From: an uncultured Gemmatimonadales bacterium
GTDB taxonomy: Bacteria > Gemmatimonadota > Gemmatimonadetes > Gemmatimonadales > Gemmatimonadaceae
Length of the DNA: 64,000 nt
Direction of reading: 5' to 3'
Assembly (NCBI GenBank): GCA_963850905.1
Contig: CAWKMU010000003.1
Span: forward strand, 704,001 to 768,000
This document shows, in pieces, positions 1-64,000 of the stretch. The notes beneath the pieces were generated by a model that ran no database searches, was not told the DNA's origin, and saw nothing but the letters and a program-made list of their open reading frames with translations. Numbering within the stretch: the first letter of the stretch is position 1; each line of letters opens with the position of its first letter. The translations under genes were made by a program, and so were the position numbers.

Positions 1-387
1 ATCACCGTCCGCACGACCCCGTGATCGTCAACGCCGTCACGCCGGCGGCGGACGACGCATGGTGTCGGCCGGCCACCCGCACGCACAGGGTCGCGCGCCA
101 CACCACCCACCCGGCCCTGGACCGGTAGGGGCGACGCATTGCGTCGCCCTGCATCACCGTCCGCACGACCCCGTGATCGTCAACGTCGTCATGCCGACGG
201 CGGACGACGCATGGTGTCGGCCGCCCACCCGCACGCACAGGGCTGCTGCACCACACCACGCACCTGGCCCTGGACCGGTAGGGGCGACGCATTGCGTCGC
301 CCTGCATCACCGTCCGCACGACCCCGTGATCGTCAACGTCGTCATGCCGAACGACGGGCGACGCAATGCGTCGCCCCTACCGGTCCA
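1..387 (+). repeat. 153-bp tandem REP-containing array left of RAYT, closed by an inverted REP
   Basis: Unit start ATCACCGTCCGCACG at 1, 153 and 306. REP GTAGGGGCGACGCATTGCGTCGCCC at 125-149 and 278-302, with a reverse-complement copy at 356-380 followed by CGGTCCA. Confidence 0.95.
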
Positions 388-428
388 ATGACGGTCCGGT
401 GACGAACACCGGACACCATCTAGGCCGA

Positions 429-1019
429 ATGACCCGACACACCCATCGAGACCGACGCCGACGCTCCGTCAGGTTGCCGGGGTACGATTACGCTTCGGCC
501 GGAATGTATTTCGTCACCATTTGCGCACATGAACGCGAGTGCCTGTTCGGTGAAGTGCAGGACGGGCTTGTTCGGCTAAGCAGCGTAGGAGAGGTCGTCG
601 CGTCGGCGTGGCGTTCTATGACGGAGCACATTGCGATGGCTTCTCTGGATGCGTGGGTGGTGATGCCAGATCACTTGCACGGCATTGTCGCCTTAGCCGG
701 CACGCCTCCTTCACGCCGGGTCGCACTGGCGGCTTGGCGAGCCACGCATGTCACACCAAGAGCTCAGGTACGACACAGGAAATGCCCGGCAGGTCCGCCT
801 GCCAGGTCGCTGGGAGCCATCATTGGCTCATTCAAATCGGTCACGACGAAACGAATTAACGTGCTGCGAGGGACACCCGGACTCCCCGTCTGGCAACGCG
901 GATACCACGAACACGTCATCGGCAATGCAGCGGCATTGTCCACGATCCGGCAATACATCGCGGAGAATCCACTGAGGTGGACGCTCAGGGCAGGTCGCCA
1001 AACCGCATTGCCGTCGTAG
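429..1019 (+). mobile_element. REP-associated tyrosine transposase (RAYT / TnpA-REP, IS200-like Y1 HUH nuclease)
   Basis: Motifs RRSVRLPGYDY, YFVTIC, VMPDHLHGIV (HUH), IIGSFKS, WQRGYHEHVI and YIAENP. Flanked on both sides by GTAG-REP arrays. ATG at 429 chosen because the upstream part of the ORF lies in the REP. Confidence 0.92.
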
Positions 1020-1325
1020 GGAGCGACGCAATACGTCGGTTGCCCACCCGTACGCACGGGGTCCGTCGCCACGCTACCCGCCTGGCCCTGGACCGGTAGG
1101 GGCGACGCATTGCGTCGCCCTACATCACCGTCCGCACGACCCCGTGATCGCCAACGTCGTCGTGCCGAACGGCGGACGGCGCATTGTGTCGGCCGCCCAC
1201 CCGCACGCACGGGGTCCGTCGCCACGCTATCCGTCTGGCCCTGGACCGGTAGGGGCGACGCATTGCGTCGCCCTACATCACCGTCCGCACGGCCCGTGAT
1301 CGTCCACGTTTGTCGTGCGACCGAC
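1016..1325 (+). repeat. 153-bp tandem REP array right of RAYT
   Basis: Degenerate REP at 1016. Full REPs at 1096-1120 and 1249-1273, each followed by TAC. Unit start ATCACCGTCCGCACG at 1124 and 1277. Confidence 0.93.
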
Positions 1326-1350
1326 TTGACCTGCAATGTAGCATTAGTCG

Positions 1351-1806
1351 ATGCGGCGGGCCCTCGTTGCGTTCGGCTGCCTGATGAGCAGCGCCTGCAC
1401 ACACCACCTGCAGCCGGCGCCGGCATCTCCGCACTGTGTCGCCGACGTGCTGTACTTCGGCCGCAACATTGCAGGTGCGGCTCGCCCTGACAGCGCCGTG
1501 GTATCGCAGAGTGACTGGCGAGCATTTGTCGACGACGCCTTTCGCCGCTGGATTCCGACGGGGTCGACCGAAACCGATGCAACGGGACGCTACGTTGTCG
1601 ACAATGCGTCGGTCGCCGAATCGACGAAGGTCGTGACGGTCGTTCACCTGGCTATACCAGCTCTCGATGCGGGTATCGACTCCGTGATGGTCCTGTATCG
1701 GCGCCGGTTCAAGCAGGAGAGCGTGGGTCGAGTGCAGTCCGACGTGCGGTCGACGCTCTGCGAGTCGAAGCAACCAGTCGCTGCGCCGCCCGATCCGGCC
1801 AGTTGA
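1351..1806 (+). CDS. DUF3574-like lipoprotein
   Basis: Lipobox-like MSSAC; LYFGRN, VSQSDWRAFVDD and YRRRFKQESV resemble DUF3574. Confidence 0.7.
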   Translation: MRRALVAFGCLMSSACTHHLQPAPASPHCVADVLYFGRNIAGAARPDSAVVSQSDWRAFVDDAFRRWIPTGSTETDATGRYVVDNASVAESTKVVTVVHLAIPALDAGIDSVMVLYRRRFKQESVGRVQSDVRSTLCESKQPVAAPPDPAS

Positions 1807-2148
1807 GTAGCGACCGCCGCCCGCTTCGTTGTCCGCTGGCGCTTGTCGGGGTGGGGCCGTTAGCCAACCTGGGCGCCGTCGCCGTCGTGCCGTTCCCAAC
1901 TCTCACATCCCGGTTTTGCCTTTCCCACGCGGATCCAGTCAGTACCAGCGCTAAGAATTGTTTCCGCCACTCGCGCCCGGTTGCGCCAGCCGTATTGTTC
2001 AGCCCGCGCATACTGTTGAGCTTCAACCCTCGCAATCTAGAGCTCGCCGATCGCCACCAACGTTCGACCATCACTGCCGAGGACGGAAGTCGTACGTCGG
2101 CAGGTCGCGGTACCCCAGGCCGTCGGATTCCCATTCTCGGTCGGAAGC

Positions 2149-2865
2149 GTGGCGATCGTGTTGGGACTCGCCGCGTTTTGGGTATGCAATCTCGTGGCGA
2201 TCCGACTGTATCCGACTGAATTCGATTGGCGGTACATGCCGCTCACGGGCCTGCTCTCGCCGCGCGACGATCCGGGCGGAGAGGCGTGGGCCAAGGCCGC
2301 CGTCGTGCTGTGCGGGCTCTCGGTCGTCATTTGGTCACTGGGCCTAGTCAGGGGATGGAGCCGCTCGGTCCTCGCCAGACGCCCTGTCGGTCTCTACGAG
2401 CTCGGCATTGGTGGAGCGATGATGGCGTGTGCGGGGCTGCTGCCCCTCAAGATCCCCGGGCTGCCGTTCGAGCATCAGATCACGTCGACGTTCGCGTTTG
2501 CGGGTCTCAGCGCCGGACTCGCCCGCCTGATGTTTCAGCTCGCCCACTCGAGTGTCGAGCGGAATACGCGAATCTCGCCACTCCAGCGGACTGCGTATGC
2601 GATGTTGTCGGCCGGCGTGATCATCATTCCGATCGTCATCGCCCTGTTCGCGGACGCCTACGTGTTTCACATGTACAAGCAGCTCCACTGGGTGGGGCTG
2701 GTATGGCGAGACCAGGGCGTCCCCGTCTACCTCAGCTGGTCGCTCTGGGAATGGATCACACTCGCGATTCTCTCGTTGAGCCTTGCCGGCCTCGCCGTCG
2801 CGGGCGACATCCGCGCAATGCGTGAGCGCCGCCCACCCGAGCTCCGAGTGTCCGCCGGCGATTAG
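2149..2865 (+). CDS. Hypothetical integral membrane protein (start uncertain)
   Basis: About 6 hydrophobic segments; stop overlaps the convergent gene. Confidence 0.65.
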   Translation: MAIVLGLAAFWVCNLVAIRLYPTEFDWRYMPLTGLLSPRDDPGGEAWAKAAVVLCGLSVVIWSLGLVRGWSRSVLARRPVGLYELGIGGAMMACAGLLPLKIPGLPFEHQITSTFAFAGLSAGLARLMFQLAHSSVERNTRISPLQRTAYAMLSAGVIIIPIVIALFADAYVFHMYKQLHWVGLVWRDQGVPVYLSWSLWEWITLAILSLSLAGLAVAGDIRAMRERRPPELRVSAGD

Positions 2866-4031
2866 TGCGACGCCATCCGCATCCCGCTCATGTCCGGCGG
2901 TGCACCAATCCCGAACGACTCGATCATGTCCTGCACATAGGCGTCGTTCGTCGGATCGACGACCGGCCAGCGATCGGGATGGTCCGGGATGAACATGCCT
3001 CCAATGACTCCCATCCCGCCGGCCGGAATCACGTGCCCGGTCGGATTGTCGTAGGAGGCCGTCAGCCGATAACGGTGCCCGGGTGTGATGTGCAAACCGA
3101 GTCGATGCCAGTTGTAGAACATCGTGATCGGCAGGTTGAGCACATGTCCGGCAGAGTCACGTTGCGGGACGACGTGCCAGAGGACCTCGCCGGTCGTGGC
3201 GTCCATGAAATCGAGCGCAGTGCCGTAGTCGTGCAGATGACCACCGAGGCCGACGATCGTGCCAGGGATGGTGGGACTCCCTTCGATACTCTTGGATGAC
3301 CGCCCCGGGGGCAGGTCGAATGATTTGAGGCTGTACGCCCGCCTGCCGACGGCGGCCAGCACATCGAGCGTCATCGGGAAACCACGAAAGAGCGGGAAGA
3401 GGGAGCCAAACATCCCCCCCGTGGGCCGGCAGCCGAACTCGAGCCGAGCGCGCACGCCTGGGTAAGCCGCCACGTTGGGATTGTGGAGCATGTCCCAGGC
3501 GATCAGTCGAGAGCCTTTCGAGATGGGCAACCCAAAGACGAGACGCGGCAACACCATCGCCGGCGTCTCCTTGCTGACGGCAAGGATGTGCAGCGCGAAC
3601 GGGATGAACAGGTCGCGGTGATCGGGGTCCGTCAGATCGAAGTGGTGCAGGAAGGTCTGCGGGAGCTGTTCCCCGTGTGCACCCACGACGACCGCTCGCG
3701 CGCTGTACGCCGTGCAGCTGGCCGGCATGACAGCCAGATAGATTGGCGAGGAGACCATTCCCTCCATCTGAGAGGTGGCCGCGGGCAGGTCAGTCGGCGG
3801 CAACTCGATCGTCAGGAGCTCACGGTCGGCGTCATAGGCGACCTTGGCCGGAACGAGCGACGCGATCGAGGGGATCGCGACGGCGCGGGCCGGGACAGCA
3901 GTCGTCTGCGCCTCGACTCGAACCCCCGCCGACACGACGAGGGCGGTCAATGCGACGACGGCGGCAACGCACACGCACCTCGGCGGCCGCCTGCACTCGA
4001 TCGGATGGACCTCATGGAACCTGACACGCAT
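2862..4031 (-). CDS. Secreted protein with copper type II (PHM/DBM-like) ligand pattern; start uncertain
   Basis: Signal peptide ending VEA-Q; motifs FLHHF, MLHN, GGHLH and YDNPT..GGMG. Confidence 0.6.
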   Translation of the reverse strand: MRVRFHEVHPIECRRPPRCVCVAAVVALTALVVSAGVRVEAQTTAVPARAVAIPSIASLVPAKVAYDADRELLTIELPPTDLPAATSQMEGMVSSPIYLAVMPASCTAYSARAVVVGAHGEQLPQTFLHHFDLTDPDHRDLFIPFALHILAVSKETPAMVLPRLVFGLPISKGSRLIAWDMLHNPNVAAYPGVRARLEFGCRPTGGMFGSLFPLFRGFPMTLDVLAAVGRRAYSLKSFDLPPGRSSKSIEGSPTIPGTIVGLGGHLHDYGTALDFMDATTGEVLWHVVPQRDSAGHVLNLPITMFYNWHRLGLHITPGHRYRLTASYDNPTGHVIPAGGMGVIGGMFIPDHPDRWPVVDPTNDAYVQDMIESFGIGAPPDMSGMRMASH

Positions 4032-4149
4032 GGGGCGGGCTCCGCGTGTGCGCTGACGTCGGTGCGCTCCAGTAGACCGCATCAAGTTAGCACGTTACTG
4101 GGGAGGCTGCCTCCCGCGCCATCTCTCGGGCGCTTTAGCGCCCGCCCAG

Positions 4150-5698
4150 TCACCCGGTTCCCGAGCAGGCCTGTTGCACGTCGCTCAATGGCGCTCCTGT
4201 GCTGTCGCCGGTTGAGAGCGGATGGTCGTACAGCCGCACCTGCACGAAATGGAAGGCGAGCGAGTCCATCGTAGCGAACCGCCGACGGAGATAGTCGTCC
4301 ACGGCGTCTTGGCACCTGGTGGTCGCATTGTGACTGAGTACGACCCACACGCGCGTGGCATGAGCCCGAACCGCCGCGGCCGTCTCCACGGGCGTGCGCC
4401 AGGCAGGCAACTCGATCGGCGGCGCGGTGGGGCTGGCGACGGGCTCATCGAGCCGACGATACAGATCGAACGGGGCTCTGACGTAGGAAGCGACAAACAC
4501 CACGTAGTCGCCCGGTCGCGCGTGGCTCAGCACGTACGCCGTCGTGCGGCGCCAATCTTCATTCTCCAGTCCGCGGTAGTACCAGCTCAGGCTCCGCACC
4601 TGGGCGGCGACCAAGAGAGCGAATACAGCCCACGCGTAACGCCGCCGCCACAGTCGTGTGAGCGCTCCGGCTGCGAGGAGAACGAGCGGCGGCAGGCAAA
4701 TCGCCAGGTATCGAGGTTCGACGACGGGACGGAGCGCGAGCGACACACAGATCGGGATTGCCAGCGGCACGAAGAACCAGACGAGCGGCAGCGCCCATCG
4801 CCACGACGCGTCCGGTACCTCGCGGCGCCGCCACGATCCGAGTACCGTGACCGGGCCGGCGAAGAAGAGCACGCACAGTTCCAGCAGTCCCTGGCTCAAT
4901 GTCGGGTCGATGATCGACTGGCCAACCACCTGCAACCTGGCAGCAAGCCCGCTACCTCCGTACGAGATCCAGTCGAGGTTGTGATGGGGCTGCGCCACGA
5001 ACAGCGCGAGCGGCCATAACAATCCGGCGAACGCAACGCCGCATGCAACCACGACGCGGGTCGGCACGCGAGCAATTACCGGCGCCTCGCTCGAAGCGGG
5101 CCGCCATTCAGGCATGGGCACGAACAGCAGGACAATCCCCTGGGCCGCCACCACCAGCGCCGCGTAGAAGTGAGCGTACACCGAGAGTGTTGCGGCCACG
5201 ACATAGAGCGCCCAGGCCACAATGGCGCCGCGACCCGGCCGCTGTGCGGCTGCGCGGAGCAGCAGCCACCACGACATCGTCGTCAGGAGGACGACCAGCG
5301 CATAGCCACGCGCTTCCTGCGATGCCCAGACGTGGGCGGTGTTCAAGGCAAGTATGGCGCACGCCACGAGCGCCGTCGTCCGGTCGAAGAGGCGCACGCC
5401 AGTGAGGTACATCGCCGGGAGAGTCAGCACGCCCGCGGCGCACGACAGGAGTCGCACCCACGCCTCCCCTTCTCCACCAATGCGCACCCACCCGCGAAGC
5501 AGCTCGTAGTACAGCACCATGTTGGCTTCGCTTGATCGCATCATGTGCGTGAATGCGGCCCAGGACATTCGGGCCATGCTCAACGACAGCGCTTCGTCGA
5601 GCCAATAGCTTTGCGCTGCCAGAATGGTGCAGGCGGAGCACCGCTGCGACGCCACACAAGAGCCCTAGGATCGCCAGCGGCCGCCCGATCGTTCGCAT
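4150..5698 (-). CDS. Membrane glycosyltransferase GT-C (family 39/ArnT-like), frameshift near 5622
   Basis: SYWLDEA, SQEARGYAL and YAHFY motifs with many TM helices. The N-terminus MRTIGRPLAILGLL lies in the adjacent frame starting at 5698. Confidence 0.85.
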
Positions 5699-5889
5699 GG
5701 AAATGACTCAGTGCCTCGCACGTAAGGATCACACAGTCGGCAGCCAGCCGCCGTCACCGTGTGCTCGCGATGATGGCGCTTGCCTCCAGGAGCAATTACA
5801 CCAACATTTGCGAGCCCTGGAGCGCTCGAACCTCCTCTTTTAGCGCTCTACTCTCCGCGCTTGGCCGCCAGGCGGCCACAGGCCAACCT

Positions 5890-6468
5890 ATGACGGCCAC
5901 CGACACGACAGCGCTTGCGTTCCCCTTTACAATGACGCAACGCGATCGGTACCGCGTCCAGCGCGCTCTGTCGCGGCGATCGCGAGGGGCCCGGATATAC
6001 CAGTGGAGCTGCGTCCTGCTGGCAGCGCTCACACAGGTGATCGCGATCCTTCGTGCCTCCCGCCACCACGCGTCCATCGCCCTGGCCATCGCGGAGTGGG
6101 CACCGTATACGGTGTTCCTGATGCTGTGGGGTTTTGCGCTCATCCCCTTTTCCCAGTGGATCGCGGCCCGCCGACACATGAAAGTGCCGGCCATCCGCGG
6201 CGAGTGGACCTTCGAGATTCGGTCCGAGGGGCTCACCGCGCGCGGGCCGATGACGACGACGACGGTGAGCTGGGACGCGATTGAACGCGTGGTAGAGACC
6301 CCCGAATTCCTGTTGTTCTACTACGCGAAGAACTGCGCGTACTTCCTGCCGACACACGCGATTGCGACTGAGGCGGATATGCATGCGGTCCGCCTGATCG
6401 TCAGTGCCCACATGCCCGACCGCGTCCAATGGCGAGAGGAGCCGGCGGCCGAGGCGAGCGTGTGCTGA
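5890..6468 (+). CDS. YcxB-like membrane protein
   Basis: Two TM segments followed by WDAIERVVETPEFLLFY...YFLP. Confidence 0.75.
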   Translation: MTATDTTALAFPFTMTQRDRYRVQRALSRRSRGARIYQWSCVLLAALTQVIAILRASRHHASIALAIAEWAPYTVFLMLWGFALIPFSQWIAARRHMKVPAIRGEWTFEIRSEGLTARGPMTTTTVSWDAIERVVETPEFLLFYYAKNCAYFLPTHAIATEADMHAVRLIVSAHMPDRVQWREEPAAEASVC

Positions 6469-6544
6469 GCGTGCACTCGACGCCGATTCGAGCCGTCAGG
6501 ACGACAGCCGGTGCCCGTGGCCACGACATCCGCATGGCGTCTTG

Positions 6545-7018
6545 TCAGAGCCAGCGCCGCACCTGCTTTGTGTATGCGAGATACGGCGCGCCGAACTTCT
6601 GTTCGAGGTACCGCTCCTCACGCGCAATCACGACGCGGTGGGTCACGACTGCGGCCGCGACCGCCGTGAGCACCGGCCACAGCGTGTGGGCAGCCAGCCC
6701 GATCCCCGCGGTGGCCAGCGTCAGGCCCACGTACATCGGATTCCGCGTGAACCGGTAGGGACCGCGCAGCACCAGTGTCGTCGTCGGACGTGTCGGATTC
6801 GGCGTGGTACCGGCCCGGAAGAACAACGCGACGGAGCTCGCCATGAGGGACAGGCCGGCGGCGATGAGCGCATACCCAAGCCAGCCGCCGCCGGAACGCC
6901 AACTCGCGCCGACTGACAGCGGGGCCAGCCACTGCAGGAGCAGCCCCACGGCGACCGCGACCAGATAGATCGCCGGGGGAAACACCGGGACGTGCGCACT
7001 GTCGTCGGATGCTGGCAT
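6545..7018 (-). CDS. Isoprenylcysteine carboxylmethyltransferase / PEMT family protein
   Basis: GPYRFTRNPMYVG and REERYLEQKFGAPYLAY motifs. Confidence 0.9.
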   Translation of the reverse strand: MPASDDSAHVPVFPPAIYLVAVAVGLLLQWLAPLSVGASWRSGGGWLGYALIAAGLSLMASSVALFFRAGTTPNPTRPTTTLVLRGPYRFTRNPMYVGLTLATAGIGLAAHTLWPVLTAVAAAVVTHRVVIAREERYLEQKFGAPYLAYTKQVRRWL

Positions 7019-7040
7019 CTGGGCCTCGCGTTGCGCGTGG

Positions 7041-8408
7041 TCAATGGCCCGCGCTGTTGACGTACACGGTTCCCTCTTTCATCACGAAGCGCACGCGCTC
7101 GAGCGCTTTGATGTCGGTCGTCGGATCATCGGCCACGGCCAGGAAATCGGCCAATGCGCCCTTTTTGATCACGCCGAGTTTGCCCTCACGTCCGAGGAGT
7201 CGCGCCGCATTCGCAGTCGCCGCCTGCAGGACCTGCACGAGCGGCATCCCGGCTTCGGCGTAGGCGTACAGGTTGTGCTTCGCCGCCGCGCCTTGTGGCA
7301 TGTGGAGGTCGAGGTAGTTGTCGGAGCCCGCGGCGATCGGTACGCCCGCCTTCATCGCCCGCCGGAGCCGGTCGTGCTCCGATTCCAGGAACTTTCCTAG
7401 CTGTGCCGATGTCGGTCGGTTGCCAGATGGGTCGAGTAGTGACATGTACCGATTCAGCGTCGCACTATCGAGATCGGTCGGGACGAGAAACGTGCCCTTG
7501 CGCGCCATCAGCGCGAGGGTCGAGTCGGCGACCTGATAGGCGTGCTCCACACTCGTGACGCCGGCCGTCGTGGCACGCCACACCGCGTCATCCAATGTCG
7601 CATGAGCGGCGACGCGCAGCCCGAGAAGTTGGGCCTCCCGGACGATCGCCTGCATCTCTTCGAGCGATAGGAAGCCGCGATTGGGGGTGTTGTTCGAGTA
7701 GATCTTGATGACCTGCGCACCGTAGTTCGCGTTCTCCGCCACGGCTTGCGCCGCATCATCCGGGCTCCGCACAATGCGGTACTCTTCCTCTGCGATCCCG
7801 TGGTAGCCCTGTTGCAAGCCAGGAAACTGTCCGCCCTCGGAGGCGAGGCCCGGCCCTGCCGTGATCATGCGTGGGCCGTCGACGCTGCCGTCCTCGATGG
7901 CCGTGCGCAGCGCCACGTCGCCGAACTGCCCGGAATTGCCCACGTCCCGTACCGTCGTGATGCCCGCGGCCAGGAAGGTTCGGGCTCGCGCCGCACCATG
8001 GAGCGCGCGCAGTGGCGTCCCCTCCATGATGACGGCTTTGGTGCCCTCCATCGTGAGCCCGGGCCCCACCCCTTCGAGGTACAGCAGATGCGTATGGACG
8101 TCGATCAGCCCGGGCAGCAGGGAGAGTCCGTGGAGGTCGATCACGTGCGCACCGGCGGGCGCGACCAGGTGCGGCGCAACCGAATCGATCACGCCATGCC
8201 GTACGAGAATGTCCTCCGGCCCCGACATCGTGCCGTGCTCGCTGTCGAACACCCGGCTCGCATGAATGAGCGTCGCGCCGGTGTCGCGCGGTGTTTGGGC
8301 AACCAGCGGTGCGGCGGCGCTCACCAAGCCAGTCAGCAACACAACGAAACCCGCGGCGAAGTGAGCCGAGGATGGAGGGAAGAACCAGTGCTTGGACGTC
8401 AGAGTCAT
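7041..8408 (-). CDS. Secreted amidohydrolase (metal-dependent, Xaa-Pro dipeptidase-like)
   Basis: LPGLIDVHTH, GITTVRDVG, VAAHA, EHA and AGSD motifs; signal peptide. Confidence 0.9.
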   Translation of the reverse strand: MTLTSKHWFFPPSSAHFAAGFVVLLTGLVSAAAPLVAQTPRDTGATLIHASRVFDSEHGTMSGPEDILVRHGVIDSVAPHLVAPAGAHVIDLHGLSLLPGLIDVHTHLLYLEGVGPGLTMEGTKAVIMEGTPLRALHGAARARTFLAAGITTVRDVGNSGQFGDVALRTAIEDGSVDGPRMITAGPGLASEGGQFPGLQQGYHGIAEEEYRIVRSPDDAAQAVAENANYGAQVIKIYSNNTPNRGFLSLEEMQAIVREAQLLGLRVAAHATLDDAVWRATTAGVTSVEHAYQVADSTLALMARKGTFLVPTDLDSATLNRYMSLLDPSGNRPTSAQLGKFLESEHDRLRRAMKAGVPIAAGSDNYLDLHMPQGAAAKHNLYAYAEAGMPLVQVLQAATANAARLLGREGKLGVIKKGALADFLAVADDPTTDIKALERVRFVMKEGTVYVNSAGH

Positions 8409-8498
8409 CGGCGAATGCGTCGGGAAGAAGACGGGATTGTGAGCCGCGCGAGCACGGCAGGACCAACGGATGGAGAAAATAGCGGCCGCGCTACTTGC

Positions 8499-9911
8499 TC
8501 ATGGCGCCGGCAACAACTGCGCGCGCGTATACACGGCCCCACCCCGGATCACGAGCCGCACTCGGCGAGCGTTCGCGATGTCGGCGGTCGGGTCAGCGTC
8601 GAAGACTACGGCGTCGGCAAGCTTGTTCGCCTCGAGCGACCCTAGCTCGTGGTCTCGACCCATCGCGCGTGCTCCGCCGATCGTCGCCGACGCGAACACC
8701 GCCGCGGCGGTCATGCCGGCCGCCTGCATGGCCTCCATCTCGGCGTACACGCTTGGGCCGGCCGCTGTCCCTGGATTCCCCGCGTCTGTCCCCATGGCGA
8801 TCGGTATGCCGGCCGCGACGAGCGCCGCGAGGTTGTGCGCACTCCGGACCGGCGTCGCGGCCAGCCGATCGAGGCGCGCGGCCGGTGGGCGCATGCTGTC
8901 GGGAAGCGCACTCTCCAGGTGGGCGCGCGTGGTGCGATCCACGCAGTCCAGCGGGTAACGCGCCGCGGGTGACCGGCCGCGAAACACATCCTCGTAGCCA
9001 TAGAGTACGGTGAGCGTCGGGATGACCATCGCACCGTTCTTCTTTGCCAGCGCGATGAACTCGCTGTCGACCGGTGCGTCGTCCACGTTGTGGACCAGCA
9101 CATGCGCCCCGGCGGCGAGCGCCTCCTTGGCGCGCGCCAGCTCGGTCGCGTGCACGATCATCGGCAGCCCCACCCGTCGCGCTTCCTCGCCCACGACGGT
9201 CAGACGGTGCTGCATCGTCCCCTGTATCGAGTCGGGCACCTGGATGTACCAGACCTTGATGGCGGACGCTCCCATGCGCGCGAGCGCACGCACGCCCGTG
9301 CGCGCGGCGGAGTCGCTGCTCATGTACACGAACTGGCGCTCGAACGGCAGGTTGAGCCAGAAATCGATCGTCGACATCAACGGACCCGCGGCGCGCATGC
9401 GAGGCGCCGTCGTCATGTCCTCGTGCCGGCGTGCCATGGACAGCGTCCACGGATAGCCGCCGACGTCGAACACGCTCGTCACGCCCGAGCAGAGATAGGC
9501 GCGATCGAACCGCTCCGGATGGTCCCGCAGCGACGCGACGACCGAGTCGTAGGGATAGCGCGCGCGCAGGTCGCCCGCGTCCGGCCGCCCGTCCACCCAT
9601 CCGGTCTGCGAGTAGTGGACGTGTGCATCGATGAGCCCCGGCCCGATGAAGCCACCCGCTGCATCCCGCACGGTAGCGCCCGCGGGAATCGCGCAGGTCG
9701 CACGCCCCCCAGCGCAGGAGACACGCCCATCCTTGAACACCACGACCGCATCCGGTACAGGCGGGGCATTGGGATTGATGAGCGTGGCGCGCACGATCGC
9801 CACTGCGGGTGGCGGCGCGGATGCCATCGACGCGCGGGGCGGGGCCCACGCCGACGTGAGCGCGAGCACCGCGATCGGTCCGATCAGGAGACGAACGTGG
9901 GAGGATGTCAT
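8499..9911 (-). CDS. Secreted amidohydrolase family protein
   Basis: PGLIDAHVH, GVTSVFDVG, IVHA, LVH and MGTDAG motifs. Confidence 0.9.
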   Translation of the reverse strand: MTSSHVRLLIGPIAVLALTSAWAPPRASMASAPPPAVAIVRATLINPNAPPVPDAVVVFKDGRVSCAGGRATCAIPAGATVRDAAGGFIGPGLIDAHVHYSQTGWVDGRPDAGDLRARYPYDSVVASLRDHPERFDRAYLCSGVTSVFDVGGYPWTLSMARRHEDMTTAPRMRAAGPLMSTIDFWLNLPFERQFVYMSSDSAARTGVRALARMGASAIKVWYIQVPDSIQGTMQHRLTVVGEEARRVGLPMIVHATELARAKEALAAGAHVLVHNVDDAPVDSEFIALAKKNGAMVIPTLTVLYGYEDVFRGRSPAARYPLDCVDRTTRAHLESALPDSMRPPAARLDRLAATPVRSAHNLAALVAAGIPIAMGTDAGNPGTAAGPSVYAEMEAMQAAGMTAAAVFASATIGGARAMGRDHELGSLEANKLADAVVFDADPTADIANARRVRLVIRGGAVYTRAQLLPAP

Positions 9912-9918
9912 GAGCGGA

Positions 9919-11676
9919 TTAATCTCCGTTGAGCCAGGCTGCCGTCGGCGCGCCCGGCGGTGCGTTCCGCGCAATGTGCGAAGCCATCTCGCGAAGCAAG
10001 TCGGCATTTGTCATCGGCGACCATCCGTGGCCCTTCATCGGGCGCCCGAATCGGAAATCTCCGCCGTACTTCGGATGTGTCTGGCCCTCGAGCTCGTCCT
10101 GCATCATGTATACGGCGAACGCCAGATAGAAGTCGTCCATGTCCCCGCACAGGAGGTGCAGCTTGCCGACGAGGCTGGGCCCGATCTTGGCCCAGTTCTG
10201 GTGCACGTAGTAGCGGAGATCATACCCGTTGTCTCGCATGTAATTCGCGACCGAGCGATCGATGAGGCCCGTCTTGGGATCGAACAACCGCTTCGGGTAG
10301 CCATCATCGCCGATCGGCCCGTAGACCACATTCCACACATCGAACTGCCAGCCGGATCGGCTGTGGGTCCCCGAGGCATACTCCATCTGCTCCATGGCGC
10401 GGGTCGTCGCCATCGGCTGACCGTCAGGGGAATTCATTTGCAGCATACGCTCGGGTGCGCCCGGCGCCGCGTTGGGCTGGGTGTAGTAGCTCGAGTCCGC
10501 GTAGATGTCGACCAGTTGGTACCGGCGGAAATCAATGGGATCCGGATAGAACGTCCACGTGCCGCCGAAGAAGTCCGGATGGTAGAGCTGCAGCGCGAGC
10601 GACTCCCATCCACCGGTCGACCCGCCGCTCAGGACGCGCGCGTACGGCTTCGCGATGATGCGGTAGCGCCGCTCGACCTCCGGGATCAGCTCCTGAATGA
10701 TCGCGTCGCCGTACGGCCCGTCATTCACGGAGTTGACCGCGTACGAGTCGTCGAAGAACTGCGTGGGATGCTGGAACAGCACGACGATCATTCGCGGGAA
10801 TCGGTCCGACACCCACGACTTGTAAAATTCGTATCCGCTCTCCCGCTTCCCGCCTCCTGACCACGGGTGCGCGGACTCGACATTGGACCGGGGATTGGGC
10901 GGCTCCAGGACGACTTCGACCGTGCGTCCCCGCTGGGGCGCCGAATCCTCGGTGAAGCCGTAGGGCGGCTCCAGATTGAAATGATCCTGCAGATAGAGCA
11001 CCGGATAGTGCGTACCCGGATGCTCGTCGTATCCCTTGGGTAGCAGCACGGTGGCGCCGAGATACTGCGGCACGCCACCCCACCACTTGGTGAGCATCGG
11101 GCTTGGCATCTTGAAGTGCTTGACCCACTTCGTGTCGGACGGGAGGTCGACCGGCGGCAGCGCGTGGTCCAGCGCCAGTTTGACGTCGAACCCGGCCGCC
11201 GGATCGAGGCGCACCTTGACCGGCTGGCTCACGAGGTTGCCGGGAGCGTACGCCCATCGTTGGCCATCCCAGTCGCCCTGTCGTGCCCAAATCGTGTGGC
11301 CATCGGCGCGATGGTATTGCGTGTACACGTTGAGCACGGCCTGCACGTAATAGTCGCCCGCCGGCAGGTTGCGCAGGCTCTGGAGCGGATAACTGCTCGC
11401 GCCGGTGCCGACGATCGCCGCCTGCCCTGGCTGTAGCGAATCGACGTCCACGGCAAAGAAAGGCACGCGCGCGACGAAATCACGGGCCGATTGAAACGCC
11501 GCAACCCGCGGCTCGACGTCGTCCCGCGCGTACACGCTCACGAAGACATGTCCTGTGATCGGATGCGCGCTGAGCGTGGCCGGGAAACTGACCTCGAAGC
11601 GCGGGACCGGATGTCCCGTACACCCAATGGTGCCTGCAACACCGGCCAGCAGGGCGATGCGGTATGCCTGCCTCAT
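9919..11676 (-). CDS. Alpha/beta-hydrolase-fold esterase, probable lipoprotein
   Basis: GGSTGG nucleophile elbow, YPVLY and CGDMDDFYL; lipobox TIGC. Confidence 0.85.
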   Translation of the reverse strand: MRQAYRIALLAGVAGTIGCTGHPVPRFEVSFPATLSAHPITGHVFVSVYARDDVEPRVAAFQSARDFVARVPFFAVDVDSLQPGQAAIVGTGASSYPLQSLRNLPAGDYYVQAVLNVYTQYHRADGHTIWARQGDWDGQRWAYAPGNLVSQPVKVRLDPAAGFDVKLALDHALPPVDLPSDTKWVKHFKMPSPMLTKWWGGVPQYLGATVLLPKGYDEHPGTHYPVLYLQDHFNLEPPYGFTEDSAPQRGRTVEVVLEPPNPRSNVESAHPWSGGGKRESGYEFYKSWVSDRFPRMIVVLFQHPTQFFDDSYAVNSVNDGPYGDAIIQELIPEVERRYRIIAKPYARVLSGGSTGGWESLALQLYHPDFFGGTWTFYPDPIDFRRYQLVDIYADSSYYTQPNAAPGAPERMLQMNSPDGQPMATTRAMEQMEYASGTHSRSGWQFDVWNVVYGPIGDDGYPKRLFDPKTGLIDRSVANYMRDNGYDLRYYVHQNWAKIGPSLVGKLHLLCGDMDDFYLAFAVYMMQDELEGQTHPKYGGDFRFGRPMKGHGWSPMTNADLLREMASHIARNAPPGAPTAAWLNGD

Positions 11677-11763
11677 TCGTCGACCCTGATGTTGGAGTCG
11701 GCGCAAATGTACCGTTCCCGCCCCGAGTGTCAAGCATCCGCGCCCGGGGTCACTCCCCGGCGG

Positions 11764-11845
11764 GTAGGGGCTACGCATGCGTCGCCCTCTGGCATGGCCA
11801 CAATGTGTCTACGCACGAAGGGGCGACGCACCGCGTCGCCCCTTC
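11764..11845. repeat. Inverted REP pair (REPIN-like)
   Basis: GTAGGGGCTACGCATGCGTCGCCC at 11764-11787 and inverted GGGCGACGCACCGCGTCGCCCCTTC at 11821-11845. Confidence 0.85.
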
Positions 11846-11869
11846 TCACGTTCTGGTGCTACGCCAGGG

Positions 11870-13240
11870 TTAGTCGGTGAGCCCAGGCACCCGCGGCCCG
11901 CCGCGTCGAGCCACGACCGCCTGCGGAGCGACCACGGCGTGCGACCGCACGCGCGCGGCTGAAAGGCCGTTCCCCGGGACCGGCATCGACGCATTGAACA
12001 GGACGTACGCCGGGAAACTGCCGGTGAGCGTGACGTGCGGCGTCGGTGTCCCGCTCGCGGCGAGCTGCGAGGCCAGGAGCCCGCCGACTTGATGGTTGCC
12101 GAAATCGCCGTACCAGAGGCTGCCCCGCTGGTCCCAGGCGAGTCCCCAAGGCAGCGCCGCCCCGAGATTGAGCGTGATCGACGGCGTGGGGCTCCCGCTC
12201 GCGGCAAGTTGGGTCGGTGCGTAGGCGATGATGGTCCCGCCGCCGTAATTGGCGACCCACAAGTTTCCCGCGGCATCGACCGCCAACCCGGCCGGCACAT
12301 TGAGTGACCCTGCGTGCGCCGATATGATGACGGTCGGCGTCCGGGCCCCCGAGCTCGCCAACTCGGTCGCGGAGAACCTGAGGATCTGGTTGTTGTACGA
12401 CTCCGAGACCCACGCGTTGCCACTGCTGTCGAACACAATGTCCGCCGGGTACGCCAGCGAACCGGACGTGATCTTGATCGAGCCGGTCTGCGTACCACCG
12501 GCAGCGAGCTGCGTCGGAGTGAAGGCCTGTAGCGTCCCCAGCGACAGCAGCCAGAGGTTCCCGCTCGCATCGAAGCGGAGTCCGAGTGCGAACGAGTCCA
12601 CACTGGCGGTCAGTGTGCGCGCAGGCGTGGGGTCGCCGCCGGCCGCGAGCTGCGCCGGACTGTACATGTCGATCTTATGGGAGGACTCATTCGCCACCCA
12701 CAGGTTGCCCGCCGCGTCGAATGCCATCCCATCGGGCTTCGTCAACCCGCCGATCGTATCGGCCGGAGTCGGCGCGCCGCTCGACCGCAGCACGTTCGAT
12801 CCGTAGGCGTAGAGGCTCGTGCCGCCGTCGTTGGATACGAGCATCACGCCGCGCAGCTGCTCGAGCGCATACGTCACGGCGCTGCGGCCGGTGTCGTTCA
12901 AGGTCACGGTGACGCTGGCCGAGACGAAATTCGCGGTGTCCGTGCGGGTGCCGATCACCGAGTCCGGCGTGACGACGGAGTCCGCCGTGACCGTGTACGC
13001 GCCCACCGGCACTTCTGTAAATGTCTGCGACGCGGAAAGCGTCTTGTGAAACGCTTGCGGCCCGGTGACGGACACTGCGCCCGTCACGCCCGTCGGCGTG
13101 GTAATCGTGATCGCGAGCGTCCCGGTTGGAGCGGGACCGGCAGACCCGCCCGCCTTGCTGCCGCACCCCGCGAGGAGAGGGAACACACCGATCATCACTC
13201 CGACAGCCAGGCATTTCGAGGCTTCGAGGGAACGGCACAT
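11870..13240 (-). CDS. NHL-repeat beta-propeller lipoprotein (start uncertain)
   Basis: Five PxGxAFDAxGNLWV-type repeats; lipobox LAGC. Confidence 0.85.
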   Translation of the reverse strand: MCRSLEASKCLAVGVMIGVFPLLAGCGSKAGGSAGPAPTGTLAITITTPTGVTGAVSVTGPQAFHKTLSASQTFTEVPVGAYTVTADSVVTPDSVIGTRTDTANFVSASVTVTLNDTGRSAVTYALEQLRGVMLVSNDGGTSLYAYGSNVLRSSGAPTPADTIGGLTKPDGMAFDAAGNLWVANESSHKIDMYSPAQLAAGGDPTPARTLTASVDSFALGLRFDASGNLWLLSLGTLQAFTPTQLAAGGTQTGSIKITSGSLAYPADIVFDSSGNAWVSESYNNQILRFSATELASSGARTPTVIISAHAGSLNVPAGLAVDAAGNLWVANYGGGTIIAYAPTQLAASGSPTPSITLNLGAALPWGLAWDQRGSLWYGDFGNHQVGGLLASQLAASGTPTPHVTLTGSFPAYVLFNASMPVPGNGLSAARVRSHAVVAPQAVVARRGGPRVPGLTD

Positions 13241-13718
13241 GGCGCACCACCTGGAGATGGTTCGATGGAGACAAACAAGAGGAGCGTGTGCCTTCGAGAC
13301 TCCCTGTCCGGAACGGACGTCACGGTCGGTCATTCCGACCGCGCGGCAAGCACAGCTCGCCGTCCGTAGCGTTCTTGAACCGGGGCGTCGGTTGCCGTTC
13401 CCTGACCCGTGACCCCTGACCCCGCCGTTTAGTGATCTCCTTTTCTTCAGCCTCCTTTCTCGGGGCGCGAAGCGCCCGCAGCAAACCCTTCAGCCCAGAC
13501 AGGTGTCGGTCGCTTGACCGCGGTGAGGTCTCGTCGGCATCGCATCGGCCATCTGGTCGGTCGCCGCGCTGCGTCGCTGGTCTCGAGGCCAGATCCCGCG
13601 TCTCGATCAGCTTCGCATTGATCCGCTCACCCTGGCCCTCGTCGCGGCGACCGACTAGCCCACTCCAACTGTTTGGCAGATAGTCCCCTCTCTCCTCTCT
13701 CCTTTCTCCTTTCTACGC

Positions 13719-13777
13719 TGGCGCGTCAGCGCCCGTCGTGGCGCGTCAGCGCCCGTCGTGGCGCGTCAGCGCCCGTC
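13719..13777 (+). repeat. 20-bp tandem repeat x3
   Basis: GCGCGTCAGCGCCCGTCGTG at 13721, 13741 and 13761 (partial), preceded by a TCTCCTT-type heptamer tract. Confidence 0.95.
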
Positions 13778-13835
13778 CCCCCATGTTTGTCGGACGTCCA
13801 TCGTGCTCCAAACCCCCAATGAGAAGGAAGCAACC

Positions 13836-15905
13836 ATGACATCCCTGTATCCGGCTAGTCGCTGGATGCGGCGACCGACCGCCGGCACCGCTGCGCGAGC
13901 GCTCTCGGTCGCGATCGCGGCCGTGATCGCGACGGCGTGCGCGCATCCGAATGCGTCGACAGGAAGCGTGGCGCCGTCGGGCGCTGCGAACAAGGCAAAT
14001 ACCGCGGGATCGGACCTCTGCGCCGTCGACAACTGCGACCGCTCGTCGATCGCGCCCAACCCTGACCCGCGCGTCGGCCTCAAAGCCGGGAAGTTCGACG
14101 CAGGCGAGGCCGAGTGGAACATGCACCTCGTGTCCAACTCGCGCCCCACGCCGGATTTCAATGGCAAGACCAACTCGGACCTGGCGTTCCTCGGCAACTA
14201 CGTGATTCAGGGGAGCTACGAGGGGTTCCAGGTCTGGGACATCTCCAACCCGGTCCACCCCACGTTGAAGACCGCGTACATCTGCCCGGCATCGCAGAGC
14301 GATGTGTCGGTCTACAAGAACCTCCTGTTTGAATCGGCTGAGGCACCGACCGCGCGCCTGGATTGCGGCACCGAGGCGCCCAAGGACACGGTGAGCAAGG
14401 AGCGCATCCGCGGCGTCCGTATCTGGGACATCAGCGACATCATGCACCCGAAGAACATCGCCAACGTCCAGACGTGCCGGGGATCGCACACGCATACGCT
14501 CCTGGCTGACCCGAAGGACCCCGACAACATCTACATCTACATCTCGGGCTCGTCCGTCATCCGGTCGCCGAGCGAGCTGGCTGGCTGCGTGGGCGGGGAT
14601 CCGGACAAGGATCCCAACTCGGCGTTGTTCCGCATCGAGGTCATCAAGGTCCCGCTCGCACATCCCGAGCAGGCCGCCATCGTGAGCTCGCCCCGCATCT
14701 TCGAGGGCTTGCCACAGGTCCCGTCGCATGGTCTGGCGCCGCAGGATGTCGCCGATGTCCAGACGGCAAAGGCGAAGGGTGGCTACGTCATCACGATGGG
14801 CGGCGACCAGATGATCGTGCCGGACCAGTTCGTGAAGACCCTGCTGGACTCCGCGGTCGCGAAACGCGGCGGCACTGGCGCGCCGACGCACGAGGACAGT
14901 GCGTATCTGCACCAGAACATCCAGGCGATGGTCACCAAGATGTTCGGCGGCGGTGGTGGTGGCCCGCGCGTCCTCGGCACCAGCTGCCACGACATCACCG
15001 TGTATCCGGAGATCGGTCTGGCCGGCGGCGCCTGCCAGGGACACGGACTGCTCCTCGACATCAGTGATCCCGCCCATCCGGTGCGCATCGATGCCGTGGC
15101 CGACTCCAACTTCTCCTTCTGGCACTCGGCCACGCTCAACAACGACGGCACCAAGATCCTGTTCTCCGACGAGTGGGGCGGCGGCGGCGCACCCAAGTGC
15201 CGAGCGACCGACCCGCGCGCGTGGGGAGCGGACGCGATCTTCACGATCGAGAATCGGAAGATGGTGTTCCAGGGCTACTACAAGCTGCCGGCACCGCAGA
15301 CCCCTGAGGAGAACTGTGTCGCGCACAATGGCTCGCTCATCCCGGTGCCTGGCCGCGACATCATGGTGCAGGCGTGGTATCAGGGCGGCGTGTCGGTGTT
15401 CGATTGGACGAATCCCAAGAGGCCAATCGAGATCGCCTTCTTCGACCGCGGTCCGATCGATGCGACCCGCATGGAGATGGGCGGCAGCTGGTCAGCGTAC
15501 TGGTACAACGGGTACGTCATCAGCTCCGAGATCGCGCGTGGCCTGGACATTATGGAGCTCAAGCCCAGCGCCTTGCTCTCGCAGAACGAGATCGACGCGG
15601 CCAAGCTCGTCCACTTCGATGTGTTCAACACGCAGGGGCAGCCCAAGCTCGCGTGGCCGGCGAGTTTCGTCGTAGCTCGCGCGTACGTCGACCAGCTCGC
15701 TCGATCCAACGGCCTCTCGGCCGACAAGGTCGCGAGTGTCCGCCAGTCGCTTGCGAGTGCCGAGCAAGCGTCCGGTGCAGCGCGCAGCAGTGCATTGACC
15801 CAGCTCGCGACGCAGTTGGACGGTGATGCGTCGAGCGCTGGCGACCCCGCGAAGGTCCGTACGCTCGCGACCCAAGTCCGAACCCTGGCAACGGCGTCGA
15901 ATTAA
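13836..15905 (+). CDS. LVIVD-repeat lipoprotein
   Basis: Repeated xxWDISxPxxP units, CHDITV and FWHSA; lipobox ATAC; AAGGAAG RBS before ATG 13836. Confidence 0.85.
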   Translation: MTSLYPASRWMRRPTAGTAARALSVAIAAVIATACAHPNASTGSVAPSGAANKANTAGSDLCAVDNCDRSSIAPNPDPRVGLKAGKFDAGEAEWNMHLVSNSRPTPDFNGKTNSDLAFLGNYVIQGSYEGFQVWDISNPVHPTLKTAYICPASQSDVSVYKNLLFESAEAPTARLDCGTEAPKDTVSKERIRGVRIWDISDIMHPKNIANVQTCRGSHTHTLLADPKDPDNIYIYISGSSVIRSPSELAGCVGGDPDKDPNSALFRIEVIKVPLAHPEQAAIVSSPRIFEGLPQVPSHGLAPQDVADVQTAKAKGGYVITMGGDQMIVPDQFVKTLLDSAVAKRGGTGAPTHEDSAYLHQNIQAMVTKMFGGGGGGPRVLGTSCHDITVYPEIGLAGGACQGHGLLLDISDPAHPVRIDAVADSNFSFWHSATLNNDGTKILFSDEWGGGGAPKCRATDPRAWGADAIFTIENRKMVFQGYYKLPAPQTPEENCVAHNGSLIPVPGRDIMVQAWYQGGVSVFDWTNPKRPIEIAFFDRGPIDATRMEMGGSWSAYWYNGYVISSEIARGLDIMELKPSALLSQNEIDAAKLVHFDVFNTQGQPKLAWPASFVVARAYVDQLARSNGLSADKVASVRQSLASAEQASGAARSSALTQLATQLDGDASSAGDPAKVRTLATQVRTLATASN

Positions 15906-15917
15906 CCTCTAACTACT

Positions 15918-16117
15918 GGGTCAGGGGTCAGGGGAAAACCTGCAAGGCCGGTCACAGCGCACCGTGACCGGCCTTGGACCGGTAGGGGCGACGCTGTGCG
16001 TCGCCCGTTGGTGTGGTTGCGGTTGTCGTTCCCTGACCCCGCCTTTTGCCGCCCGACCCCTGGCCTCGCCGTTAGCGTCCGACCCCCCGCGGGTGGGGGC
16101 GACGCCATGCGTCGCCC
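15918..16117 (+). repeat. Modular intergenic element with REP, plus a second REP
   Basis: GGGGTCA array, hairpin 15944-15975, REP 15982-16006, GTTG linker and TGACCCC; variant REP at 16093-16117. Confidence 0.9.
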
Positions 16118-16185
16118 GCGGACTGCCCGCGCCGATCCGGTGGTGTCCGACACCGCGCGGCACCATCCCCGGGGATCGCGTCAAA

Positions 16186-17535
16186 TCACGCGAGAGAATC
16201 CCGACTTTTCGATGAGAGTCCGAGGCTGCGCAAGAGGAGCAGGACTCCAGCGGCGCAGAGCGCGAGACCGGCCACCCCGAAAAAGGTGATGCTCATGCCG
16301 CCGGTGGTGTCTTTGAGCTTGCCGGCGATTGCAGGTCCGAGAATACCACCGAAGTTGCCGGCGACACTCACGAGCGCAATGCCGGCAGCAGCCGCGGTCC
16401 CACTCAAGATCATCGGCGGAATGCACCAGAAGGGGCCGAAGACGGAGCATTGCGCAATCGACGCAATCGCGAGGCCCACCACCGGCCCCCACGGACGCGG
16501 CAACAGCGCAGCGCTCGCGTAGCCCGTCGCGATGAGCACCGCGCTCAGCGCGGGATGAAAAAACCGCTCGTTGGCCCGGTCGGAGCTCGCGCCACCGACG
16601 AGCATCCCAATGGCGGCGAGCACGCCGACCGCGCTGATGATCAAGCCGGTGACGAGGTTCGTCGAATGGAGTGCGTCGCGGATGACGATGGGTGCCCAGA
16701 AGAAATACACATACCCACTGAGCAGGACGCAAAACCACACCACCGCGACGAGATAGATGATCGGGTTGCTGAGGACTCGCCCAAGATCCTGCCGCCACGT
16801 GCCGCGCTCTCCGGTGTGTTCGCTCGAGATCCGCTGGGTAAGCCAGAGCCGCTGCTCATCCGAAAGCCACCGCGCATCATCGATCCGGTCGGGCAGATAT
16901 ATCAAGACCGCGATCCCGAGGAGCACCGCGGGGATGCCCTCGATCAGGAAGAGCCACTGCCAGCCCTGCAGGCGAAACGCCCCGTTGAGCCCCAGGAGCA
17001 ACCCGCCGAGCGCGCCACCCACAGCAAAGGAGAGCGGAACCGCCATCATGAACCGGGCGACGGCTCGGGCGCGGTGCGCTGCAGGAAACCAACCACCGAG
17101 GTAGTACATGATCCCGGGGAGGAAGCCCGCTTCCGCAGCGCCCAGGATGAATCGGAGCACGTAGAACTGGATCGGCGTTCGGACAAACATCATCGCCGTC
17201 GCGATCACACCCCAGCTGATCATGATGCGTCCGATCCAACGTCGCGCGCCCACCCGAGCGAGGATCAGATTGCTCGGAACATCGAAGAGACAGTAGCCGA
17301 CGAAGAACACGCTCGCGCCGAACCCGTACACGGTCGCGCTGAACTTGAGGTCGCGGTTCATCGTCAACGCCGCGAGCGCGACGTTGGACCGATCGAGATA
17401 GTTGACGATGTAGAGGGTGAACAAGAACGGGAGGAGCCGCTGGCTGACGCGACGCATCGTCGCGCGTGCCAGCTCCGAGTCGCCCTGGGTGTCGGCTCCT
17501 GTCGCGGGGACCGCTACCGCGATGCCGGAAGACAT
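16186..17535 (-). CDS. MFS transporter (anion:cation symporter family, TtuB-like)
   Basis: NYLDRSNV, VPSNLILARVGARRW, GAAEAGFLPG and GWQWLFLIEG motifs. Confidence 0.92.
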   Translation of the reverse strand: MSSGIAVAVPATGADTQGDSELARATMRRVSQRLLPFLFTLYIVNYLDRSNVALAALTMNRDLKFSATVYGFGASVFFVGYCLFDVPSNLILARVGARRWIGRIMISWGVIATAMMFVRTPIQFYVLRFILGAAEAGFLPGIMYYLGGWFPAAHRARAVARFMMAVPLSFAVGGALGGLLLGLNGAFRLQGWQWLFLIEGIPAVLLGIAVLIYLPDRIDDARWLSDEQRLWLTQRISSEHTGERGTWRQDLGRVLSNPIIYLVAVVWFCVLLSGYVYFFWAPIVIRDALHSTNLVTGLIISAVGVLAAIGMLVGGASSDRANERFFHPALSAVLIATGYASAALLPRPWGPVVGLAIASIAQCSVFGPFWCIPPMILSGTAAAAGIALVSVAGNFGGILGPAIAGKLKDTTGGMSITFFGVAGLALCAAGVLLLLRSLGLSSKSRDSLA

Positions 17536-17695
17536 GGTCGTCTGGGGTCGAGTGTAAAGCGATCGCCCCCGCACCGGAGCGCGCGCTCCCATCATGTGCT
17601 TGCGCAGTGATGGGCACAAGGCACGGGCAGTCGCTGTCTGCCGTCGCTGCGTTACTCGCTCGACCGCTCTGGCGACTATGCGCGATCAGGCGCGA

Positions 17696-17826
17696 TACAA
17701 ATCGAAAGGCCGGTCACGGTGCGCTGTGACCGGCCTCGGACCGGTAGGGGCGACGCATTGCGTCGCCCGCTGTTGTCGTTGCGGTTGCAGTTACCCCAAA
17801 TCCCAAACCCCAAACCCCAGACCCGC
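17696..17826 (+). repeat. Modular intergenic element with REP
   Basis: ACAAATCGAA linker, hairpin 17707-17736, REP 17744-17768 and CCCCAAA heptamers. Confidence 0.9.
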
Positions 17827-17834
17827 CCTTGGCG

Positions 17835-19277
17835 TCACGGCTGCGCGGCTGTCTTGCCGGCCACCGGTCTCGCACCCGGCGGCCCATGATCCCAGTCCTG
17901 CGCGCTCGAGATGTTCGGCATCCCCCAATCTTCGCCATTCCAGCCGTTGAACCCATCGAGCTTGAAGAACCAGGCGCCGGTGTTGGAGTCCGTGATCATG
18001 ATGAGCCCGTCGGTGTTTCGCACCATCACCCCGAACGCGCCGTTGTACACGCTCTGACCGGAGAAATCCGGCGTGCCGCCATAGCCCGAGTTGTGCGTGC
18101 ACTCACAGGTGTAGTACCAGCCCTTGGTCCTCGGGTGCGCCGGATCCTGCATGTTGAAGATCTGCAGCCCGTCCTCGTAGGCCGACACGAACACGTACGG
18201 CCAGCGGACTTCGTGGTTGTGGGCGAGATCGTTCCAGTCCGCATTCCACACCGCCACAGGCTGCGTGATCGCCTGCACCTTGCCCTCGAGCCCCGGGCGG
18301 AGATCGAAGATACGCAGCGGCGCCCACTGATACTCCGTCTCCGTCACCGCGAAGTTGCCGTCGGGCGTCGGCGTGAACGTGTGGCCCCACGCGATCCCGG
18401 CAGGTCCGACGATCGAGGTGATGAGCTTCGGCTCTTCCGGCTTGCGTGACATCGTAGACGTAGTACCCGCCACCGCCCGCGCCGTAGAACTTGTCCTGCG
18501 CACGTCGCCGGATCGTAGCCCACGTAGAAGTCGTGGTATCCTTGCAGCAGGATCTGCACGTTGGCAAATCCGGGCAGCACCTCGCCGCGCGCGTTGTTGG
18601 GCGGGACGGGGACCGTGCCGATCAGCTGGTGGTCCGTATCGCCCGCGAGCACCTTGTCCATGTCGTAGACGTTCGCGACGTTCGATGTCGTCGTCGTGAA
18701 CAGCAGCACGCGCCCGTCCGAGTGCTTGTACGCGAACAGGTTGTGGAATCCGCCCGGGGTCTCCGGTGCGCGGATGCGCGCCACGACTTTGACCTTGCTC
18801 GTGTCCGGCAAGCCCGTGACATCGAAGATGATCGCGCCGAGGTCGGCGTCCGGCGTGCCCTGCGCGAACTGGATGCATACGGCGACGTAGTACCGCCCGT
18901 GCAGCTTGAAGTACTTGGCGCGGAGCCCGCCGAGTCCCCGGTGCAGGCTCACGTTCTCGATCTGCCAGCGGTACAGCACCTTCACGTTGTTGAGATCGTG
19001 CAGGTCGATGATCGGAGAACCCGGCCCGTTCGCGCGACTGGGCGACATACGCGTACGGCCGCGACAGCTCCTGCTCCAGATCTGCATCCGTCACACGGAA
19101 ATAACCGCCGAGCGGGACGTGCGAAACGAGATGCACGTTCGAGCTGCCGCCAACCTTGTCGGGCAGGCCGCCATCGGGTGGCGGCGGGGCGCCGGGGTGT
19201 TGGGCCACCGCGCCCAATGCCGCCGCCATCAGGCCGGCCGCCAGTCCAACACGTAACCATCCTGTGTGCCTGCGCAT
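17835..19277 (-). CDS. Secreted LVIVD-repeat protein, three apparent frameshifts
   Basis: A continuous protein can be stitched from three frames (junctions near 19015, 18500 and 18445): IIDLHDL, IIFDVTGL, YVYDV, LRIFDL and HNHEVRWPY. Confidence 0.8.
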   Translation of the reverse strand: MRRHTGWLRVGLAAGLMAAALGAVAQHPGAPPPPDGGLPDKVGGSSNVHLVSHVPLGGYFRVTDADLEQELSRPYAYVAQSRERAGFSDHRPARSQQREGAVPLADREREPAPGTRRAPRQVLQAARAVLRRRMHPVRAGHAGRRPRRDHLRCHGLAGHEQGQSRGAHPRTGDPGRIPQPVRVQALGRARAAVHDDDIERRERLRHGQGARGRYGPPADRHGPRPAQQRARRGAARICQRADPAARIPRLLRGLRSGDVRRTSSTARAVAGTTSTMSRKPEEPKLITSIVGPAGIAWGHTFTPTPDGNFAVTETEYQWAPLRIFDLRPGLEGKVQAITQPVAVWNADWNDLAHNHEVRWPYVFVSAYEDGLQIFNMQDPAHPRTKGWYYTCECTHNSGYGGTPDFSGQSVYNGAFGVMVRNTDGLIMITDSNTGAWFFKLDGFNGWNGEDWGMPNISSAQDWDHGPPGARPVAGKTAAQP

Positions 19278-19617
19278 ACGCCTTCCTCGTCGGTGGGGTT
19301 GAGTCGTCGCCGAGACCGGGTGCCGATGATTGGGCCTGCAACGGTACTGCGGACAGGCCGGGCGCGCTAGGCGATGGCGGGTCGTACGAACGGGGCAAAG
19401 ACGCGCATGGGAGTCCTGATCTCGCCTCGACGTGGCCGCGACGAAAGCGACCCATCACCGTCACCCGTCACTCCTCACCCGGTCGGTGCGCTGCTCGATC
19501 GTTGGCACGACCACTGCGACCATGGTAGACTGGCCAGCCGCGAGACGGTCGCCAACGTTTAGACGGAGACGCTGCGTTCAACCGGTGATTGGGTTGCCCG
19601 GCCTGACTGATGGCCAC

Positions 19618-20298
19618 ATGACACGCCTCGCGTGCGAGGCGCTGCTGTTCGATTTGGACGGTGTCCTGGTCGACTCGACAGCGTGCATCGAAGAGATGTG
19701 GCGGCAATGGTCTGCACAGCATGGTCTCGACCCCGCCGGTGTGCTGGGCCTGGCCCACGGCCGGCGCGCGCTCGAGATCGTGCGAATCGCGGCGCCGCAC
19801 CTGAACCCGGCTACCGAAATGGCGACGCTGGTCGCCGCAGAGGCCCGGGTGACAGCCGGCATCTGCGAGGTGAAAGGCGCGCGCGAGTTGCTCGACGGCC
19901 TCCCGCCCGACCGTTGGGCCGTCGTTACATCCGGGGTGCGCGCGGTGGCCGTGCACCGGCTGCGGTATGTCGGACTCCCGGTGCCGGCCGTGATGGTCTG
20001 CGCCGATGAGGTGCGCTCCGGCAAGCCAGATCCCGAAGGGTATCTCGCCGCAGCCGCCCGCCTGGGCCGCGCGCCGCACGACTGTATCGTCGTCGAGGAC
20101 GCACCCCTCGGTGTCGAGGCCGCGCAGGCCGGGGGCATGCGCGCCATCGCGGTCGCGACCACGTTCCCGCCCGACGCGTTCTCCGGCCACACGGCGATCG
20201 TCCGCGCACTGCGCGCGTTGACCCTGCACGTTCACAACGACGAAGGCGCACCTCACCTCGAGATCGAAGTGGCATCGGAGGTCACCGCTCTCGCGTAA
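19618..20298 (+). CDS. HAD-IA family phosphatase (sugar-phosphatase-like)
   Basis: FDLDGVLVDS, GKPDPEGY and VVEDAPLG motifs. Confidence 0.92.
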   Translation: MTRLACEALLFDLDGVLVDSTACIEEMWRQWSAQHGLDPAGVLGLAHGRRALEIVRIAAPHLNPATEMATLVAAEARVTAGICEVKGARELLDGLPPDRWAVVTSGVRAVAVHRLRYVGLPVPAVMVCADEVRSGKPDPEGYLAAAARLGRAPHDCIVVEDAPLGVEAAQAGGMRAIAVATTFPPDAFSGHTAIVRALRALTLHVHNDEGAPHLEIEVASEVTALA

Positions 20299-20388
20299 CT
20301 CGCCGCTGATGACGATGTTTGAGAGGCCGATGTCTCCTTTCTCCTTTCTGTACTTCTCCTTTCTATCGCGCGCCAGCGCGATCCGGGG

Positions 20389-20775
20389 GTGCTTGTGAAA
20401 GCATGGATGAGTGGCGCGATCGCCGGTCTCGCGGTCGTCGCTGTCGGATTTGGAGCGATGCACGCGCAGCAACCCGGACCACAATCCCAGCGCTTCCCGC
20501 AATTCGAGAACGACAATGTGAAGGTCTGGCGATCACTGGTCGTCCCCAACTCGCCCCTGACCCTGCATCGCCACGATCATCCCCGCGTGATCGTCGCCCT
20601 CAACGGCGGCACGATGAAGATCGAGGTGCAGAACGGCCCGACGGAGACGCACGTGTGGGAAACCGGTAAAGCCTACTGGCTGCCCGCCAACCCGCCCAAC
20701 ACGCTGCACGTCGATGTGAACGCCGGCGACAAGCCGATTGAGGTGATGGTGGTGGAGTTGAAGCATGAACATTGA
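20389..20775 (+). CDS. Secreted cupin-domain protein
   Basis: Signal peptide; FENDNVKV, LHRHDHP, HVDVN and VELK. Confidence 0.75.
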   Translation: MLVKAWMSGAIAGLAVVAVGFGAMHAQQPGPQSQRFPQFENDNVKVWRSLVVPNSPLTLHRHDHPRVIVALNGGTMKIEVQNGPTETHVWETGKAYWLPANPPNTLHVDVNAGDKPIEVMVVELKHEH

Positions 20776-20895
20776 GGCTGGACGCTAGACGCTGGACTCT
20801 GGACGCTAGAGACAAACCTCGGGGCCAGCGCAGTGCACCGCCGCTGGCCCCGAGGTTTCCTTCCAGCGTCCAGCGTCTAGCGTCCAGCGTCTAGC
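20776..20895. repeat. Mirrored T(G/A)GACGC heptamer arrays around an 8-nt-loop hairpin
   Basis: TGGACGC/TAGACGC array 20779-20810, hairpin 20814-20858 (loop AGTGCACC) and reverse-complement array 20862-20895. Confidence 0.9.
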
Positions 20896-21449
20896 AGTCC
20901 CAACACCCTCATCAACGTCGCCGCGTCATAGTACTGGCGCATGCGCCGGATGCGACCGTTCTCGATATCGTACACGAAGCAATAGCGCAACTCCCCGCCC
21001 CGGCCGGTCGGCGGGATCGTACCGGTCGGCGTCACGAGCGGGCCGGTGTGCGTACCGCGCCCGACGAACTCGAGGACTGTGCCGTCCCCATCGGCGCGCA
21101 TCGCCGTGATGACAACCTTGCCGTCGGGGAACGCCGTGGCCTGGCTCTCCGCATGGGCCCGCGCCGTACGCGCACCGCGCAACGTGGTCTCGAATGGGAT
21201 GAGCTCGACGTCGACATCGTCGGCCAACACGGCCTCGTAGCTGTCGAAATCCCGCGCATTCCAACACTCCACCAGGTGATGCACCAGTTGCCGGTTCGAC
21301 GCGATCGCCGCGAGCATGCCCATGTCGGCGGCCTCATCCTGCGCGCTCCGCTTCGCCTCGGTCGATCTCGCTCCCATCGAGGCCTGAGACGGCAGCGGGG
21401 ACGTGCTCTCTCGATCACCAAATGCGCTCGTGCGTTCTGACGGGGCCAC
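20877..21449 (-). CDS. SnoaL-like / ester cyclase family protein
   Basis: AFPD, GTHTGPL...IPPTGR and RQYYD motifs; AGGAGG RBS before GTG 21449. Confidence 0.85.
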   Translation of the reverse strand: MAPSERTSAFGDRESTSPLPSQASMGARSTEAKRSAQDEAADMGMLAAIASNRQLVHHLVECWNARDFDSYEAVLADDVDVELIPFETTLRGARTARAHAESQATAFPDGKVVITAMRADGDGTVLEFVGRGTHTGPLVTPTGTIPPTGRGGELRYCFVYDIENGRIRRMRQYYDAATLMRVLGLLDAGR

Positions 21450-21680
21450 GGGCCACCTCCTGCAATGAACGGGATGGGAGGAGTACGAACGCCCCCGCCA
21501 ATGCGGCTCGACGGACGCGCCTTCACGACGCACAACGCGGGTCCTCTGGACGTTGAGCGGCCAAGATCTCATGTCAAGCTCAACCGCCACTAAGTTTCCG
21601 CCCATGTCCGGAACGGGCCGTCACGACTCCGCACAGGTCCGCGTCCCGCCGGGATCGAAGCCGTCACCGACTCGTTCTCC

Positions 21681-22808
21681 ATGAGCGCGCCACCGCGTCG
21701 CGTTCAGCTCGCCGTCGTGGGCGGGGGCATCCTCGGTCTGGCACACGCCTATCTCGCCGCGAAACGGGGCCGGTCCGTGGCGCTCTTCGAGCGGCATCCC
21801 ATGGCGTCCGGGGCGTCCGTCCGAAATTTCGGCACGATCTGGCCGATCGGTCAGCCCGCTGGTGAGATGCACGACCTCGCGCTCCGCAGTCGCGCCCTGT
21901 GGATCGACATGCTGCGCGAAACCGGGTTGCCCTACCTCCCGACGGGATCGCTCCACCTCGCATACCGCCGCGACGAGCTGGATGTCCTGCAGGAATTCGC
22001 AGAGCTCGCGCCAGACCTCGGCTATCATTGCACGCTCGAGTCGCCCCGCGCGATCGCGGAGCGCACTGCCGCCGTGCGGTCCACCGGACTGCTTGGCGGT
22101 CTCTGGAGCGACACCGAGCTCACCGTGGACCCACGCCGCATCGTCGGCGCACTGCCCGCCGTCCTCCGCGACTTGGGCGCCGACGTGCAGTTCGCGTGTC
22201 CGGTGGTGGGCATCGACCTCCCTCGCATCGAGACGTCGCGAGGCACCTGGGAGGCGGACTCCGTCGTCGTGTGCTCCGGCGACGATTTCGAGACGCTGTA
22301 TCCCGAGATCTTTGCCGCGAGCGGATTGACCCGCTGCAAGCTGCAGATGATGCGAACCGCGCCACAGCCAGCCGGGTGGCAGCTCGGCCCGGCGCTCGCC
22401 GCCGGACTGACATTGCGGTTCTACAAAGCGTTCCGCGCCTGCAAGAGTCTGGACGCGCTGCGCGCCCGGATCGCCGCCGAGCGGCCCGCGTATGATCAGT
22501 GGCACATCCACACGCTCGTTGCCCAAACCGCTGACGGCGCGATCACACTGGGCGACTCGCATGAATACGGCGACGCGCCCGGCGTGTTCGATCGTGCCGA
22601 GATCGATGCGCTCATCCTCGATGAGGTCCGCACATACTTGCAGCTGCCCGAGTGGCGGCTGGCCGAGCGCTGGCACGGCATCTATGCGTGGCACCCCGAG
22701 TACCCGGTGATCACGCGCGAGCCAACGCCGGGCGTCCGCATCGTCACCGGGGTCGGTGGCGCCGGCATGACGCTGTCATTTGGCCTCGCGGAGCGGACCT
22801 TCCAATGA
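21681..22808 (+). CDS. FAD-dependent oxidoreductase, TIGR03364-like (phosphonate-cluster amine oxidase)
   Basis: VVGGGILGLAHA, GASVRNFG, CKLQMMRT, LGDSHEY and GGAGMTLSFG motifs; ATGA-coupled to phnX. Confidence 0.88.
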   Translation: MSAPPRRVQLAVVGGGILGLAHAYLAAKRGRSVALFERHPMASGASVRNFGTIWPIGQPAGEMHDLALRSRALWIDMLRETGLPYLPTGSLHLAYRRDELDVLQEFAELAPDLGYHCTLESPRAIAERTAAVRSTGLLGGLWSDTELTVDPRRIVGALPAVLRDLGADVQFACPVVGIDLPRIETSRGTWEADSVVVCSGDDFETLYPEIFAASGLTRCKLQMMRTAPQPAGWQLGPALAAGLTLRFYKAFRACKSLDALRARIAAERPAYDQWHIHTLVAQTADGAITLGDSHEYGDAPGVFDRAEIDALILDEVRTYLQLPEWRLAERWHGIYAWHPEYPVITREPTPGVRIVTGVGGAGMTLSFGLAERTFQ

Positions 22809-23587
22809 CCGACAGATTCTCGCACCTCACGGGCATCATCCTGGATTGGGCGGGCACGATCGTCGATCACGGCAGCCTCGCGCCGGTCATCGCGATGCAA
22901 CGCGCCTTCGCAGCGGCCGGCATCGCCGTCACACCGGCCGAGATTCGTGCACCCATGGGGTTGCCCAAGAAGGAGCACATTCGTGCGATTGCACAGGCCA
23001 GGCACCTGGACGCCGATGTCGACGCCCTGTACGCCAGTTTCATCCCGCAGCAGATGGAGAGCCTCACGGCGCACTCGGATGTGATCACAGGCGTGAGCGA
23101 CACGATTGCGCGCCTGCGCGCACGCGGCCTCAAGATCGGATCGACGACAGGCTACAGCCGCGCCATGCTCGACTACGTGTTGCAGCAGGCACGCACGCAG
23201 GGCCTCGCGCCCGACTGTGCCCTCGCCCCGGAGGACGTCGGTGGAGGCCGGCCCATGCCATGGATGTGCTACGAAGCCGCGGTGCGGATGCGCGTCTACC
23301 CGCTCTGGACCCTGGTGAAGATCGGTGACACCGAGGCCGACATCGACGAAGGCCGCAACGCCGGCCTGTGGACGATTGGCGTCGCCCGCACAGGAAATGA
23401 GATCGGCCTCTCTGAGCGCGACTGGCACGCACTGGCCGCCGACCGCCAGGCCGCGCTCTTGGCGCTCGCCCGCGATCGTCTCCGTGCCGCGCGCGCCGAC
23501 TACGTCATCGACGCCGTCGCCGATGTGGAGCCGACGCTGGAGGCAATCGATGCGCGGTTGGCGCGCGGTGAAAGGCCGCACGGCTGA
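22805..23587 (+). CDS. phnX: Phosphonoacetaldehyde hydrolase (phosphonatase)
   Basis: DWAGTIVDHGS, PMGLPK (Schiff-base Lys region), GRPMPWM and KIGDT..DIDEGRNAG. Confidence 0.93.
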   Translation: MTDRFSHLTGIILDWAGTIVDHGSLAPVIAMQRAFAAAGIAVTPAEIRAPMGLPKKEHIRAIAQARHLDADVDALYASFIPQQMESLTAHSDVITGVSDTIARLRARGLKIGSTTGYSRAMLDYVLQQARTQGLAPDCALAPEDVGGGRPMPWMCYEAAVRMRVYPLWTLVKIGDTEADIDEGRNAGLWTIGVARTGNEIGLSERDWHALAADRQAALLALARDRLRAARADYVIDAVADVEPTLEAIDARLARGERPHG

Positions 23588-23766
23588 ACAGCGGGCCAGG
23601 GGTCAGGGGTCAGGGAACAAATCGAAAGGCTGATCACGATGCGCCGCGTCCGGCCTTGGGCCGGTAGGGGCGACGCATTGCGTCGCCCGTTGTTGTCGTT
23701 GCCGTTGTCGTTCCCTGACCCCTGACCCCGGACCCCGGACCCCGGACCCCTGGCCCCGCTGTTCAG
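23584..23766 (+). repeat. Complete modular intergenic element
   Basis: TIRs CTGAACAGCGGG / CCCGCTGTTCAG, GGGGTCA arrays, degenerate hairpin 23627-23656 and REP 23664-23688. Confidence 0.92.
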
Positions 23767-23899
23767 CCTTGGAAGGCATACACCAGAGGATCAAGGGGTC
23801 GGGATTGGCAGCACCTCGACATCCTAACTGATCGTGGCTTCGTTATGGTCTACTTTCTACTTTCTGCAGTTCGACTTTCTCTTGAATGCCCCGAGCGCC

Positions 23900-28429
<4,530 letters not shown>

Positions 28430-28467
28430 AGGGGAACACTAAGGCCGGGGGCGACACGCGCCTACAC

Positions 28468-28666
28468 CGCGGGCGCTCCGCGCCCGAGAAAGTAGAACGA
28501 CAGAAAGTAGAGAGTAGAAGACGGCCGCACGCCGGGTCTGCGTGCCAACTGCCTCGCGGGCATGCGCTTTGCTTTCTGGGAAAGGAAACAGGGGCGGAAA
28601 GCAGACGGGAGTTGTCTACTTTCTACTTTCTGAAGGTCTACTTTCTCGGGCGCGCAGCGCCCGCAG
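28468..28666. repeat. Mirrored AGAAAGT heptamer arrays bounded by GNA-loop mini-hairpins
   Basis: Hairpins at 28470-28486 and 28647-28663 in inverted orientation; arrays at 28487-28520 and 28614-28646. Confidence 0.85.
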
Positions 28667-28675
28667 GAGTGAGCG

Positions 28676-28930
28676 ATGCTACTCTGGTGGATCATCGTGG
28701 GACTCATCGCCGGTTGGGCAACTGGGAAGATCATGCGCGGATCGGGCTTCGGACCGTTGCTCGACATCATCATCGGCATCGTCGGCGCGGTCATCGGCGG
28801 GTATGTCATGTCCGCACTCGGTTTCGCCGGTCAAGGCGGCACCATCTACACGATCGCGGTCGCAATCATCGGCGCCTGTATTCTGGTGGCCCTCGTCCGG
28901 CTCATCACCGGCCGTCGCGCCCCGGTTTAG
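28676..28930 (+). CDS. GlsB/YeaQ/YmgE (transglycosylase-associated) membrane protein
   Basis: WIIVGLIAGWA..IM and GIVGAVIGG motifs; AGGAG RBS. Confidence 0.92.
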   Translation: MLLWWIIVGLIAGWATGKIMRGSGFGPLLDIIIGIVGAVIGGYVMSALGFAGQGGTIYTIAVAIIGACILVALVRLITGRRAPV

Positions 28931-29045
28931 GACTCTTCTTTCTTCTTTCTTCTTTCTCCTTTCTCCTCTCCCCTTTCTCCTCTCCCCTTTCTACGGCCGC
29001 GCAGCGGCCGTTGTCGTCTCCTCTCTCCTTTCTCCTTACTCCTCT

Positions 29046-29417
29046 CTACGACCGCGCGGCGGTCGTTGCGCTCCACGCGAGTAGGCCGGCGAACACGAGC
29101 GTCATCGCGACCAGGACCGCGCCGGGAACGCCGGCGACCGTGCCGAGCGTCCGGGCGAGCAGCGGGAGCGGCCCAAGTGCCGCGATCCAGGCGAGCAGTG
29201 CCGCCCAGGCGACGACGGCGCACGTCGCCGCCGTGAGTCCGGCCGCCACCGGCGGCTTCGTGTTCTTGCTCGACCAGATACCCCACGCCAACCCGACGAC
29301 CGGGACACCCCACCACCCGACAACCCACGTCGCGACGCCGAAACAGAGCGTAAGTCCCGCGCACACAGCCGGCGGAGCGAGTTCGACGCGCCGCCTGGGG
29401 AGGGCCGGGGTGCTCAT
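29046..29417 (-). CDS. Small hypothetical membrane protein
   Basis: Hydrophobic, contains GWWGVP; ATGA-coupled to the upstream acylase. Confidence 0.7.
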   Translation of the reverse strand: MSTPALPRRRVELAPPAVCAGLTLCFGVATWVVGWWGVPVVGLAWGIWSSKNTKPPVAAGLTAATCAVVAWAALLAWIAALGPLPLLARTLGTVAGVPGAVLVAMTLVFAGLLAWSATTAARS

Positions 29418-31903
29418 CGTGACGGCCTCAGCGTCAGGACGGACCGGAGGTCCGCTTCGGCCAGGTCGCTGGCGTGGCGCGGGAAGCGCACCGGATCGAG
29501 TGAGCCAGAGAGCCAAAGCGACAACCGATCCGCGTAACGCGAGCTGACCGGATTGCCGGACTGGCCGCCCGGGTACACGGCCCACGCGTGCACCTCGGGA
29601 CCGAGTTGCACGACCATCCGCCAACTCGCGCCTTCGGTGCCGGCACCTGAGGAGGGGTTGAGCGTTTCAGGGCCGCCCTGCATGGGCAGATCGAGGCGCG
29701 AGAACGCGGGGATGTGCAGCAAGTGGAAGATGTTCGCGTGCTGCACGTGGTCCCAACGCCAGCCCCCCTCCGCTGGTGGCCCATACCGCTGCACGGTGCT
29801 GTCGTATCCCGCCACGAGACTAGCGGCGAGCATCGCATCGCGGTTCGGCAAACCCGATCTCGCCACGATCGCGGGCCACCATGTGGCCGTCGAGTCGTGC
29901 AGCAGTTCCGCCAGGACCATGCCCGACACGACGCCCCGCCGGCGCAGCCGCGACGGCAGCACGACGATCGCGTCACCCACGCGCATGACCATTCCGTGCA
30001 AGGCAGCTTCGAAGAGCACGGCGCGCTCATTCGAGCGGGCGTACCGGCCGCTCCACTCGGACAGGAGTCGCGTAGCCTCGTGCAATGTCGGGGTCCCGCG
30101 GCCGGCGCTGTCTTCACGATGCGCAGCCGACAGGAAGAACGGCAGGAAGAAATCGGCGCGCGAACTGCCCGCATCCGTTTGCCAGCGCCGCATGTCGTCG
30201 GGACCGACCGTCGCACTTGCTCGCAGCAGCCTGTTGATGTTGATCGCTCGCCAGGGAGGCGGCCAATCGGCTCCGAAATACACCGCGCGGTTGGGAGCGG
30301 AGCTCGACGGATCGATCGGCTCCTGGTTGGCCGACGCGAGATACCCTTGCGACGGATCGATGGCAGTGGGGTACTCATCGAGCGGGAGCACGCCGCGCCA
30401 ATCACTGGCGGACGTCGAGCCGTCGCGCACGACGTCGCCGCGCCCATCACCCGGGCGCAGCGGAAATGTCCCCGTGGAGCGCATCGCGATCGAGCCCGCC
30501 CGGTCGGCCACCAACATGTTCTGCGCGGGAACGTCGTAGCTCGCCATGCTCCGAAGCCACCCCGCGACCGAAGTGGCGTGCGGCGCGTCGAGCAACGCCG
30601 GCAGCGCGCCACCCGACTCGAGTGCGGTCCATCGCATCGACAGCCAACGCCCGCCGATCCGGCGCATCGGGCCTCGATGCGTAGCCAGCAGGGTATCCGC
30701 CGCAATCTCGACGCCGTGCTGATCGCGATAGTGCTCGACGTACACCGCAAGTGGTCGCCACCCCCCGTCGAGCTGATAGCGGCGCGGATGCACCGAGTCG
30801 TCGACGGTTTCCGCATAGAGATCGAGCACATCGGCGCCGGTGTTCGTGAATGTCCAGGCGACGTCGCGCGTGAACCCGATGATCACCCCCGGCCCGCCAG
30901 TAATCGTCACACCAGCCACATCCAGTCGCCCTGGGACGACGAGGTGGACTTCGTACCAGATCGATGGAAGTGTGAGGTCCAGGTGCGGGTCGCCCGCGAG
31001 CAGCGCAAACCCGGATCGCGTGCGCCGGGGCGACACCGCCCAGTTGTTGCTGCCGAGACCTCTCGCTCCAGCGGAAGACTCGAGGGGACCCATGTCCAAC
31101 GCTTCGGTGGCGCCAGAGTCGACGATGGCTCGAGGTGGCGCCAGCGTGGGAAACCGCCCGGCCAGAAAGTGCGCGTCGGCTCGCCCAGTCGGGACGATCG
31201 GCTGCTGCAGAGGGCTGTGCAGGGGGAGCAACACCCGCGCGACCGTGTCGCCCACGAGCGCCGCGAGGCGAAGTCGGTCGAGTCCGGGATCGTTGGACGC
31301 CAGCGTGAGTGACATCCGGCCGAGTAGATAGAACGCATCGACGGGCGTCCACGGCGTCGGGCGGCGGTTCAGCAGCCGGTACTCGATCGGCAGGTCACTC
31401 GGCCTCATGTCCGCGATCCACGCGTTGACACCATCCCCATACGCGCGCAGCACATGCGCGAGCGACGACGCACTGTCCACCTTGCGGAACGCCTCGTCTG
31501 CCGCGCGCGGCAACCCAAGTCGCCGCGTCCGTCGGTCAGCGTCGACGCCCGGCTTGCCGATCAGTTCGCTCAACGTCCCGGCACCGGCTCGTACCTGTAG
31601 CTCGATCTGAAACAACCGGTCTCGCGCGACCACGTATCCGAGTGCGCGGTAGGCGTCATCCTCCGATGTCGCGAAGATGTGTGGCACCCCGCGACTGTCG
31701 TACCGGACGTCGACGTCCCCCCGCAGACCGGGAACGCGCCCGCCAGCCGTCCGAGGAAGTTCCGCGCTGCGCGCAACGCCCCAGACGCCGTGGACCGGAT
31801 CCAGTAACCGTCCGAGCGGAGGAAGCGGACCGAGTGGCAATGCGCCCACGGCGGCGGTCGCCGCGAGACACAATACTCCCAGCACACGGTGCGCCCTCAG
31901 CAC
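29414..31903 (-). CDS. Penicillin acylase family Ntn-hydrolase
   Basis: GVPHIFA, ARDRLFQ, GSNNWAV, GDPHL and PGGQSG motifs. Confidence 0.95.
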   Translation of the reverse strand: MLRAHRVLGVLCLAATAAVGALPLGPLPPLGRLLDPVHGVWGVARSAELPRTAGGRVPGLRGDVDVRYDSRGVPHIFATSEDDAYRALGYVVARDRLFQIELQVRAGAGTLSELIGKPGVDADRRTRRLGLPRAADEAFRKVDSASSLAHVLRAYGDGVNAWIADMRPSDLPIEYRLLNRRPTPWTPVDAFYLLGRMSLTLASNDPGLDRLRLAALVGDTVARVLLPLHSPLQQPIVPTGRADAHFLAGRFPTLAPPRAIVDSGATEALDMGPLESSAGARGLGSNNWAVSPRRTRSGFALLAGDPHLDLTLPSIWYEVHLVVPGRLDVAGVTITGGPGVIIGFTRDVAWTFTNTGADVLDLYAETVDDSVHPRRYQLDGGWRPLAVYVEHYRDQHGVEIAADTLLATHRGPMRRIGGRWLSMRWTALESGGALPALLDAPHATSVAGWLRSMASYDVPAQNMLVADRAGSIAMRSTGTFPLRPGDGRGDVVRDGSTSASDWRGVLPLDEYPTAIDPSQGYLASANQEPIDPSSSAPNRAVYFGADWPPPWRAININRLLRASATVGPDDMRRWQTDAGSSRADFFLPFFLSAAHREDSAGRGTPTLHEATRLLSEWSGRYARSNERAVLFEAALHGMVMRVGDAIVVLPSRLRRRGVVSGMVLAELLHDSTATWWPAIVARSGLPNRDAMLAASLVAGYDSTVQRYGPPAEGGWRWDHVQHANIFHLLHIPAFSRLDLPMQGGPETLNPSSGAGTEGASWRMVVQLGPEVHAWAVYPGGQSGNPVSSRYADRLSLWLSGSLDPVRFPRHASDLAEADLRSVLTLRPSR

Positions 31904-32072
31904 TGACGGTACGCCAGACTCTTGACTCGCGGGACGGAAGGCACCGATGGCGGCGAATGAGACCGAGCAACCAATGGCCGCGGATCAGTTGCATGACCTG
32001 CCGTGCTGGGCAACTATCCCCGGACGCTGACCAAAGATGGTCACGCGCGGCGCGCACCGGGAGTTCAGACAG

Positions 32073-34067
32073 CTATCGTCGCGTCGACCCTTGCGGCCCG
32101 TTGGTAACGCTGTCCACTTTCGCACGCCTCGCCAGCGAATCGAGTAGCACGCGCAAAGAGTCCACGCGATGGCGGCGCCGTGCAATCTCCGCTCGAATCG
32201 CGAGCACGCTGTCGGTCGAGCGGCCGGCGCGGGAGTTGGCGGGCGGCGTCGGGGGGCGATTGAGCGCCTGGGAATAGGGCACGCCACCACTGGGCGGTCG
32301 ATCGATGACGGGTTGGTCCCCGCGCGGGATCGGAGCGGCGCCGGGCGTAAAGACAGGCGCGGGATTTCGTCCCAGTGGCGGCCCGGTGTGCATCGCTTCG
32401 GCCGACGGCGAAAGACGCCCGTCAGGCGCCGCACCAATCGGCAGACGCGGCAGGTCAGGTGTCTCCGGCATCGCGCCGGCGGTGTCCATTGACGCAGTGT
32501 CGGTGCCCGAGGACGCGGTGTCCGCCAGCGCAGTGTTATCCGTTGGCGCGACCGCCGCAGAGCCAGGAGCGTGGATGGCGGCAGGATGCGTTGCCGCCGA
32601 CTGAGATCCCCGGTGACCGAACGGCGACCGTCCGAGCATCAGCATACTGACGGCGGCCGTCGCACACGCCGCGAGCACGAGACACGCGGCGACGACGAGT
32701 AGCTGACGTGCGCCCGAGTACTCCGAGCGAAGCGGCCAGACGGCGGCGCTGTTGACTGAGCGCTGTCCGCCCGCGCCAGCCACCGCCAACGCATGGTCGA
32801 GCGCCGGCTCCCCGGTGGATGGGAGCGGCTGGTCGGCATCGGTCGCGTCCACATCAGTCTCGCCCGAGGGGCGCCACGCTCGTAGTACCGGCGTGGCCGG
32901 CTCGCGACTGGGACGGCGGCTGGCCGGGCGCTCGAGAGCCGCAGCGTTGTGGGCCTCGGGCTCGCTTGGTGTGTCGGTCTCGGCCCCGGAGGGCACGGTC
33001 TCCAGTGCCGGAGGATCCGTGGCCGCCTTGACCGCCGTTGGTGAGAGTCGCGGCGCGCCGTCAGGGGCTCGGGTCGGCGTCGTGGGCTCGGCGGACTTGG
33101 ATCCCGACGTTCGTCGCACTGGGATCGGAGGCGGCGCGGCCGTCCGGACGGTGGAGGCCTTGGCATCCGAGTCGTACAAGGCCGCGAGGGCCTCGAGCGG
33201 AATCGCGACGGTGGGCTCGCCACCGACGGCAGACCCCGTCCAGGGCTCGAGCGGAGCCGACAGGTCCACCGGGACGTCATGATCCAACACCTCGTGCACT
33301 GCGCGCGGTGGTTCGACGGCGGCGACTTTGTCGCGCGCTTCAGTCCAGGGCTGGCCGACGACCACACCACTGCACGCGCACCCAAGGCGCGGCGCGAGAT
33401 CCACCACCCGCCGCTCCCGCTTCGACACGCGGAATGCGACTTCCGCGAGGAAGTCGCGTCCGCTGGGCTCGATCAACGTGTAGCCGCGCTTCTCGACATA
33501 CAGCCAGTTAGGAGCCGGTGCGCCGCCCGGAAGCGAGTAGAATCGGCGGGCATCGCGCAGCAAGCGTTCCTCGACCTCACGGGGCTGCGCCGCGACATTG
33601 ATCCCGCGCTTGGTGAGGCTTCGCAGTAACGCACCCGGTGTCGCGTGCCGATCGATGGATGCATCCCCACCACCGGGGCAATCGCCGACATACGTGATGT
33701 GTACGCCGTGGTGGCCCGCGCGCGCCCGGAGGTATCGCGCAGCCGCGACCGGCGGCGATGCGAGCGGCAGGAGGTGCGGCAACAGGCTCTCGATGCGGCG
33801 CATGCGCTCCCCCACGCGCGGGCAGGCGCACAGCACGACCGACCCCTGTCCGCGCGCCGCGATCTCGCGCAAGCAGCCCGATGCGACAAGCTCATCCCCC
33901 CAGCTCGAGGGGATCACCGCGCTGTAGCCCGCGGCGTAGCACGCGTTCACCAGCTGCCCCGGCGTTGCCGGACGGGCAGCCAAGAGCGCGTCCGCGCCGA
34001 GGATGATGATCGCGGGCGTCAGGGTCGCTTGTCTCGGGGAAGTTGCGGCCCCCTGAGGTGTGGCCAT
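32073..34067 (-). CDS. Hypothetical membrane-anchored protein with a Cys-containing, [FeFe]-hydrogenase-large-subunit-like N-terminal domain
   Basis: PGQLVNAC, WGDELV, LCACP, LASP, YVGDCP and GCAC; long Pro/Ala linker and one TM segment. Confidence 0.6.
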   Translation of the reverse strand: MATPQGAATSPRQATLTPAIIILGADALLAARPATPGQLVNACYAAGYSAVIPSSWGDELVASGCLREIAARGQGSVVLCACPRVGERMRRIESLLPHLLPLASPPVAAARYLRARAGHHGVHITYVGDCPGGGDASIDRHATPGALLRSLTKRGINVAAQPREVEERLLRDARRFYSLPGGAPAPNWLYVEKRGYTLIEPSGRDFLAEVAFRVSKRERRVVDLAPRLGCACSGVVVGQPWTEARDKVAAVEPPRAVHEVLDHDVPVDLSAPLEPWTGSAVGGEPTVAIPLEALAALYDSDAKASTVRTAAPPPIPVRRTSGSKSAEPTTPTRAPDGAPRLSPTAVKAATDPPALETVPSGAETDTPSEPEAHNAAALERPASRRPSREPATPVLRAWRPSGETDVDATDADQPLPSTGEPALDHALAVAGAGGQRSVNSAAVWPLRSEYSGARQLLVVAACLVLAACATAAVSMLMLGRSPFGHRGSQSAATHPAAIHAPGSAAVAPTDNTALADTASSGTDTASMDTAGAMPETPDLPRLPIGAAPDGRLSPSAEAMHTGPPLGRNPAPVFTPGAAPIPRGDQPVIDRPPSGGVPYSQALNRPPTPPANSRAGRSTDSVLAIRAEIARRRHRVDSLRVLLDSLARRAKVDSVTNGPQGSTRR

Positions 34068-34143
34068 TGCGCGGGAGTGAAAGTGCGTGGTGCCAAGAGG
34101 ATCCCACTACCCGACGAACGGCGGACCCGCGGATAACAGGGCC

Positions 34144-34357
34144 GGGGCAAAGGGCAGGGTCAGGGGTCAGGGGTCAGGGGTCAGGGGTCAGGGGTCAGGG
34201 GTCAGGGAACAAATCGAAAGGCCGGTTGCAGCGCACCCTGATCGGCCTCGGACCGGTAGGGGCGACGCATTGCGTCGCCCGCCGTTGCCGTGGTATTGGC
34301 CGTTGTTGTCCCCTGACCCCTGGACCCTGACCCCTGGACCCTGGCGCCGCCGTTCAG
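34144..34357 (+). repeat. Modular intergenic element with expanded heptamer array
   Basis: Six perfect GGGGTCA at 34163-34204, hairpin 34219-34248, REP 34256-34280, inverse array, ending GCCGTTCAG. Confidence 0.92.
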
Positions 34358-34363
34358 CCACCC

Positions 34364-34939
34364 CTACGATGCCGCGGCGATCACATCCACGATCTCCCGC
34401 ACCGTGCTCGCCCCGTGGTCGCGCGCGTACCAGCGGCGCACTTCGCGGTAACGGCTCTCCTTGTCGAGCGGCCGCCCCTCGGTCATGACCCACGTCTGCA
34501 GCTCGCGGGGACGCGGACCCCAGAACCCCTGTTCCTGGTACGCGGCGTCCAGGATCAAGACGATCGGAATGGACCGTGCGCCCGCGGTCAGATGGGTGTC
34601 CATGAGGTCGAGATTCGCATCCCGGGGCAGGATGCGCAGGTCGACGTTGGGCGCACGTTCCGTAAGTCTCGCCATCACGGGCACAGTATTCACCCCGTCG
34701 CCACACCAGTCCTCGACCAGGACCAGCAGATGCCACTGCCGCCCGGCCGCGATGACGCGCGCGACCTCTGCGTCGCTGACCTGGGCCCGCGCGTACACGG
34801 CGCGCCACAGGTCGGCGTTTGCCCGTGCGGAAGCCAGGAAATCGGTGAACGTCAGTCCAGTCTCGTACCGCTCGCGGGTCACGACCCCGACTGCCAGACG
34901 CTCACCGAGGCCCGCTGGCGTACCAGCGGGCGTTGTCAC
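34364..34939 (-). CDS. Thioredoxin-family protein (Thioredoxin_9-like)
   Basis: EDWCGD, RSIP and WGPRP motifs. Confidence 0.88.
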   Translation of the reverse strand: MTTPAGTPAGLGERLAVGVVTRERYETGLTFTDFLASARANADLWRAVYARAQVSDAEVARVIAAGRQWHLLVLVEDWCGDGVNTVPVMARLTERAPNVDLRILPRDANLDLMDTHLTAGARSIPIVLILDAAYQEQGFWGPRPRELQTWVMTEGRPLDKESRYREVRRWYARDHGASTVREIVDVIAAAS

Positions 34940-35448
34940 CTCGGCGCTCCCTGACTCGCGCGCGCCGTAGCCAATCGCTCGTCGTCCATCCGGGCAAGCT
35001 GGCTCTGGATCTGACGCCGGAACTCGAGCGGGTCAGCGATGTTCTCGAACGACTCTCGCGTGCCGCCAGTGCCGGTGACCGTGACCGTTCCATAATTGCA
35101 GATGCGACCAGTGAGATCCTGGTGCACCCCGACCCCCTCGACTTTGCTCAACATGGTCTCGACCGTGCGCCGCTGCAGCACGCCGAGCTTGATCATCACT
35201 CGGCGATTCGTGACCGCAAATTCTGCTGAATGCACGCGAATCCGCGCCCACAGCCACACGACCACCGCCGCGACGGCCAGGATGCCCGCGGCGAGCCAGT
35301 GATGGCCCACCGGGAAATAGTTTCGAAACACGGCCGCGGCAATCGCGAGCGCCGCCGGCGGCACCACCCATCCATACGGAAGGGGGGCAAGCGAGCCGCG
35401 GTACACCACGGACTCACCCTGAATGAGATTCTTATCGACGTAAGACAT
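34936..35448 (-). CDS. Bacterial PH-domain (bPH_2) membrane protein
   Basis: EFAVTNRRV..K.G and GRICNYGTV motifs. Confidence 0.88.
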   Translation of the reverse strand: MSYVDKNLIQGESVVYRGSLAPLPYGWVVPPAALAIAAAVFRNYFPVGHHWLAAGILAVAAVVVWLWARIRVHSAEFAVTNRRVMIKLGVLQRRTVETMLSKVEGVGVHQDLTGRICNYGTVTVTGTGGTRESFENIADPLEFRRQIQSQLARMDDERLATARASQGAPR

Positions 35449-35526
35449 GAGACCAAAACGCTAACGAATCAGCCGCATTGGCGTCACTGCCCCGTCGAAG
35501 GACCCCTGACCCCTGACCCCTGCCTC

Positions 35527-36918
35527 TCAGTACTTCCCCAAATACCGCCCCAACTCCCACGAACTCACCTGAGCGGAGTACTCCTGCCACTCCTGCCGCT
35601 TGGCCGCCAGATATTGGTTCGCGATATGATCGCCGAGCGCCGCCATGATCGTGTCGTCTTTCTCCAGCTCGCGGCAGGCCTCCTCGAGATTCTGTGGGAG
35701 GTCATCGATGCGGAGCCGGCGTTTCTCGCGGAACGACATGTCCCAGATGCTCGTGTTGACCGGCTCACGCCACTCGGCCTGCGTCTCGATGCCGTCCAGG
35801 CCGGCCGCGAGCATCACCGCGAGTGCGAGATAGGGATTCGCCGCGGGATCCGGCATACGGCACTCCACGCGAGTGCCTGGGCCTCGCCGATCGGGAATGC
35901 GGATCATCGGCGACACGTTCCGCATCGACCAGGCGACGTTCACCGGTGCCTCGTACCCGGGGACCAGCCGCTTGTAGGAGTTGACGAGCGGGTTGGTGAT
36001 GGCACACATCCCGCGCGCGTGTCGCAGCATCCCGCCGATGTAATGCAGCGCGGTCCGTGACAGCTGCCACTCCGCGTCGGGATCCCAGAAGGCATTCTCG
36101 GTCCCGCGAAACAGGGACTGATGCGTGTGCATCCCACTGCCGTTCTGCCCGTAGATCGGCTTCGGCATGAACGACGCGAGGAGACCGAACTGCTGGGCCA
36201 CGTGCCGAACCACGAAGCGGAACGTGGCGATGTTGTCCGCCGTCCGGAGCGCGTCGGCGTAGCGGAAGTCGATCTCGTGCTGGCCGTGCGCGACCTCGTG
36301 GTGCGCGGCTTCCACCTCGAAGCCCATCCCTTCGAGCACCTCGACGACCGCGCGGCGGGCATCCTCTCCGAGATCGACCGGGGCCAGGTCGAAGTACCCC
36401 CCGACATCCTGTGTGACTGTCGTCGGCTGCCCGTCGCTTCCGCGGCGGAACATGAAGAACTCCGCTTCCATCCCGGCGTTCATCGTGAAGCCAAGGGCCG
36501 CAGCCCGAGCGACGCACCGTTTGAGCACGCCGCGCGGATCACCGGGGAATGGCGTGCCGTCCGGCGTCGTGATGTCGCAGATCAGCCGCGCGATCCGGTT
36601 GTCGGCGTCGCCCCACGGAAAAACCTGAAACGTCGAGAGATCGGGCCGGAGCAACATGTCCGACTCCTCGGTCCGTACGAAGCCCTCGATCGAGGACCCG
36701 TCGAACATGATGTCGCCCTCGATCGCCTTCTCGAACTGCGACGCGGGGATCTCGACATTCTTGTTGACACCGAGGATGTCCGTGAACTGCAGCCGCAGGT
36801 AGCGCACCTTGTGCGCGGTCGCCAGCTCGAGAATGTCGGCTTTCGTCGCCCCGGCCGACGAGACCGCGTTGCGCACGGCGGCCCGGCCGCCCGGCCGGCG
36901 GCTCGCCCCTGGACTCAT
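35527..36918 (-). CDS. glnA: Glutamine synthetase type I
   Basis: FDGSSIEGF, HHEVAHGQHEI, FMPKP, NGSGMH, NSYKRLVPGYEAP and PDPAANPYLA. Confidence 0.96.
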   Translation of the reverse strand: MSPGASRRPGGRAAVRNAVSSAGATKADILELATAHKVRYLRLQFTDILGVNKNVEIPASQFEKAIEGDIMFDGSSIEGFVRTEESDMLLRPDLSTFQVFPWGDADNRIARLICDITTPDGTPFPGDPRGVLKRCVARAAALGFTMNAGMEAEFFMFRRGSDGQPTTVTQDVGGYFDLAPVDLGEDARRAVVEVLEGMGFEVEAAHHEVAHGQHEIDFRYADALRTADNIATFRFVVRHVAQQFGLLASFMPKPIYGQNGSGMHTHQSLFRGTENAFWDPDAEWQLSRTALHYIGGMLRHARGMCAITNPLVNSYKRLVPGYEAPVNVAWSMRNVSPMIRIPDRRGPGTRVECRMPDPAANPYLALAVMLAAGLDGIETQAEWREPVNTSIWDMSFREKRRLRIDDLPQNLEEACRELEKDDTIMAALGDHIANQYLAAKRQEWQEYSAQVSSWELGRYLGKY

Positions 36919-36964
36919 GGTGCCAAGTATAGTGCAGTCTCCGATCGCTCCATACCTTTCGCCG

Positions 36965-37847
36965 ATGTCCAGCATGACACCTGCTTCATCGTCCAATCCT
37001 ACTGTTGATACTCCGGGCTCGGCGTCGACGCGTCCCTGTCCGAGCTGCAGCGCCGTCGTGCCCACGGGGCGCTTTTGTGTCGAATGCGGCGCGTCGCTCG
37101 AGGGCGGCGTCTGCGCCGTGTGTCGCGCGCAACTCGAGCCCGGCGCGAAGTTCTGCCATCGATGCGGGACAGCAGCGGGCACGCCGGCGCCACTCATCAC
37201 CGGCTCCAAATCGCTCGTCGGGTTCCTGCCGTTGGGGATCGCCGCGCTCGCGATCGTCGCCCTCATCGCGTTCATCGCCGGACGAAGCATCGGCGGCGGA
37301 CCCGCGCAGGACACGCCGGCGACAGACCAGGCCGCGAGCGCCGAGGCGCCGCCGGACGCCTCCGCAGGCGGCCCGGTAGCCGAAGGCGGCGCGATCCGCG
37401 CGCCAGACATCTCGAATCTGTCGCCCCGCGAGCGGGCGGACCGGCTGTTCGACCGTGTCATGCGACTGGACGAGGAAGGCAAGCGTGACAGCGTCGACTT
37501 CTTCGCACCCATGGTGCTGGCCGCGTATCGAGATGCTCGGTCCGTTGGACCTGGATCAGCATTACGATCTCGGTCGGATCGGCGAGGTGACGGGCGCGGC
37601 AACGCTGGCTCGCGCGGAGGCCGACACGATCCTGCGTGCCAGTCCGACGCACCTCCTCGGTCTCACCCTGGCAGCGCGAGTCGCAGTCGACGCGCGCCAG
37701 ACGACCGAAGCTCGATCGTACTATCGGCGCCTGGTCGGAGCCGCCAAAGCCGAGCAGGCGAAGAACTTGCCCGAGTACGAGCGGCACCGGCACGACATTG
37801 ATACGGCGCTGACGGAAGCTCGCCAGCTGGGGCTCGGAAGCCCATGA
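36965..37847 (+). CDS. Double zinc-ribbon membrane protein, frameshift near 37528
   Basis: Four CxxC pairs and a TM helix; the helical C-terminus continues in the 37455-37847 frame and is ATGA-coupled to mqnD. Confidence 0.75.
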
Positions 37848-38681
37848 CCGCGCGCGTCGTCCGCCTCGCGCACAGTCCGGACTCCGACGACGCGTTCATG
37901 TTCTACGCGTTGGCGGAAGGCAAAGTCGATACCGAGGGCGTGCAGTACGTTCACGAATTACAGGACATCGAGACTCTCAACCAGCGCGCGCGTCGCGCCG
38001 AGTTGGACGTGACCGCCGTCTCGATCCACGCGTACGCGTACCTGATTGACTCCTACGCACTGCTGCCGCACGGGGCATTCAATGGGAGACCGATACGGAC
38101 CGCGGCTCGTCGCGCGGGAGCCCCTGCGCCGAGCCGATGTGCGGGGACGGCGGATCGCGATCCCTGGCCCGCTGACGACCGCGTATCTGGTGCTGTCGCT
38201 GTATGAGCCCGACTTCATCGCCGTTCCGACGCCATTCGACCAAATCGAAGATGCGGTCGTCAACGGGGAAGCCGAGCTTGGCCTCCTCATCCATGAAGGC
38301 CAGCTGACGTACCGCGACCGCGGCCTGCACCTGGTCGCCGACATGGGCGAGTGGTGGTACGGCGAGACGGGGTTGCCGCTACCGTTGGGCGGCAACGTGA
38401 TCCGCAAGGATCTGGGACCCGCCCTCATGGCCCAGGTCTCCCGCCACCTGCGCGAGAGCATAGCCTACGGCCTCGCCCACCGCAGCCAGGCGCTCGACCA
38501 CGCGATGCAATACGCGCGTGGCCTGGACCGTACGAAAGCCGACACGTTCGTCGGGATGTATGTGAATGAATGGACCCTCGACTACGGCGACCGCGGACGC
38601 CAAGCCGTGCGCGAGCTCCTCGCCCGTGGCGTCGCGAGCGGCATAGTACCGGGCCCGGCTCGGGTGGAGTTTGCGGACTAG
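37844..38681 (+). CDS. mqnD: 1,4-dihydroxy-6-naphthoate synthase (MqnD family), frameshift near 38079
   Basis: [38 protein letters not shown] and MYVNEWT. Confidence 0.88.
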
Positions 38682-38687
38682 AAACAA

Positions 38688-38795
38688 GGGATCAGGGATC
38701 AGGGGTCAGGGAACCAACCTGAGGGCCAGCCACGGTGCACCGTGGCTGGCCTTTCGTTTCCTTCCCTGACCCCTGACCCCTGATCCCTGATCCCT
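38688..38795. repeat. REP-less modular element
   Basis: GGGATCA/GGGGTCA array, perfect palindrome GGCCAGCCACGGTGCACCGTGGCTGGCC at 38724-38751, inverse array. Confidence 0.9.
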
Positions 38796-38923
38796 TGCCG
38801 TTACAGGCGTTTCCCCGCGGGCGTCCTTGTTTCGTGACCCCGTACGCGCAATCCGTTCGCCGCGACCGCGCGGCGCGACCGCTGACGCCTGTGTCCTCCG
38901 CGGCGACGGTGAGTGCGGAAGCC

Positions 38924-41353
38924 ATGCATGCCAGCGACGCGCTCAGTCATGTGGCGCGACGCCTTGCCGCGACGGGCACCGACCTCAGTGCCGCGATGGC
39001 GCTCCTCGCCAACAATGGCCTGACGTTGCTCGGCGCCGAAGGCGCGGTCGTCGCTCGCATTGACGGCGACCAGTTCCGGGTCGAGGCGGCGGCTGGGTCG
39101 CTGGTCCCGATGGTCGGGTTTCAGGCGCCGCTCGCCGGCTCGCTAGCCCAGGACGCGTTGACCCGGGGGCAGGCAGTCCTGGTGAATCAGGTCCAGGGCG
39201 ATGCACGCGTGGACGTGCATTTCTTGACACCCTTCAGCCCCCGCCACGTCGCCATCGCCCCGCTCGTCGCCGGGCATGAGCCGTGCGGGTTCCTGCTCGT
39301 CCTCAATAGCGAGCGCGGTGGCTTTACCACGAGTGACACCATGGTGCTGCAGCGCCTCGCCGATTTCGGCGCCATCGCACTCGCCCAGGTCACTGGCTGT
39401 CGGCACGCGGAAACAGCGGCCCTCGATGAGGCGTGCCTGTCCCACGTGGTGCGCGAGATGAATCAGTCGCTGGAGCTCGAACGCGTCGTATCCCTGCTTG
39501 CTCGTCACGCCGCTCGGCTCTCCCACGCGCGCGGCGCGCGCGTGATGCTCGTCGAACCCGCCGGCCTGTCGATCGTGGCTGCCGTCGGCGACGCAGCGGA
39601 TGCCGTCGGCACCACCGTCGATCCGGCCGGCCAGTTCGCGCAGCGGGCGATCGAGCTCCTGGCAGGCGTGCGGACGTCGGACCTGCGGTCGTACGCGGAT
39701 GTCTGGCAGCGCACGCCGGCCGCACGTGACGACACGCTCGGCGAAGGCCGTCCCAATGGCGTCGCAGTGCCGCTCATCGTCGGCGGCCGCGCGATCGGGG
39801 TGATCGCCGCGTTCGGTAACGAGAGTCGCGACTTCGATGAGCGCGACCAGTCGATCCTGCAGAGCCTGGCCGACCATGCGGCGATCGCCGTCGAGAACGC
39901 GCGCCTCTATCGCGCGGCCGCGTACATGGCCCGTCATGCCAACGTCCTCGCGGCCTCCGCGCGCGCACTGGCCGTCAACCCGACGCCCGAAGCGGTCATG
40001 GCCGGCATCTCACGCGTGGCCTGCACCGCACTCGGCGCCGATGGATTCAGCGTGTTCCTCGCCAACCCGACCACACGTCGCGTCGATCTCGCGCACACCG
40101 AAGGCGTCGGCACGGGGATCATCAACTGGACCCCCAATCGGTTCTGGTCCATGGCCGCGGGCGAGGTCACCACATCGGGCGTGCCGGTCTACGTGTCGGA
40201 TGCCGAGTCGCTGTATCACACGCTCAATCCGACGGAGCTCCTGGCCTATCGCGCGGCACGCATGCGGTCGATCGCATTTCTCCCGCTGCCGAGCGACGGG
40301 GCGCAACACGGTGTGCTCGTCCTCCGCTTCCTCACGCGGCACGGCTTCGACGATGCCGAACGCCACCTCCTGACCGACTTCGCGACGCAGGTAGCGGTCG
40401 CGATCCGCAATGCCCAGCTCGCGGAAGCCGAACGCGCCAGCCGTGATCGCGAGGGGGCGTTGAAGGAGTCGATGCATCAGACGGAAAAACTCGCGGCGCT
40501 TGGCGAGCTCGTGGCTGGCGTCGCGCACGAGTTGAACAATCCGCTGACCGGCATCTCGACCTTCGCGCAGCTGCTCCTCGAGGATCCGCTTTCGGAGGAG
40601 CAAAGCGAATCCGTACGAGAGATCAAACGCGAGGCCGACCGCGCGGTGGGCGTGATTCGCGAGTTGCTGACCTTCTCGCGCAAGACCGGGCCGCGACTCA
40701 TCGCGGTCGATCTCAATGCCCTCGTCCAGCATACCGTGCGGCTCCGCGCATACTCGCTGCAGTCAACGGGCATCGAAGTTCGCACCGAGCTCGACCCGGT
40801 GCCGCCGACGGCGATCGGAGACGATCAACGGTTGCAGCAGGTGATGCTCAACCTCGTGGTGAATGCGGAATACGCCATGCACCGCGCCCCGACCCGTGTG
40901 CTCACGATTCGCACCACGCGGCAAACCGTGGGCGGGATTCCGCGCGTCGTCATCGACGTGATGGATACCGGGACGGGCATGACGCCCGACGTCCTCCCGC
41001 ATATCTTCGAGCCCTTCTTCACCACCAAGCCCGCCGGGGTGGGGACGGGCTTGGGCCTGAGCGTGAGCCACACGATCATCCAATCGCACGGCGGCACGAT
41101 CGACGTGCAAAGCACACCGGCCGTTGGCACGACATTCACCGTGGCACTTCCGGAGTACGTCGCGAGTACTAATGGACGGGTCCTGGCACCCCCATCCGCA
41201 GCGGTTGCGCGCCCGTCTGGCGCCGCCGCCCAGCTCACGACCGCGCCTGCAACAGACGCCCCGAGACACGCGGCTCCCACCGCGCCGACCGGGGAGACAC
41301 CGCGTGGCGCGCCGACACCATCGCCCACGAAACCTCCGCATGTCGACCGATAG
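38924..41353 (+). CDS. Multi-GAF sensor histidine kinase
   Basis: Three GAF-like domains; H box AHELNNPL, N box NLVVNA, DTGTG, FFTTK and GTGLGL. Confidence 0.95.
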   Translation: MHASDALSHVARRLAATGTDLSAAMALLANNGLTLLGAEGAVVARIDGDQFRVEAAAGSLVPMVGFQAPLAGSLAQDALTRGQAVLVNQVQGDARVDVHFLTPFSPRHVAIAPLVAGHEPCGFLLVLNSERGGFTTSDTMVLQRLADFGAIALAQVTGCRHAETAALDEACLSHVVREMNQSLELERVVSLLARHAARLSHARGARVMLVEPAGLSIVAAVGDAADAVGTTVDPAGQFAQRAIELLAGVRTSDLRSYADVWQRTPAARDDTLGEGRPNGVAVPLIVGGRAIGVIAAFGNESRDFDERDQSILQSLADHAAIAVENARLYRAAAYMARHANVLAASARALAVNPTPEAVMAGISRVACTALGADGFSVFLANPTTRRVDLAHTEGVGTGIINWTPNRFWSMAAGEVTTSGVPVYVSDAESLYHTLNPTELLAYRAARMRSIAFLPLPSDGAQHGVLVLRFLTRHGFDDAERHLLTDFATQVAVAIRNAQLAEAERASRDREGALKESMHQTEKLAALGELVAGVAHELNNPLTGISTFAQLLLEDPLSEEQSESVREIKREADRAVGVIRELLTFSRKTGPRLIAVDLNALVQHTVRLRAYSLQSTGIEVRTELDPVPPTAIGDDQRLQQVMLNLVVNAEYAMHRAPTRVLTIRTTRQTVGGIPRVVIDVMDTGTGMTPDVLPHIFEPFFTTKPAGVGTGLGLSVSHTIIQSHGGTIDVQSTPAVGTTFTVALPEYVASTNGRVLAPPSAAVARPSGAAAQLTTAPATDAPRHAAPTAPTGETPRGAPTPSPTKPPHVDR

Positions 41354-42479
41354 ATCCAGCGACCGACCGCTTCGACCAGGTTCCGTTCCGCCCCCTCGGG
41401 ACTCGTTGCAATCGCAGCCCGTCGAGCGCGACCCGTCGGCCCCGCGTGTGCTCGTAGTCGATGATGAAGAGCTCATTACGCGGGCTTTGGCGCGGTATCT
41501 GGGCACACGCGGCTACGAAGTGGAGACCGCGAGCTCCGGCCACGCCGCCCTCGAGGCGCTCCGGCGCACTCGATTCTCCGTGATGCTGTGCGACGTGCGC
41601 ATGCCGGGCCTCTCCGGCCTCGACGTCGTGCCGCGCGCCCTCGAGATCGATCGCGATCTCGCCATCATGATGTTGACCGGCGTCAACGATGCGCCGACCG
41701 CAGCCACTGTGCTCGCGACCGGCGCGATGGACTACCTGCTCAAGCCCGTCGAGTTGGTGGAGTTGCAGCAAGCCATCGAGCGAGCCCTGCATCGCCGCGA
41801 GCTCGAGATCGATCGGCGAACGGTCGATCGCTTGATCAAGGAGGAAGTGACTGCGCGCACCGAGGAGCTCGAGCGCGAGAAGCAGTCGCTCGGCGCAATG
41901 TCTGTCGCAACGGTCGAAGCATTGGTGAACGCGATGGAGGCGAAAGACGTCTATCTGCGCGGCCACTCACAGCGAGTCTCCGACCTCGCGGGCTCGATCG
42001 CGGAGGAGCTGCACCTCGACAAGCAGACCATTGCGCACGTGCGGATCGCCGCGCGCATACACGATATCGGGAAGATCGGGATCCAGGAGTCCGTGCTGAA
42101 CAAACCCGGTCCGTTGACGCGCGAAGAGTTCGACCACGTGAAAGAGCACGTTCGCATCGCGCTCGACATCCTCGCGCCGCTCAAGTATCTGGGTCCCGCG
42201 ATCGACTTCGTGGCCGATCATCACGAGCACTGGGACGGCCAGGGCTATCCGCGTGGCAAGGCCGGCGAATCGATCTCGATCGGTGGTCGCATCTTGGCCG
42301 CAGCGGATGCCTACGACGCGCTGACCTCCACGCGCGCCTACCGCCCGGCCCGCCGACCGCGCGAGACCGTCGACTATCTCGCCGCTCAGGCGGGCGACCT
42401 GCTGGACCCGCGCGTGTACGAAGCGTTGACGACGGTTCTAAAAAAGCGGGCGTCAGGGGAGACGGTGGTGCAAGGCTGA
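41340..42479 (+). CDS. Response regulator with HD-GYP phosphodiesterase domain (RpfG-like)
   Basis: REC domain (VVDDE, DVRMP, KP); HDIGK and HHEHWDGQGYP. Confidence 0.95.
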   Translation: MSTDRSSDRPLRPGSVPPPRDSLQSQPVERDPSAPRVLVVDDEELITRALARYLGTRGYEVETASSGHAALEALRRTRFSVMLCDVRMPGLSGLDVVPRALEIDRDLAIMMLTGVNDAPTAATVLATGAMDYLLKPVELVELQQAIERALHRRELEIDRRTVDRLIKEEVTARTEELEREKQSLGAMSVATVEALVNAMEAKDVYLRGHSQRVSDLAGSIAEELHLDKQTIAHVRIAARIHDIGKIGIQESVLNKPGPLTREEFDHVKEHVRIALDILAPLKYLGPAIDFVADHHEHWDGQGYPRGKAGESISIGGRILAAADAYDALTSTRAYRPARRPRETVDYLAAQAGDLLDPRVYEALTTVLKKRASGETVVQG

Positions 42480-42524
42480 ACTGCGGGGTCAGGGAAGACC
42501 CCAGACCCCAAACCCGCAGTTCAG
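42476..42524. repeat. Minimal (empty) modular element between convergent genes
   Basis: Perfect 12-bp TIR CTGAACTGCGGG / CCCGCAGTTCAG enclosing only heptamers; the left TIR contains the HD-GYP stop. Confidence 0.85.
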
Positions 42525-42525
42525 C

Positions 42526-43137
42526 CTACAACGATTTCCCCGCTAGCAACCACGATGTCACGCGTGCCACCCGCGCCCCCTGCACCCGGGCGACCGTGAG
42601 ATCGGCCTCCGTCGCGCCGCCCGTGCCGGTCGTGCTCGTGGCGCCATATGGGCTCCCGGCCGTGAACACGGCGCGGTCGGTGTATCCGGGCGGGACGAGG
42701 ATCATCCCCAGATTGGCCATGACGGTCATCATCGAGAACAATGTGGTCTCATGACCGCCGTGCGGCGTTTGCACGGTCGTGAACGCTGCACCGACTTTGT
42801 CGACGAAGGCCCCCTTGGCCCACAGCGCACCCGCTTGGTCGAGTACGAGTTTGAGCTCCGCCGATATGACCCCAAACCGCGTCGGCGTCCCAAGGATCAA
42901 CGCATCATGCTCCACGAACTCCTGCACGCCGCTGAGCGTCTCGTACTGCGCCGCGAGCCGGTCTCGACTCTCTTTCCATTTCGGTTGTGCAGCGATGACG
43001 TGCTCGGGCGCGACGTCGACGACGCGGCGAACCGTCACGGACGTCGATGGGACGGCGCGCGCGCCTTCGGCGATCGCATCCGCGAGCAGAGCCGTGTGGC
43101 CGGTTCGGCTGTAGAACGCGACGAGAACTCTTGGCAT
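42526..43137 (-). CDS. wrbA: NAD(P)H:quinone oxidoreductase, WrbA family
   Basis: FYSRTGHT, GTPTRFG, HGGHETT and GSPYG motifs. Confidence 0.92.
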   Translation of the reverse strand: MPRVLVAFYSRTGHTALLADAIAEGARAVPSTSVTVRRVVDVAPEHVIAAQPKWKESRDRLAAQYETLSGVQEFVEHDALILGTPTRFGVISAELKLVLDQAGALWAKGAFVDKVGAAFTTVQTPHGGHETTLFSMMTVMANLGMILVPPGYTDRAVFTAGSPYGATSTTGTGGATEADLTVARVQGARVARVTSWLLAGKSL

Positions 43138-43308
43138 TGCAGGAAATGTTGCCGAGCGGTCCGCTTGACGCCACGTCGCGCAGAGTGTATTCAGCGGGTT
43201 CGGCATCTTGAGGTTCATCAGCTACGCGCGCGCAGGCAGCCTCGGGCATGGGGTGTGCAGCGCGAGCTCGATTCAGTAGATGACGTCCTAAAATTTCATG
43301 GAGGGGTC

Positions 43309-43908
43309 ATGCCGCGCGGTGACAGGCTGCGGGAGGGGTCCGACGTAGAGCTGCACTTCTCCGATCGCGACGACGAGGGGGAGGACTTGGGCTACGGTGG
43401 AGGAGGGGGGGGAGCCTCGTACGACGACGACGACGAAGAGGATGGCGGCTGGGCAGTAACCAAGGACGCCAGCGACGACCTCTGGGACAGCACCGAGGAT
43501 GAGGGCGACGACGACGAGGACGGCGAAGAGGGCATCACCGCTGTCGAGGTCATCGACGTCGAGGAAGAGGAGGAAGGCGATCTGTTCGGCGGAAGCCTCC
43601 GCGGCCGTGGCCAACGAGGCCGGCCGCCGGGCTCCACGTCGCGGCCGGCAGCCGGCGCCAGCAGCCCCGCCGCACAACCCGCCGCCAAGAGCGCTGCACA
43701 TCCGAGCACAGGACACGCGGCAGCCCACGCCGGCGCCAGTCACGCCGCCCGAAAGGCTCCCCCCGCCGTTAAGAAGGCCGCCGCCAAGAAAGCCGCTCCC
43801 AAGAAAGCCAGCCGGCCCGCCGCCAAGAAGAAGCCGGTCGCCCACGCGAAGGCCAAGTCTGGCGGCAGCAGCAAGAAGAAGGCAGCGAAAGCGAAGAAGA
43901 AGCACTAA
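43309..43908 (+). CDS. Low-complexity protein: acidic N-half, Lys/Ala histone-H1-like C-half
   Basis: GGAGG RBS before ATG 43309; D/E runs followed by KKAAAKKAAPKK repeats. Confidence 0.8.
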   Translation: MPRGDRLREGSDVELHFSDRDDEGEDLGYGGGGGGASYDDDDEEDGGWAVTKDASDDLWDSTEDEGDDDEDGEEGITAVEVIDVEEEEEGDLFGGSLRGRGQRGRPPGSTSRPAAGASSPAAQPAAKSAAHPSTGHAAAHAGASHAARKAPPAVKKAAAKKAAPKKASRPAAKKKPVAHAKAKSGGSSKKKAAKAKKKH

Positions 43909-44167
43909 CGGCCGGGATTCGGAACTCGGGATTTGAGACTCGGGCACCAACCAGAAAGGGCCGGTCGCGGGGGTACTGCGACCGGCCCGTTTGTGCCCTC
44001 CCGAATCCCGATTCCGCTGTTTGGCGCCACCGCCAGTGTCGCGACACCAGCACTGTGCGCCGCCGTGGACCGGTAGGGGCGACGCATTGCGTCGCCCGCG
44101 GTTGTCGTTGCGGTTGTCTCCTTTCTCCTTTCCGGCGTTCTCCTTTCTCGGGCGCTTTAGCGCCCGC
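43904..44167 (+). repeat. Compound element: GGGATTC-type mirrored heptamers with hairpin, then REP and mini-hairpin
   Basis: Hairpin 43958-43988, REP 44073-44097, TCTCCTT tract and CGGGCGCTTTAGCGCCCG at 44149-44166. Confidence 0.85.
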
Positions 44168-44209
44168 GGCACTATCGCGACATCAGCCCAACACTGCTAA
44201 GATTGCCCC

Positions 44210-44752
44210 ATGGCGGAGTCGCCCGTGACGCTGCTGCGAGTCCACGCGAGCTATGCACCCTGGAACGCCCGAGGGTTGGCAGCGCACGCGACCGCACTCG
44301 TCGACGCAGCCGGTCTGCGCCCCACCAACGCGTCCGCTCGAGCGGCCCCAAGCGCCCGGGCCATTCGGTTCTATGTCGCCAACGGGCTGCTCGACCGGCC
44401 CGAAGGCACCGGTACCGCCGCGACGTATGTCTACCGGCACTTGTTGCAGTTGCTCGCCATCAAGATCCGGCAACGCGAGGGACATACGCTCGAAGCGATC
44501 AAGCAGGAGTTCCTGGGCGTGACCGGCAATGCCCTCGAGCGACGGGTCGCACAGGCCCTCGCGCCCGCGCTCGGCGCCGGAGCCGCGGCCGCGGTCGCGC
44601 ACGACAATGACGCCCCGGTCCGGTGGCGTCGGCTCCCGGTCGCCGATGGGATCGAGCTCCACGTGCGCGACGATTCGCCACTCGCGCGCGACGCCGCCCT
44701 GACGGCAATGCGGGAAGCAGTACGCGCAGCGCTCGGGCGACGCAGCGAGTAG
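44210..44752 (+). CDS. MerR-like HTH protein
   Basis: RAIRFYVANGLLDRP and YRHLLQLLAIK; C-terminal WRRLPVADGIELHV. Confidence 0.8.
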   Translation: MAESPVTLLRVHASYAPWNARGLAAHATALVDAAGLRPTNASARAAPSARAIRFYVANGLLDRPEGTGTAATYVYRHLLQLLAIKIRQREGHTLEAIKQEFLGVTGNALERRVAQALAPALGAGAAAAVAHDNDAPVRWRRLPVADGIELHVRDDSPLARDAALTAMREAVRAALGRRSE

Positions 44753-44774
44753 TTGGAAAATGGAGGGTCGACCC

Positions 44775-45482
44775 ATGCGCTTTGCCACCGCCACAATCGT
44801 GATCACCGGCGTCGGACACGAAGGCCAAGTCGGTGAGGCGATCGCCCAGGCGTTCGCCGCCGAGGGCGCCACACTCGCCCTGCTCGACCGGACAGCGGAC
44901 GCCGTCGCCGCCCGGGCGGCGGCGCTGACAGCCAGCGGCGCTCGCGCCAGCGGCTATGCCTGTGATCTGACCAATCCGGCCGAAGTCGCGGCGGTCGCCG
45001 CCCGAGTGGCGACGGCGACGCCCCAGATCAATGCGCTCGTCAACGTGGCCGGCGGATTCGCAATGAGCGGACCCCTCGGCAAAGCGGATGTGACCATGCT
45101 GCAACGCCAGATCGCCGTGAACCTGACCACCGCGTGGGTCGCCTCCAACGCCTTCGTTCCGCTGATCAAGGACGGCGGCTCGGTGGTCTACTTCACGTCG
45201 GCCAGTGTGCTGGCGGGCGGACGGGCCTCGAACATGAGCGCGTATGCGGCCGCCAAGGCCGGCGTGGTCGGCCTCATGCACGCCATGGCCGACGAGGGCC
45301 GCTCGCGCGGCATTCGTTCCAACGCCCTCGCGCCTGTCGTCGTCCGCACTGCAGACAATCTGCGCGACATGGGAACCAACGTCCGCTATGTCGAGCGCGA
45401 AACAGTAGCGAAGACGGTGCTGTTCCTCTGCTCGGCTGATGCGCGCGCGATTACTGACCAGGTCATCAGGTTAAGCGACTGA
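44775..45482 (+). CDS. Short-chain dehydrogenase/reductase
   Basis: ITGVGHEGQVG, LVNVAG and YAAAK motifs. Confidence 0.92.
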   Translation: MRFATATIVITGVGHEGQVGEAIAQAFAAEGATLALLDRTADAVAARAAALTASGARASGYACDLTNPAEVAAVAARVATATPQINALVNVAGGFAMSGPLGKADVTMLQRQIAVNLTTAWVASNAFVPLIKDGGSVVYFTSASVLAGGRASNMSAYAAAKAGVVGLMHAMADEGRSRGIRSNALAPVVVRTADNLRDMGTNVRYVERETVAKTVLFLCSADARAITDQVIRLSD

Positions 45483-46585
45483 GCGACTCCCCACTCTCCC
45501 CCTCCGACTCCCCCTCTCCCTCCCTCCCGCGCCGGGACGCTCACGGCCGGGCGCTCCGTCCGGTTCTTCTCGATCGGGCGCTGGAGCTCCTGCCCCTCTT
45601 TCGGCTGAGCGACTCCACGGAAGAGAACGCCGTTACGTACGCCCCACGACCCCCGCATCCGAGGGGGAGCCGGTGGCGGGTGCTGCCCACCCCTGGCGAC
45701 CGCGTGCCAGGCACATTCGACCAGGATGTCTACGTCGAGCTGCTCCACCGGTATTTCGAAGCCGGCTCCCCTGCCAATGGCACCGTGAGCTTCACGCTCC
45801 ACGCGTTCCTGCGCGCCATGGGACGTCGGGTCGATGGCCGAACGTACGGCCAGCTGCGCGGCGCGCTCGCGCGGCTCGAACGAAGCATCCTCGAATCGAC
45901 CGGCGCCTATTTCGCCGCCACCGCCGGCGAACCGCCGCTCACGACGTCGCGGCCCACAGGCCGCTATGTCGATGACCGACTGACCCTGCTCACCGCCGTT
46001 GCCATCGATCGCCGGCGCGCAGTCGACCGCGACCAGCTCGCGCTCTTTGCAACACTGTCGGCCAACGAGCCCGGAGAGGCGCACGTCACCCTGTCGCCTG
46101 CCGTTCGCGCGAATATCGGGGCTGGGTACACCACCACGCTGTCGGCAACGCGGTATTTCGAGTTGCCATCGCCAACGGCACGACGACTCTATCGGCTGAT
46201 CGCCGCGGTGCAAGCCGAAGAGGAGAATGGTCACGGCACCGCCGTCGATGCGCCCGACGAGGCCGCTGACGGCGCCGTCGAACCCGACGCGACCGTGGCA
46301 CGCGCCTCAGCTCACGACGTGGAAAACGGTGCCAGAGCCCGGCAGAGCAGCACAGTGGAAGCCGTTGCCGACCATTCGCCGCACGCGCGACCGACCACTC
46401 GGTTCGTTTGGAACGTTGCGCTCGACGCGTTGGCGGAACAGCTTCCTCTCTCGCAACGGTACCCCTCTCACCTGCAGCGCGTACTCGAACCGGCACATGC
46501 AATGCTGAAAGCAGCCGGCGTTGTACGGGAGGCCGTCATCCGGCAACAAAGACGCGCATGGGTCGTCCACTATGAGCTACCCTGA
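45479..46585 (+). CDS. Replication-initiator-protein-like protein (start uncertain; frame open from 45458)
   Basis: LELLPLFRLS, PGTFDQDVY, GRTYGQLRGALARL and YFELPSPTARRLYRL resemble plasmid Rep winged-helix initiators. Confidence 0.6.
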   Translation: MSDSPLSPSDSPSPSLPRRDAHGRALRPVLLDRALELLPLFRLSDSTEENAVTYAPRPPHPRGSRWRVLPTPGDRVPGTFDQDVYVELLHRYFEAGSPANGTVSFTLHAFLRAMGRRVDGRTYGQLRGALARLERSILESTGAYFAATAGEPPLTTSRPTGRYVDDRLTLLTAVAIDRRRAVDRDQLALFATLSANEPGEAHVTLSPAVRANIGAGYTTTLSATRYFELPSPTARRLYRLIAAVQAEEENGHGTAVDAPDEAADGAVEPDATVARASAHDVENGARARQSSTVEAVADHSPHARPTTRFVWNVALDALAEQLPLSQRYPSHLQRVLEPAHAMLKAAGVVREAVIRQQRRAWVVHYELP

Positions 46586-46788
46586 CCGGAACGGGCGCTT
46601 CGCGCCCGTAGAAAGGAGACGGAGAACGGAGAAAGTAGACAACGACCGGCCTGCCTAGGACCGGCAGGGGCGACACACCGCGTCGCTCTTCCGCACCGTC
46701 CGACAAATGCCTGGGGCTACGCATTCGCCCCAACGACACCATCATCACCTGACGTACAAAACACGACGCCCCCACCCGGTAACAAATC

Positions 46789-46999
46789 ATGGCAACCAAA
46801 CTCGACAAGACGATCAAGCGAGAGCTCGAGATGGACGGACAGCCCTACACGGTCGCCATCTCGCCGGCGGGTATCAAAATCACGCAGAAAGGCTATCGAA
46901 AGGGCCGCGAGAATGACGTGGAAGTCGCTCTGGGCCGGCGGCCAGGAGGAAGGAACGACCTCAGGTGCGGGAACTCCCGGATCGCCTTCGAGTATGTAG
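46789..46999 (+). CDS. Small hypothetical protein, frameshift near 46912
   Basis: MATKLDKTIKRELEMDG...KGRE continues as MTWKSLW...SSM-stop if one A is removed. Confidence 0.7.
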
Positions 47000-47139
47000 A
47001 AGGTAGCCCAGGGGTTGCCGGCCGCGCATGTGACTGCGGCCCGCGCTGTGCGGGTCAAGTCGCGCCGCTGGCAGTCCCTTTTTGTTTGCGCAGCTCCATC
47101 TCGCGCAGGCCGCGTACTGTCACCTTGTCCATACTTCGC

Positions 47140-48750
47140 ATGCCTTCCTTTCGTCGCCCCCGCCTTCGCACTCTGGCACTTGGCTCACTCGTACTCGTAC
47201 CGCTGATCGCGGGTGGGTTCGCGATTCAGTCCCGAGTGGCCGGCGACAGCAGTCTCGTCTTTGAAGAGGTAATGAAACTCGTCAACGAAAAGTTCGTCGA
47301 CACGCTCGACGCGTCGTCGTTGTACGAGAAAGCGGCCCAGGGGCTGGTGCACGAGCTCAATGACCCGTACACGGAGTTGTACACGCCCAAGCGCGCGACT
47401 GAGTTCCAGCGCCGCACCGGCGGCCGCTATGGCGGCATCGGGATGGAGATCGGCGAGCTGGAGGGCGGTATCGCCGTCATCCACGTCTTTCCGCACACGC
47501 CGGCCGAAGAGGCGGGCGTCATGGAGGGCGACCGCATCACCCAGATCGAGTCGGCGTCCACTCGCGGGTGGAAGCTGGGACAGGTCTCTGACTCGCTGCT
47601 CGGCAAGCCGAGCACCAAGGTCACGGTCAAGTTCGAGCGCGCTGGCGTCCCGACCCCGATCGAGTACCGCTTCACCCGCGCGATTATTCACGTCCCTGCG
47701 ATCCCGTTTGCGATCATGCTCGACAACAAGATCGCGTACGTGCCCCTCGGACAGTTCAACGAAGACGCAGCCGAGGATCTCGAGGCGGCGCTGCGCCGGC
47801 TCGTCATGACGGAGGGCGCGAAGGGCGTCATTCTCGATTTGCGCGATGATCCGGGCGGGATTCTCGATCAGGCGTTCGCCGTGAGCAATGTGTTCCTCAA
47901 GGAAGGCAATGAAGTGGTGAGCGTGCGCGGTCGTGGCTCGCCGACCCAAACCTTCGTGACGAAGGACAAGCCGCTGCTCGCATCCACACCGCTGGTCGTG
48001 TTGCAGAATGGTGGCAGTGCGAGCGCCTCGGAGATCGTCGCCGGTGCGCTCCAGGACCACGACCGGGCGCTCATCGTCGGCACGACATCATTCGGGAAGG
48101 GCCTCGTGCAAACCCTCTTCCCGCTCGATGGCGGCTACGCGCTCAAGATGACCACCGCCAAGTGGTACACACCCAGCGGGCGGTCCATCCAGAAGGAGCG
48201 CAAGCTCCTGCCCGACGGCGAGTTCGTCGAGGTGACGCCCGACTCGGCCGAGACGGACTCAGCCCGTAAGGCGCGCCCGGCGTTCAAGTCGGATGCCGGC
48301 CGGACGGTGTACGGTGGTGGCGCCATCACGCCCGACGTCGTCGTGAAGCCCGATACCTTCACGACCCAGGAGCAGGCGTTCAACAAGATCATCGCCGCCA
48401 AGTCGCCGGAAGTGTACCAGGCGCTGGCGAGCCTTGCCCTGGATCTCAAGACCAAGGTCAAGTCGCCGTCGTTTACCATCCAGCCAGAGTGGCGCGACGA
48501 CTTCTTCAAACGGCTGACAACGGCCAAGGTCAACGTGAGCCGCCAGCAGTACGACTCGGTTTCCGGCTACGTCGACCGTCTGATCGGTGCGCGCGTGGCC
48601 CGGACCGCCTTCGGCGACTCCGCTGAGAAGCGGCGCGACATGGACCTGGACGTACAGCTGCGCAAGGCGGTCGAGCTTATGCAACACGCGCAGTCCGAAA
48701 AGGACCTCTTCACCGAAGCCCAGCAGGTGTACAGCGCGAAGACCAACTGA
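47140..48750 (+). CDS. S41 carboxyl-terminal processing protease (CtpA/Prc family)
   Basis: PDZ region (GGIGM), LDLRDDPGG, SASASEIVAGALQD and FGKGLVQ. Confidence 0.95.
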   Translation: MPSFRRPRLRTLALGSLVLVPLIAGGFAIQSRVAGDSSLVFEEVMKLVNEKFVDTLDASSLYEKAAQGLVHELNDPYTELYTPKRATEFQRRTGGRYGGIGMEIGELEGGIAVIHVFPHTPAEEAGVMEGDRITQIESASTRGWKLGQVSDSLLGKPSTKVTVKFERAGVPTPIEYRFTRAIIHVPAIPFAIMLDNKIAYVPLGQFNEDAAEDLEAALRRLVMTEGAKGVILDLRDDPGGILDQAFAVSNVFLKEGNEVVSVRGRGSPTQTFVTKDKPLLASTPLVVLQNGGSASASEIVAGALQDHDRALIVGTTSFGKGLVQTLFPLDGGYALKMTTAKWYTPSGRSIQKERKLLPDGEFVEVTPDSAETDSARKARPAFKSDAGRTVYGGGAITPDVVVKPDTFTTQEQAFNKIIAAKSPEVYQALASLALDLKTKVKSPSFTIQPEWRDDFFKRLTTAKVNVSRQQYDSVSGYVDRLIGARVARTAFGDSAEKRRDMDLDVQLRKAVELMQHAQSEKDLFTEAQQVYSAKTN

Positions 48751-48751
48751 G

Positions 48752-48865
48752 GAGGGTGACGGGTGAAGGGTGACGGGTAACGGGTAACTGCAACAACAGA
48801 GAGGGCCAGTCGCGGTGCGCTGCGACTGGCCCTCTGCGTTTTCACCCGTCACCGTTACCCGTCAC
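48752..48865. repeat. REP-less modular element with GGGTGAC/GGGTAAC heptamers
   Basis: Array 48752-48788; hairpin GAGGGCCAGTCGC-GGTGCGCT-GCGACTGGCCCTC at 48801-48834; inverse array 48842-48865. Confidence 0.9.
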
Positions 48866-48909
48866 TTTGTCTTTCCGCTAGCTTCCTACCCAATCTCTCC
48901 CCCACTGCC

Positions 48910-50010
48910 ATGGCCGGTCTCATTGTTCTCCTCATCCTGATCGTCGCGGGGCTGTACACCCTCTCGAGCGCGATCAAGATCGTCGGGCAAGCCGAGGTGA
49001 TGGTCATTGAACGACTCGGCCGCTTCAATCGAGTCGCGCGCTCGGGGCTCAACATCCTGCTGCCGTTCGTCGATCGCCCCCGCACCATCGACGTGCGGAT
49101 GTTCGACACCGACGTCAACGGAGTGAAGCGTGTCACAGCGGGATCGACGTCACGCATCGACCTGCGGGAACAGGTCCTGAGTTTCCCCAGCCAGTCGGTG
49201 ATCACGAAGGACAACGTGACGATCGACATCGATGCGGTGATCTACTACCGCGTGTCGGATCCGCAGAAGGCGACGTACGCAGTGCAGAATCTCCCCTTTG
49301 CGCTCGAGACGCTGACGCGCACCACGTTGCGCAACATCGTCGGCGAGATGGAGCTCGATCAAACACTCGTCTCGCGCGACACGATCAACAAGCGGATGCG
49401 CGATGTCATCGAAGAGGCATCGATTGGATGGGGCGTCGACGTGACACGCGTGGAGCTGCAGTCGATCGAGCCGCCGCGCGAGATCCAGCAGTCGATGGAG
49501 CTCCAGATGCGCGCGGAACGCGAGCGGCGCGCCGCCGTGACGCAGGCGGAGGCGGGCAAACGCGCCGCGATCCTGGAGGCCGAGGGCGTTCGAGAATCGG
49601 CCGTGCTGCGCGCGCAGGGCATGGCCGAAGGGCGACTGGCCATGGCGCAGGCCGAAGCTGAGACGATTGGCCGGATCGCGGCGGCGCTTCCGGCCGGACA
49701 GGCAACAGAGGCGGCCGCGTACCTCCTGGCCTTGCGCTATTTCGAGGCCCTTCCCGCGGTCGCTCAGGGTCCGGCGACGACCCTTTTCCTGCCGGCGGAA
49801 GCATCTGGTGTCCTGGGTGCGCTCGGCAGCCTACGCTCGCTCCTCAAGGACAGCGCCGGCCCCAAACGCGACGCGCCGCGCGGCCTCTCGAACCAACAGC
49901 GGCCCGCTCCGGGCTCTCAGACCGGTTCGGCACCCCTGGGCACGAGCACCCGCCCGAAAGGGGCGATCGGATCCGGCTCCGATCGGTCGTCCGGAGAAGG
50001 CGGCACTTGA
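48910..50010 (+). CDS. SPFH/band 7 (stomatin-like, QmcA-type) protein
   Basis: VIERLGRF, ITKDNV, TTLRNIVG, WGVDVTRVE and QMRAERERRA. Confidence 0.93.
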   Translation: MAGLIVLLILIVAGLYTLSSAIKIVGQAEVMVIERLGRFNRVARSGLNILLPFVDRPRTIDVRMFDTDVNGVKRVTAGSTSRIDLREQVLSFPSQSVITKDNVTIDIDAVIYYRVSDPQKATYAVQNLPFALETLTRTTLRNIVGEMELDQTLVSRDTINKRMRDVIEEASIGWGVDVTRVELQSIEPPREIQQSMELQMRAERERRAAVTQAEAGKRAAILEAEGVRESAVLRAQGMAEGRLAMAQAEAETIGRIAAALPAGQATEAAAYLLALRYFEALPAVAQGPATTLFLPAEASGVLGALGSLRSLLKDSAGPKRDAPRGLSNQQRPAPGSQTGSAPLGTSTRPKGAIGSGSDRSSGEGGT

Positions 50011-50239
50011 AAGGATCGCCGCGACCGGTCACGAAGGACCGCGCCGAGCGCATCGCGCGCGCCCACGCGTGTGAGAACTGCGGCGAGTACAACTACAAAC
50101 GTTTAACGATCAAGCCCGCCAGCACCGACCAGCGCACCGAGTTCGGCGAGCGCTGGCACGTGACGAAGGTGTGCGGCGTCTGCGGCCAGGAGCACGAATG
50201 GGCATAGATGCCGAGGGCGAGATCGTGTATGTGGCGTGA
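50007..50239 (+). CDS. Small zinc-ribbon protein, probable frameshift near 50197
   Basis: CENC and CGVC; adding one base gives the C-terminus MGIDAEGEIVYVA-stop. Confidence 0.65.
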
Positions 50240-50287
50240 GCCCATGTGGTTACACGCTGTAGGCTAAGCGCGGCTTAGGGGTCGGAC

Positions 50288-50420
50288 CTCAAACGGCGGG
50301 GTCGGGGGTCAGGGACGAGGGGTCAGGGAACGGCAACCAACACCGTCAGCCAGATCACTGCACGCCGCGGCTGGCCGTGGCAATTTGTTCCCCTAACCCT
50401 GACCCCTATCCCTGTCCCTG
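50288..50420. repeat. Degenerate REP-less modular element
   Basis: CTCAAACGGCGGGG start, GGGGTCA-type array, decayed hairpin near 50347-50376, inverse array. Confidence 0.75.
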
Positions 50421-50582
50421 AAACATCCAGGCTCGGGCACGGTATAACCCATTGGCCGCACTCTCCCGAGGCCCTTCGGGGCCTGTTGGAGGCCGCCTGG
50501 GCAAGTCGGCGACGGGCCGAGTTACGTTTCGGTGCAACCGGTGCGCAAGCCCTTCGCGCCTGGGAGCACACTTGGAGGACAC

Positions 50583-50792
50583 ATGCGCAAGCCACGTCCG
50601 AATACATACAATCCCGCCCAGGCTCTGCATCTCATCGCCAGTGACCGCACGGGGTCGCCGCTGAGCTGTCCGTCGTGCTCCGGGCCAATCGAGCGCGATC
50701 CCAACCGTGTGCCGCCTCCGCCGAAGTGCCACGTGACGCTGCGTTGCACGCGCTGCGGTCGCTTCGCACGCTATATCGCGGGAGCCGCGTAG
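50583..50792 (+). CDS. Small zinc-finger protein
   Basis: GGAGG RBS; CPSC and CTRC. Confidence 0.7.
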   Translation: MRKPRPNTYNPAQALHLIASDRTGSPLSCPSCSGPIERDPNRVPPPPKCHVTLRCTRCGRFARYIAGAA

Positions 50793-50866
50793 CGCACGCT
50801 TCCGGACATGCGGAGCGCCACGCGCGCGCGCCGTCCTCCAATGTGCACGCAGAATGTACACATACA

Positions 50867-50938
50867 GAACAACACAGAGGGCCAGTCGCGACCGACCGCG
50901 ACTGGCCCTCCGTGTTGTTGCAGTACCCGTCACCCCGC
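50867..50938. repeat. 8-nt-loop hairpin family member
   Basis: GAGGGCCAGTCGC-GACCGACC-GCGACTGGCCCTC at 50877-50910 with AACAACAC/GTGTTGTT extension. Confidence 0.85.
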
Positions 50939-51174
50939 CGCTCGCTTTGCCAGCGAGCCGTAGCACATTCACTCCGATGCGCATCGCCTCGCGAGCATGG
51001 CCGAGTCCGCCGCGATCTGCGTTCTACTCTCTGAGTCTCTACCTGCTCCGGCGCGTGGCACTGGTGCCGTGCACAGAATTTGCGGGCCTGCAGCACAGCT
51101 TCTGTACAGTTGCCGCTCGGCCCCGTTTATCTTGCCATCCCTGTAGTTCGTTGAGTGAGTTGTTGTTCGTTTTA

Positions 51175-51198
51175 GTAGGGGCGACGCATGCGTCGCCC
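51175..51198 (+). repeat. Solo REP upstream of the cold-shock gene
   Basis: GTAGGGGCGACGCATGCGTCGCCC. Confidence 0.9.
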
Positions 51199-51251
51199 GC
51201 TTAGTTCGCGAAGCATCACAGTTAGCCCCGGTCGGGGGAGAGGGCGTTGCA

Positions 51252-51461
51252 ATGGCACGGCTACAAGGCACCGTGAAGTGGTTCAATGATGCGAAGGGCT
51301 ATGGATTCATCTCCCGCGAGGGCGGACCGGATGTCTTCGTGCACTTCAGTGCAATCCAAGGCAGCGGGTTCAAGTCGCTTGCCGAGGGTGACCGCGTCGA
51401 ATTCGAAATCGTTCAGGGCCAGAAGGGCCCACAAGCGTCCGACGTGACGAAGCAAGGGTAA
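51252..51461 (+). CDS. cspA: Cold-shock protein
   Basis: [24 protein letters not shown] and KGPQA. Confidence 0.95.
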
Positions 51462-51495
51462 ACGAGGCCGCAAGCATCAACACGACAAAGAAACA

Positions 51496-51540
51496 CCGAG
51501 GGCTAGTGACAGCACTGCGTCACTAGCCCTCGACTTTTCC
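51496..51540 (+). terminator. Hairpin between convergent genes (8-nt-loop family), probable terminator
   Basis: GAGGGCTAGTGAC-AGCACTGC-GTCACTAGCCCTC at 51498-51531 followed by GACTTTT. Confidence 0.65.
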
Positions 51541-51564
51541 TATATCGGCTCGTTCGCTATCAAG

Positions 51565-51957
51565 TCACGCCGCGACGCAGGACTTCCCGGTCACGAGCGG
51601 CAACTCGATTTGCGAACGTTGTCCGTCACGCGCGATGCCGCGGACATCGTCCGCCGGACGGCGAAGCGTGTCCATATCGAGGGCCGCCATGTGCGCGTCC
51701 GCATCGGCCTCGCCCGACTCTCCGCCCGCTGGGTCCGGGCCCGCCTCGCTCTCCCCCAGCTGCAGCGTCTGGTGGTAGAAGCGCAGCGCCTGAATGGGTG
51801 CTCGGAGACTCGACGGACTCGCTCGACTGATCGCGATCGCCTCCTCGCGCACCTGACGCGGGAGTGAGCGAGCGAGTGGATGCGCCAACAGCCGGTGGAT
51901 CGCAATCGCGTCGTGGGCGAGCAACGCCGTGCACAACTCCTCGAGATATGCCAGCAT
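51565..51957 (-). CDS. Hypothetical protein
   Basis: GGAGG upstream of ATG; helical N-terminal domain. Confidence 0.65.
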   Translation of the reverse strand: MLAYLEELCTALLAHDAIAIHRLLAHPLARSLPRQVREEAIAISRASPSSLRAPIQALRFYHQTLQLGESEAGPDPAGGESGEADADAHMAALDMDTLRRPADDVRGIARDGQRSQIELPLVTGKSCVAA

Positions 51958-52104
51958 GCGACGCCTCCACCGGGCTTATGAGTACACCTTGCAGCTTCAA
52001 GCCGCCGACCCGCAAGTCTACGCGGGTAGCGAGACAGGGACGTTACAGGGCTCGGTCGAGTCACGCCGTTCCCCGCGGACTGTGATCGATTGGACACGGC
52101 GAAA

Positions 52105-52800
52105 CTACAGCAGGGTTCGTTCCCCCCCAAACACCCTACGTCTACGCCCGTATCTTCGTTTAGGCGCGTACCGGAATAATTGGGCCGGCCGGCCGCGCCC
52201 ATCCCGACGCCATTCGTCAGTCCCTTCGACCATCGCGGCCGACTCGAGAGACCGCCGAAAACTGGCCTTGTGCAGCTTCTGCCCCAGCAGGATCTCGTAG
52301 ATCCGCTGGAGCTCGCTCAGTGTAAACGTACTCGGCAGCATGCGAAATGCGACGGGGGTGTAGTCGACGCGCTCCCGCACAACTGTCAGTGCGGCCGCTA
52401 CAATCGCGCGCTGCCGCGGCGCGAGCGGCGGAAGCTCCGCCACCGGAAACCACACCGCGTCACCCCCAGCCGACGACAACGTCCCCACCGGTACCGCGCC
52501 GACGAACGCAACCGACAAGTCGACTTCCGACGGGTGGCGCCGACCATCGGCAAACGCCCCGACCTGCTCGAGCCACAACGGCGCCGCCGGCAACGCCGAC
52601 CGCGCCACCCGCAACGCCACGTCATCGAGCGTCACCTCCGACGCCCGCGCCACACTCCACGGCATCGCCCAGCGCTCCAGAGCCCCCTCAGGCGAGCGCT
52701 GAAGCAACACCGCCAGATGCCGGTCAAGCGGAGTCAGCAGTACGACATCGACGGAATAACCGGAGCGGCGCGGCGCCGCCGACGCGACGCGATCGGGCAC
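52105..52800 (-). CDS. NrtR-family Nudix-related transcriptional regulator
   Basis: SVDVVLLT, LEQVGAF, FTLSELQRIYEILLG, SFRR and GRPAQLFR. Confidence 0.88.
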   Translation of the reverse strand: MPDRVASAAPRRSGYSVDVVLLTPLDRHLAVLLQRSPEGALERWAMPWSVARASEVTLDDVALRVARSALPAAPLWLEQVGAFADGRRHPSEVDLSVAFVGAVPVGTLSSAGGDAVWFPVAELPPLAPRQRAIVAAALTVVRERVDYTPVAFRMLPSTFTLSELQRIYEILLGQKLHKASFRRSLESAAMVEGTDEWRRDGRGRPAQLFRYAPKRRYGRRRRVFGGERTLL

Positions 52801-52843
52801 GTGGGGCAGTTAGTGGCAGAGCGAGACTAAAGTCAAGGTGGGC

Positions 52844-53068
52844 CTGAACTGCGGGGTCAGGGGAACGACGGCTGCGACCGCAAGAAAAGGGCGGCCTGAA
52901 GGCCGCCCCTACATGTTGCTGCACACGGTGCTGGTTTCGAACTCGTCGACATGCTCATCGATCGTCGGGGACGCTCCGAAAGGTGACCATTCACGCCGAC
53001 ATGTAGGGGCGGGCTTCAGCCCGCCCGTCCTTTTAGCCGTTTGCCGATGCCGTGCCCCCGATCCCCTA
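52844..53068. repeat. Modular element carrying an inverted pair of a second GTAG-REP family
   Basis: CTGAACTGCGGGGTCAGGG start; REP2 at 52889-52912 (-) and 53003-53026 (+). Confidence 0.85.
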
Positions 53069-53344
53069 GCTCTTCATCCTCGACTGCCACCGCTTCAGGT
53101 ACTTCGCGACCTCTACGTTGTTCGTCGCGATCTCCACGAGCACCGCCAGCGCGCGCTGCGGGTCCCGGTCAATCGCCTCGGCGACAATGGGCGGCGCGTG
53201 ACCAATGCGCCGCACCGGATCGGCCCGGCGCTCCACGAGCAGCGAGGCGCGCACCTCGGCGTCATCCGAATCGGACGTCGATTCGATGGCGACATAGCCA
53301 CCGCCTGGCAGCGGACGCCGATATAGCGGTCGAGGGACTCTCAT
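53066..53344 (-). CDS. Hypothetical protein
   Basis: Compact ORF directly downstream of the NlpC/P60 gene. Confidence 0.65.
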   Translation of the reverse strand: MRVPRPLYRRPLPGGGYVAIESTSDSDDAEVRASLLVERRADPVRRIGHAPPIVAEAIDRDPQRALAVLVEIATNNVEVAKYLKRWQSRMKS

Positions 53345-53348
53345 CGGG

Positions 53349-53972
53349 TCACCATTGGGCGTTCGGGCCAGCAATGAAGGAGAAGGTTGGCTCAGCCCCT
53401 GGCAGGTAAGCCACCCCCTGCGCGGGCAGCACACGCCGCACCGCGATGAGCCGCTGATTGAACCACGTGCGATGCCCGCGCGGGCCGCCGGTCAGCCGAT
53501 CGATCCGCACGTGATGGTTGGTGCTCGAGGCATGAATGATCGAGTCGCCGCCCATGTAGATCGCAATGTGCTGCGCACCATGTCCGCCCCAGAAGAAGAG
53601 CAGATCCCCCTGCTCGAGCGAGTCGCCAGGAAGTGGCGCCTCGCCCATCGCCGCCTGCTCGTGCGCTGTACGAGGAAGAACCACGCCATGAAGGGCAAAC
53701 ACATACCGGACAAACCCTGAACAGTCGAACGCGCGCGGTGTCGTACCGCCCAACCGATACGGAGCGCCGAGGAACTGGCGCGCACTCCGGACAATGTCAG
53801 GGCCCTCCACCACCGCCCGCGTCGCCGCCACATGCAATGCAGGGGCGTGCGCAGCCGCGGCGACAGACGCGCTGCCGTCCCGCCGTCCCTGCGCGCTCGC
53901 AGTGCTCCCAGTCCCGGCCAGCACACCCGCGAGCAGCCCCAATGCACCCGCACGTACGAGGATGGAGTACAT
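53349..53972 (-). CDS. NlpC/P60 (C40) peptidase
   Basis: GAPYRLGG, FDCSGFV, GDLLFF, HIAIY and IHAS. Confidence 0.95.
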   Translation of the reverse strand: MYSILVRAGALGLLAGVLAGTGSTASAQGRRDGSASVAAAAHAPALHVAATRAVVEGPDIVRSARQFLGAPYRLGGTTPRAFDCSGFVRYVFALHGVVLPRTAHEQAAMGEAPLPGDSLEQGDLLFFWGGHGAQHIAIYMGGDSIIHASSTNHHVRIDRLTGGPRGHRTWFNQRLIAVRRVLPAQGVAYLPGAEPTFSFIAGPNAQW

Positions 53973-54011
53973 CTGGAGAAGGACGAGTTACGGGGCCGGG
54001 GGTAACGGAGG

Positions 54012-54268
54012 GCTAAACGGAGGGGTCAAGGACCAGGGGCCTGGGGTCAGGGACCAGGGCTCAGGGGTCAGGGGAACTCGAAAAGCCGGCCACGTCGCAC
54101 TGTGACCGGCCTCGGACCGGTAGGGGCGACACATTGCGTCGCCCGCCGTAAGGGCCCGGCCAACGAAACCGGCCAAGGACCGGTAGGGGCGACGCGTTGC
54201 GTCGCCCGTCGTTGTCGTCGCGGTTGTTGTTCCCTGGCCCCTGACCCCTGAACCCCGACCCCTGACCT
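54012..54268 (+). repeat. Modular element with two tandem REPs
   Basis: Heptamer array 54021-54074, hairpin 54084-54111, REPs at 54120-54144 and 54183-54207, inverse array. Confidence 0.9.
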
Positions 54269-56081
54269 ACCTGGCCGCCAACCCTTGCCCCGCCCCAAAG
54301 CCCCCGATCGAGACCGGCAACCGCCCGACAATGCTATTCACTCCCGCGAGCGCGTCAGCCGCCGCCACCTGCGAAACCGGGAGACCACCCCACGCCACCA
54401 GGTACGTCGGGATCGCGGGGACCTGCGTGAGGAAGTAGGGGTTGCCGAACGCGATCACGACGGGTCGCGTGTGGCGAGTCGCCAGTTGCGTGACGAAGCT
54501 CGTGATCAGCGCCGGAGCATTCAGGGTCGTTGCATGGTCGCTCTGCCCAATGTACACGCCGACGACGGTCACGGCAGCCGAATCCGCCTCCTCCAGCACG
54601 CGCAATGGCTTGTCGCCCGGGTCATCAGCATCAATGAATTCCATGCGCGTGTCCCGGAAGCTCTTCCGCAGCTCCGTCGCGAAGGCCACCCCCGCCGCCA
54701 GGTCGGGGCGATGCGCGATCGTCACGCTCAACACGCGCGCGCTAAGCGGAATCGTCAACGGCACCGAGTGGAGCGAATCCTTCACGAGCGTGATGGATCG
54801 ATTGGCGACCGTCTGCGCAAACGCCTTGTTGGCCGAGTCACCGACGACGGCGCGTACTGAATCCACGTCGACGAGGCGGTGCCGATCGAGACCCATCGCC
54901 GCCTTGAGATCGAGGATGCGCTTGACCGCGCTGTCGACCCGGCCCTCGGAGTAGCGGCGCTCCGTGACCCCCGCCACGATCGCGTCGATCGCCTGGTCGA
55001 CATCGACCACCTGGATCAACACATCGGCACCGGCCGCGACGGCACCCTTGATGGACTCGTCGGTGCCGAAGTGGTCCAGGAGCGCACGCATGTCCATGGC
55101 GTCGGACACGACGAGCCCCGAGAAGCCCAGCTGGTGCCGCAGGAGACCGGTGAGAACGGGGCTCGACAACGTGCCGGGCGTGCCCGTCGAATCGAGCGCG
55201 GGCATGGAGCCATGAAACGTCATCATGGCTCCGACGTGCGACGCAATCGCCGCCTCGAACGGGACCAGCTCGACGCTGTCGAGCCGCGCCCGCGACGCAC
55301 TGACGACGGGCAGGCCCAGATGCGAGTTGACGTCCGTGTCGCCGTGCCCGGGGAAATGCTTCCCCGTCGCGATCATCCCGTGTTCCTGGACGCCGCGTAT
55401 GAACGCGCGCCCGAACGCCGCGACCATACGCGGGTCTTCCCCGTACGACCGGGTGTTGATGACCGGGTTATTCGGATTGTTGTTGACGTCGAGAACCGGC
55501 GCAAAGTCGATGTGGATCCCGAGTGCGCGTCCCTCGATCGCCGTGATCCGACCTTCCTCGTACGCCAACGACGTGTCCCCCGTCGCCCCAAAAGCCATCT
55601 GTGGCGGAAACACCGTCGCCCCACCCAGATCAATCGCGTTGGGGACGAAGTACCCGCCGCGCGCGCGCATCCCGGCCCCGTACTCGAGGTCGCTCGATAC
55701 GAGCAGCGGGAGCGGCGCGAGGCGCTGCAGCGCGTTGAGCTTGAGCGCGATCTCGTCGGGCGACCCGACTGACATCAGGAGCCCGCCGACGCCATCGTCT
55801 GCCACCGCGTGCCTCAGCCTTCGCCACGCCAGCGCATCGGTCGTGACATAGTCACCGAACAGGTTGGGCCACACCATCTGCGCCGCCTTCTGCCGCAGCG
55901 TCAGCGTCGCCAGCACGGAGTCGGACCAGCCCGCGCGAGGCGGCCGCGCGAGAGCGGTCGGCCCCCCGACCGGCGTCGGTGGCGTACCGGGTCCTTTGTG
56001 GTGGCTGGTGCATGCCGCAGGTGCGAGTGCCGTCAGAGCGGCGAGGCCCGCACAGGTGACTCTCGAGCGACCCTGTCGCAT
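54267..56081 (-). CDS. GH3 beta-N-acetylhexosaminidase (two-domain); start uncertain
   Basis: KHFPGHGDTDVNSH, FAPVLDVN, SDAMDM and FGNPY. Confidence 0.92.
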   Translation of the reverse strand: MRQGRSRVTCAGLAALTALAPAACTSHHKGPGTPPTPVGGPTALARPPRAGWSDSVLATLTLRQKAAQMVWPNLFGDYVTTDALAWRRLRHAVADDGVGGLLMSVGSPDEIALKLNALQRLAPLPLLVSSDLEYGAGMRARGGYFVPNAIDLGGATVFPPQMAFGATGDTSLAYEEGRITAIEGRALGIHIDFAPVLDVNNNPNNPVINTRSYGEDPRMVAAFGRAFIRGVQEHGMIATGKHFPGHGDTDVNSHLGLPVVSASRARLDSVELVPFEAAIASHVGAMMTFHGSMPALDSTGTPGTLSSPVLTGLLRHQLGFSGLVVSDAMDMRALLDHFGTDESIKGAVAAGADVLIQVVDVDQAIDAIVAGVTERRYSEGRVDSAVKRILDLKAAMGLDRHRLVDVDSVRAVVGDSANKAFAQTVANRSITLVKDSLHSVPLTIPLSARVLSVTIAHRPDLAAGVAFATELRKSFRDTRMEFIDADDPGDKPLRVLEEADSAAVTVVGVYIGQSDHATTLNAPALITSFVTQLATRHTRPVVIAFGNPYFLTQVPAIPTYLVAWGGLPVSQVAAADALAGVNSIVGRLPVSIGGFGAGQGLAAR

Positions 56082-56271
56082 CGAGCTCACGAACGTCCGT
56101 CTCAAACGCATATCAGGTAAAGGACGGCTCACGCGCCAATAGGAGACAAAATTCCGCTCCACCTCAACTGGTGTCTCCTCTCTCCTTCCAGCGCCGGCCA
56201 ACCGCCCGCCGCACCTCGTCGCCCATCGAGGTTGTTTTCCAAGGTCCAACGTCTAGCGTCTAACGCTTCGC

Positions 56272-56550
56272 TTACCAGTTGATCGTGCCTTGCTTCGATG
56301 TGTCCACATCCTCTTCGTGACCGGTCTTGAAGAGGAACGCCTCGAGATTCTTCGTCAGAAACGCGCGCGCCTGCGGATCCATCACGTTGAGGCCATAGTG
56401 ATTGATGAGCATGGTCTGCTGGCGGACCCACTGGGCCCAGCAATCCTGACAGATCTCGCCCACGATCCGGGCACCAATCGGGCCAGGGAACGGCGCACGC
56501 GCAAACGCCGCACGCGTCTGGCCGCAGCGGGAGCAGGTGATGTCAGACAT
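56272..56550 (-). CDS. Fe(II)-trafficking / oxidative damage protection protein (YggX family)
   Basis: PFPGPIGARI..EICQDCWAQW..QQTMLIN. Confidence 0.88.
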   Translation of the reverse strand: MSDITCSRCGQTRAAFARAPFPGPIGARIVGEICQDCWAQWVRQQTMLINHYGLNVMDPQARAFLTKNLEAFLFKTGHEEDVDTSKQGTINW

Positions 56551-56592
56551 GCGGATGAAAGGTAGCGGCTCGTGATGAGTAGGGCGCGGAGA

Positions 56593-56763
56593 CTGAACGG
56601 CGGGGCCAAGGGTCAGGGGCCAGGGATCGGGGAACAAAATCGAAAGGCCGGTCACAGTGCATAGTGACCGGCCTTGGACCGGTAGGGGCGACGCATTGCG
56701 TCGCCCGTTGTTGTCGTTGCGGTTGTCGTTCCCTGACCCCTGACCCCTGACCCCGCCGTTCAC
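56593..56763 (+). repeat. Complete modular intergenic element
   Basis: TIRs CTGAACGGCGGGG / CCCCGCCGTTCAC, hairpin 56644-56675 and REP 56682-56706; the right TIR contains the desaturase stop. Confidence 0.92.
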
Positions 56764-57509
56764 GCCCTCGCGTACTTCACCTTCGCCAACCGGATCCAAG
56801 ACAGCAGTTTGATGTACACCCACCCGATGTCGAACTCGTACCACTTCGCGGCGAACTTGGCAGAGTGGGGGTCGGCGTGGTGGTTGTTGTGCAGTTCCTC
56901 ACCACCGAGCCAGATCGCCACGGGCGAGATGTTCCGACTCTCGTCTTTGACCTCGAAGTTCCGGTAGCCGAGCGCGTGCCCGACGCCGTTGATGATCCCC
57001 GCCGCCCAGAACGGGATCCAGATCATCTGGATGCCCCACACCAGCGCGCCGACGAAGAAACCAAACAGGTAGAGGTCGATCGCCAACATCAGAAAGATGC
57101 CCAGGACGTTGCGCGGCTCGAGCAGGTGCCGCTCCAGCCAGTCATTGGGTGTTCCCTTGCCGTACTTCTCGAGGATGCCCGGTTGGCGAACCGCGTTGCG
57201 GTAGTAGAAAGCGCCCTTGATCACGATGTTGCGCAAGCCTTCGATCAGTGGACTGTGCGGGTCCCCCTCGCGATCTGCATAGGCGTGGTGCTTTCGATGG
57301 CACGCCACCCACTCCTTTGTCACGATCGACGTCGTCAGCCACAGCCAAATGCGCATCGGCACGGCGGCGACGGAGTGAAACACGACGCTGCGATGCGTCT
57401 GCGCCCGATGCAGGAAGAGCGTCACGCACACGTTGGTGAAGTGACCCGCCACCAGCACGAACAGCACGGGAATCCACCAATGTGACGCCCAACTGCCGAA
57501 TCCCGGCAT
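56760..57509 (-). CDS. Delta-9-type fatty acid desaturase
   Basis: His boxes HRAQTH, HRKHH and HNNHH. Confidence 0.93.
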   Translation of the reverse strand: MPGFGSWASHWWIPVLFVLVAGHFTNVCVTLFLHRAQTHRSVVFHSVAAVPMRIWLWLTTSIVTKEWVACHRKHHAYADREGDPHSPLIEGLRNIVIKGAFYYRNAVRQPGILEKYGKGTPNDWLERHLLEPRNVLGIFLMLAIDLYLFGFFVGALVWGIQMIWIPFWAAGIINGVGHALGYRNFEVKDESRNISPVAIWLGGEELHNNHHADPHSAKFAAKWYEFDIGWVYIKLLSWIRLAKVKYARA

Positions 57510-57689
57510 GTCAGTTACTCCAAAGTGAGTCACGCTGTGAGCTACGCCACGCGCCAAGCCGACACGAGCGTGCCGGCCGACGCATACATAAAACATACAC
57601 GGTCCCGGCAGCGATTGCACGGCGCCCGTGACCCCTTCGACGCCCAAATACCAGACGACTGAACCGCGTCGCCAAGCACGCCGACGCCG

Positions 57690-59186
57690 TCAGTCGATCT
57701 CGAGGGGCCGGGGGTCCCGCGTCAGCTCGTCGACCACGAGGACGGCGTGCGCGTTGGTGTCCGCGACACACACCGCACGATGGACGGGGTCGTACGCAAT
57801 ACCGCCGGGCTCATGCAGACCACGCAACCAGGTGTCAACGCGCCGCGTGACCGGATCGACCCACTTCACCGCGTCGTTGTAGGAGTCCGCCACGAGCAGC
57901 CGGCCGCTCGGATGCGCGGCGATGCCCTGCGGATGTTGTAATCGGACGGCATCGCCGACACCGTCCTTGTCACCAAAATCGAACAGTCCCGTCCCGACGA
58001 TCGTGTGCACCTCGCCGACCGCGCGCCCCGCGCGCCGCTCGTCGGGGATGAAGGAGCGTGCCGCGCTCGATTCCGCGTCCACGAAATAGAGTCGGTCCCC
58101 ATCGCTCGCCGTCGTGATGCCCATGGGTTGCGCCAACAGCGCGTCACCCGCGGGGCCATCCGTGATGTCTTCGGCGCCCGTGCCCGCGGCGACCTCCGCG
58201 CCGGCGTGCGCTTCCTCACCACGCAGCGCCCAGAGCTGGTGAGTGCCCGCCATCGCGATGTACACCGTCCCGTCGAGCACGGCGACATCCCACGGGGATG
58301 ACAGCGCGCCGGCCCCCCGCTCCCGACGCGTGCGCAACTGGTGCCCCGTCCCGGCGACGGTCCGCACGACTCCCGCACTGATATCGATCGCGCGCACGGC
58401 GTGATTCTCGGTGTCCGCCACGAACACGGTGTCCCCCACAAAGGCGAGACCGTTCGGCGAGAAGAACCGCGGCGCAGCGCCGTCGACGAGGCCAGGCACG
58501 CCGTCGCCAAACGCGCGCGCATCCGTCAATCGCCACCCCCGGTTCTCATCTCCGGGCGTGAGCCGGCCAACGAGCACGCGATGATGCCCAGTGTCGGCGA
58601 TCGCCATCCGCTCACCCGACACGGTGACCTTGCCGGGGTATCGCAACATGCCGGGCGGGATCGCGCTGTCATCGAGCGGGAACGTGACCGGCACGCGGCT
58701 CTCGTCCAGCCCGACGGGTTCCGCGCTGATCAACCGTTCGATCAGTGGCTCCAGCATGGCGGCCGTGAACTCGCCCGCATGCGCGCCGAGCACTCTGCCC
58801 GCGGGGTCGATCAGCACTAGTGTGGGCCAGGCACGCACCGCGAACGCACGCCAGATACGGTACTGTCGGTCGTTGACGACGGGATGCGCGAGATCAAGTC
58901 GTCGCACCGCTTCGCGGATGCGAGGGGTCTCACGCTCCGTGATGTACTTCCCGCTGTGTACGCCGATCACCGCGACGTCCTGCGGGAACTTGTGCTCGAG
59001 CTCCCGCAACTGCGGGAGTACGTGCAGACAGTTGATTCAGCCGTACGTCCAGAAGTCGAGCAGGACGACTCTGCCCCGGAACTCATCCAACGTGAGCGCT
59101 CGTCCGCCCGTATTTATCCAGTCGACGTTTGTCGGAAACGGTGGAGCGCGGACGGCTGGCGTCGTCAGGATGTCATCAGCAGCCAT
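57690..59186 (-). CDS. Thioredoxin-like + NHL-repeat protein (NHLRC2/SOQ1-like), probable selenoprotein with in-frame TGA at 59037-59039
   Basis: Reads [24 protein letters not shown] in one frame; GVHSGK, AWPT and NHL repeats follow. Confidence 0.88.
59001..59018 (-). promoter_or_regulatory. Candidate bacterial SECIS hairpin
   Basis: mRNA CUCCCGC-AGUU-GCGGGAG begins 18 nt after the UGA; G followed by U in the apical loop. Confidence 0.7.
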
Positions 59187-59451
59187 AGTGAAAAGATACA
59201 GCCCTGGACGGCTGGCGGCCCCAGAGCCTTTCGTCCACATCGCGAGGATCGCAGAAATTGACGAGGTGGCCCGGGCGCGTCCGTCGCTGGCATCACACGC
59301 CCGCGACGCGCAGCGCCCTGACGGCTGTCTGGCTTGGTCGTCGCAGTAGAGATCGCCGCGTGACGATGTTTCTTTAAGGTCTGTCCTGTGCCTTCCCCCC
59401 GCCCTCCCCTCATCTCGCTCCTTTCTCCGGCGCGCCGCGCCCGCGACCGCC

Positions 59452-60426
59452 GTGTCTGACCGAGGCCTCGCGCCCGCTGTCGTTACCGTCGCCGCCCTGG
59501 GAGCGGCGGTCGGGGCTCGTGCGGCCGCGAAACGGGCGTTCGAGGCCCGGGTGCTGGCACGGCTCCCCGTCGGGCCGGACGGGGTGATCCGGGGAGCGGA
59601 GGCCATCGATCTGCCATCGCCGCTCGCCGCTTCGCCCGCGGCCTTGCTGCTCCACGGATTTGGCGATACACCCCAAACGCTCACGTATCTCGCCGCCAGC
59701 CTGCATCAACGCGGGTGGTCGGTCCGTGCACCGCTGCTGCCGGGCCACGGGCGCACCATTGAGGCGTGGGCGCGGACGAGCGCGGACGACTGGTTGGGGG
59801 GTGCGCGGCAAGAATTCGCGGCGCTCCGCCGGACGCACAGCGTCGTCGCCCTGGTCGGTCTGTCCATGGGTGCCGCCCTGGCCGCCCTGCTGGCGGCCGA
59901 GACGCCGCCCGGGCGGGCCAGCGGCACCGGGGGCGCGAGCGCCGACCAGGGGTCCACCTGCTGCCTCGCGCTGCTCGCCCCTTACCTTGCTCTCCCAGGA
60001 TGGGTTCGATTAGCCGCCGCCGGATACCCGCTCGTGGGTGCGTTGATGCCGTACCTCAGCGCGGGCGGGGGGTTTTCGATCCTCGACCCCGCCGAGCGAG
60101 CACGCAGCCTGGCGTACGGCGCCACGACTCCTCGGCTCATTCACGAACTCGGGAAGATCGCGCACGCCGCGTGGACTGCGCTCCCCGCGATCAGCCTTCC
60201 GACACTGCTCGTGCAATCACACGCTGACAACCGCACCACGCCCTTGGTCGCCGAGCGCGCCATGCAACGCCTCGGAGCCACGGAGAAACGACTGGTGTGG
60301 ATCGACGACGGGGGACACGTGATCACCGTCGATCACGGACACGCCGCAGTCTCTACGTGCGTGGGCGAATGGTTGGACGAGCACCTCCCCTCGACAGCGC
60401 GAGCCCGCACGGCGCGGCCAGCGTGA
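59452..60426 (+). CDS. Alpha/beta hydrolase (carboxylesterase/monoacylglycerol-lipase-like)
   Basis: LLHGF, LPGHG, GLSMG and GHVITVD. Confidence 0.9.
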
Positions 60427-60447
60427 CTCAGTGAGCTAACCACCAAC

Positions 60448-61550
60448 GTGACCATACAGATCGGAATTCTGACGGAGACCACGCACCGCGAACGGCGAGT
60501 TGCCCTGGTCCCCGATGGCGTGCGCACGCTCGTGCGCGCCGGATGCGCCGTCCGCGTGCAACGCGGCGCTGGACGCGCCGCGTACGTCACCGACGAGGCT
60601 TACGCGGACGCCGGTGCGACGCTGTTGGACGACGCCGCGCAGGTGCTGCAGGACGTGGACGTCCTCGCCAAAGTGCAACCGCCGACGGCGCAGGAAATCG
60701 GCGCGCTCCATAGCGGCGCCGTCATCGTGTCGTTGCTCGCGAACACCCCGGTTGCCGACCTCGGTTCCGCGCTCACGCAGAGCGGCATCACCCTGTTGGC
60801 GCTGGAACGCGTGCCGCGCATCACGCGCGCCCAATCAATGGACGTGCTGTCGTCGCAGAGTACCGTCGCGGGATACAAAGCGGTCCTGCTCACCGCCGCC
60901 GAGCTGCCGCGCCTCTTCCCCATGCTCACCACCGCCGCCGGCTCGCTCGCGCCGGCCAAGGTCTTCGTCCTGGGCGCCGGCGTCGCAGGACTGCAGGCCA
61001 TCGCGACCGCCCGCCGCCTGGGCGCAGTCGTGAGTGCGTTCGACGTGCGCGCGGTCGCGCGCGAACAAGTCCAGAGTCTGGGCGCCACCTTCGTCGCGGC
61101 GGATGCCCTGAGCCAGGACGGAGAAGGCGCGGGCGGCTATGCTCGCGAGCAAACCGCCGATCAGCAACGCCGCACGGCCGACGCGATCGCGCGCCACGTG
61201 GCCGACATGGATGCCGTCATCACGACGGCGCAGGTCCCCGGCCGGCCGGCACCGCGACTCCTGACGGCCGACATGGTCAAGCGCATGCGACCAGGGTCCG
61301 TCATCGTCGACCTGGCGTCCGAAACCGGCGGCAATTGCGAGCTCACGCGCCCAGGCGAGACCGTCGAAGTCGGCGGCGTGCGGATCATCGGGCCCATCAA
61401 CCTGGCCAGCACGGTGCCGTTTCATGCCAGCCAGAATGTTCAGCCGCAACGTCGTCACGCTGCTGCGCCACCTGATCACCGATGGGGCCCTGAAAATCGA
61501 TCCGACCGACGAGATTGTGAGCGCGATGCTCGTCGGCGCGCCAGGTGTAA
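60448..61550 (+). CDS. pntAA: NAD(P) transhydrogenase alpha subunit part 1, frameshift near 61436
   Basis: ERRVALVP, RAQSMDVLSSQ and GAGVAGLQA; the true C-terminus MFSRNV...GV-stop is in the next frame. Confidence 0.9.
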
Positions 61551-61602
61551 GCCCTCAACCCTCGGCCGCTCAGTAGACCCACCGACCGCAGGAGGATATG
61601 GC

Positions 61603-61992
61603 ATGTCGAGTATGAGTCTCGTGCAGCTGACCATCACGATGACCGAGCTGTCGGTCTTCGTGTTGGCTGGCTTCCTGGGCTACCAGATCGTGACCAAGGT
61701 CCCGCCCCTCGTGCATACGCCGCTCCTGTCGGCCACCAACGCGATCTGCGGCATCTCGATCGTCGGCGCCCTGGTGGAAGCGGGCGCGCATCAGACGATG
61801 ATCAGCACCATCCTCGGCGTCCTCGCGGTCACCGCCGCGATGATCAACATCGTTGGCGGGTTCCTCATGACCGACCGGATGCTGAACATGTTCCGGCCGA
61901 AGCAGAAGACGCCGCCGGCCGCGCCAGCCGCCGCATCCGGCCTCTCGCCCGACGCCGTCGCCGGCAACGGGCGCGCACCCGGAGCCGACTGA
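61603..61992 (+). CDS. pntAB: NAD(P) transhydrogenase alpha subunit part 2
   Basis: GGAGG RBS; VHTPLLSATNAI and NIVGGFLMTDRMLNMF. Confidence 0.9.
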   Translation: MSSMSLVQLTITMTELSVFVLAGFLGYQIVTKVPPLVHTPLLSATNAICGISIVGALVEAGAHQTMISTILGVLAVTAAMINIVGGFLMTDRMLNMFRPKQKTPPAAPAAASGLSPDAVAGNGRAPGAD

Positions 61993-61995
61993 ACA

Positions 61996-63380
61996 ATGCT
62001 ACGCACGGTCTTCATCGAGTCGACGTACCTCGCCGCGTCCATCCTGTTCATCCTAGGCATGCGCAGTATGACGCGCGCCGAAGGCGCGCGTCGCGGCATG
62101 CAGCAGGCCATGGTCGGGATGTTGTTGGCGATCATCGGCACCCTGTTCAACCACAACATCATCGATTTCCGCTGGATCGCCGTCGGGCTGATCGCCGGCG
62201 CCGTGCTCGGGTATCCGCTGGGCGCGATGGTGCAGATGACCGCCATCCCGCAGGCGATTGCGGTATCACACATGTTCGGCGCGATTGCCGCGACGTTGGT
62301 CGGCGTCGCCGAGTACTACAATGCCGCCGGCCATGTGTCCTCCGGCATCATGACTGGCACTCGGATTCGAGACACTGCTCGGGTCGCTCACCGTCACCGG
62401 CAGCTTCATGGCGTTCGGCAAGCTGCAGGGCATCGTCATTGATCGGCCATTCACGTTCAGGGGACAGAATGCGCTGAACCTGTCGCTGTTTGCCGTGACG
62501 CTCGCGATCTTCGGCTACCTGGTCGTGACGCCCACGCATCCGCCACTCTTCTACGCGATGCTCGGGTTGTCGCTGCTGATCGGCGTCTCCATGGTGCTTC
62601 CGATCGGCGGCGCGGACATGCCGGTGGTGATCTCCCTGCTCAATTCGTACGCGGGCCTCGCGTCCGCCGCGACCGGATTCGCCATCGGCAACAACGTCTT
62701 GATCATCGCCGGCGCGCTCGGCGGCGCCTCGGGCTTCCTCCTGTCCATCCTGATGAGCAAGGCGATGAATCGGTCGTTCGCCAACGTCCTGTTCGGCGCG
62801 TTCGGCACGCCCGCAGTCGGCATCGGCGACCAAGACGGCGACCGGCCTCACCGTCCACCCGATTAGTGCGGAGGACGCCGCGATGCGACTCGCTTACGCC
62901 GGCGAAGTCATCATCGTTCCGGGCTACGGCATGGCCGTCGCCCAATCCCAGCACCAGGTGCGCGAGCTCGCGGAGCAGATCGAAAAGCGCGGCGGCACGG
63001 TGAAGTACGCGATTCACCCCGTCGCCGGTCGCATGCCGGGACACATGAACGTTTTGTTGGCCGAAGCGAATGTGCCCTACGAGCGCCTGTACGACATGGA
63101 GGAGATCAACGCGGAGTTCGATCACGCCGATGTCGCACTCGTCATCGGCGCCAATGACGTCGTCAATCCCGCAGCGCGGACTGACCGCGCGAGCCCGATC
63201 TACGGCATGCCAATCCTCAACGCTGATCACGCCAAGAGCATCATCGTCCTCAAGCGCGGCATGAACCCCGGCTTCGCTGGAATCGAGAACGAGTTGTTCT
63301 ACGATCAGAAAACCAGCATGCTGTTTGGCGATGCGAAGGCGAGTTTGACGAAGCTCGTCGCGGAAGTGAAGAACGTCTGA
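61996..63380 (+). CDS. pntB: NAD(P) transhydrogenase beta subunit, two apparent frameshifts
   Basis: IGGADMPVVISLLNSY, AMNRS, PGYGMAVAQ and HPVAGRMPGHMNV across three frames (junctions near 62355 and 62830). Confidence 0.92.
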
Positions 63381-63385
63381 CGTAC

Positions 63386-63515
63386 GGGGTTGGGGGGTTG
63401 GGGTTTAGGGTAACGCAATAACACCGAGGGCCAGCGACGGTGATCCGTCGGTGGCCCTCGGTTCTTTTGCAGTTACCCCAAACCCCAAACCCTAAACCCC
63501 AGACCCGCAGTTCAG
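63386..63515. repeat. REP-less modular element with GGGGTTT-type heptamers
   Basis: G/T array 63387-63411, hairpin 63424-63461 (loop GGTGATCC), CCCCAAA array, ending CCCGCAGTTCAG over a stop codon. Confidence 0.88.
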
Positions 63516-64000
63516 GGCATTCCCCCAGGTCCGGTGCTTCCACCACCACTTGGCCCTCCACCACCTGGCTTCGGCGCATTCCCCGGGCGCGGCGGCTGCG
63601 GTGCGGCAGCAGGCCGCGGCGGTTGCGGCGGCGCGGCTGGGCGCGGTGCCGGCGGCGGCGCTGCGGGACGCGGTGCCGGCGGAGCAGACGTGGGACGCGG
63701 TGCCGGCGGAGCAGATGTGGGACGCGGCGGCGGCGCGGCTGGCTTTGGCATGACCGGACTGCCGGACGTCGAAGGCGCTGCACTCGGTTGATGATGCGTG
63801 ATGCGGTCCATCATGCCGCCTGCCATCTCGCCGAGCTTGTGCATCTCGTTGCGGACGTCGCCCGCCATTGTCGACGCGCGCGTCGTCATCAATGGTGCAC
63901 TCTTCGGCGCAGCGGCCTTGGGCGCTGCTTTGCGCTTCGGTGCGGCTTTGCGCTTCGGTGCAGCTTTGCGCTTCGGTGCAGCTTTGCGCTTGGCCGCTGG
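63512..64000 (-). CDS. Partial low-complexity protein (5' end outside window)
   Basis: Frame open to 64000; 18-bp repeats encode KRKAAP and 27-bp repeats encode PAPRPTSAP. Confidence 0.7.
   Translation of the reverse strand, partial: PAAKRKAAPKRKAAPKRKAAPKRKAAPKAAAPKSAPLMTTRASTMAGDVRNEMHKLGEMAGGMMDRITHHQPSAAPSTSGSPVMPKPAAPPPRPTSAPPAPRPTSAPPAPRPAAPPPAPRPAAPPQPPRPAAAPQPPRPGNAPKPGGGGPSGGGSTGPGGMP

Follow-up and report, generated by a model that had tools for sequence, protein, structure and literature searches.

Short intergenic elements built from inverted heptamer arrays occupy sites that persist while their occupants change in an uncultured Gemmatimonadales bacterium (genome G000) and its relatives, and families of these elements nest in one another; compared with the available accounts of such arrays, this behaviour is new. 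The elements were recognized in a stretch of 64,000 nt, here called the window, for which a preliminary description had proposed a modular, palindromic intergenic family, either mobile and non-autonomous or a structured RNA. The observation itself is partly confirmed and its interpretation partly supported. As to origin, we see an even chance that the elements are non-autonomous derivatives, devoid of a gene, of cassettes with heptamer arms that encode a four-helix-bundle protein (PF05635/TIGR02436, Avd-like), and that they spread into hairpins just downstream of stop codons or of the 3' ends of tRNA genes, where new copies replace, or nest in, earlier ones.

Layout of the element family

G000 contains 140 paired heptamer elements and many halves, 95% of them intergenic, and called coding sequences hold 4.8% of its 608 arrays. 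Chance is excluded because runs of period 7 number 315 versus 4 at period 8, because purine-to-pyrimidine arm pairs less than 300 nt apart amount to 186 of 203 versus 2 of 163 for the reverse arrangement, the purine arm coming first as a rule in G000, and because a shuffled control yields 3 arrays per Mb. Independent short-read contigs match positions 38490-39070 with 0 differences, and six folded loci gave z scores of -5.9 to -13.9, none of 200 shuffles folding equally well. Elements lie a median of 11 nt from stop codons in G000, between protein or tRNA genes and not in 23S rRNA; they are commonest in convergent gaps (111/427; co-directional 190/2106, divergent 53/426). Rfam gave no match in the window and only tRNA in five cassette loci. 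The source organism is a soil bacterium, and its assembly is 82% complete, that of its relative G004 93%. An unpublished genome (G016) entered some tallies only, and we make no claim on its sequence.

The elements have three layers: a core hairpin found genus-wide, heptamer arms of several families, and two ordinary REP families with RAYTs (REP-associated tyrosine transposases) of their own. The single heptamer chassis first proposed is real, but its arms fall into at least five unit families, namely A (GGGGTCA/GGGGTTT), B (GACGYTR), C (GARAGKA, previously unlisted), D (GGGTRAC) and a GGGATTC variant. G-tracts are present in A and D units only; B and C units lack them and do not qualify as G-quadruplex-capable. 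The TIR, taken earlier for a general part of the chassis, is essentially restricted to family A, in which 19 of 74 pairs have it at both ends, 30 at one end and 25 at neither; it occurs at one end in 2 of 33 B pairs and in 0 of 32 C pairs. A GTTGTC tail is seen by eye mainly on REP-bearing copies. Family C has terminal mini-hairpins of its own, present on the complete element at 28469-28664 and on halves, which in 80 of 88 instances adjoin the arm directly (offset 0). Their loops follow GN(N)A in 54 of 100 on the pyrimidine strand versus 5 on the purine strand; loops of this type form DNA mini-hairpins. No target duplication was evident by eye in 30 copies with two TIRs, nor in alignments of filled and empty sites.

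All 14 loci originally listed are present with the nesting described, save that the one at 17696 has no left arm. The window also holds isolated parts. On the plus strand, a right A arm with TIR comes before a C half bearing a terminal hairpin (13389-13483), further C halves lie at 13691-13737 (a pyrimidine arm with terminal hairpin), 20326-20379 and 23843-23900, and a single right A arm at 35500-35520. GGGATTC-type arms surround a core at 43911-44015, and a core hairpin with a residual D arm lies at 50868-50930.

The layout is not wholly undescribed, as had been supposed, since paired inverted heptamer arrays close to stop codons are published for Xanthomonas (PMC4692102) and paired hepta/octamer sites on opposite strands for Geobacter metallireducens (PMC2700814). 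Rehm et al. (2015, PMC4692102) describe intergenic repeats of GGGAATC in Xanthomonas and GGGGA(C/T)T in Nostoc; the arrays have about four units, with the G-rich strand within 50 nt of a stop codon, and form 70-75 inverted pairs per Xanthomonas genome, with the site retained in a sister species in 83%. In the available part of that report, the repeats have no general association with mobile elements. The G000 arrays are likewise tandem, 7 nt in period, intergenic and paired in inverted orientation, with the purine/G-rich strand close behind a stop. They differ from that account, so far as it is available, in having at least five coexisting unit families, two of them without G-tracts, occupants swapped and nested at fixed sites, a common core, REP passengers and a link to a four-helix-bundle gene. 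In G. metallireducens, paired tandem hepta- and octanucleotide sites (classes 1-3; 4-5-unit arrays on opposite strands, variably spaced) were interpreted as binding sites of a global regulator, and IS insertions lie at a constant spacing from them (Aklujkar et al. 2009, PMC2700814); unlike for G000, the accessible sections of that account include no exchange at orthologous sites, core, REP cargo or partner gene. Bacterial MITEs such as ERIC, Correia/NEMIS, RUP and Nezha, as outlined in the accessible text of PMC3733652, are similarly short, gene-less and palindromic, lie by coding ends and have empty alleles, whereas the present elements lack target duplication, have a short TIR in one family only and end in tandem heptamers.

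Turnover of occupants at fixed sites

When 50 G000 elements were mapped to G004 (94% AAI), an array stood at the same site in 43, compared with a baseline of 130 of 521 spacers, and at 13 of the 50 sites it belonged to another family. With the comparison anchored on site flanks, same-family interiors exceeded the null in 2 of 7 A pairs and 1 of 10 B pairs, and C interiors were orthologous in 6 of 6. Cores at family-swapped sites were unrelated (p 0.88, few sites). The B unit spectrum also differs genome-wide, with 144 GACGCTR to 109 GACGTTR in G000 and 14 to 378 in G004. Exchange of arms around a resident core is ruled out as a general rule for family swaps, and a few same-family sites do show it. 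Fold-back copying, in which one arm would template the other, was rejected because the two arms do not mirror each other's order of units (within-element shuffle p 0.23-1.0).

Individual sites in the window display nested C elements inside A remnants as well as clean empty alleles. A arms with a core and REP1 (15910-16075) correspond in G004 to an A terminus in which a C element is nested, and the core, REP1 and right A arm of GGGGTTT type at 17696-17830 to B elements in G004 and G001. B arms enclose a core at 20774-20895, where the B element of G004 differs in both units and core, G001 retains a collapsed scar and G002 carries a C half. The A element at 23584-23769 (both TIRs, core, REP1), the left TIR of which includes the upstream TGA stop, is absent from G004 and G002. 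The complete C element at 28469-28664, with GARAGKA arms and about 100 nt between them, has an orthologous interior in G004, and tandem C halves on the plus strand (28941-29045) are matched in G002 by a different complete element. Only short remnants persist in G004 and G001 of the A element with 7+5 units, core and REP1 at 34137-34359. A arms around a core with no REP (38682-38796) give way to B elements in G004 and G001 and to a 13-nt empty allele in G002, and a collapsed A element with TIRs, a few units and no core (42473-42527) to an A half in G004, B in G001 and a GGGATTA-type element in G002. REP1 with a tail and a C half with terminal hairpin (44060-44171, plus strand) lies where G004 and G001 have a complete C behind an A remnant. 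A C left end (terminal hairpin and arm) followed by a degenerate REP1 (46590-46700, plus strand) is kept in G004 and G001, and the site is empty in G005 and G008. D arms around a core at 48752-48866 contrast with a C nested centrally in an A remnant in both G004 and G001. For the degenerate A element at 50288-50425, G004 has a B half and G002 a GGGGCTA-type element, while the naked core hairpin at 51489-51537 is kept in G004, G001 and G002. A termini surround an inverted, REPIN-like REP2 doublet at 52844-53068; this site holds B in G004 and, in G001, an A element with REP1 and an extended left arm, and is near-empty in G002. The A element with a core and two REP1 at 54012-54270 corresponds to an A remnant in G004 and, in G001, to an A remnant with a C element nested inside it. 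B elements replace, in both G004 and G001, the A element with both TIRs, core and REP1 at 56593-56762 and the A element of GGGGTTT type with core at 63386-63515; G002 has A-like arms around a REP1 doublet at the former and GTGGCTR arms at the latter. Long insertions in G004 or G001 at 13330, 15905 and 35448 were considered as transposases and proved to be ordinary metabolic or regulatory genes. The mobility proposed at the outset is supported by empty, collapsed, swapped and nested alleles, and orthologous sites are not invariant.

It is improbable, in our view, that these are host-selected RNA elements of 3' ends (bidirectional terminators or stabilizers) at fixed sites, altered by slippage and ectopic gene conversion and never transposed. 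The core speaks for this account: it covaries (20 two-sided changes versus 9.2 in shuffled data, 0/500), occurs without arms across the genus, and is preceded by A-rich and followed by T-rich sequence, with 4.9 T on average among the 14 nt that follow an armed core, although many naked cores have no clear T-run. Proximity to stops, the preference for convergent gaps, the genome-wide shift in B units and arms changed around kept interiors at some sites point the same way; site fidelity, core covariation and the six orthologous C interiors are compatible also with selection on fixed 3' hairpins. Yet cores have no orientation relative to transcription, and conversion requires homology, whereas there are sites with A replaced by C, with a nested C, or cleanly empty; the C family, moreover, crossed phyla together with a gene. 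For the arms, the structured-RNA reading is weakened because units of the two arms do not face each other in register and the strands show no G-U versus A-C bias; the core alone covaries.

REP passengers and RAYT transposases

REP1 and REP2 are GTAG hairpins, each flanking its own RAYT gene. RAYT1 (366-1019, plus strand) is one open frame with HUH and Y motifs, matches NF047646 with E 1.8e-18, below the curated cut-off, and is the predicted cognate enzyme of the REP1 cargo. To its left lies a tandem array of 153-nt REP1 units (1-400), whose 5' context is that of the REP1 carried by the chassis, and to its right another REP1 array (1024-1321, plus strand). RAYT1 was not found at this place in G004 or G001, where the flanks are unmapped, and no heptamer arms were seen beside the two RAYT genes. 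REPs are secondary passengers, and most lie outside any paired chassis, with arms on both sides of 27 of 324 REP1 and 10 of 116 REP2 copies. The cargo resembles the GTAG REPs, REPINs/BIMEs and RAYT REPtrons of the available literature (PMC3733652, PMC3116915, PMC6006769), as in the inverted doublet at 52844-53068, whereas the chassis lacks a GTAG tag and in most copies also a REP. An inverted GTAG REP pair as the unit is found in some cargo only (52844).

We consider it unlikely that RAYTs (HUH Y1 transposases) move the whole chassis as a REPIN-like element, with the four-helix-bundle gene as a passenger. The outer ends of A and B often start with CT, the dinucleotide at which RAYTs cleave, and RAYT matches occur in the four arm-rich genomes and in neither G005 nor G007. 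In addition, the C terminal hairpins resemble IS200/IS605 ends, to judge from the available part of PMC6006769. REP1 is polar to the replichore, too, regardless of gene orientation (112 plus to 4 minus left of dnaA, 5 to 20 right of it); against this, REP-less A and B elements have no polarity to replication or transcription. A weak polarity signal in C (p 0.02), which includes four near-duplicate tRNA-linked copies, was not counted. Most paired elements carry no REP at all (A 50/74, B 32/33, C 32/32; 114/139 in total), and G003, G006, G008 and G009 have Y1 matches yet few arms. Downstream of 80 C-clade loci, no second gene recurs, RAYT included, the largest cluster comprising 4 loci.

Four-helix-bundle genes, tRNA ends and the proposed origin

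In relatives, four-helix-bundle genes lie inside or beside the same arm families, as the search for a gene-enclosing partner had anticipated, but none lies inside arms in G000. Inverted heptamers enclose such genes at 13 of 30 loci versus 10 of 856 cross-locus controls; the gene-bearing kin copies have the same units as the gene-less ones, with B arms around a gene in the same genus (G001, L043), A arms in the same order (G133, L262) and C arms upstream of one PF05635 clade at 67 of 75 loci (control windows 0/64, other four-helix-bundle loci 0/26). This clade is mostly from Planctomycetota and occurs in more than one phylum. Its C arms adjoin the gene and do not surround it, a closing arm being present in 2 of 75. 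A tRNA or tmRNA gene lies within 500 nt of the clade gene at 57 of 75 loci, and at 50 listed loci the C element begins exactly at the tRNA/tmRNA 3' end. In G000, C ends follow 6 of 48 tRNA genes versus 21 of 3111 ORF stops (odds ratio 21, p 2e-6), and the four copies of the clade gene, three of them truncated, all come after a C chassis. No four-helix-bundle gene lies inside A or B arms in G000 (4 matches) or G004 (2), all matches being of the C clade, and no same-family arm pair in G000 spans the 320-1500 nt of a gene-bearing chassis. Uniform B copies are nevertheless numerous in G004, with 45 in 880 kb. Arm density does not follow gene number: genomes with 9-13 PF05635 genes have 3-7 runs per 100 kb (samples of 33-80 kb), G000 and G004 34. 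Outside clade C, unit and protein go together loosely: the nearest protein neighbour has the same unit in 10 of 14 cases, and L043 and L046, with 58% identical proteins, have different units. The four-helix-bundle protein matches PDB 2GSC (XCC0516; phmmer E 3.8e-11). To our knowledge, PF05635 is a very large family with no assigned function and no known catalytic one. Searches for transposition-related families covered RT, IS110 and Y1; IS110 had no match in G004 or G002 and a marginal one in G000, and GxxExxY (TIGR04256) was not found in G000. Neither excision nor a circle was seen in four DNA contig sets, which are too shallow for excision.

The same protein family, with terminal inverted repeats and heptamers before the ORF, is found in ORF-bearing 23S rRNA intervening sequences (S23p/PF05635 of Coxiella burnetii, PMC4990558, as far as that source is available), unlike which the G000 elements are gene-less, dispersed and intergenic, and the C clade has a complete hairpin beside its gene at tRNA/tmRNA 3' ends. 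Spread through RNA, by RNase III excision of a transcribed stem as in such intervening sequences and re-insertion of cDNA with an Avd-like accessory protein, is very improbable: PF05635 shares ancestry with Avd of diversity-generating retroelements (PMC10053308, available part), the Coxiella intervening sequence has the gene behind heptamer repeats and undergoes cutting by RNase III, and insertion points coincide with RNA 3' ends, but RVT_1 has no match in G000, G004, G001, G002 or G005 (completeness 66-93%), the arms have no strand bias and the GN(N)A loops favour DNA hairpins.

Under the preferred reading, that of gene-less PF05635 cassettes, a pentameric four-helix-bundle protein would dock on the arm arrays and draw the two ends together, and insertion would take place on hairpins of single-stranded DNA, without target duplication. 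Internal deletion may then leave palindromic scars that are used again, and RAYT1 may have placed REP1 at the foot of the core, the composite afterwards being multiplied whole. The proposal assigns no enzyme to strand cleavage and joining.

A more far-reaching claim, which we advance tentatively and think somewhat doubtful, is that PF05635 cassettes form a new minimal class of mobile element. Its sole protein, an Avd-like pentamer, would read heptamer arrays and insert at DNA hairpins behind genes without target duplication; one clade would be specific for tRNA/tmRNA 3' ends across phyla, and gene-less copies would be non-autonomous offspring that keep replacing one another at the same sites. 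Neither occupant exchange nor placement at tRNA ends is reported for the Xanthomonas (PMC4692102) or Geobacter (PMC2700814) arrays in the accessible portions of those papers. The C clade of the protein, its arm sequence and its exact target at the tRNA 3' end make a testable set in Planctomycetota, some of whose members can be cultured. Heptamers are an over-represented and unexplained repeat length in bacterial intergenic DNA, and here their arrays turn over as whole elements at gene-end sites. If true, the PF05635 reading would explain this long-known excess of 7-mers, and site-specific landing behind tRNA genes with one protein of 120 residues would be a new mechanism of insertion.

Paired heptamer elements and their core

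The paired heptamer element is genuine and belongs to a class already described. All 14 loci named in the preliminary description were found in the window (C3:704001-768000), folding of six of them gave z = -5.9 to -13.9, and 38490-39070 showed 0 differences in independent short-read contigs; soil metagenomes are the source of related DNA. By its closest protein matches, the genus falls within the Gemmatimonadales. Across the source genome (G000; assembly of 4.49 Mb, 82% complete), we counted 315 runs of period 7 versus 4 of period 8 and 43 each of periods 6 and 9. Same-family arm pairs in purine-to-pyrimidine order lie less than 300 nt apart in 186/203 cases, compared with 2/163 for the opposite order. 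The 140 paired elements comprise 74 of arm family A (GGGGTCA/GGGGTTT), 33 of B (GACGYTR), 32 of C (GARAGKA) and one of D (GGGTRAC). With stricter patterns, and with genes called by our own simple codon model, 4.8% of 608 arrays fall within genes. The stop-facing outer arm end lies a median of 11 nt from the stop codon, with peaks that keep a 7-nt register with it. According to excerpts of the published accounts, Xanthomonas likewise has paired heptamer arrays close to stop codons (Rehm et al., PMC4692102), Geobacter has paired arrays on opposite strands (Aklujkar et al., PMC2700814) and arrays of TAACTGA have been described (MacGregor, PMC4679880).

The element has three layers, namely core hairpin, heptamer arms and REP cargo. 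The core recurs throughout the genus: a degenerate pattern detected it in 10/10 genomes of the genus (3-33 copies each) and in 1/21 others, and core copies sampled in arm-poor species stand without arms. Across the 14 window copies, the core covaries, with 20 two-sided changes versus 9.2 on shuffling (0/500), a test biased in its favour because the structure was drawn from the same copies. A one-base bulge is preserved in 42/60 B cores, whichever their orientation. In A and C elements, both arms share a common mix of units whose order is not mirrored; G-U and A-C mismatches between arms are equally frequent on either strand. The terminal inverted repeat (TIR), taken in the preliminary description as a general part of the layout, is present in family A and restricted to it, and inspection by eye of 30 two-TIR copies showed no target duplication. 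Family C termini are small hairpins that adjoin the arm exactly in 80/88 cases. GN(N)A loops, which form stable DNA mini-hairpins, were found on the pyrimidine strand at 54/100 C ends. From these loops we infer that DNA is the substrate; the four-helix-bundle protein described below may bind the arms and take part in movement.

Exchange and nesting at orthologous sites

At orthologous places, the relatives G004, G001 and G002 (91, 83 and 75% nucleotide identity to G000) often carry another element. Empty alleles, proposed earlier as a check, were seen: site 38688 holds an A element in G000, a B element in G004 and G001, and a 13-nt empty spacer in G002. Site 63386 has three arm families across four genomes, around similar cores, and at 48752 (G004, G001) and 54012 (G001) an A remnant has a complete C element at its centre. 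Among the 14 named loci, six have in G004 a B element where G000 has a different family; a nested C occupies three, four retain their own family (whole or remnant) and one has no element. Among the 'empty' alleles listed, many are collapsed scars with outer ends kept and some are clean.

A survey of 880 kb of G004 (618 orthologues with a median identity of 94%) scored 521 of 531 syntenic spacers. Arrays occur in both genomes in 85 (family common in 60, differing in 25), in G000 only in 36, in G004 only in 45 and in neither in 355. On flank mapping from G000 to G004, 43 of 50 mappable elements (56 in total) are matched by an array at their site; the 50 sites hold a pair of the same family (23) or another (10), a half of the same family (7) or another (3), or nothing (7). 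The reverse mapping gave 58 of 80 (83 in total). Same-family interiors exceed the null in 2/7 A, 1/10 B (3 by eye) and 6/6 C comparisons. Thus, from mapping and interiors together, sites remain in place, whereas their A and B occupants have mostly been exchanged.

A few sites retain the interior within changed arms, and the B unit spectrum is shifted genome-wide; unit-level conversion therefore acts too. That the elements are host-selected 3' hairpins, with conversion in addition, seems to us unlikely. In G001, both the gene-less copies (orthologue of window 42470) and the gene-bearing locus L043 use a B unit of a third type, which ends in C.

Four-helix-bundle genes and tRNA ends

Matches to TIGR02436, the four-helix-bundle gene family (PF05635), occur in 23/31 genomes. 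In a strict test on the best 30 of about 100 matches, inverted heptamers enclose the gene at 13/30 loci versus 10/856 cross-locus controls; by eye, several further loci are enclosed by 8- or 9-mers, and 8/9 additional loci have enclosing arrays. Five cassettes (L058, L060, L061, L062, L260) have arm units of 8, 9 and about 10 nt, not heptamers. Arms are common to gene-less and gene-bearing copies: the gene lies within B arms in the same-genus assembly G001 (L043) and within A arms in the same-order genome G133 (L262). The predicted gene-enclosing copies exist in relatives. Several results count against the gene as partner: no member of the family lies between A or B arms in G000 or G004, although 45 uniform B copies occur across 880 kb of G004. 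Arm density was not predicted by gene number (33-80 kb samples, 18 genomes), and outside clade C the unit tracks the protein loosely (10/14). In excerpts of earlier work, PF05635 is homologous to Avd (PMC10053308) and the S23p ORF of the Coxiella IVS is preceded by heptamers (PMC4990558).

Each of four TIGR02436 hits in G000 lies behind a complete C chassis; three are truncated, and three are preceded by a clear 3' half of tRNA-Ile. The region holding these copies or fragments (C3:13.5-46.7 kb; an intact tRNA-Ile gene lies at 72.7 kb) suggests that islands integrated repeatedly at tRNA-Ile, duplicating chassis and gene start. A scan with this C clade gave 103 confirmed loci, of which 80, mostly in Planctomycetota and at 61-76% identity, were analysed; reading frames run open for 105 codons or more at 75/80, the protein matches PF05635 and PDB 2GSC, and no second gene recurs downstream among the 80. 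At the 75 loci scored (five had too little upstream DNA), C arms lie upstream in 67, a complete pair in 59 and a closing arm downstream in only 2; C arms were found in 0/64 control windows and 0/26 other four-helix-bundle loci. At 57/75, the nearest tRNA or tmRNA is no more than 500 nt away. At 50 listed loci, the element starts at the tRNA end via a 12-32 nt hairpin, behind mostly tRNA-Pro (all three anticodons seen) but also Ala, Ile, Met, Arg and tmRNA; among loci listed, the tRNA's terminal A is used in the outer pair, and at L191, where CCA is encoded, the stem extends across it. In G000, C ends lie behind 6/48 tRNA genes versus 21/3111 ORF stops (p 2e-6). At L206, L209, L212 and L199, a second C chassis follows the gene in direct orientation, preceded at L209 by a short duplicate of the tRNA end. 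In a literature search thin on subscription journals, no paper turned up that describes exchange of occupants, a tRNA-end PF05635 clade or heptamer arms as a feature general to PF05635 genes.

REP cargo and possible routes of spread

Cargo REPs are ordinary REPs, a class covered with RAYTs in PMC3733652, PMC3116915 and PMC6006769 (excerpts). REP1 lies on both sides of RAYT1, a REP-associated transposase gene (window 366-1019), and REP2 is arranged in the same way around a second RAYT (C3:875 kb). REPs had been described as companions of the chassis; some pairs do carry them, but 114/139 A, B and C pairs do not, and the majority of REPs lie outside paired arms. RAYT1 apparently occupies differing chromosomal places in G000, G004, G001 and G002 (L170, L171, L175 in the relatives), which is unusual, RAYT genes being usually described as stationary.

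REP1 polarity tracks replichore regardless of gene orientation (whole C3; window 125-56694). Plus and minus loci number 112:4 left of dnaA, 5:20 at 0.98-2.0 Mb and 30:5 at 2.0-3.05 Mb; polarity reverts around 2.1-2.3 Mb, where the skew at fourfold sites declines (about 0 at 2.0-3.05 Mb), and density is several times higher left of dnaA than right. Polarity of this kind was not described in any paper that a literature search retrieved. REP-less A and B elements are not polar. Single arms, some of them pairs whose other arm fell below threshold, are mostly pyrimidine-on-plus in the left replichore, at C3 0-0.98 Mb (86:22), beyond 3.1 Mb (22:3), on contig C4 (39:5) and in the left part of G004 (58:16); to the right of the origin, the two orientations are balanced (33:32). 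Two DnaA-like ATPase domains occur in a frame of 684 codons (G000:C3:2846103-2847974) that is separate from dnaA at 1.0 Mb.

RAYT matches in all four arm-rich genomes speak for spread of the elements themselves by RAYT, an explanation that we consider improbable. An RNA route is very improbable, as no reverse transcriptase was found in the five genomes searched; G004 has no IS110 match. We favour, at about even chances, a reading in which gene-less derivatives of four-helix-bundle cassettes would insert, at the DNA level, into hairpins behind gene ends. Scars would be re-used, newcomers replacing or nesting within earlier elements, and REPs would ride separately as RAYT-driven passengers.

Follow-up and report, generated by a model that had tools for sequence, protein, structure and literature searches.

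A predicted selenocysteine form of the NHLRC2/SOQ1-like thioredoxin-NHL proteins in an uncultured Gemmatimonadales bacterium

Arabidopsis SOQ1 (PDB 7DJJ/7DJK) and human NHLRC2 (6GC1) join a thioredoxin-like domain and an NHL β-propeller in a single chain and carry an xxINC motif. In the sections of the SOQ1 reports drawn on here, residues C431 and C434 are described as a redox-active pair (-274 mV; bioRxiv 2024.11.01.621559) that is required for function, with a C431S result (bioRxiv 2021.03.16.435614), and the C-terminal domain is described as receiving electrons from the thioredoxin domain and carrying methionine-sulfoxide reductase activity. Mammals require NHLRC2, a disease protein in humans, whose biochemistry the corresponding sections of the papers on NHLRC2/SOQ1 leave unsettled. 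Among bacterial selenoproteins, thioredoxin-fold families with a UxxC motif have been catalogued as ‘thiol-disulfide isomerase-like protein’ (PF13905/cd02966), ‘Prx-like thiol:disulfide oxidoreductase’ and ‘redoxin family protein’. The bacterial SECIS consensus, as set out in the relevant part of a 2026 review (PMC13188914), comprises a loop of 3-9 nt with a G in its first two positions, a stem of 4-16 bp, a minimum free energy ≤ -7.5 and a distance of 16-37 nt from the UGA.

The protein described here shares with the catalogued families a TlpA-type domain, a UxxC motif at the N-terminal cysteine, an in-gene SECIS and standard Sel machinery; unlike the representative sequences compared here, which are single-domain and carry other motifs, it consists of two domains. 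Like SOQ1 and NHLRC2, it combines the thioredoxin-like domain with the propeller and retains the xxINC motif, and unlike them it has a predicted selenocysteine in place of the second cysteine and glycine in place of the first, and is devoid of an nDsbD-like C-terminal domain, a HAD domain and any transmembrane or signal segment. The gene very likely encodes a selenoprotein of the thioredoxin-fold UxxC kind, made by the standard bacterial mechanism; the recoding mechanism itself is textbook.

The gene, its in-frame TGA and its genome

The gene, which comes from a soil bacterium, lies on the minus strand at positions 57690..59186 of the window, i.e., the 64,000-nucleotide stretch of DNA that was analysed. 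Its frame runs from an ATG at 59186 to a TGA at 57692-57690 and, with its only internal TGA (59039-59037) read through, encodes 498 amino acids. The assignment rests on the open reading frames, Pfam and a structure model; the start is the same in close relatives, and at the true stop codon (57690..57692) relatives end with TGA, TAA or TAG. The internal TGA (59037..59039) is codon 50, the predicted selenocysteine, in the translated context DFWTYG-U-INC. In the alignment it falls on the first cysteine of the NHLRC2/SOQ1 CxxC motif, which is C431 of SOQ1 and the second cysteine of CCINC, and the codon for Cys53 (59028..59030), the predicted resolving cysteine of UxxC, falls on C434. The literal CC(I/V)NC motif is absent (here G-U-I-N-C), and the redox pair is retained. 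Re-reading of the frame confirmed the preliminary description of this DNA, which had reported two same-frame open reading frames separated only by the TGA at 59037-59039.

The thioredoxin-like (TlpA-type) domain covers approximately residues 12-155 (58722..59153), as judged from the Pfam families Thioredoxin_8, AhpC-TSA and Redoxin and from the model, with P121 (WPT motif) and R96 as invariant alignment columns. The NHL β-propeller (approximately residues 180-498; 57693..58649), supported by Pfam, alignment and model, contains an invariant E459. The best Pfam hit is PF13905 (Thioredoxin_8), accompanied by NHL, and none of the NCBIfam models reaches its cut-off with the protein. The closest solved structures by sequence are SOQ1 (E 7.7e-85) and NHLRC2 (E 1.8e-77), and the predicted model (pLDDT 89) superimposes on them with TM scores of 0.88 (SOQ1, 7djk) and 0.86 (NHLRC2, 6gc1), so that the kinship proposed earlier, with the TGA on the redox cysteine, is borne out by sequence and fold alike. 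Conserved residues of the cleft between thioredoxin domain and propeller are present (Y48, R96, P121, E459); by our reading of the alignment Y48, R96 and E459 correspond to the SOQ1 interface residues Y429, R478 and E859. The chain has no signal peptide and ends after the propeller, with no C-terminal relay domain. A promoter scan of the gene region revealed no sigma-70 site and no clear terminator.

In the surroundings of 64 loci, the neighbours that recur most often are convergent in 18 loci, a frame which we take to be an aldo/keto reductase, and divergent in 15 loci, presumably a metallo-hydrolase. Among the 1,126 flanking frames of these loci no conserved co-oriented neighbour was found, as was likewise the case for seven genomes in the NHLRC2 paper, in the part cited here (PMC6107167). 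Downstream of the gene and on the same strand, the window encodes a DesA-like desaturase (just below the cut-off) and the oxidative-damage protection protein PRK05408 (56272-57647 (-)). Conservation of the desaturase/hydrolase/pntAB context hardly extends beyond the sub-clade of the window, and the desaturase/PRK05408 order is kept only there and at a few other loci; pntAB was consequently ruled out as a dedicated NADPH source, its context not being conserved. In the window (60448-63380 (+)), apparent frameshifts interrupt pntA and pntB, the PntB profile being spread over three open reading frames; these breaks are likely to be assembly indels, since cox1 genes are split as well.

The genome (G000; 4.49 Mb, 82% complete) contains selA (541.8 bits), selB (332.6), selD (374.9) and a tRNA-Sec(TCA) (69.1 bits), all above curated cut-offs; selD has an in-frame TGA of its own, and the tRNA-Sec gene lies about 100 nt behind it. 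The machinery that the earlier reading presupposed is thus in place. Because prfB (RF2, 493 bits) and tRNA-Trp(CCA) are also present, and the gene's own terminator is a TGA at a position where relatives have TGA, TAA or TAG, TGA still serves as a stop codon in this genome, whose only TCA tRNA is tRNA-Sec. In favour of recoding, selA exceeds the cut-off in 18 of 19 TGA-form genomes, compared with 9 of 17 cysteine-form genomes hand-picked from 59, and in all 10 further TGA-form relatives tested. In this group, however, it is common anyway (34 of 40 relatives), so that its presence discriminates little there.

Heme-copper oxidase genes are present in the genome, as are at least six candidate selenoproteins. 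Besides the present gene, a coding-score scan and family search yielded FdhA, SelD, a Bcp-like TxxU protein, a Prx-like UxxC protein and an APT-U-GEC protein, the labels of the last three being our reading of their motifs. The Prx-like candidate (G000:C3:1623924 (+), W-U-PFC) has a 6-bp hairpin, also with an AGUU loop, 16 nt after its TGA; the Bcp-like TKG-U, thioredoxin-like APT-U-GEC, SelD and FdhA candidates are located at G000:C3:2191485 (-), 2581683 (-), 3126738 (+) and 3161897 (-). The only paralogue in this genome is a membrane-domain and thioredoxin fusion with the motif FECYNC (L042:1414-2907 (-), G000:C3:19696-20118), DipZ-like by our reading.

Distribution of TGA and cysteine forms

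Twelve of 41 related genomes contain a full-length orthologue, seven with TGA and five with a cysteine codon. In a larger set of 105 distinct motif-bearing loci, pooled from searches none of which selected on the codon, with paralogues and a single locus lacking a motif match left out of the count, the same codon is TGA in 32 and TGC or TGT in 73, and TAA or TAG in none; the alternation between TGA and cysteine at this position is therefore established. The nearest named relatives are metagenome-assembled genomes of the Gemmatimonadales/Gemmatimonadaceae, and TGA forms appear in records titled Gemmatimonadota, Chloroflexota, Actinomycetota (Thermoleophilia) and NC10. The gene is patchy in the phylum of the window (20 of 401 genomes, 11 of them with TGA) but frequent in the class to which a Chloroflexia genome belongs, where it occurs in 102 of 301 sampled genomes and 82 of 103 matches contain one in-frame TGA. 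Among the best 30 loci of the latter class, the cysteine position is TGA in 28; each of these has AGTT at the same offset, and 23 read FWT[YF]C-U-INC. The position before the redox site is G or C in both forms (37 G and 35 C in 72 cysteine forms; 39 G and 19 C in 58 selenocysteine forms). These counts include six genomes marked as unpublished (G016, G433 and four of the Chloroflexia-class sample), on which no conclusion depends. The earlier suggestion that the novelty may lie in the lineage did not hold, given the wide occurrence of the selenocysteine form in the Chloroflexia-class sample and the probable appearance of its C-U variant in print.

Protein databases represent the family poorly. 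Of the best 120 protein hits, 110 begin after the motif and thus lack the active site, and the other 10 have GCINC; none contains U, although the search tool may omit U-bearing records, so that this count does not mean that RefSeq lacks them. The cut-short records start at several different codons and are gene-caller output; NCBI has given several of them the automatic name ‘alkyl hydroperoxide reductase’. One TGA hit stands apart: L246, a metagenome fragment of 29% GC, has TGA at both leading cysteines of CCINC and at a third site, and its frame is soon lost. By its looks it probably derives from a eukaryote that reads TGA as cysteine, and would not be a selenocysteine gene.

The hairpin and the reading of the TGA

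The codon is followed, within the coding sequence, by a SECIS-like hairpin (59001..59018) in the part that codes for LPQLRE. Its sequence, CTCCCGC-AGTT-GCGGGAG (59018-59001), forms a 7-bp stem with an AGUU loop (59011-59008), with a spacer of 18 nt after the TGA and the loop 25 nt from it; the perfect hairpin of the preliminary description was found at exactly this place. Judged by hand against the list given in the part of the 2026 review cited above (PMC13188914), it falls within every constraint of the published model (a 7-bp stem closed by a 4-nt loop whose second base is G, at 25 nt from the UGA and -16.1 kcal/mol), in agreement with the earlier reading of a SECIS-like element just 3' of the UGA with a G in its loop. 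Taken by itself, the hairpin is only modestly unusual, and this weak signal is not relied on: its fold has a z of -1.73, 12 of 200 shuffles of the single sequence being equally good; among 20,000 synonymous re-codings, 4.2% contain a Watson-Crick stem of the same length that carries a G-led loop; and a perfect 7-bp/4-nt hairpin lies at a similar distance from 270 of the 108,268 TGA triplets in the genome, with G at loop position 2 in 82 cases.

It is the comparison of homologues that carries the hairpin beyond chance. Within the 105 loci, of which 32 have TGA, the 12-nt hairpin core is exact in 26 of the 32 TGA loci and in none of the 73 cysteine loci. The remaining six TGA loci are without the exact core. 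Other or weak hairpins occur in part of the TGA forms, and in a few no clear stem can be made out in this register. The TGA loci number 142 in total, 110 of which come from a metagenome scan that selected on the TGA pattern. PQLR is encoded by 106 of the 142, and 104 of these 106 use the identical four codons, the expectation from the codon usage of this genome being 0.0115; the TGA-form codons occur in none of the four cysteine loci that encode PQLR. As read from these codons, the synonymous sites of the hairpin are frozen only in the TGA forms.

Covariation was assessed on 86 TGA rows (alignment A2, which includes L246, probably not a selenocysteine gene, and omits L229 and L239 for their different or frameshifted sequence). 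Paired cells amount to 86.9%, compared with 78.0% in shuffles and 35-64% in slid registers, and two-sided changes occur in 52 cells, with 0 of 500 shuffles as high; these cell counts are inflated by the relatedness of the sequences. Both-sided change is seen in only four of the seven stem pairs, which 230 of 500 shuffles match, so that there is no excess in this measure. The clearest covarying pair, columns 24/37 (CG 37, UA 23, GC 9, UG 7), joins a synonymous position to the first codon base on the opposite arm. The hairpin is thus conserved, covarying and confined to TGA forms, as the SECIS reading would have it.

Judging from these sequence comparisons, selenocysteine is almost certainly inserted at codon 50 by standard bacterial recoding; the machinery, the alternation of TGA with cysteine, the conserved hairpin and the unchanged contigs described below all support what the preliminary description had proposed. 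It is very improbable that the TGA is a true stop, in which case the gene would be a pseudogene or would yield a peptide of 49 residues and, after a restart, a protein lacking the active site. The many database proteins that start past the motif and the in-frame GTG/TTG codons 3' of the internal TGA would suit such a restart, but those records are gene-caller output with several different start codons, in records from all four titled groups the stop is without exception a TGA and sits at the catalytic cysteine, both sides of it are intact, and the hairpin codons are frozen only where it is present. A reassignment of TGA throughout the genome (to Trp, Gly or Cys), or low-level read-through with Cys or Trp, is still less probable: L246 indicates that a TGA at this site can have another cause, whereas the present genome has RF2, tRNA-Trp(CCA) and a tRNA-Sec as its single TCA tRNA, and the gene itself terminates in TGA where relatives use TAA or TAG. 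As to an assembly error, the fragmented pntA/pntB and cox1 genes might invite the suspicion, but it is already refuted and its probability is practically negligible. Contigs from runs of two studies span the TGA without any difference (X1, 58956-59172; X5, 58807-59119), X1, the best-matching run, possibly being the source sample, and three genomes of the same genus, at 79-93% identity, share the TGA.

Architecture, proposed reaction and relation to described families

An extra C-terminal domain with a cysteine pair, which aligns with the C-terminal domain of SOQ1, occurs in 45 of 70 cysteine forms and in none of 55 complete selenocysteine forms. A hydrophobic N-terminal stretch, scored in complete genes by a crude hydropathy test, is found in 49 of the 70 and 4 of the 55, respectively. 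These counts suggest that bacteria have an exported three-domain SOQ1-like form and a likely cytoplasmic two-domain form; selenocysteine is seen only in two-domain forms, to which the window protein belongs. Three selenocysteine forms (L216, L226 and L227) have apparent signal peptides, unlike the rest. A search of the present genome for a stand-alone copy of the SOQ1-type C-terminal domain (one query, no positive control, 82% completeness) found none.

Very probably the protein is a selenoenzyme of the NHLRC2/SOQ1 family that resides in the cytoplasm; its predicted role is that of a thiol-disulfide reductase. The observed starting point is the TGA at codon 50, the hairpin after it and the selA, selB, selD and tRNA-Sec genes. 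SelB with Sec-tRNA would recognise the AGUU-loop hairpin and insert selenocysteine, a step that the comparative evidence strongly suggests, whereas translation would stop at the terminal TGA, which has no hairpin. In the predicted NHLRC2/SOQ1-like fold, U50-x-x-C53 would lie at the cleft between thioredoxin domain and propeller. By weaker analogy, a protein bound in the cleft may be attacked by Sec50 at a disulfide or an oxidised thiol, and Cys53 may then release it as a selenenyl-sulfide, before the pair is re-reduced, presumably by a cytoplasmic NADPH/thioredoxin-type system. Since the C-terminal relay domain of SOQ1 is absent, electrons would pass directly to the substrate. This reductase role, by analogy, is the reading we moderately favour. 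That many bacteria are predicted to place selenocysteine on the second cysteine of CCINC is an argument for attack from this position throughout the family, in agreement with the C431S result for SOQ1.

Alternatively, with selenocysteine inserted all the same, the enzyme itself may reduce peroxide or methionine sulfoxide, the selenol doing the chemistry of the SOQ1 C-terminal domain. We regard this main alternative as unlikely, though it deserves consideration: the domain missing from all 55 selenocysteine forms is the one that aligns with the Msr-active domain of SOQ1, the one-query search found no separate copy, and several relatives bear the name ‘alkyl hydroperoxide reductase’. The names are automatic, however, the search had no positive control and an 82% complete genome, and the sequences are related, so that the 0/55 split may reflect few events. 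Moreover, 25 of the 70 cysteine forms, including those of the same genus, also do without the domain, and selenocysteine is therefore not required for its absence. Msr function by descent from SOQ1 was set aside, as the responsible domain is missing here.

Selenocysteine and cysteine interchange at least six times in a tree of 130 rows, in which the selenocysteine site and the hairpin-coded residues were masked, and a single-origin clade of all selenocysteine forms was rejected (p-AU 1.9e-6, 30 hand-picked rows). Five cysteine forms of the same genus are sister to the clade of the window (support 100), inside otherwise selenocysteine-bearing Gemmatimonadota branches. Four of the five still encode PQLR, with codons that break the hairpin, and their genomes retain selB (5/5) and selA over the cut-off (4/5). 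This clade likely represents one reversion from selenocysteine to cysteine with decay of the SECIS and retention of the machinery, and another such reversion would be the simplest reading of G305; the direction depends on rooting with distant cysteine forms and on fast tree methods. A likely reversion within one genus that left the hairpin-coded peptide behind, together with a genome that combines heme-copper oxidase genes with at least six selenoprotein candidates, contrasts with the view of a 2026 review, in the part considered, that such changes are rare in bacteria and concern mainly FdhA and SelD, and that aerobes seldom keep selenoproteins.

We compared the family with published catalogues. 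The term NHL is absent from the main text of PMC9312934, PMC13188914, PMC13326102, PMC5029168 and PMC1976440, in the portions covered; UINC and FWTY are absent from four deep-Sep supplements, and NHL likewise from the deep-Sep tables, as name or motif (PMC12013277). No matching named entry appears in the parts considered of deep-Sep Table S1 or AEM 2026 Table 1, and there was no hit over an NCBIfam cut-off. Literature searches returned no paper on a selenocysteine form of the thioredoxin-NHL family. A 2022 preprint (Haft and Gwadz) quite likely names the family in one clause, as a family of CU redoxins to which WP_012872293.1 is related, in a passage that is silent on NHL repeats, NHLRC2/SOQ1 kinship, hairpin and distribution. 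The C-U forms of the Chloroflexia class (23/28) fit this clause, as does the NCBI name ‘redoxin domain-containing protein’ for the full-length MBI4239248.1; the form in the window is G-U. The match rests on motif and naming, WP_012872293.1 not being among the 10 clusters looked up. Its accession range presumably belongs to a Chloroflexota isolate.

What makes the gene worthwhile, in our view, is the tie to NHLRC2/SOQ1, the extent of mis-annotation (the active site is missing from 110 of the 120 closest database proteins), the split in architecture and the likely reversion, in a family that is absent from the catalogues compared and was probably glimpsed before. The small two-domain bacterial versions, with matched selenocysteine and cysteine forms at 65-67% identity, could serve for substrate trapping. 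A broader proposal is offered tentatively, and we consider it rather doubtful as a whole: the selenocysteine-containing, cytoplasmic, relay-less proteins would be a very common, functionally distinct branch of the NHLRC2/SOQ1 family in bacteria of soil and sediment, in which the selenol reduces its substrate directly in the cleft and which may expose the core reaction of human NHLRC2, which would switch from selenocysteine to cysteine within one genus while the machinery is kept, and which would share its AGUU hairpin with a second, uncatalogued, exported thioredoxin family.

The metagenome loci contain a second TGA family of thioredoxin-like proteins, about 175 residues long, with an N-terminal signal-like stretch and the motif EFWTYG-U-INC. 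It accounts for 54 of the 110 metagenome loci (L154:1286-1810 (-), L160:1424-1942 (+) and 52 more). No NCBIfam cut-off is reached by this family; cysteine homologues exist, the motif is missing in 43 of its best 120 hits, and two hits are named from Methylomirabilota. The same 12-nt hairpin core is present at the same offset in 43 of the 54 loci.
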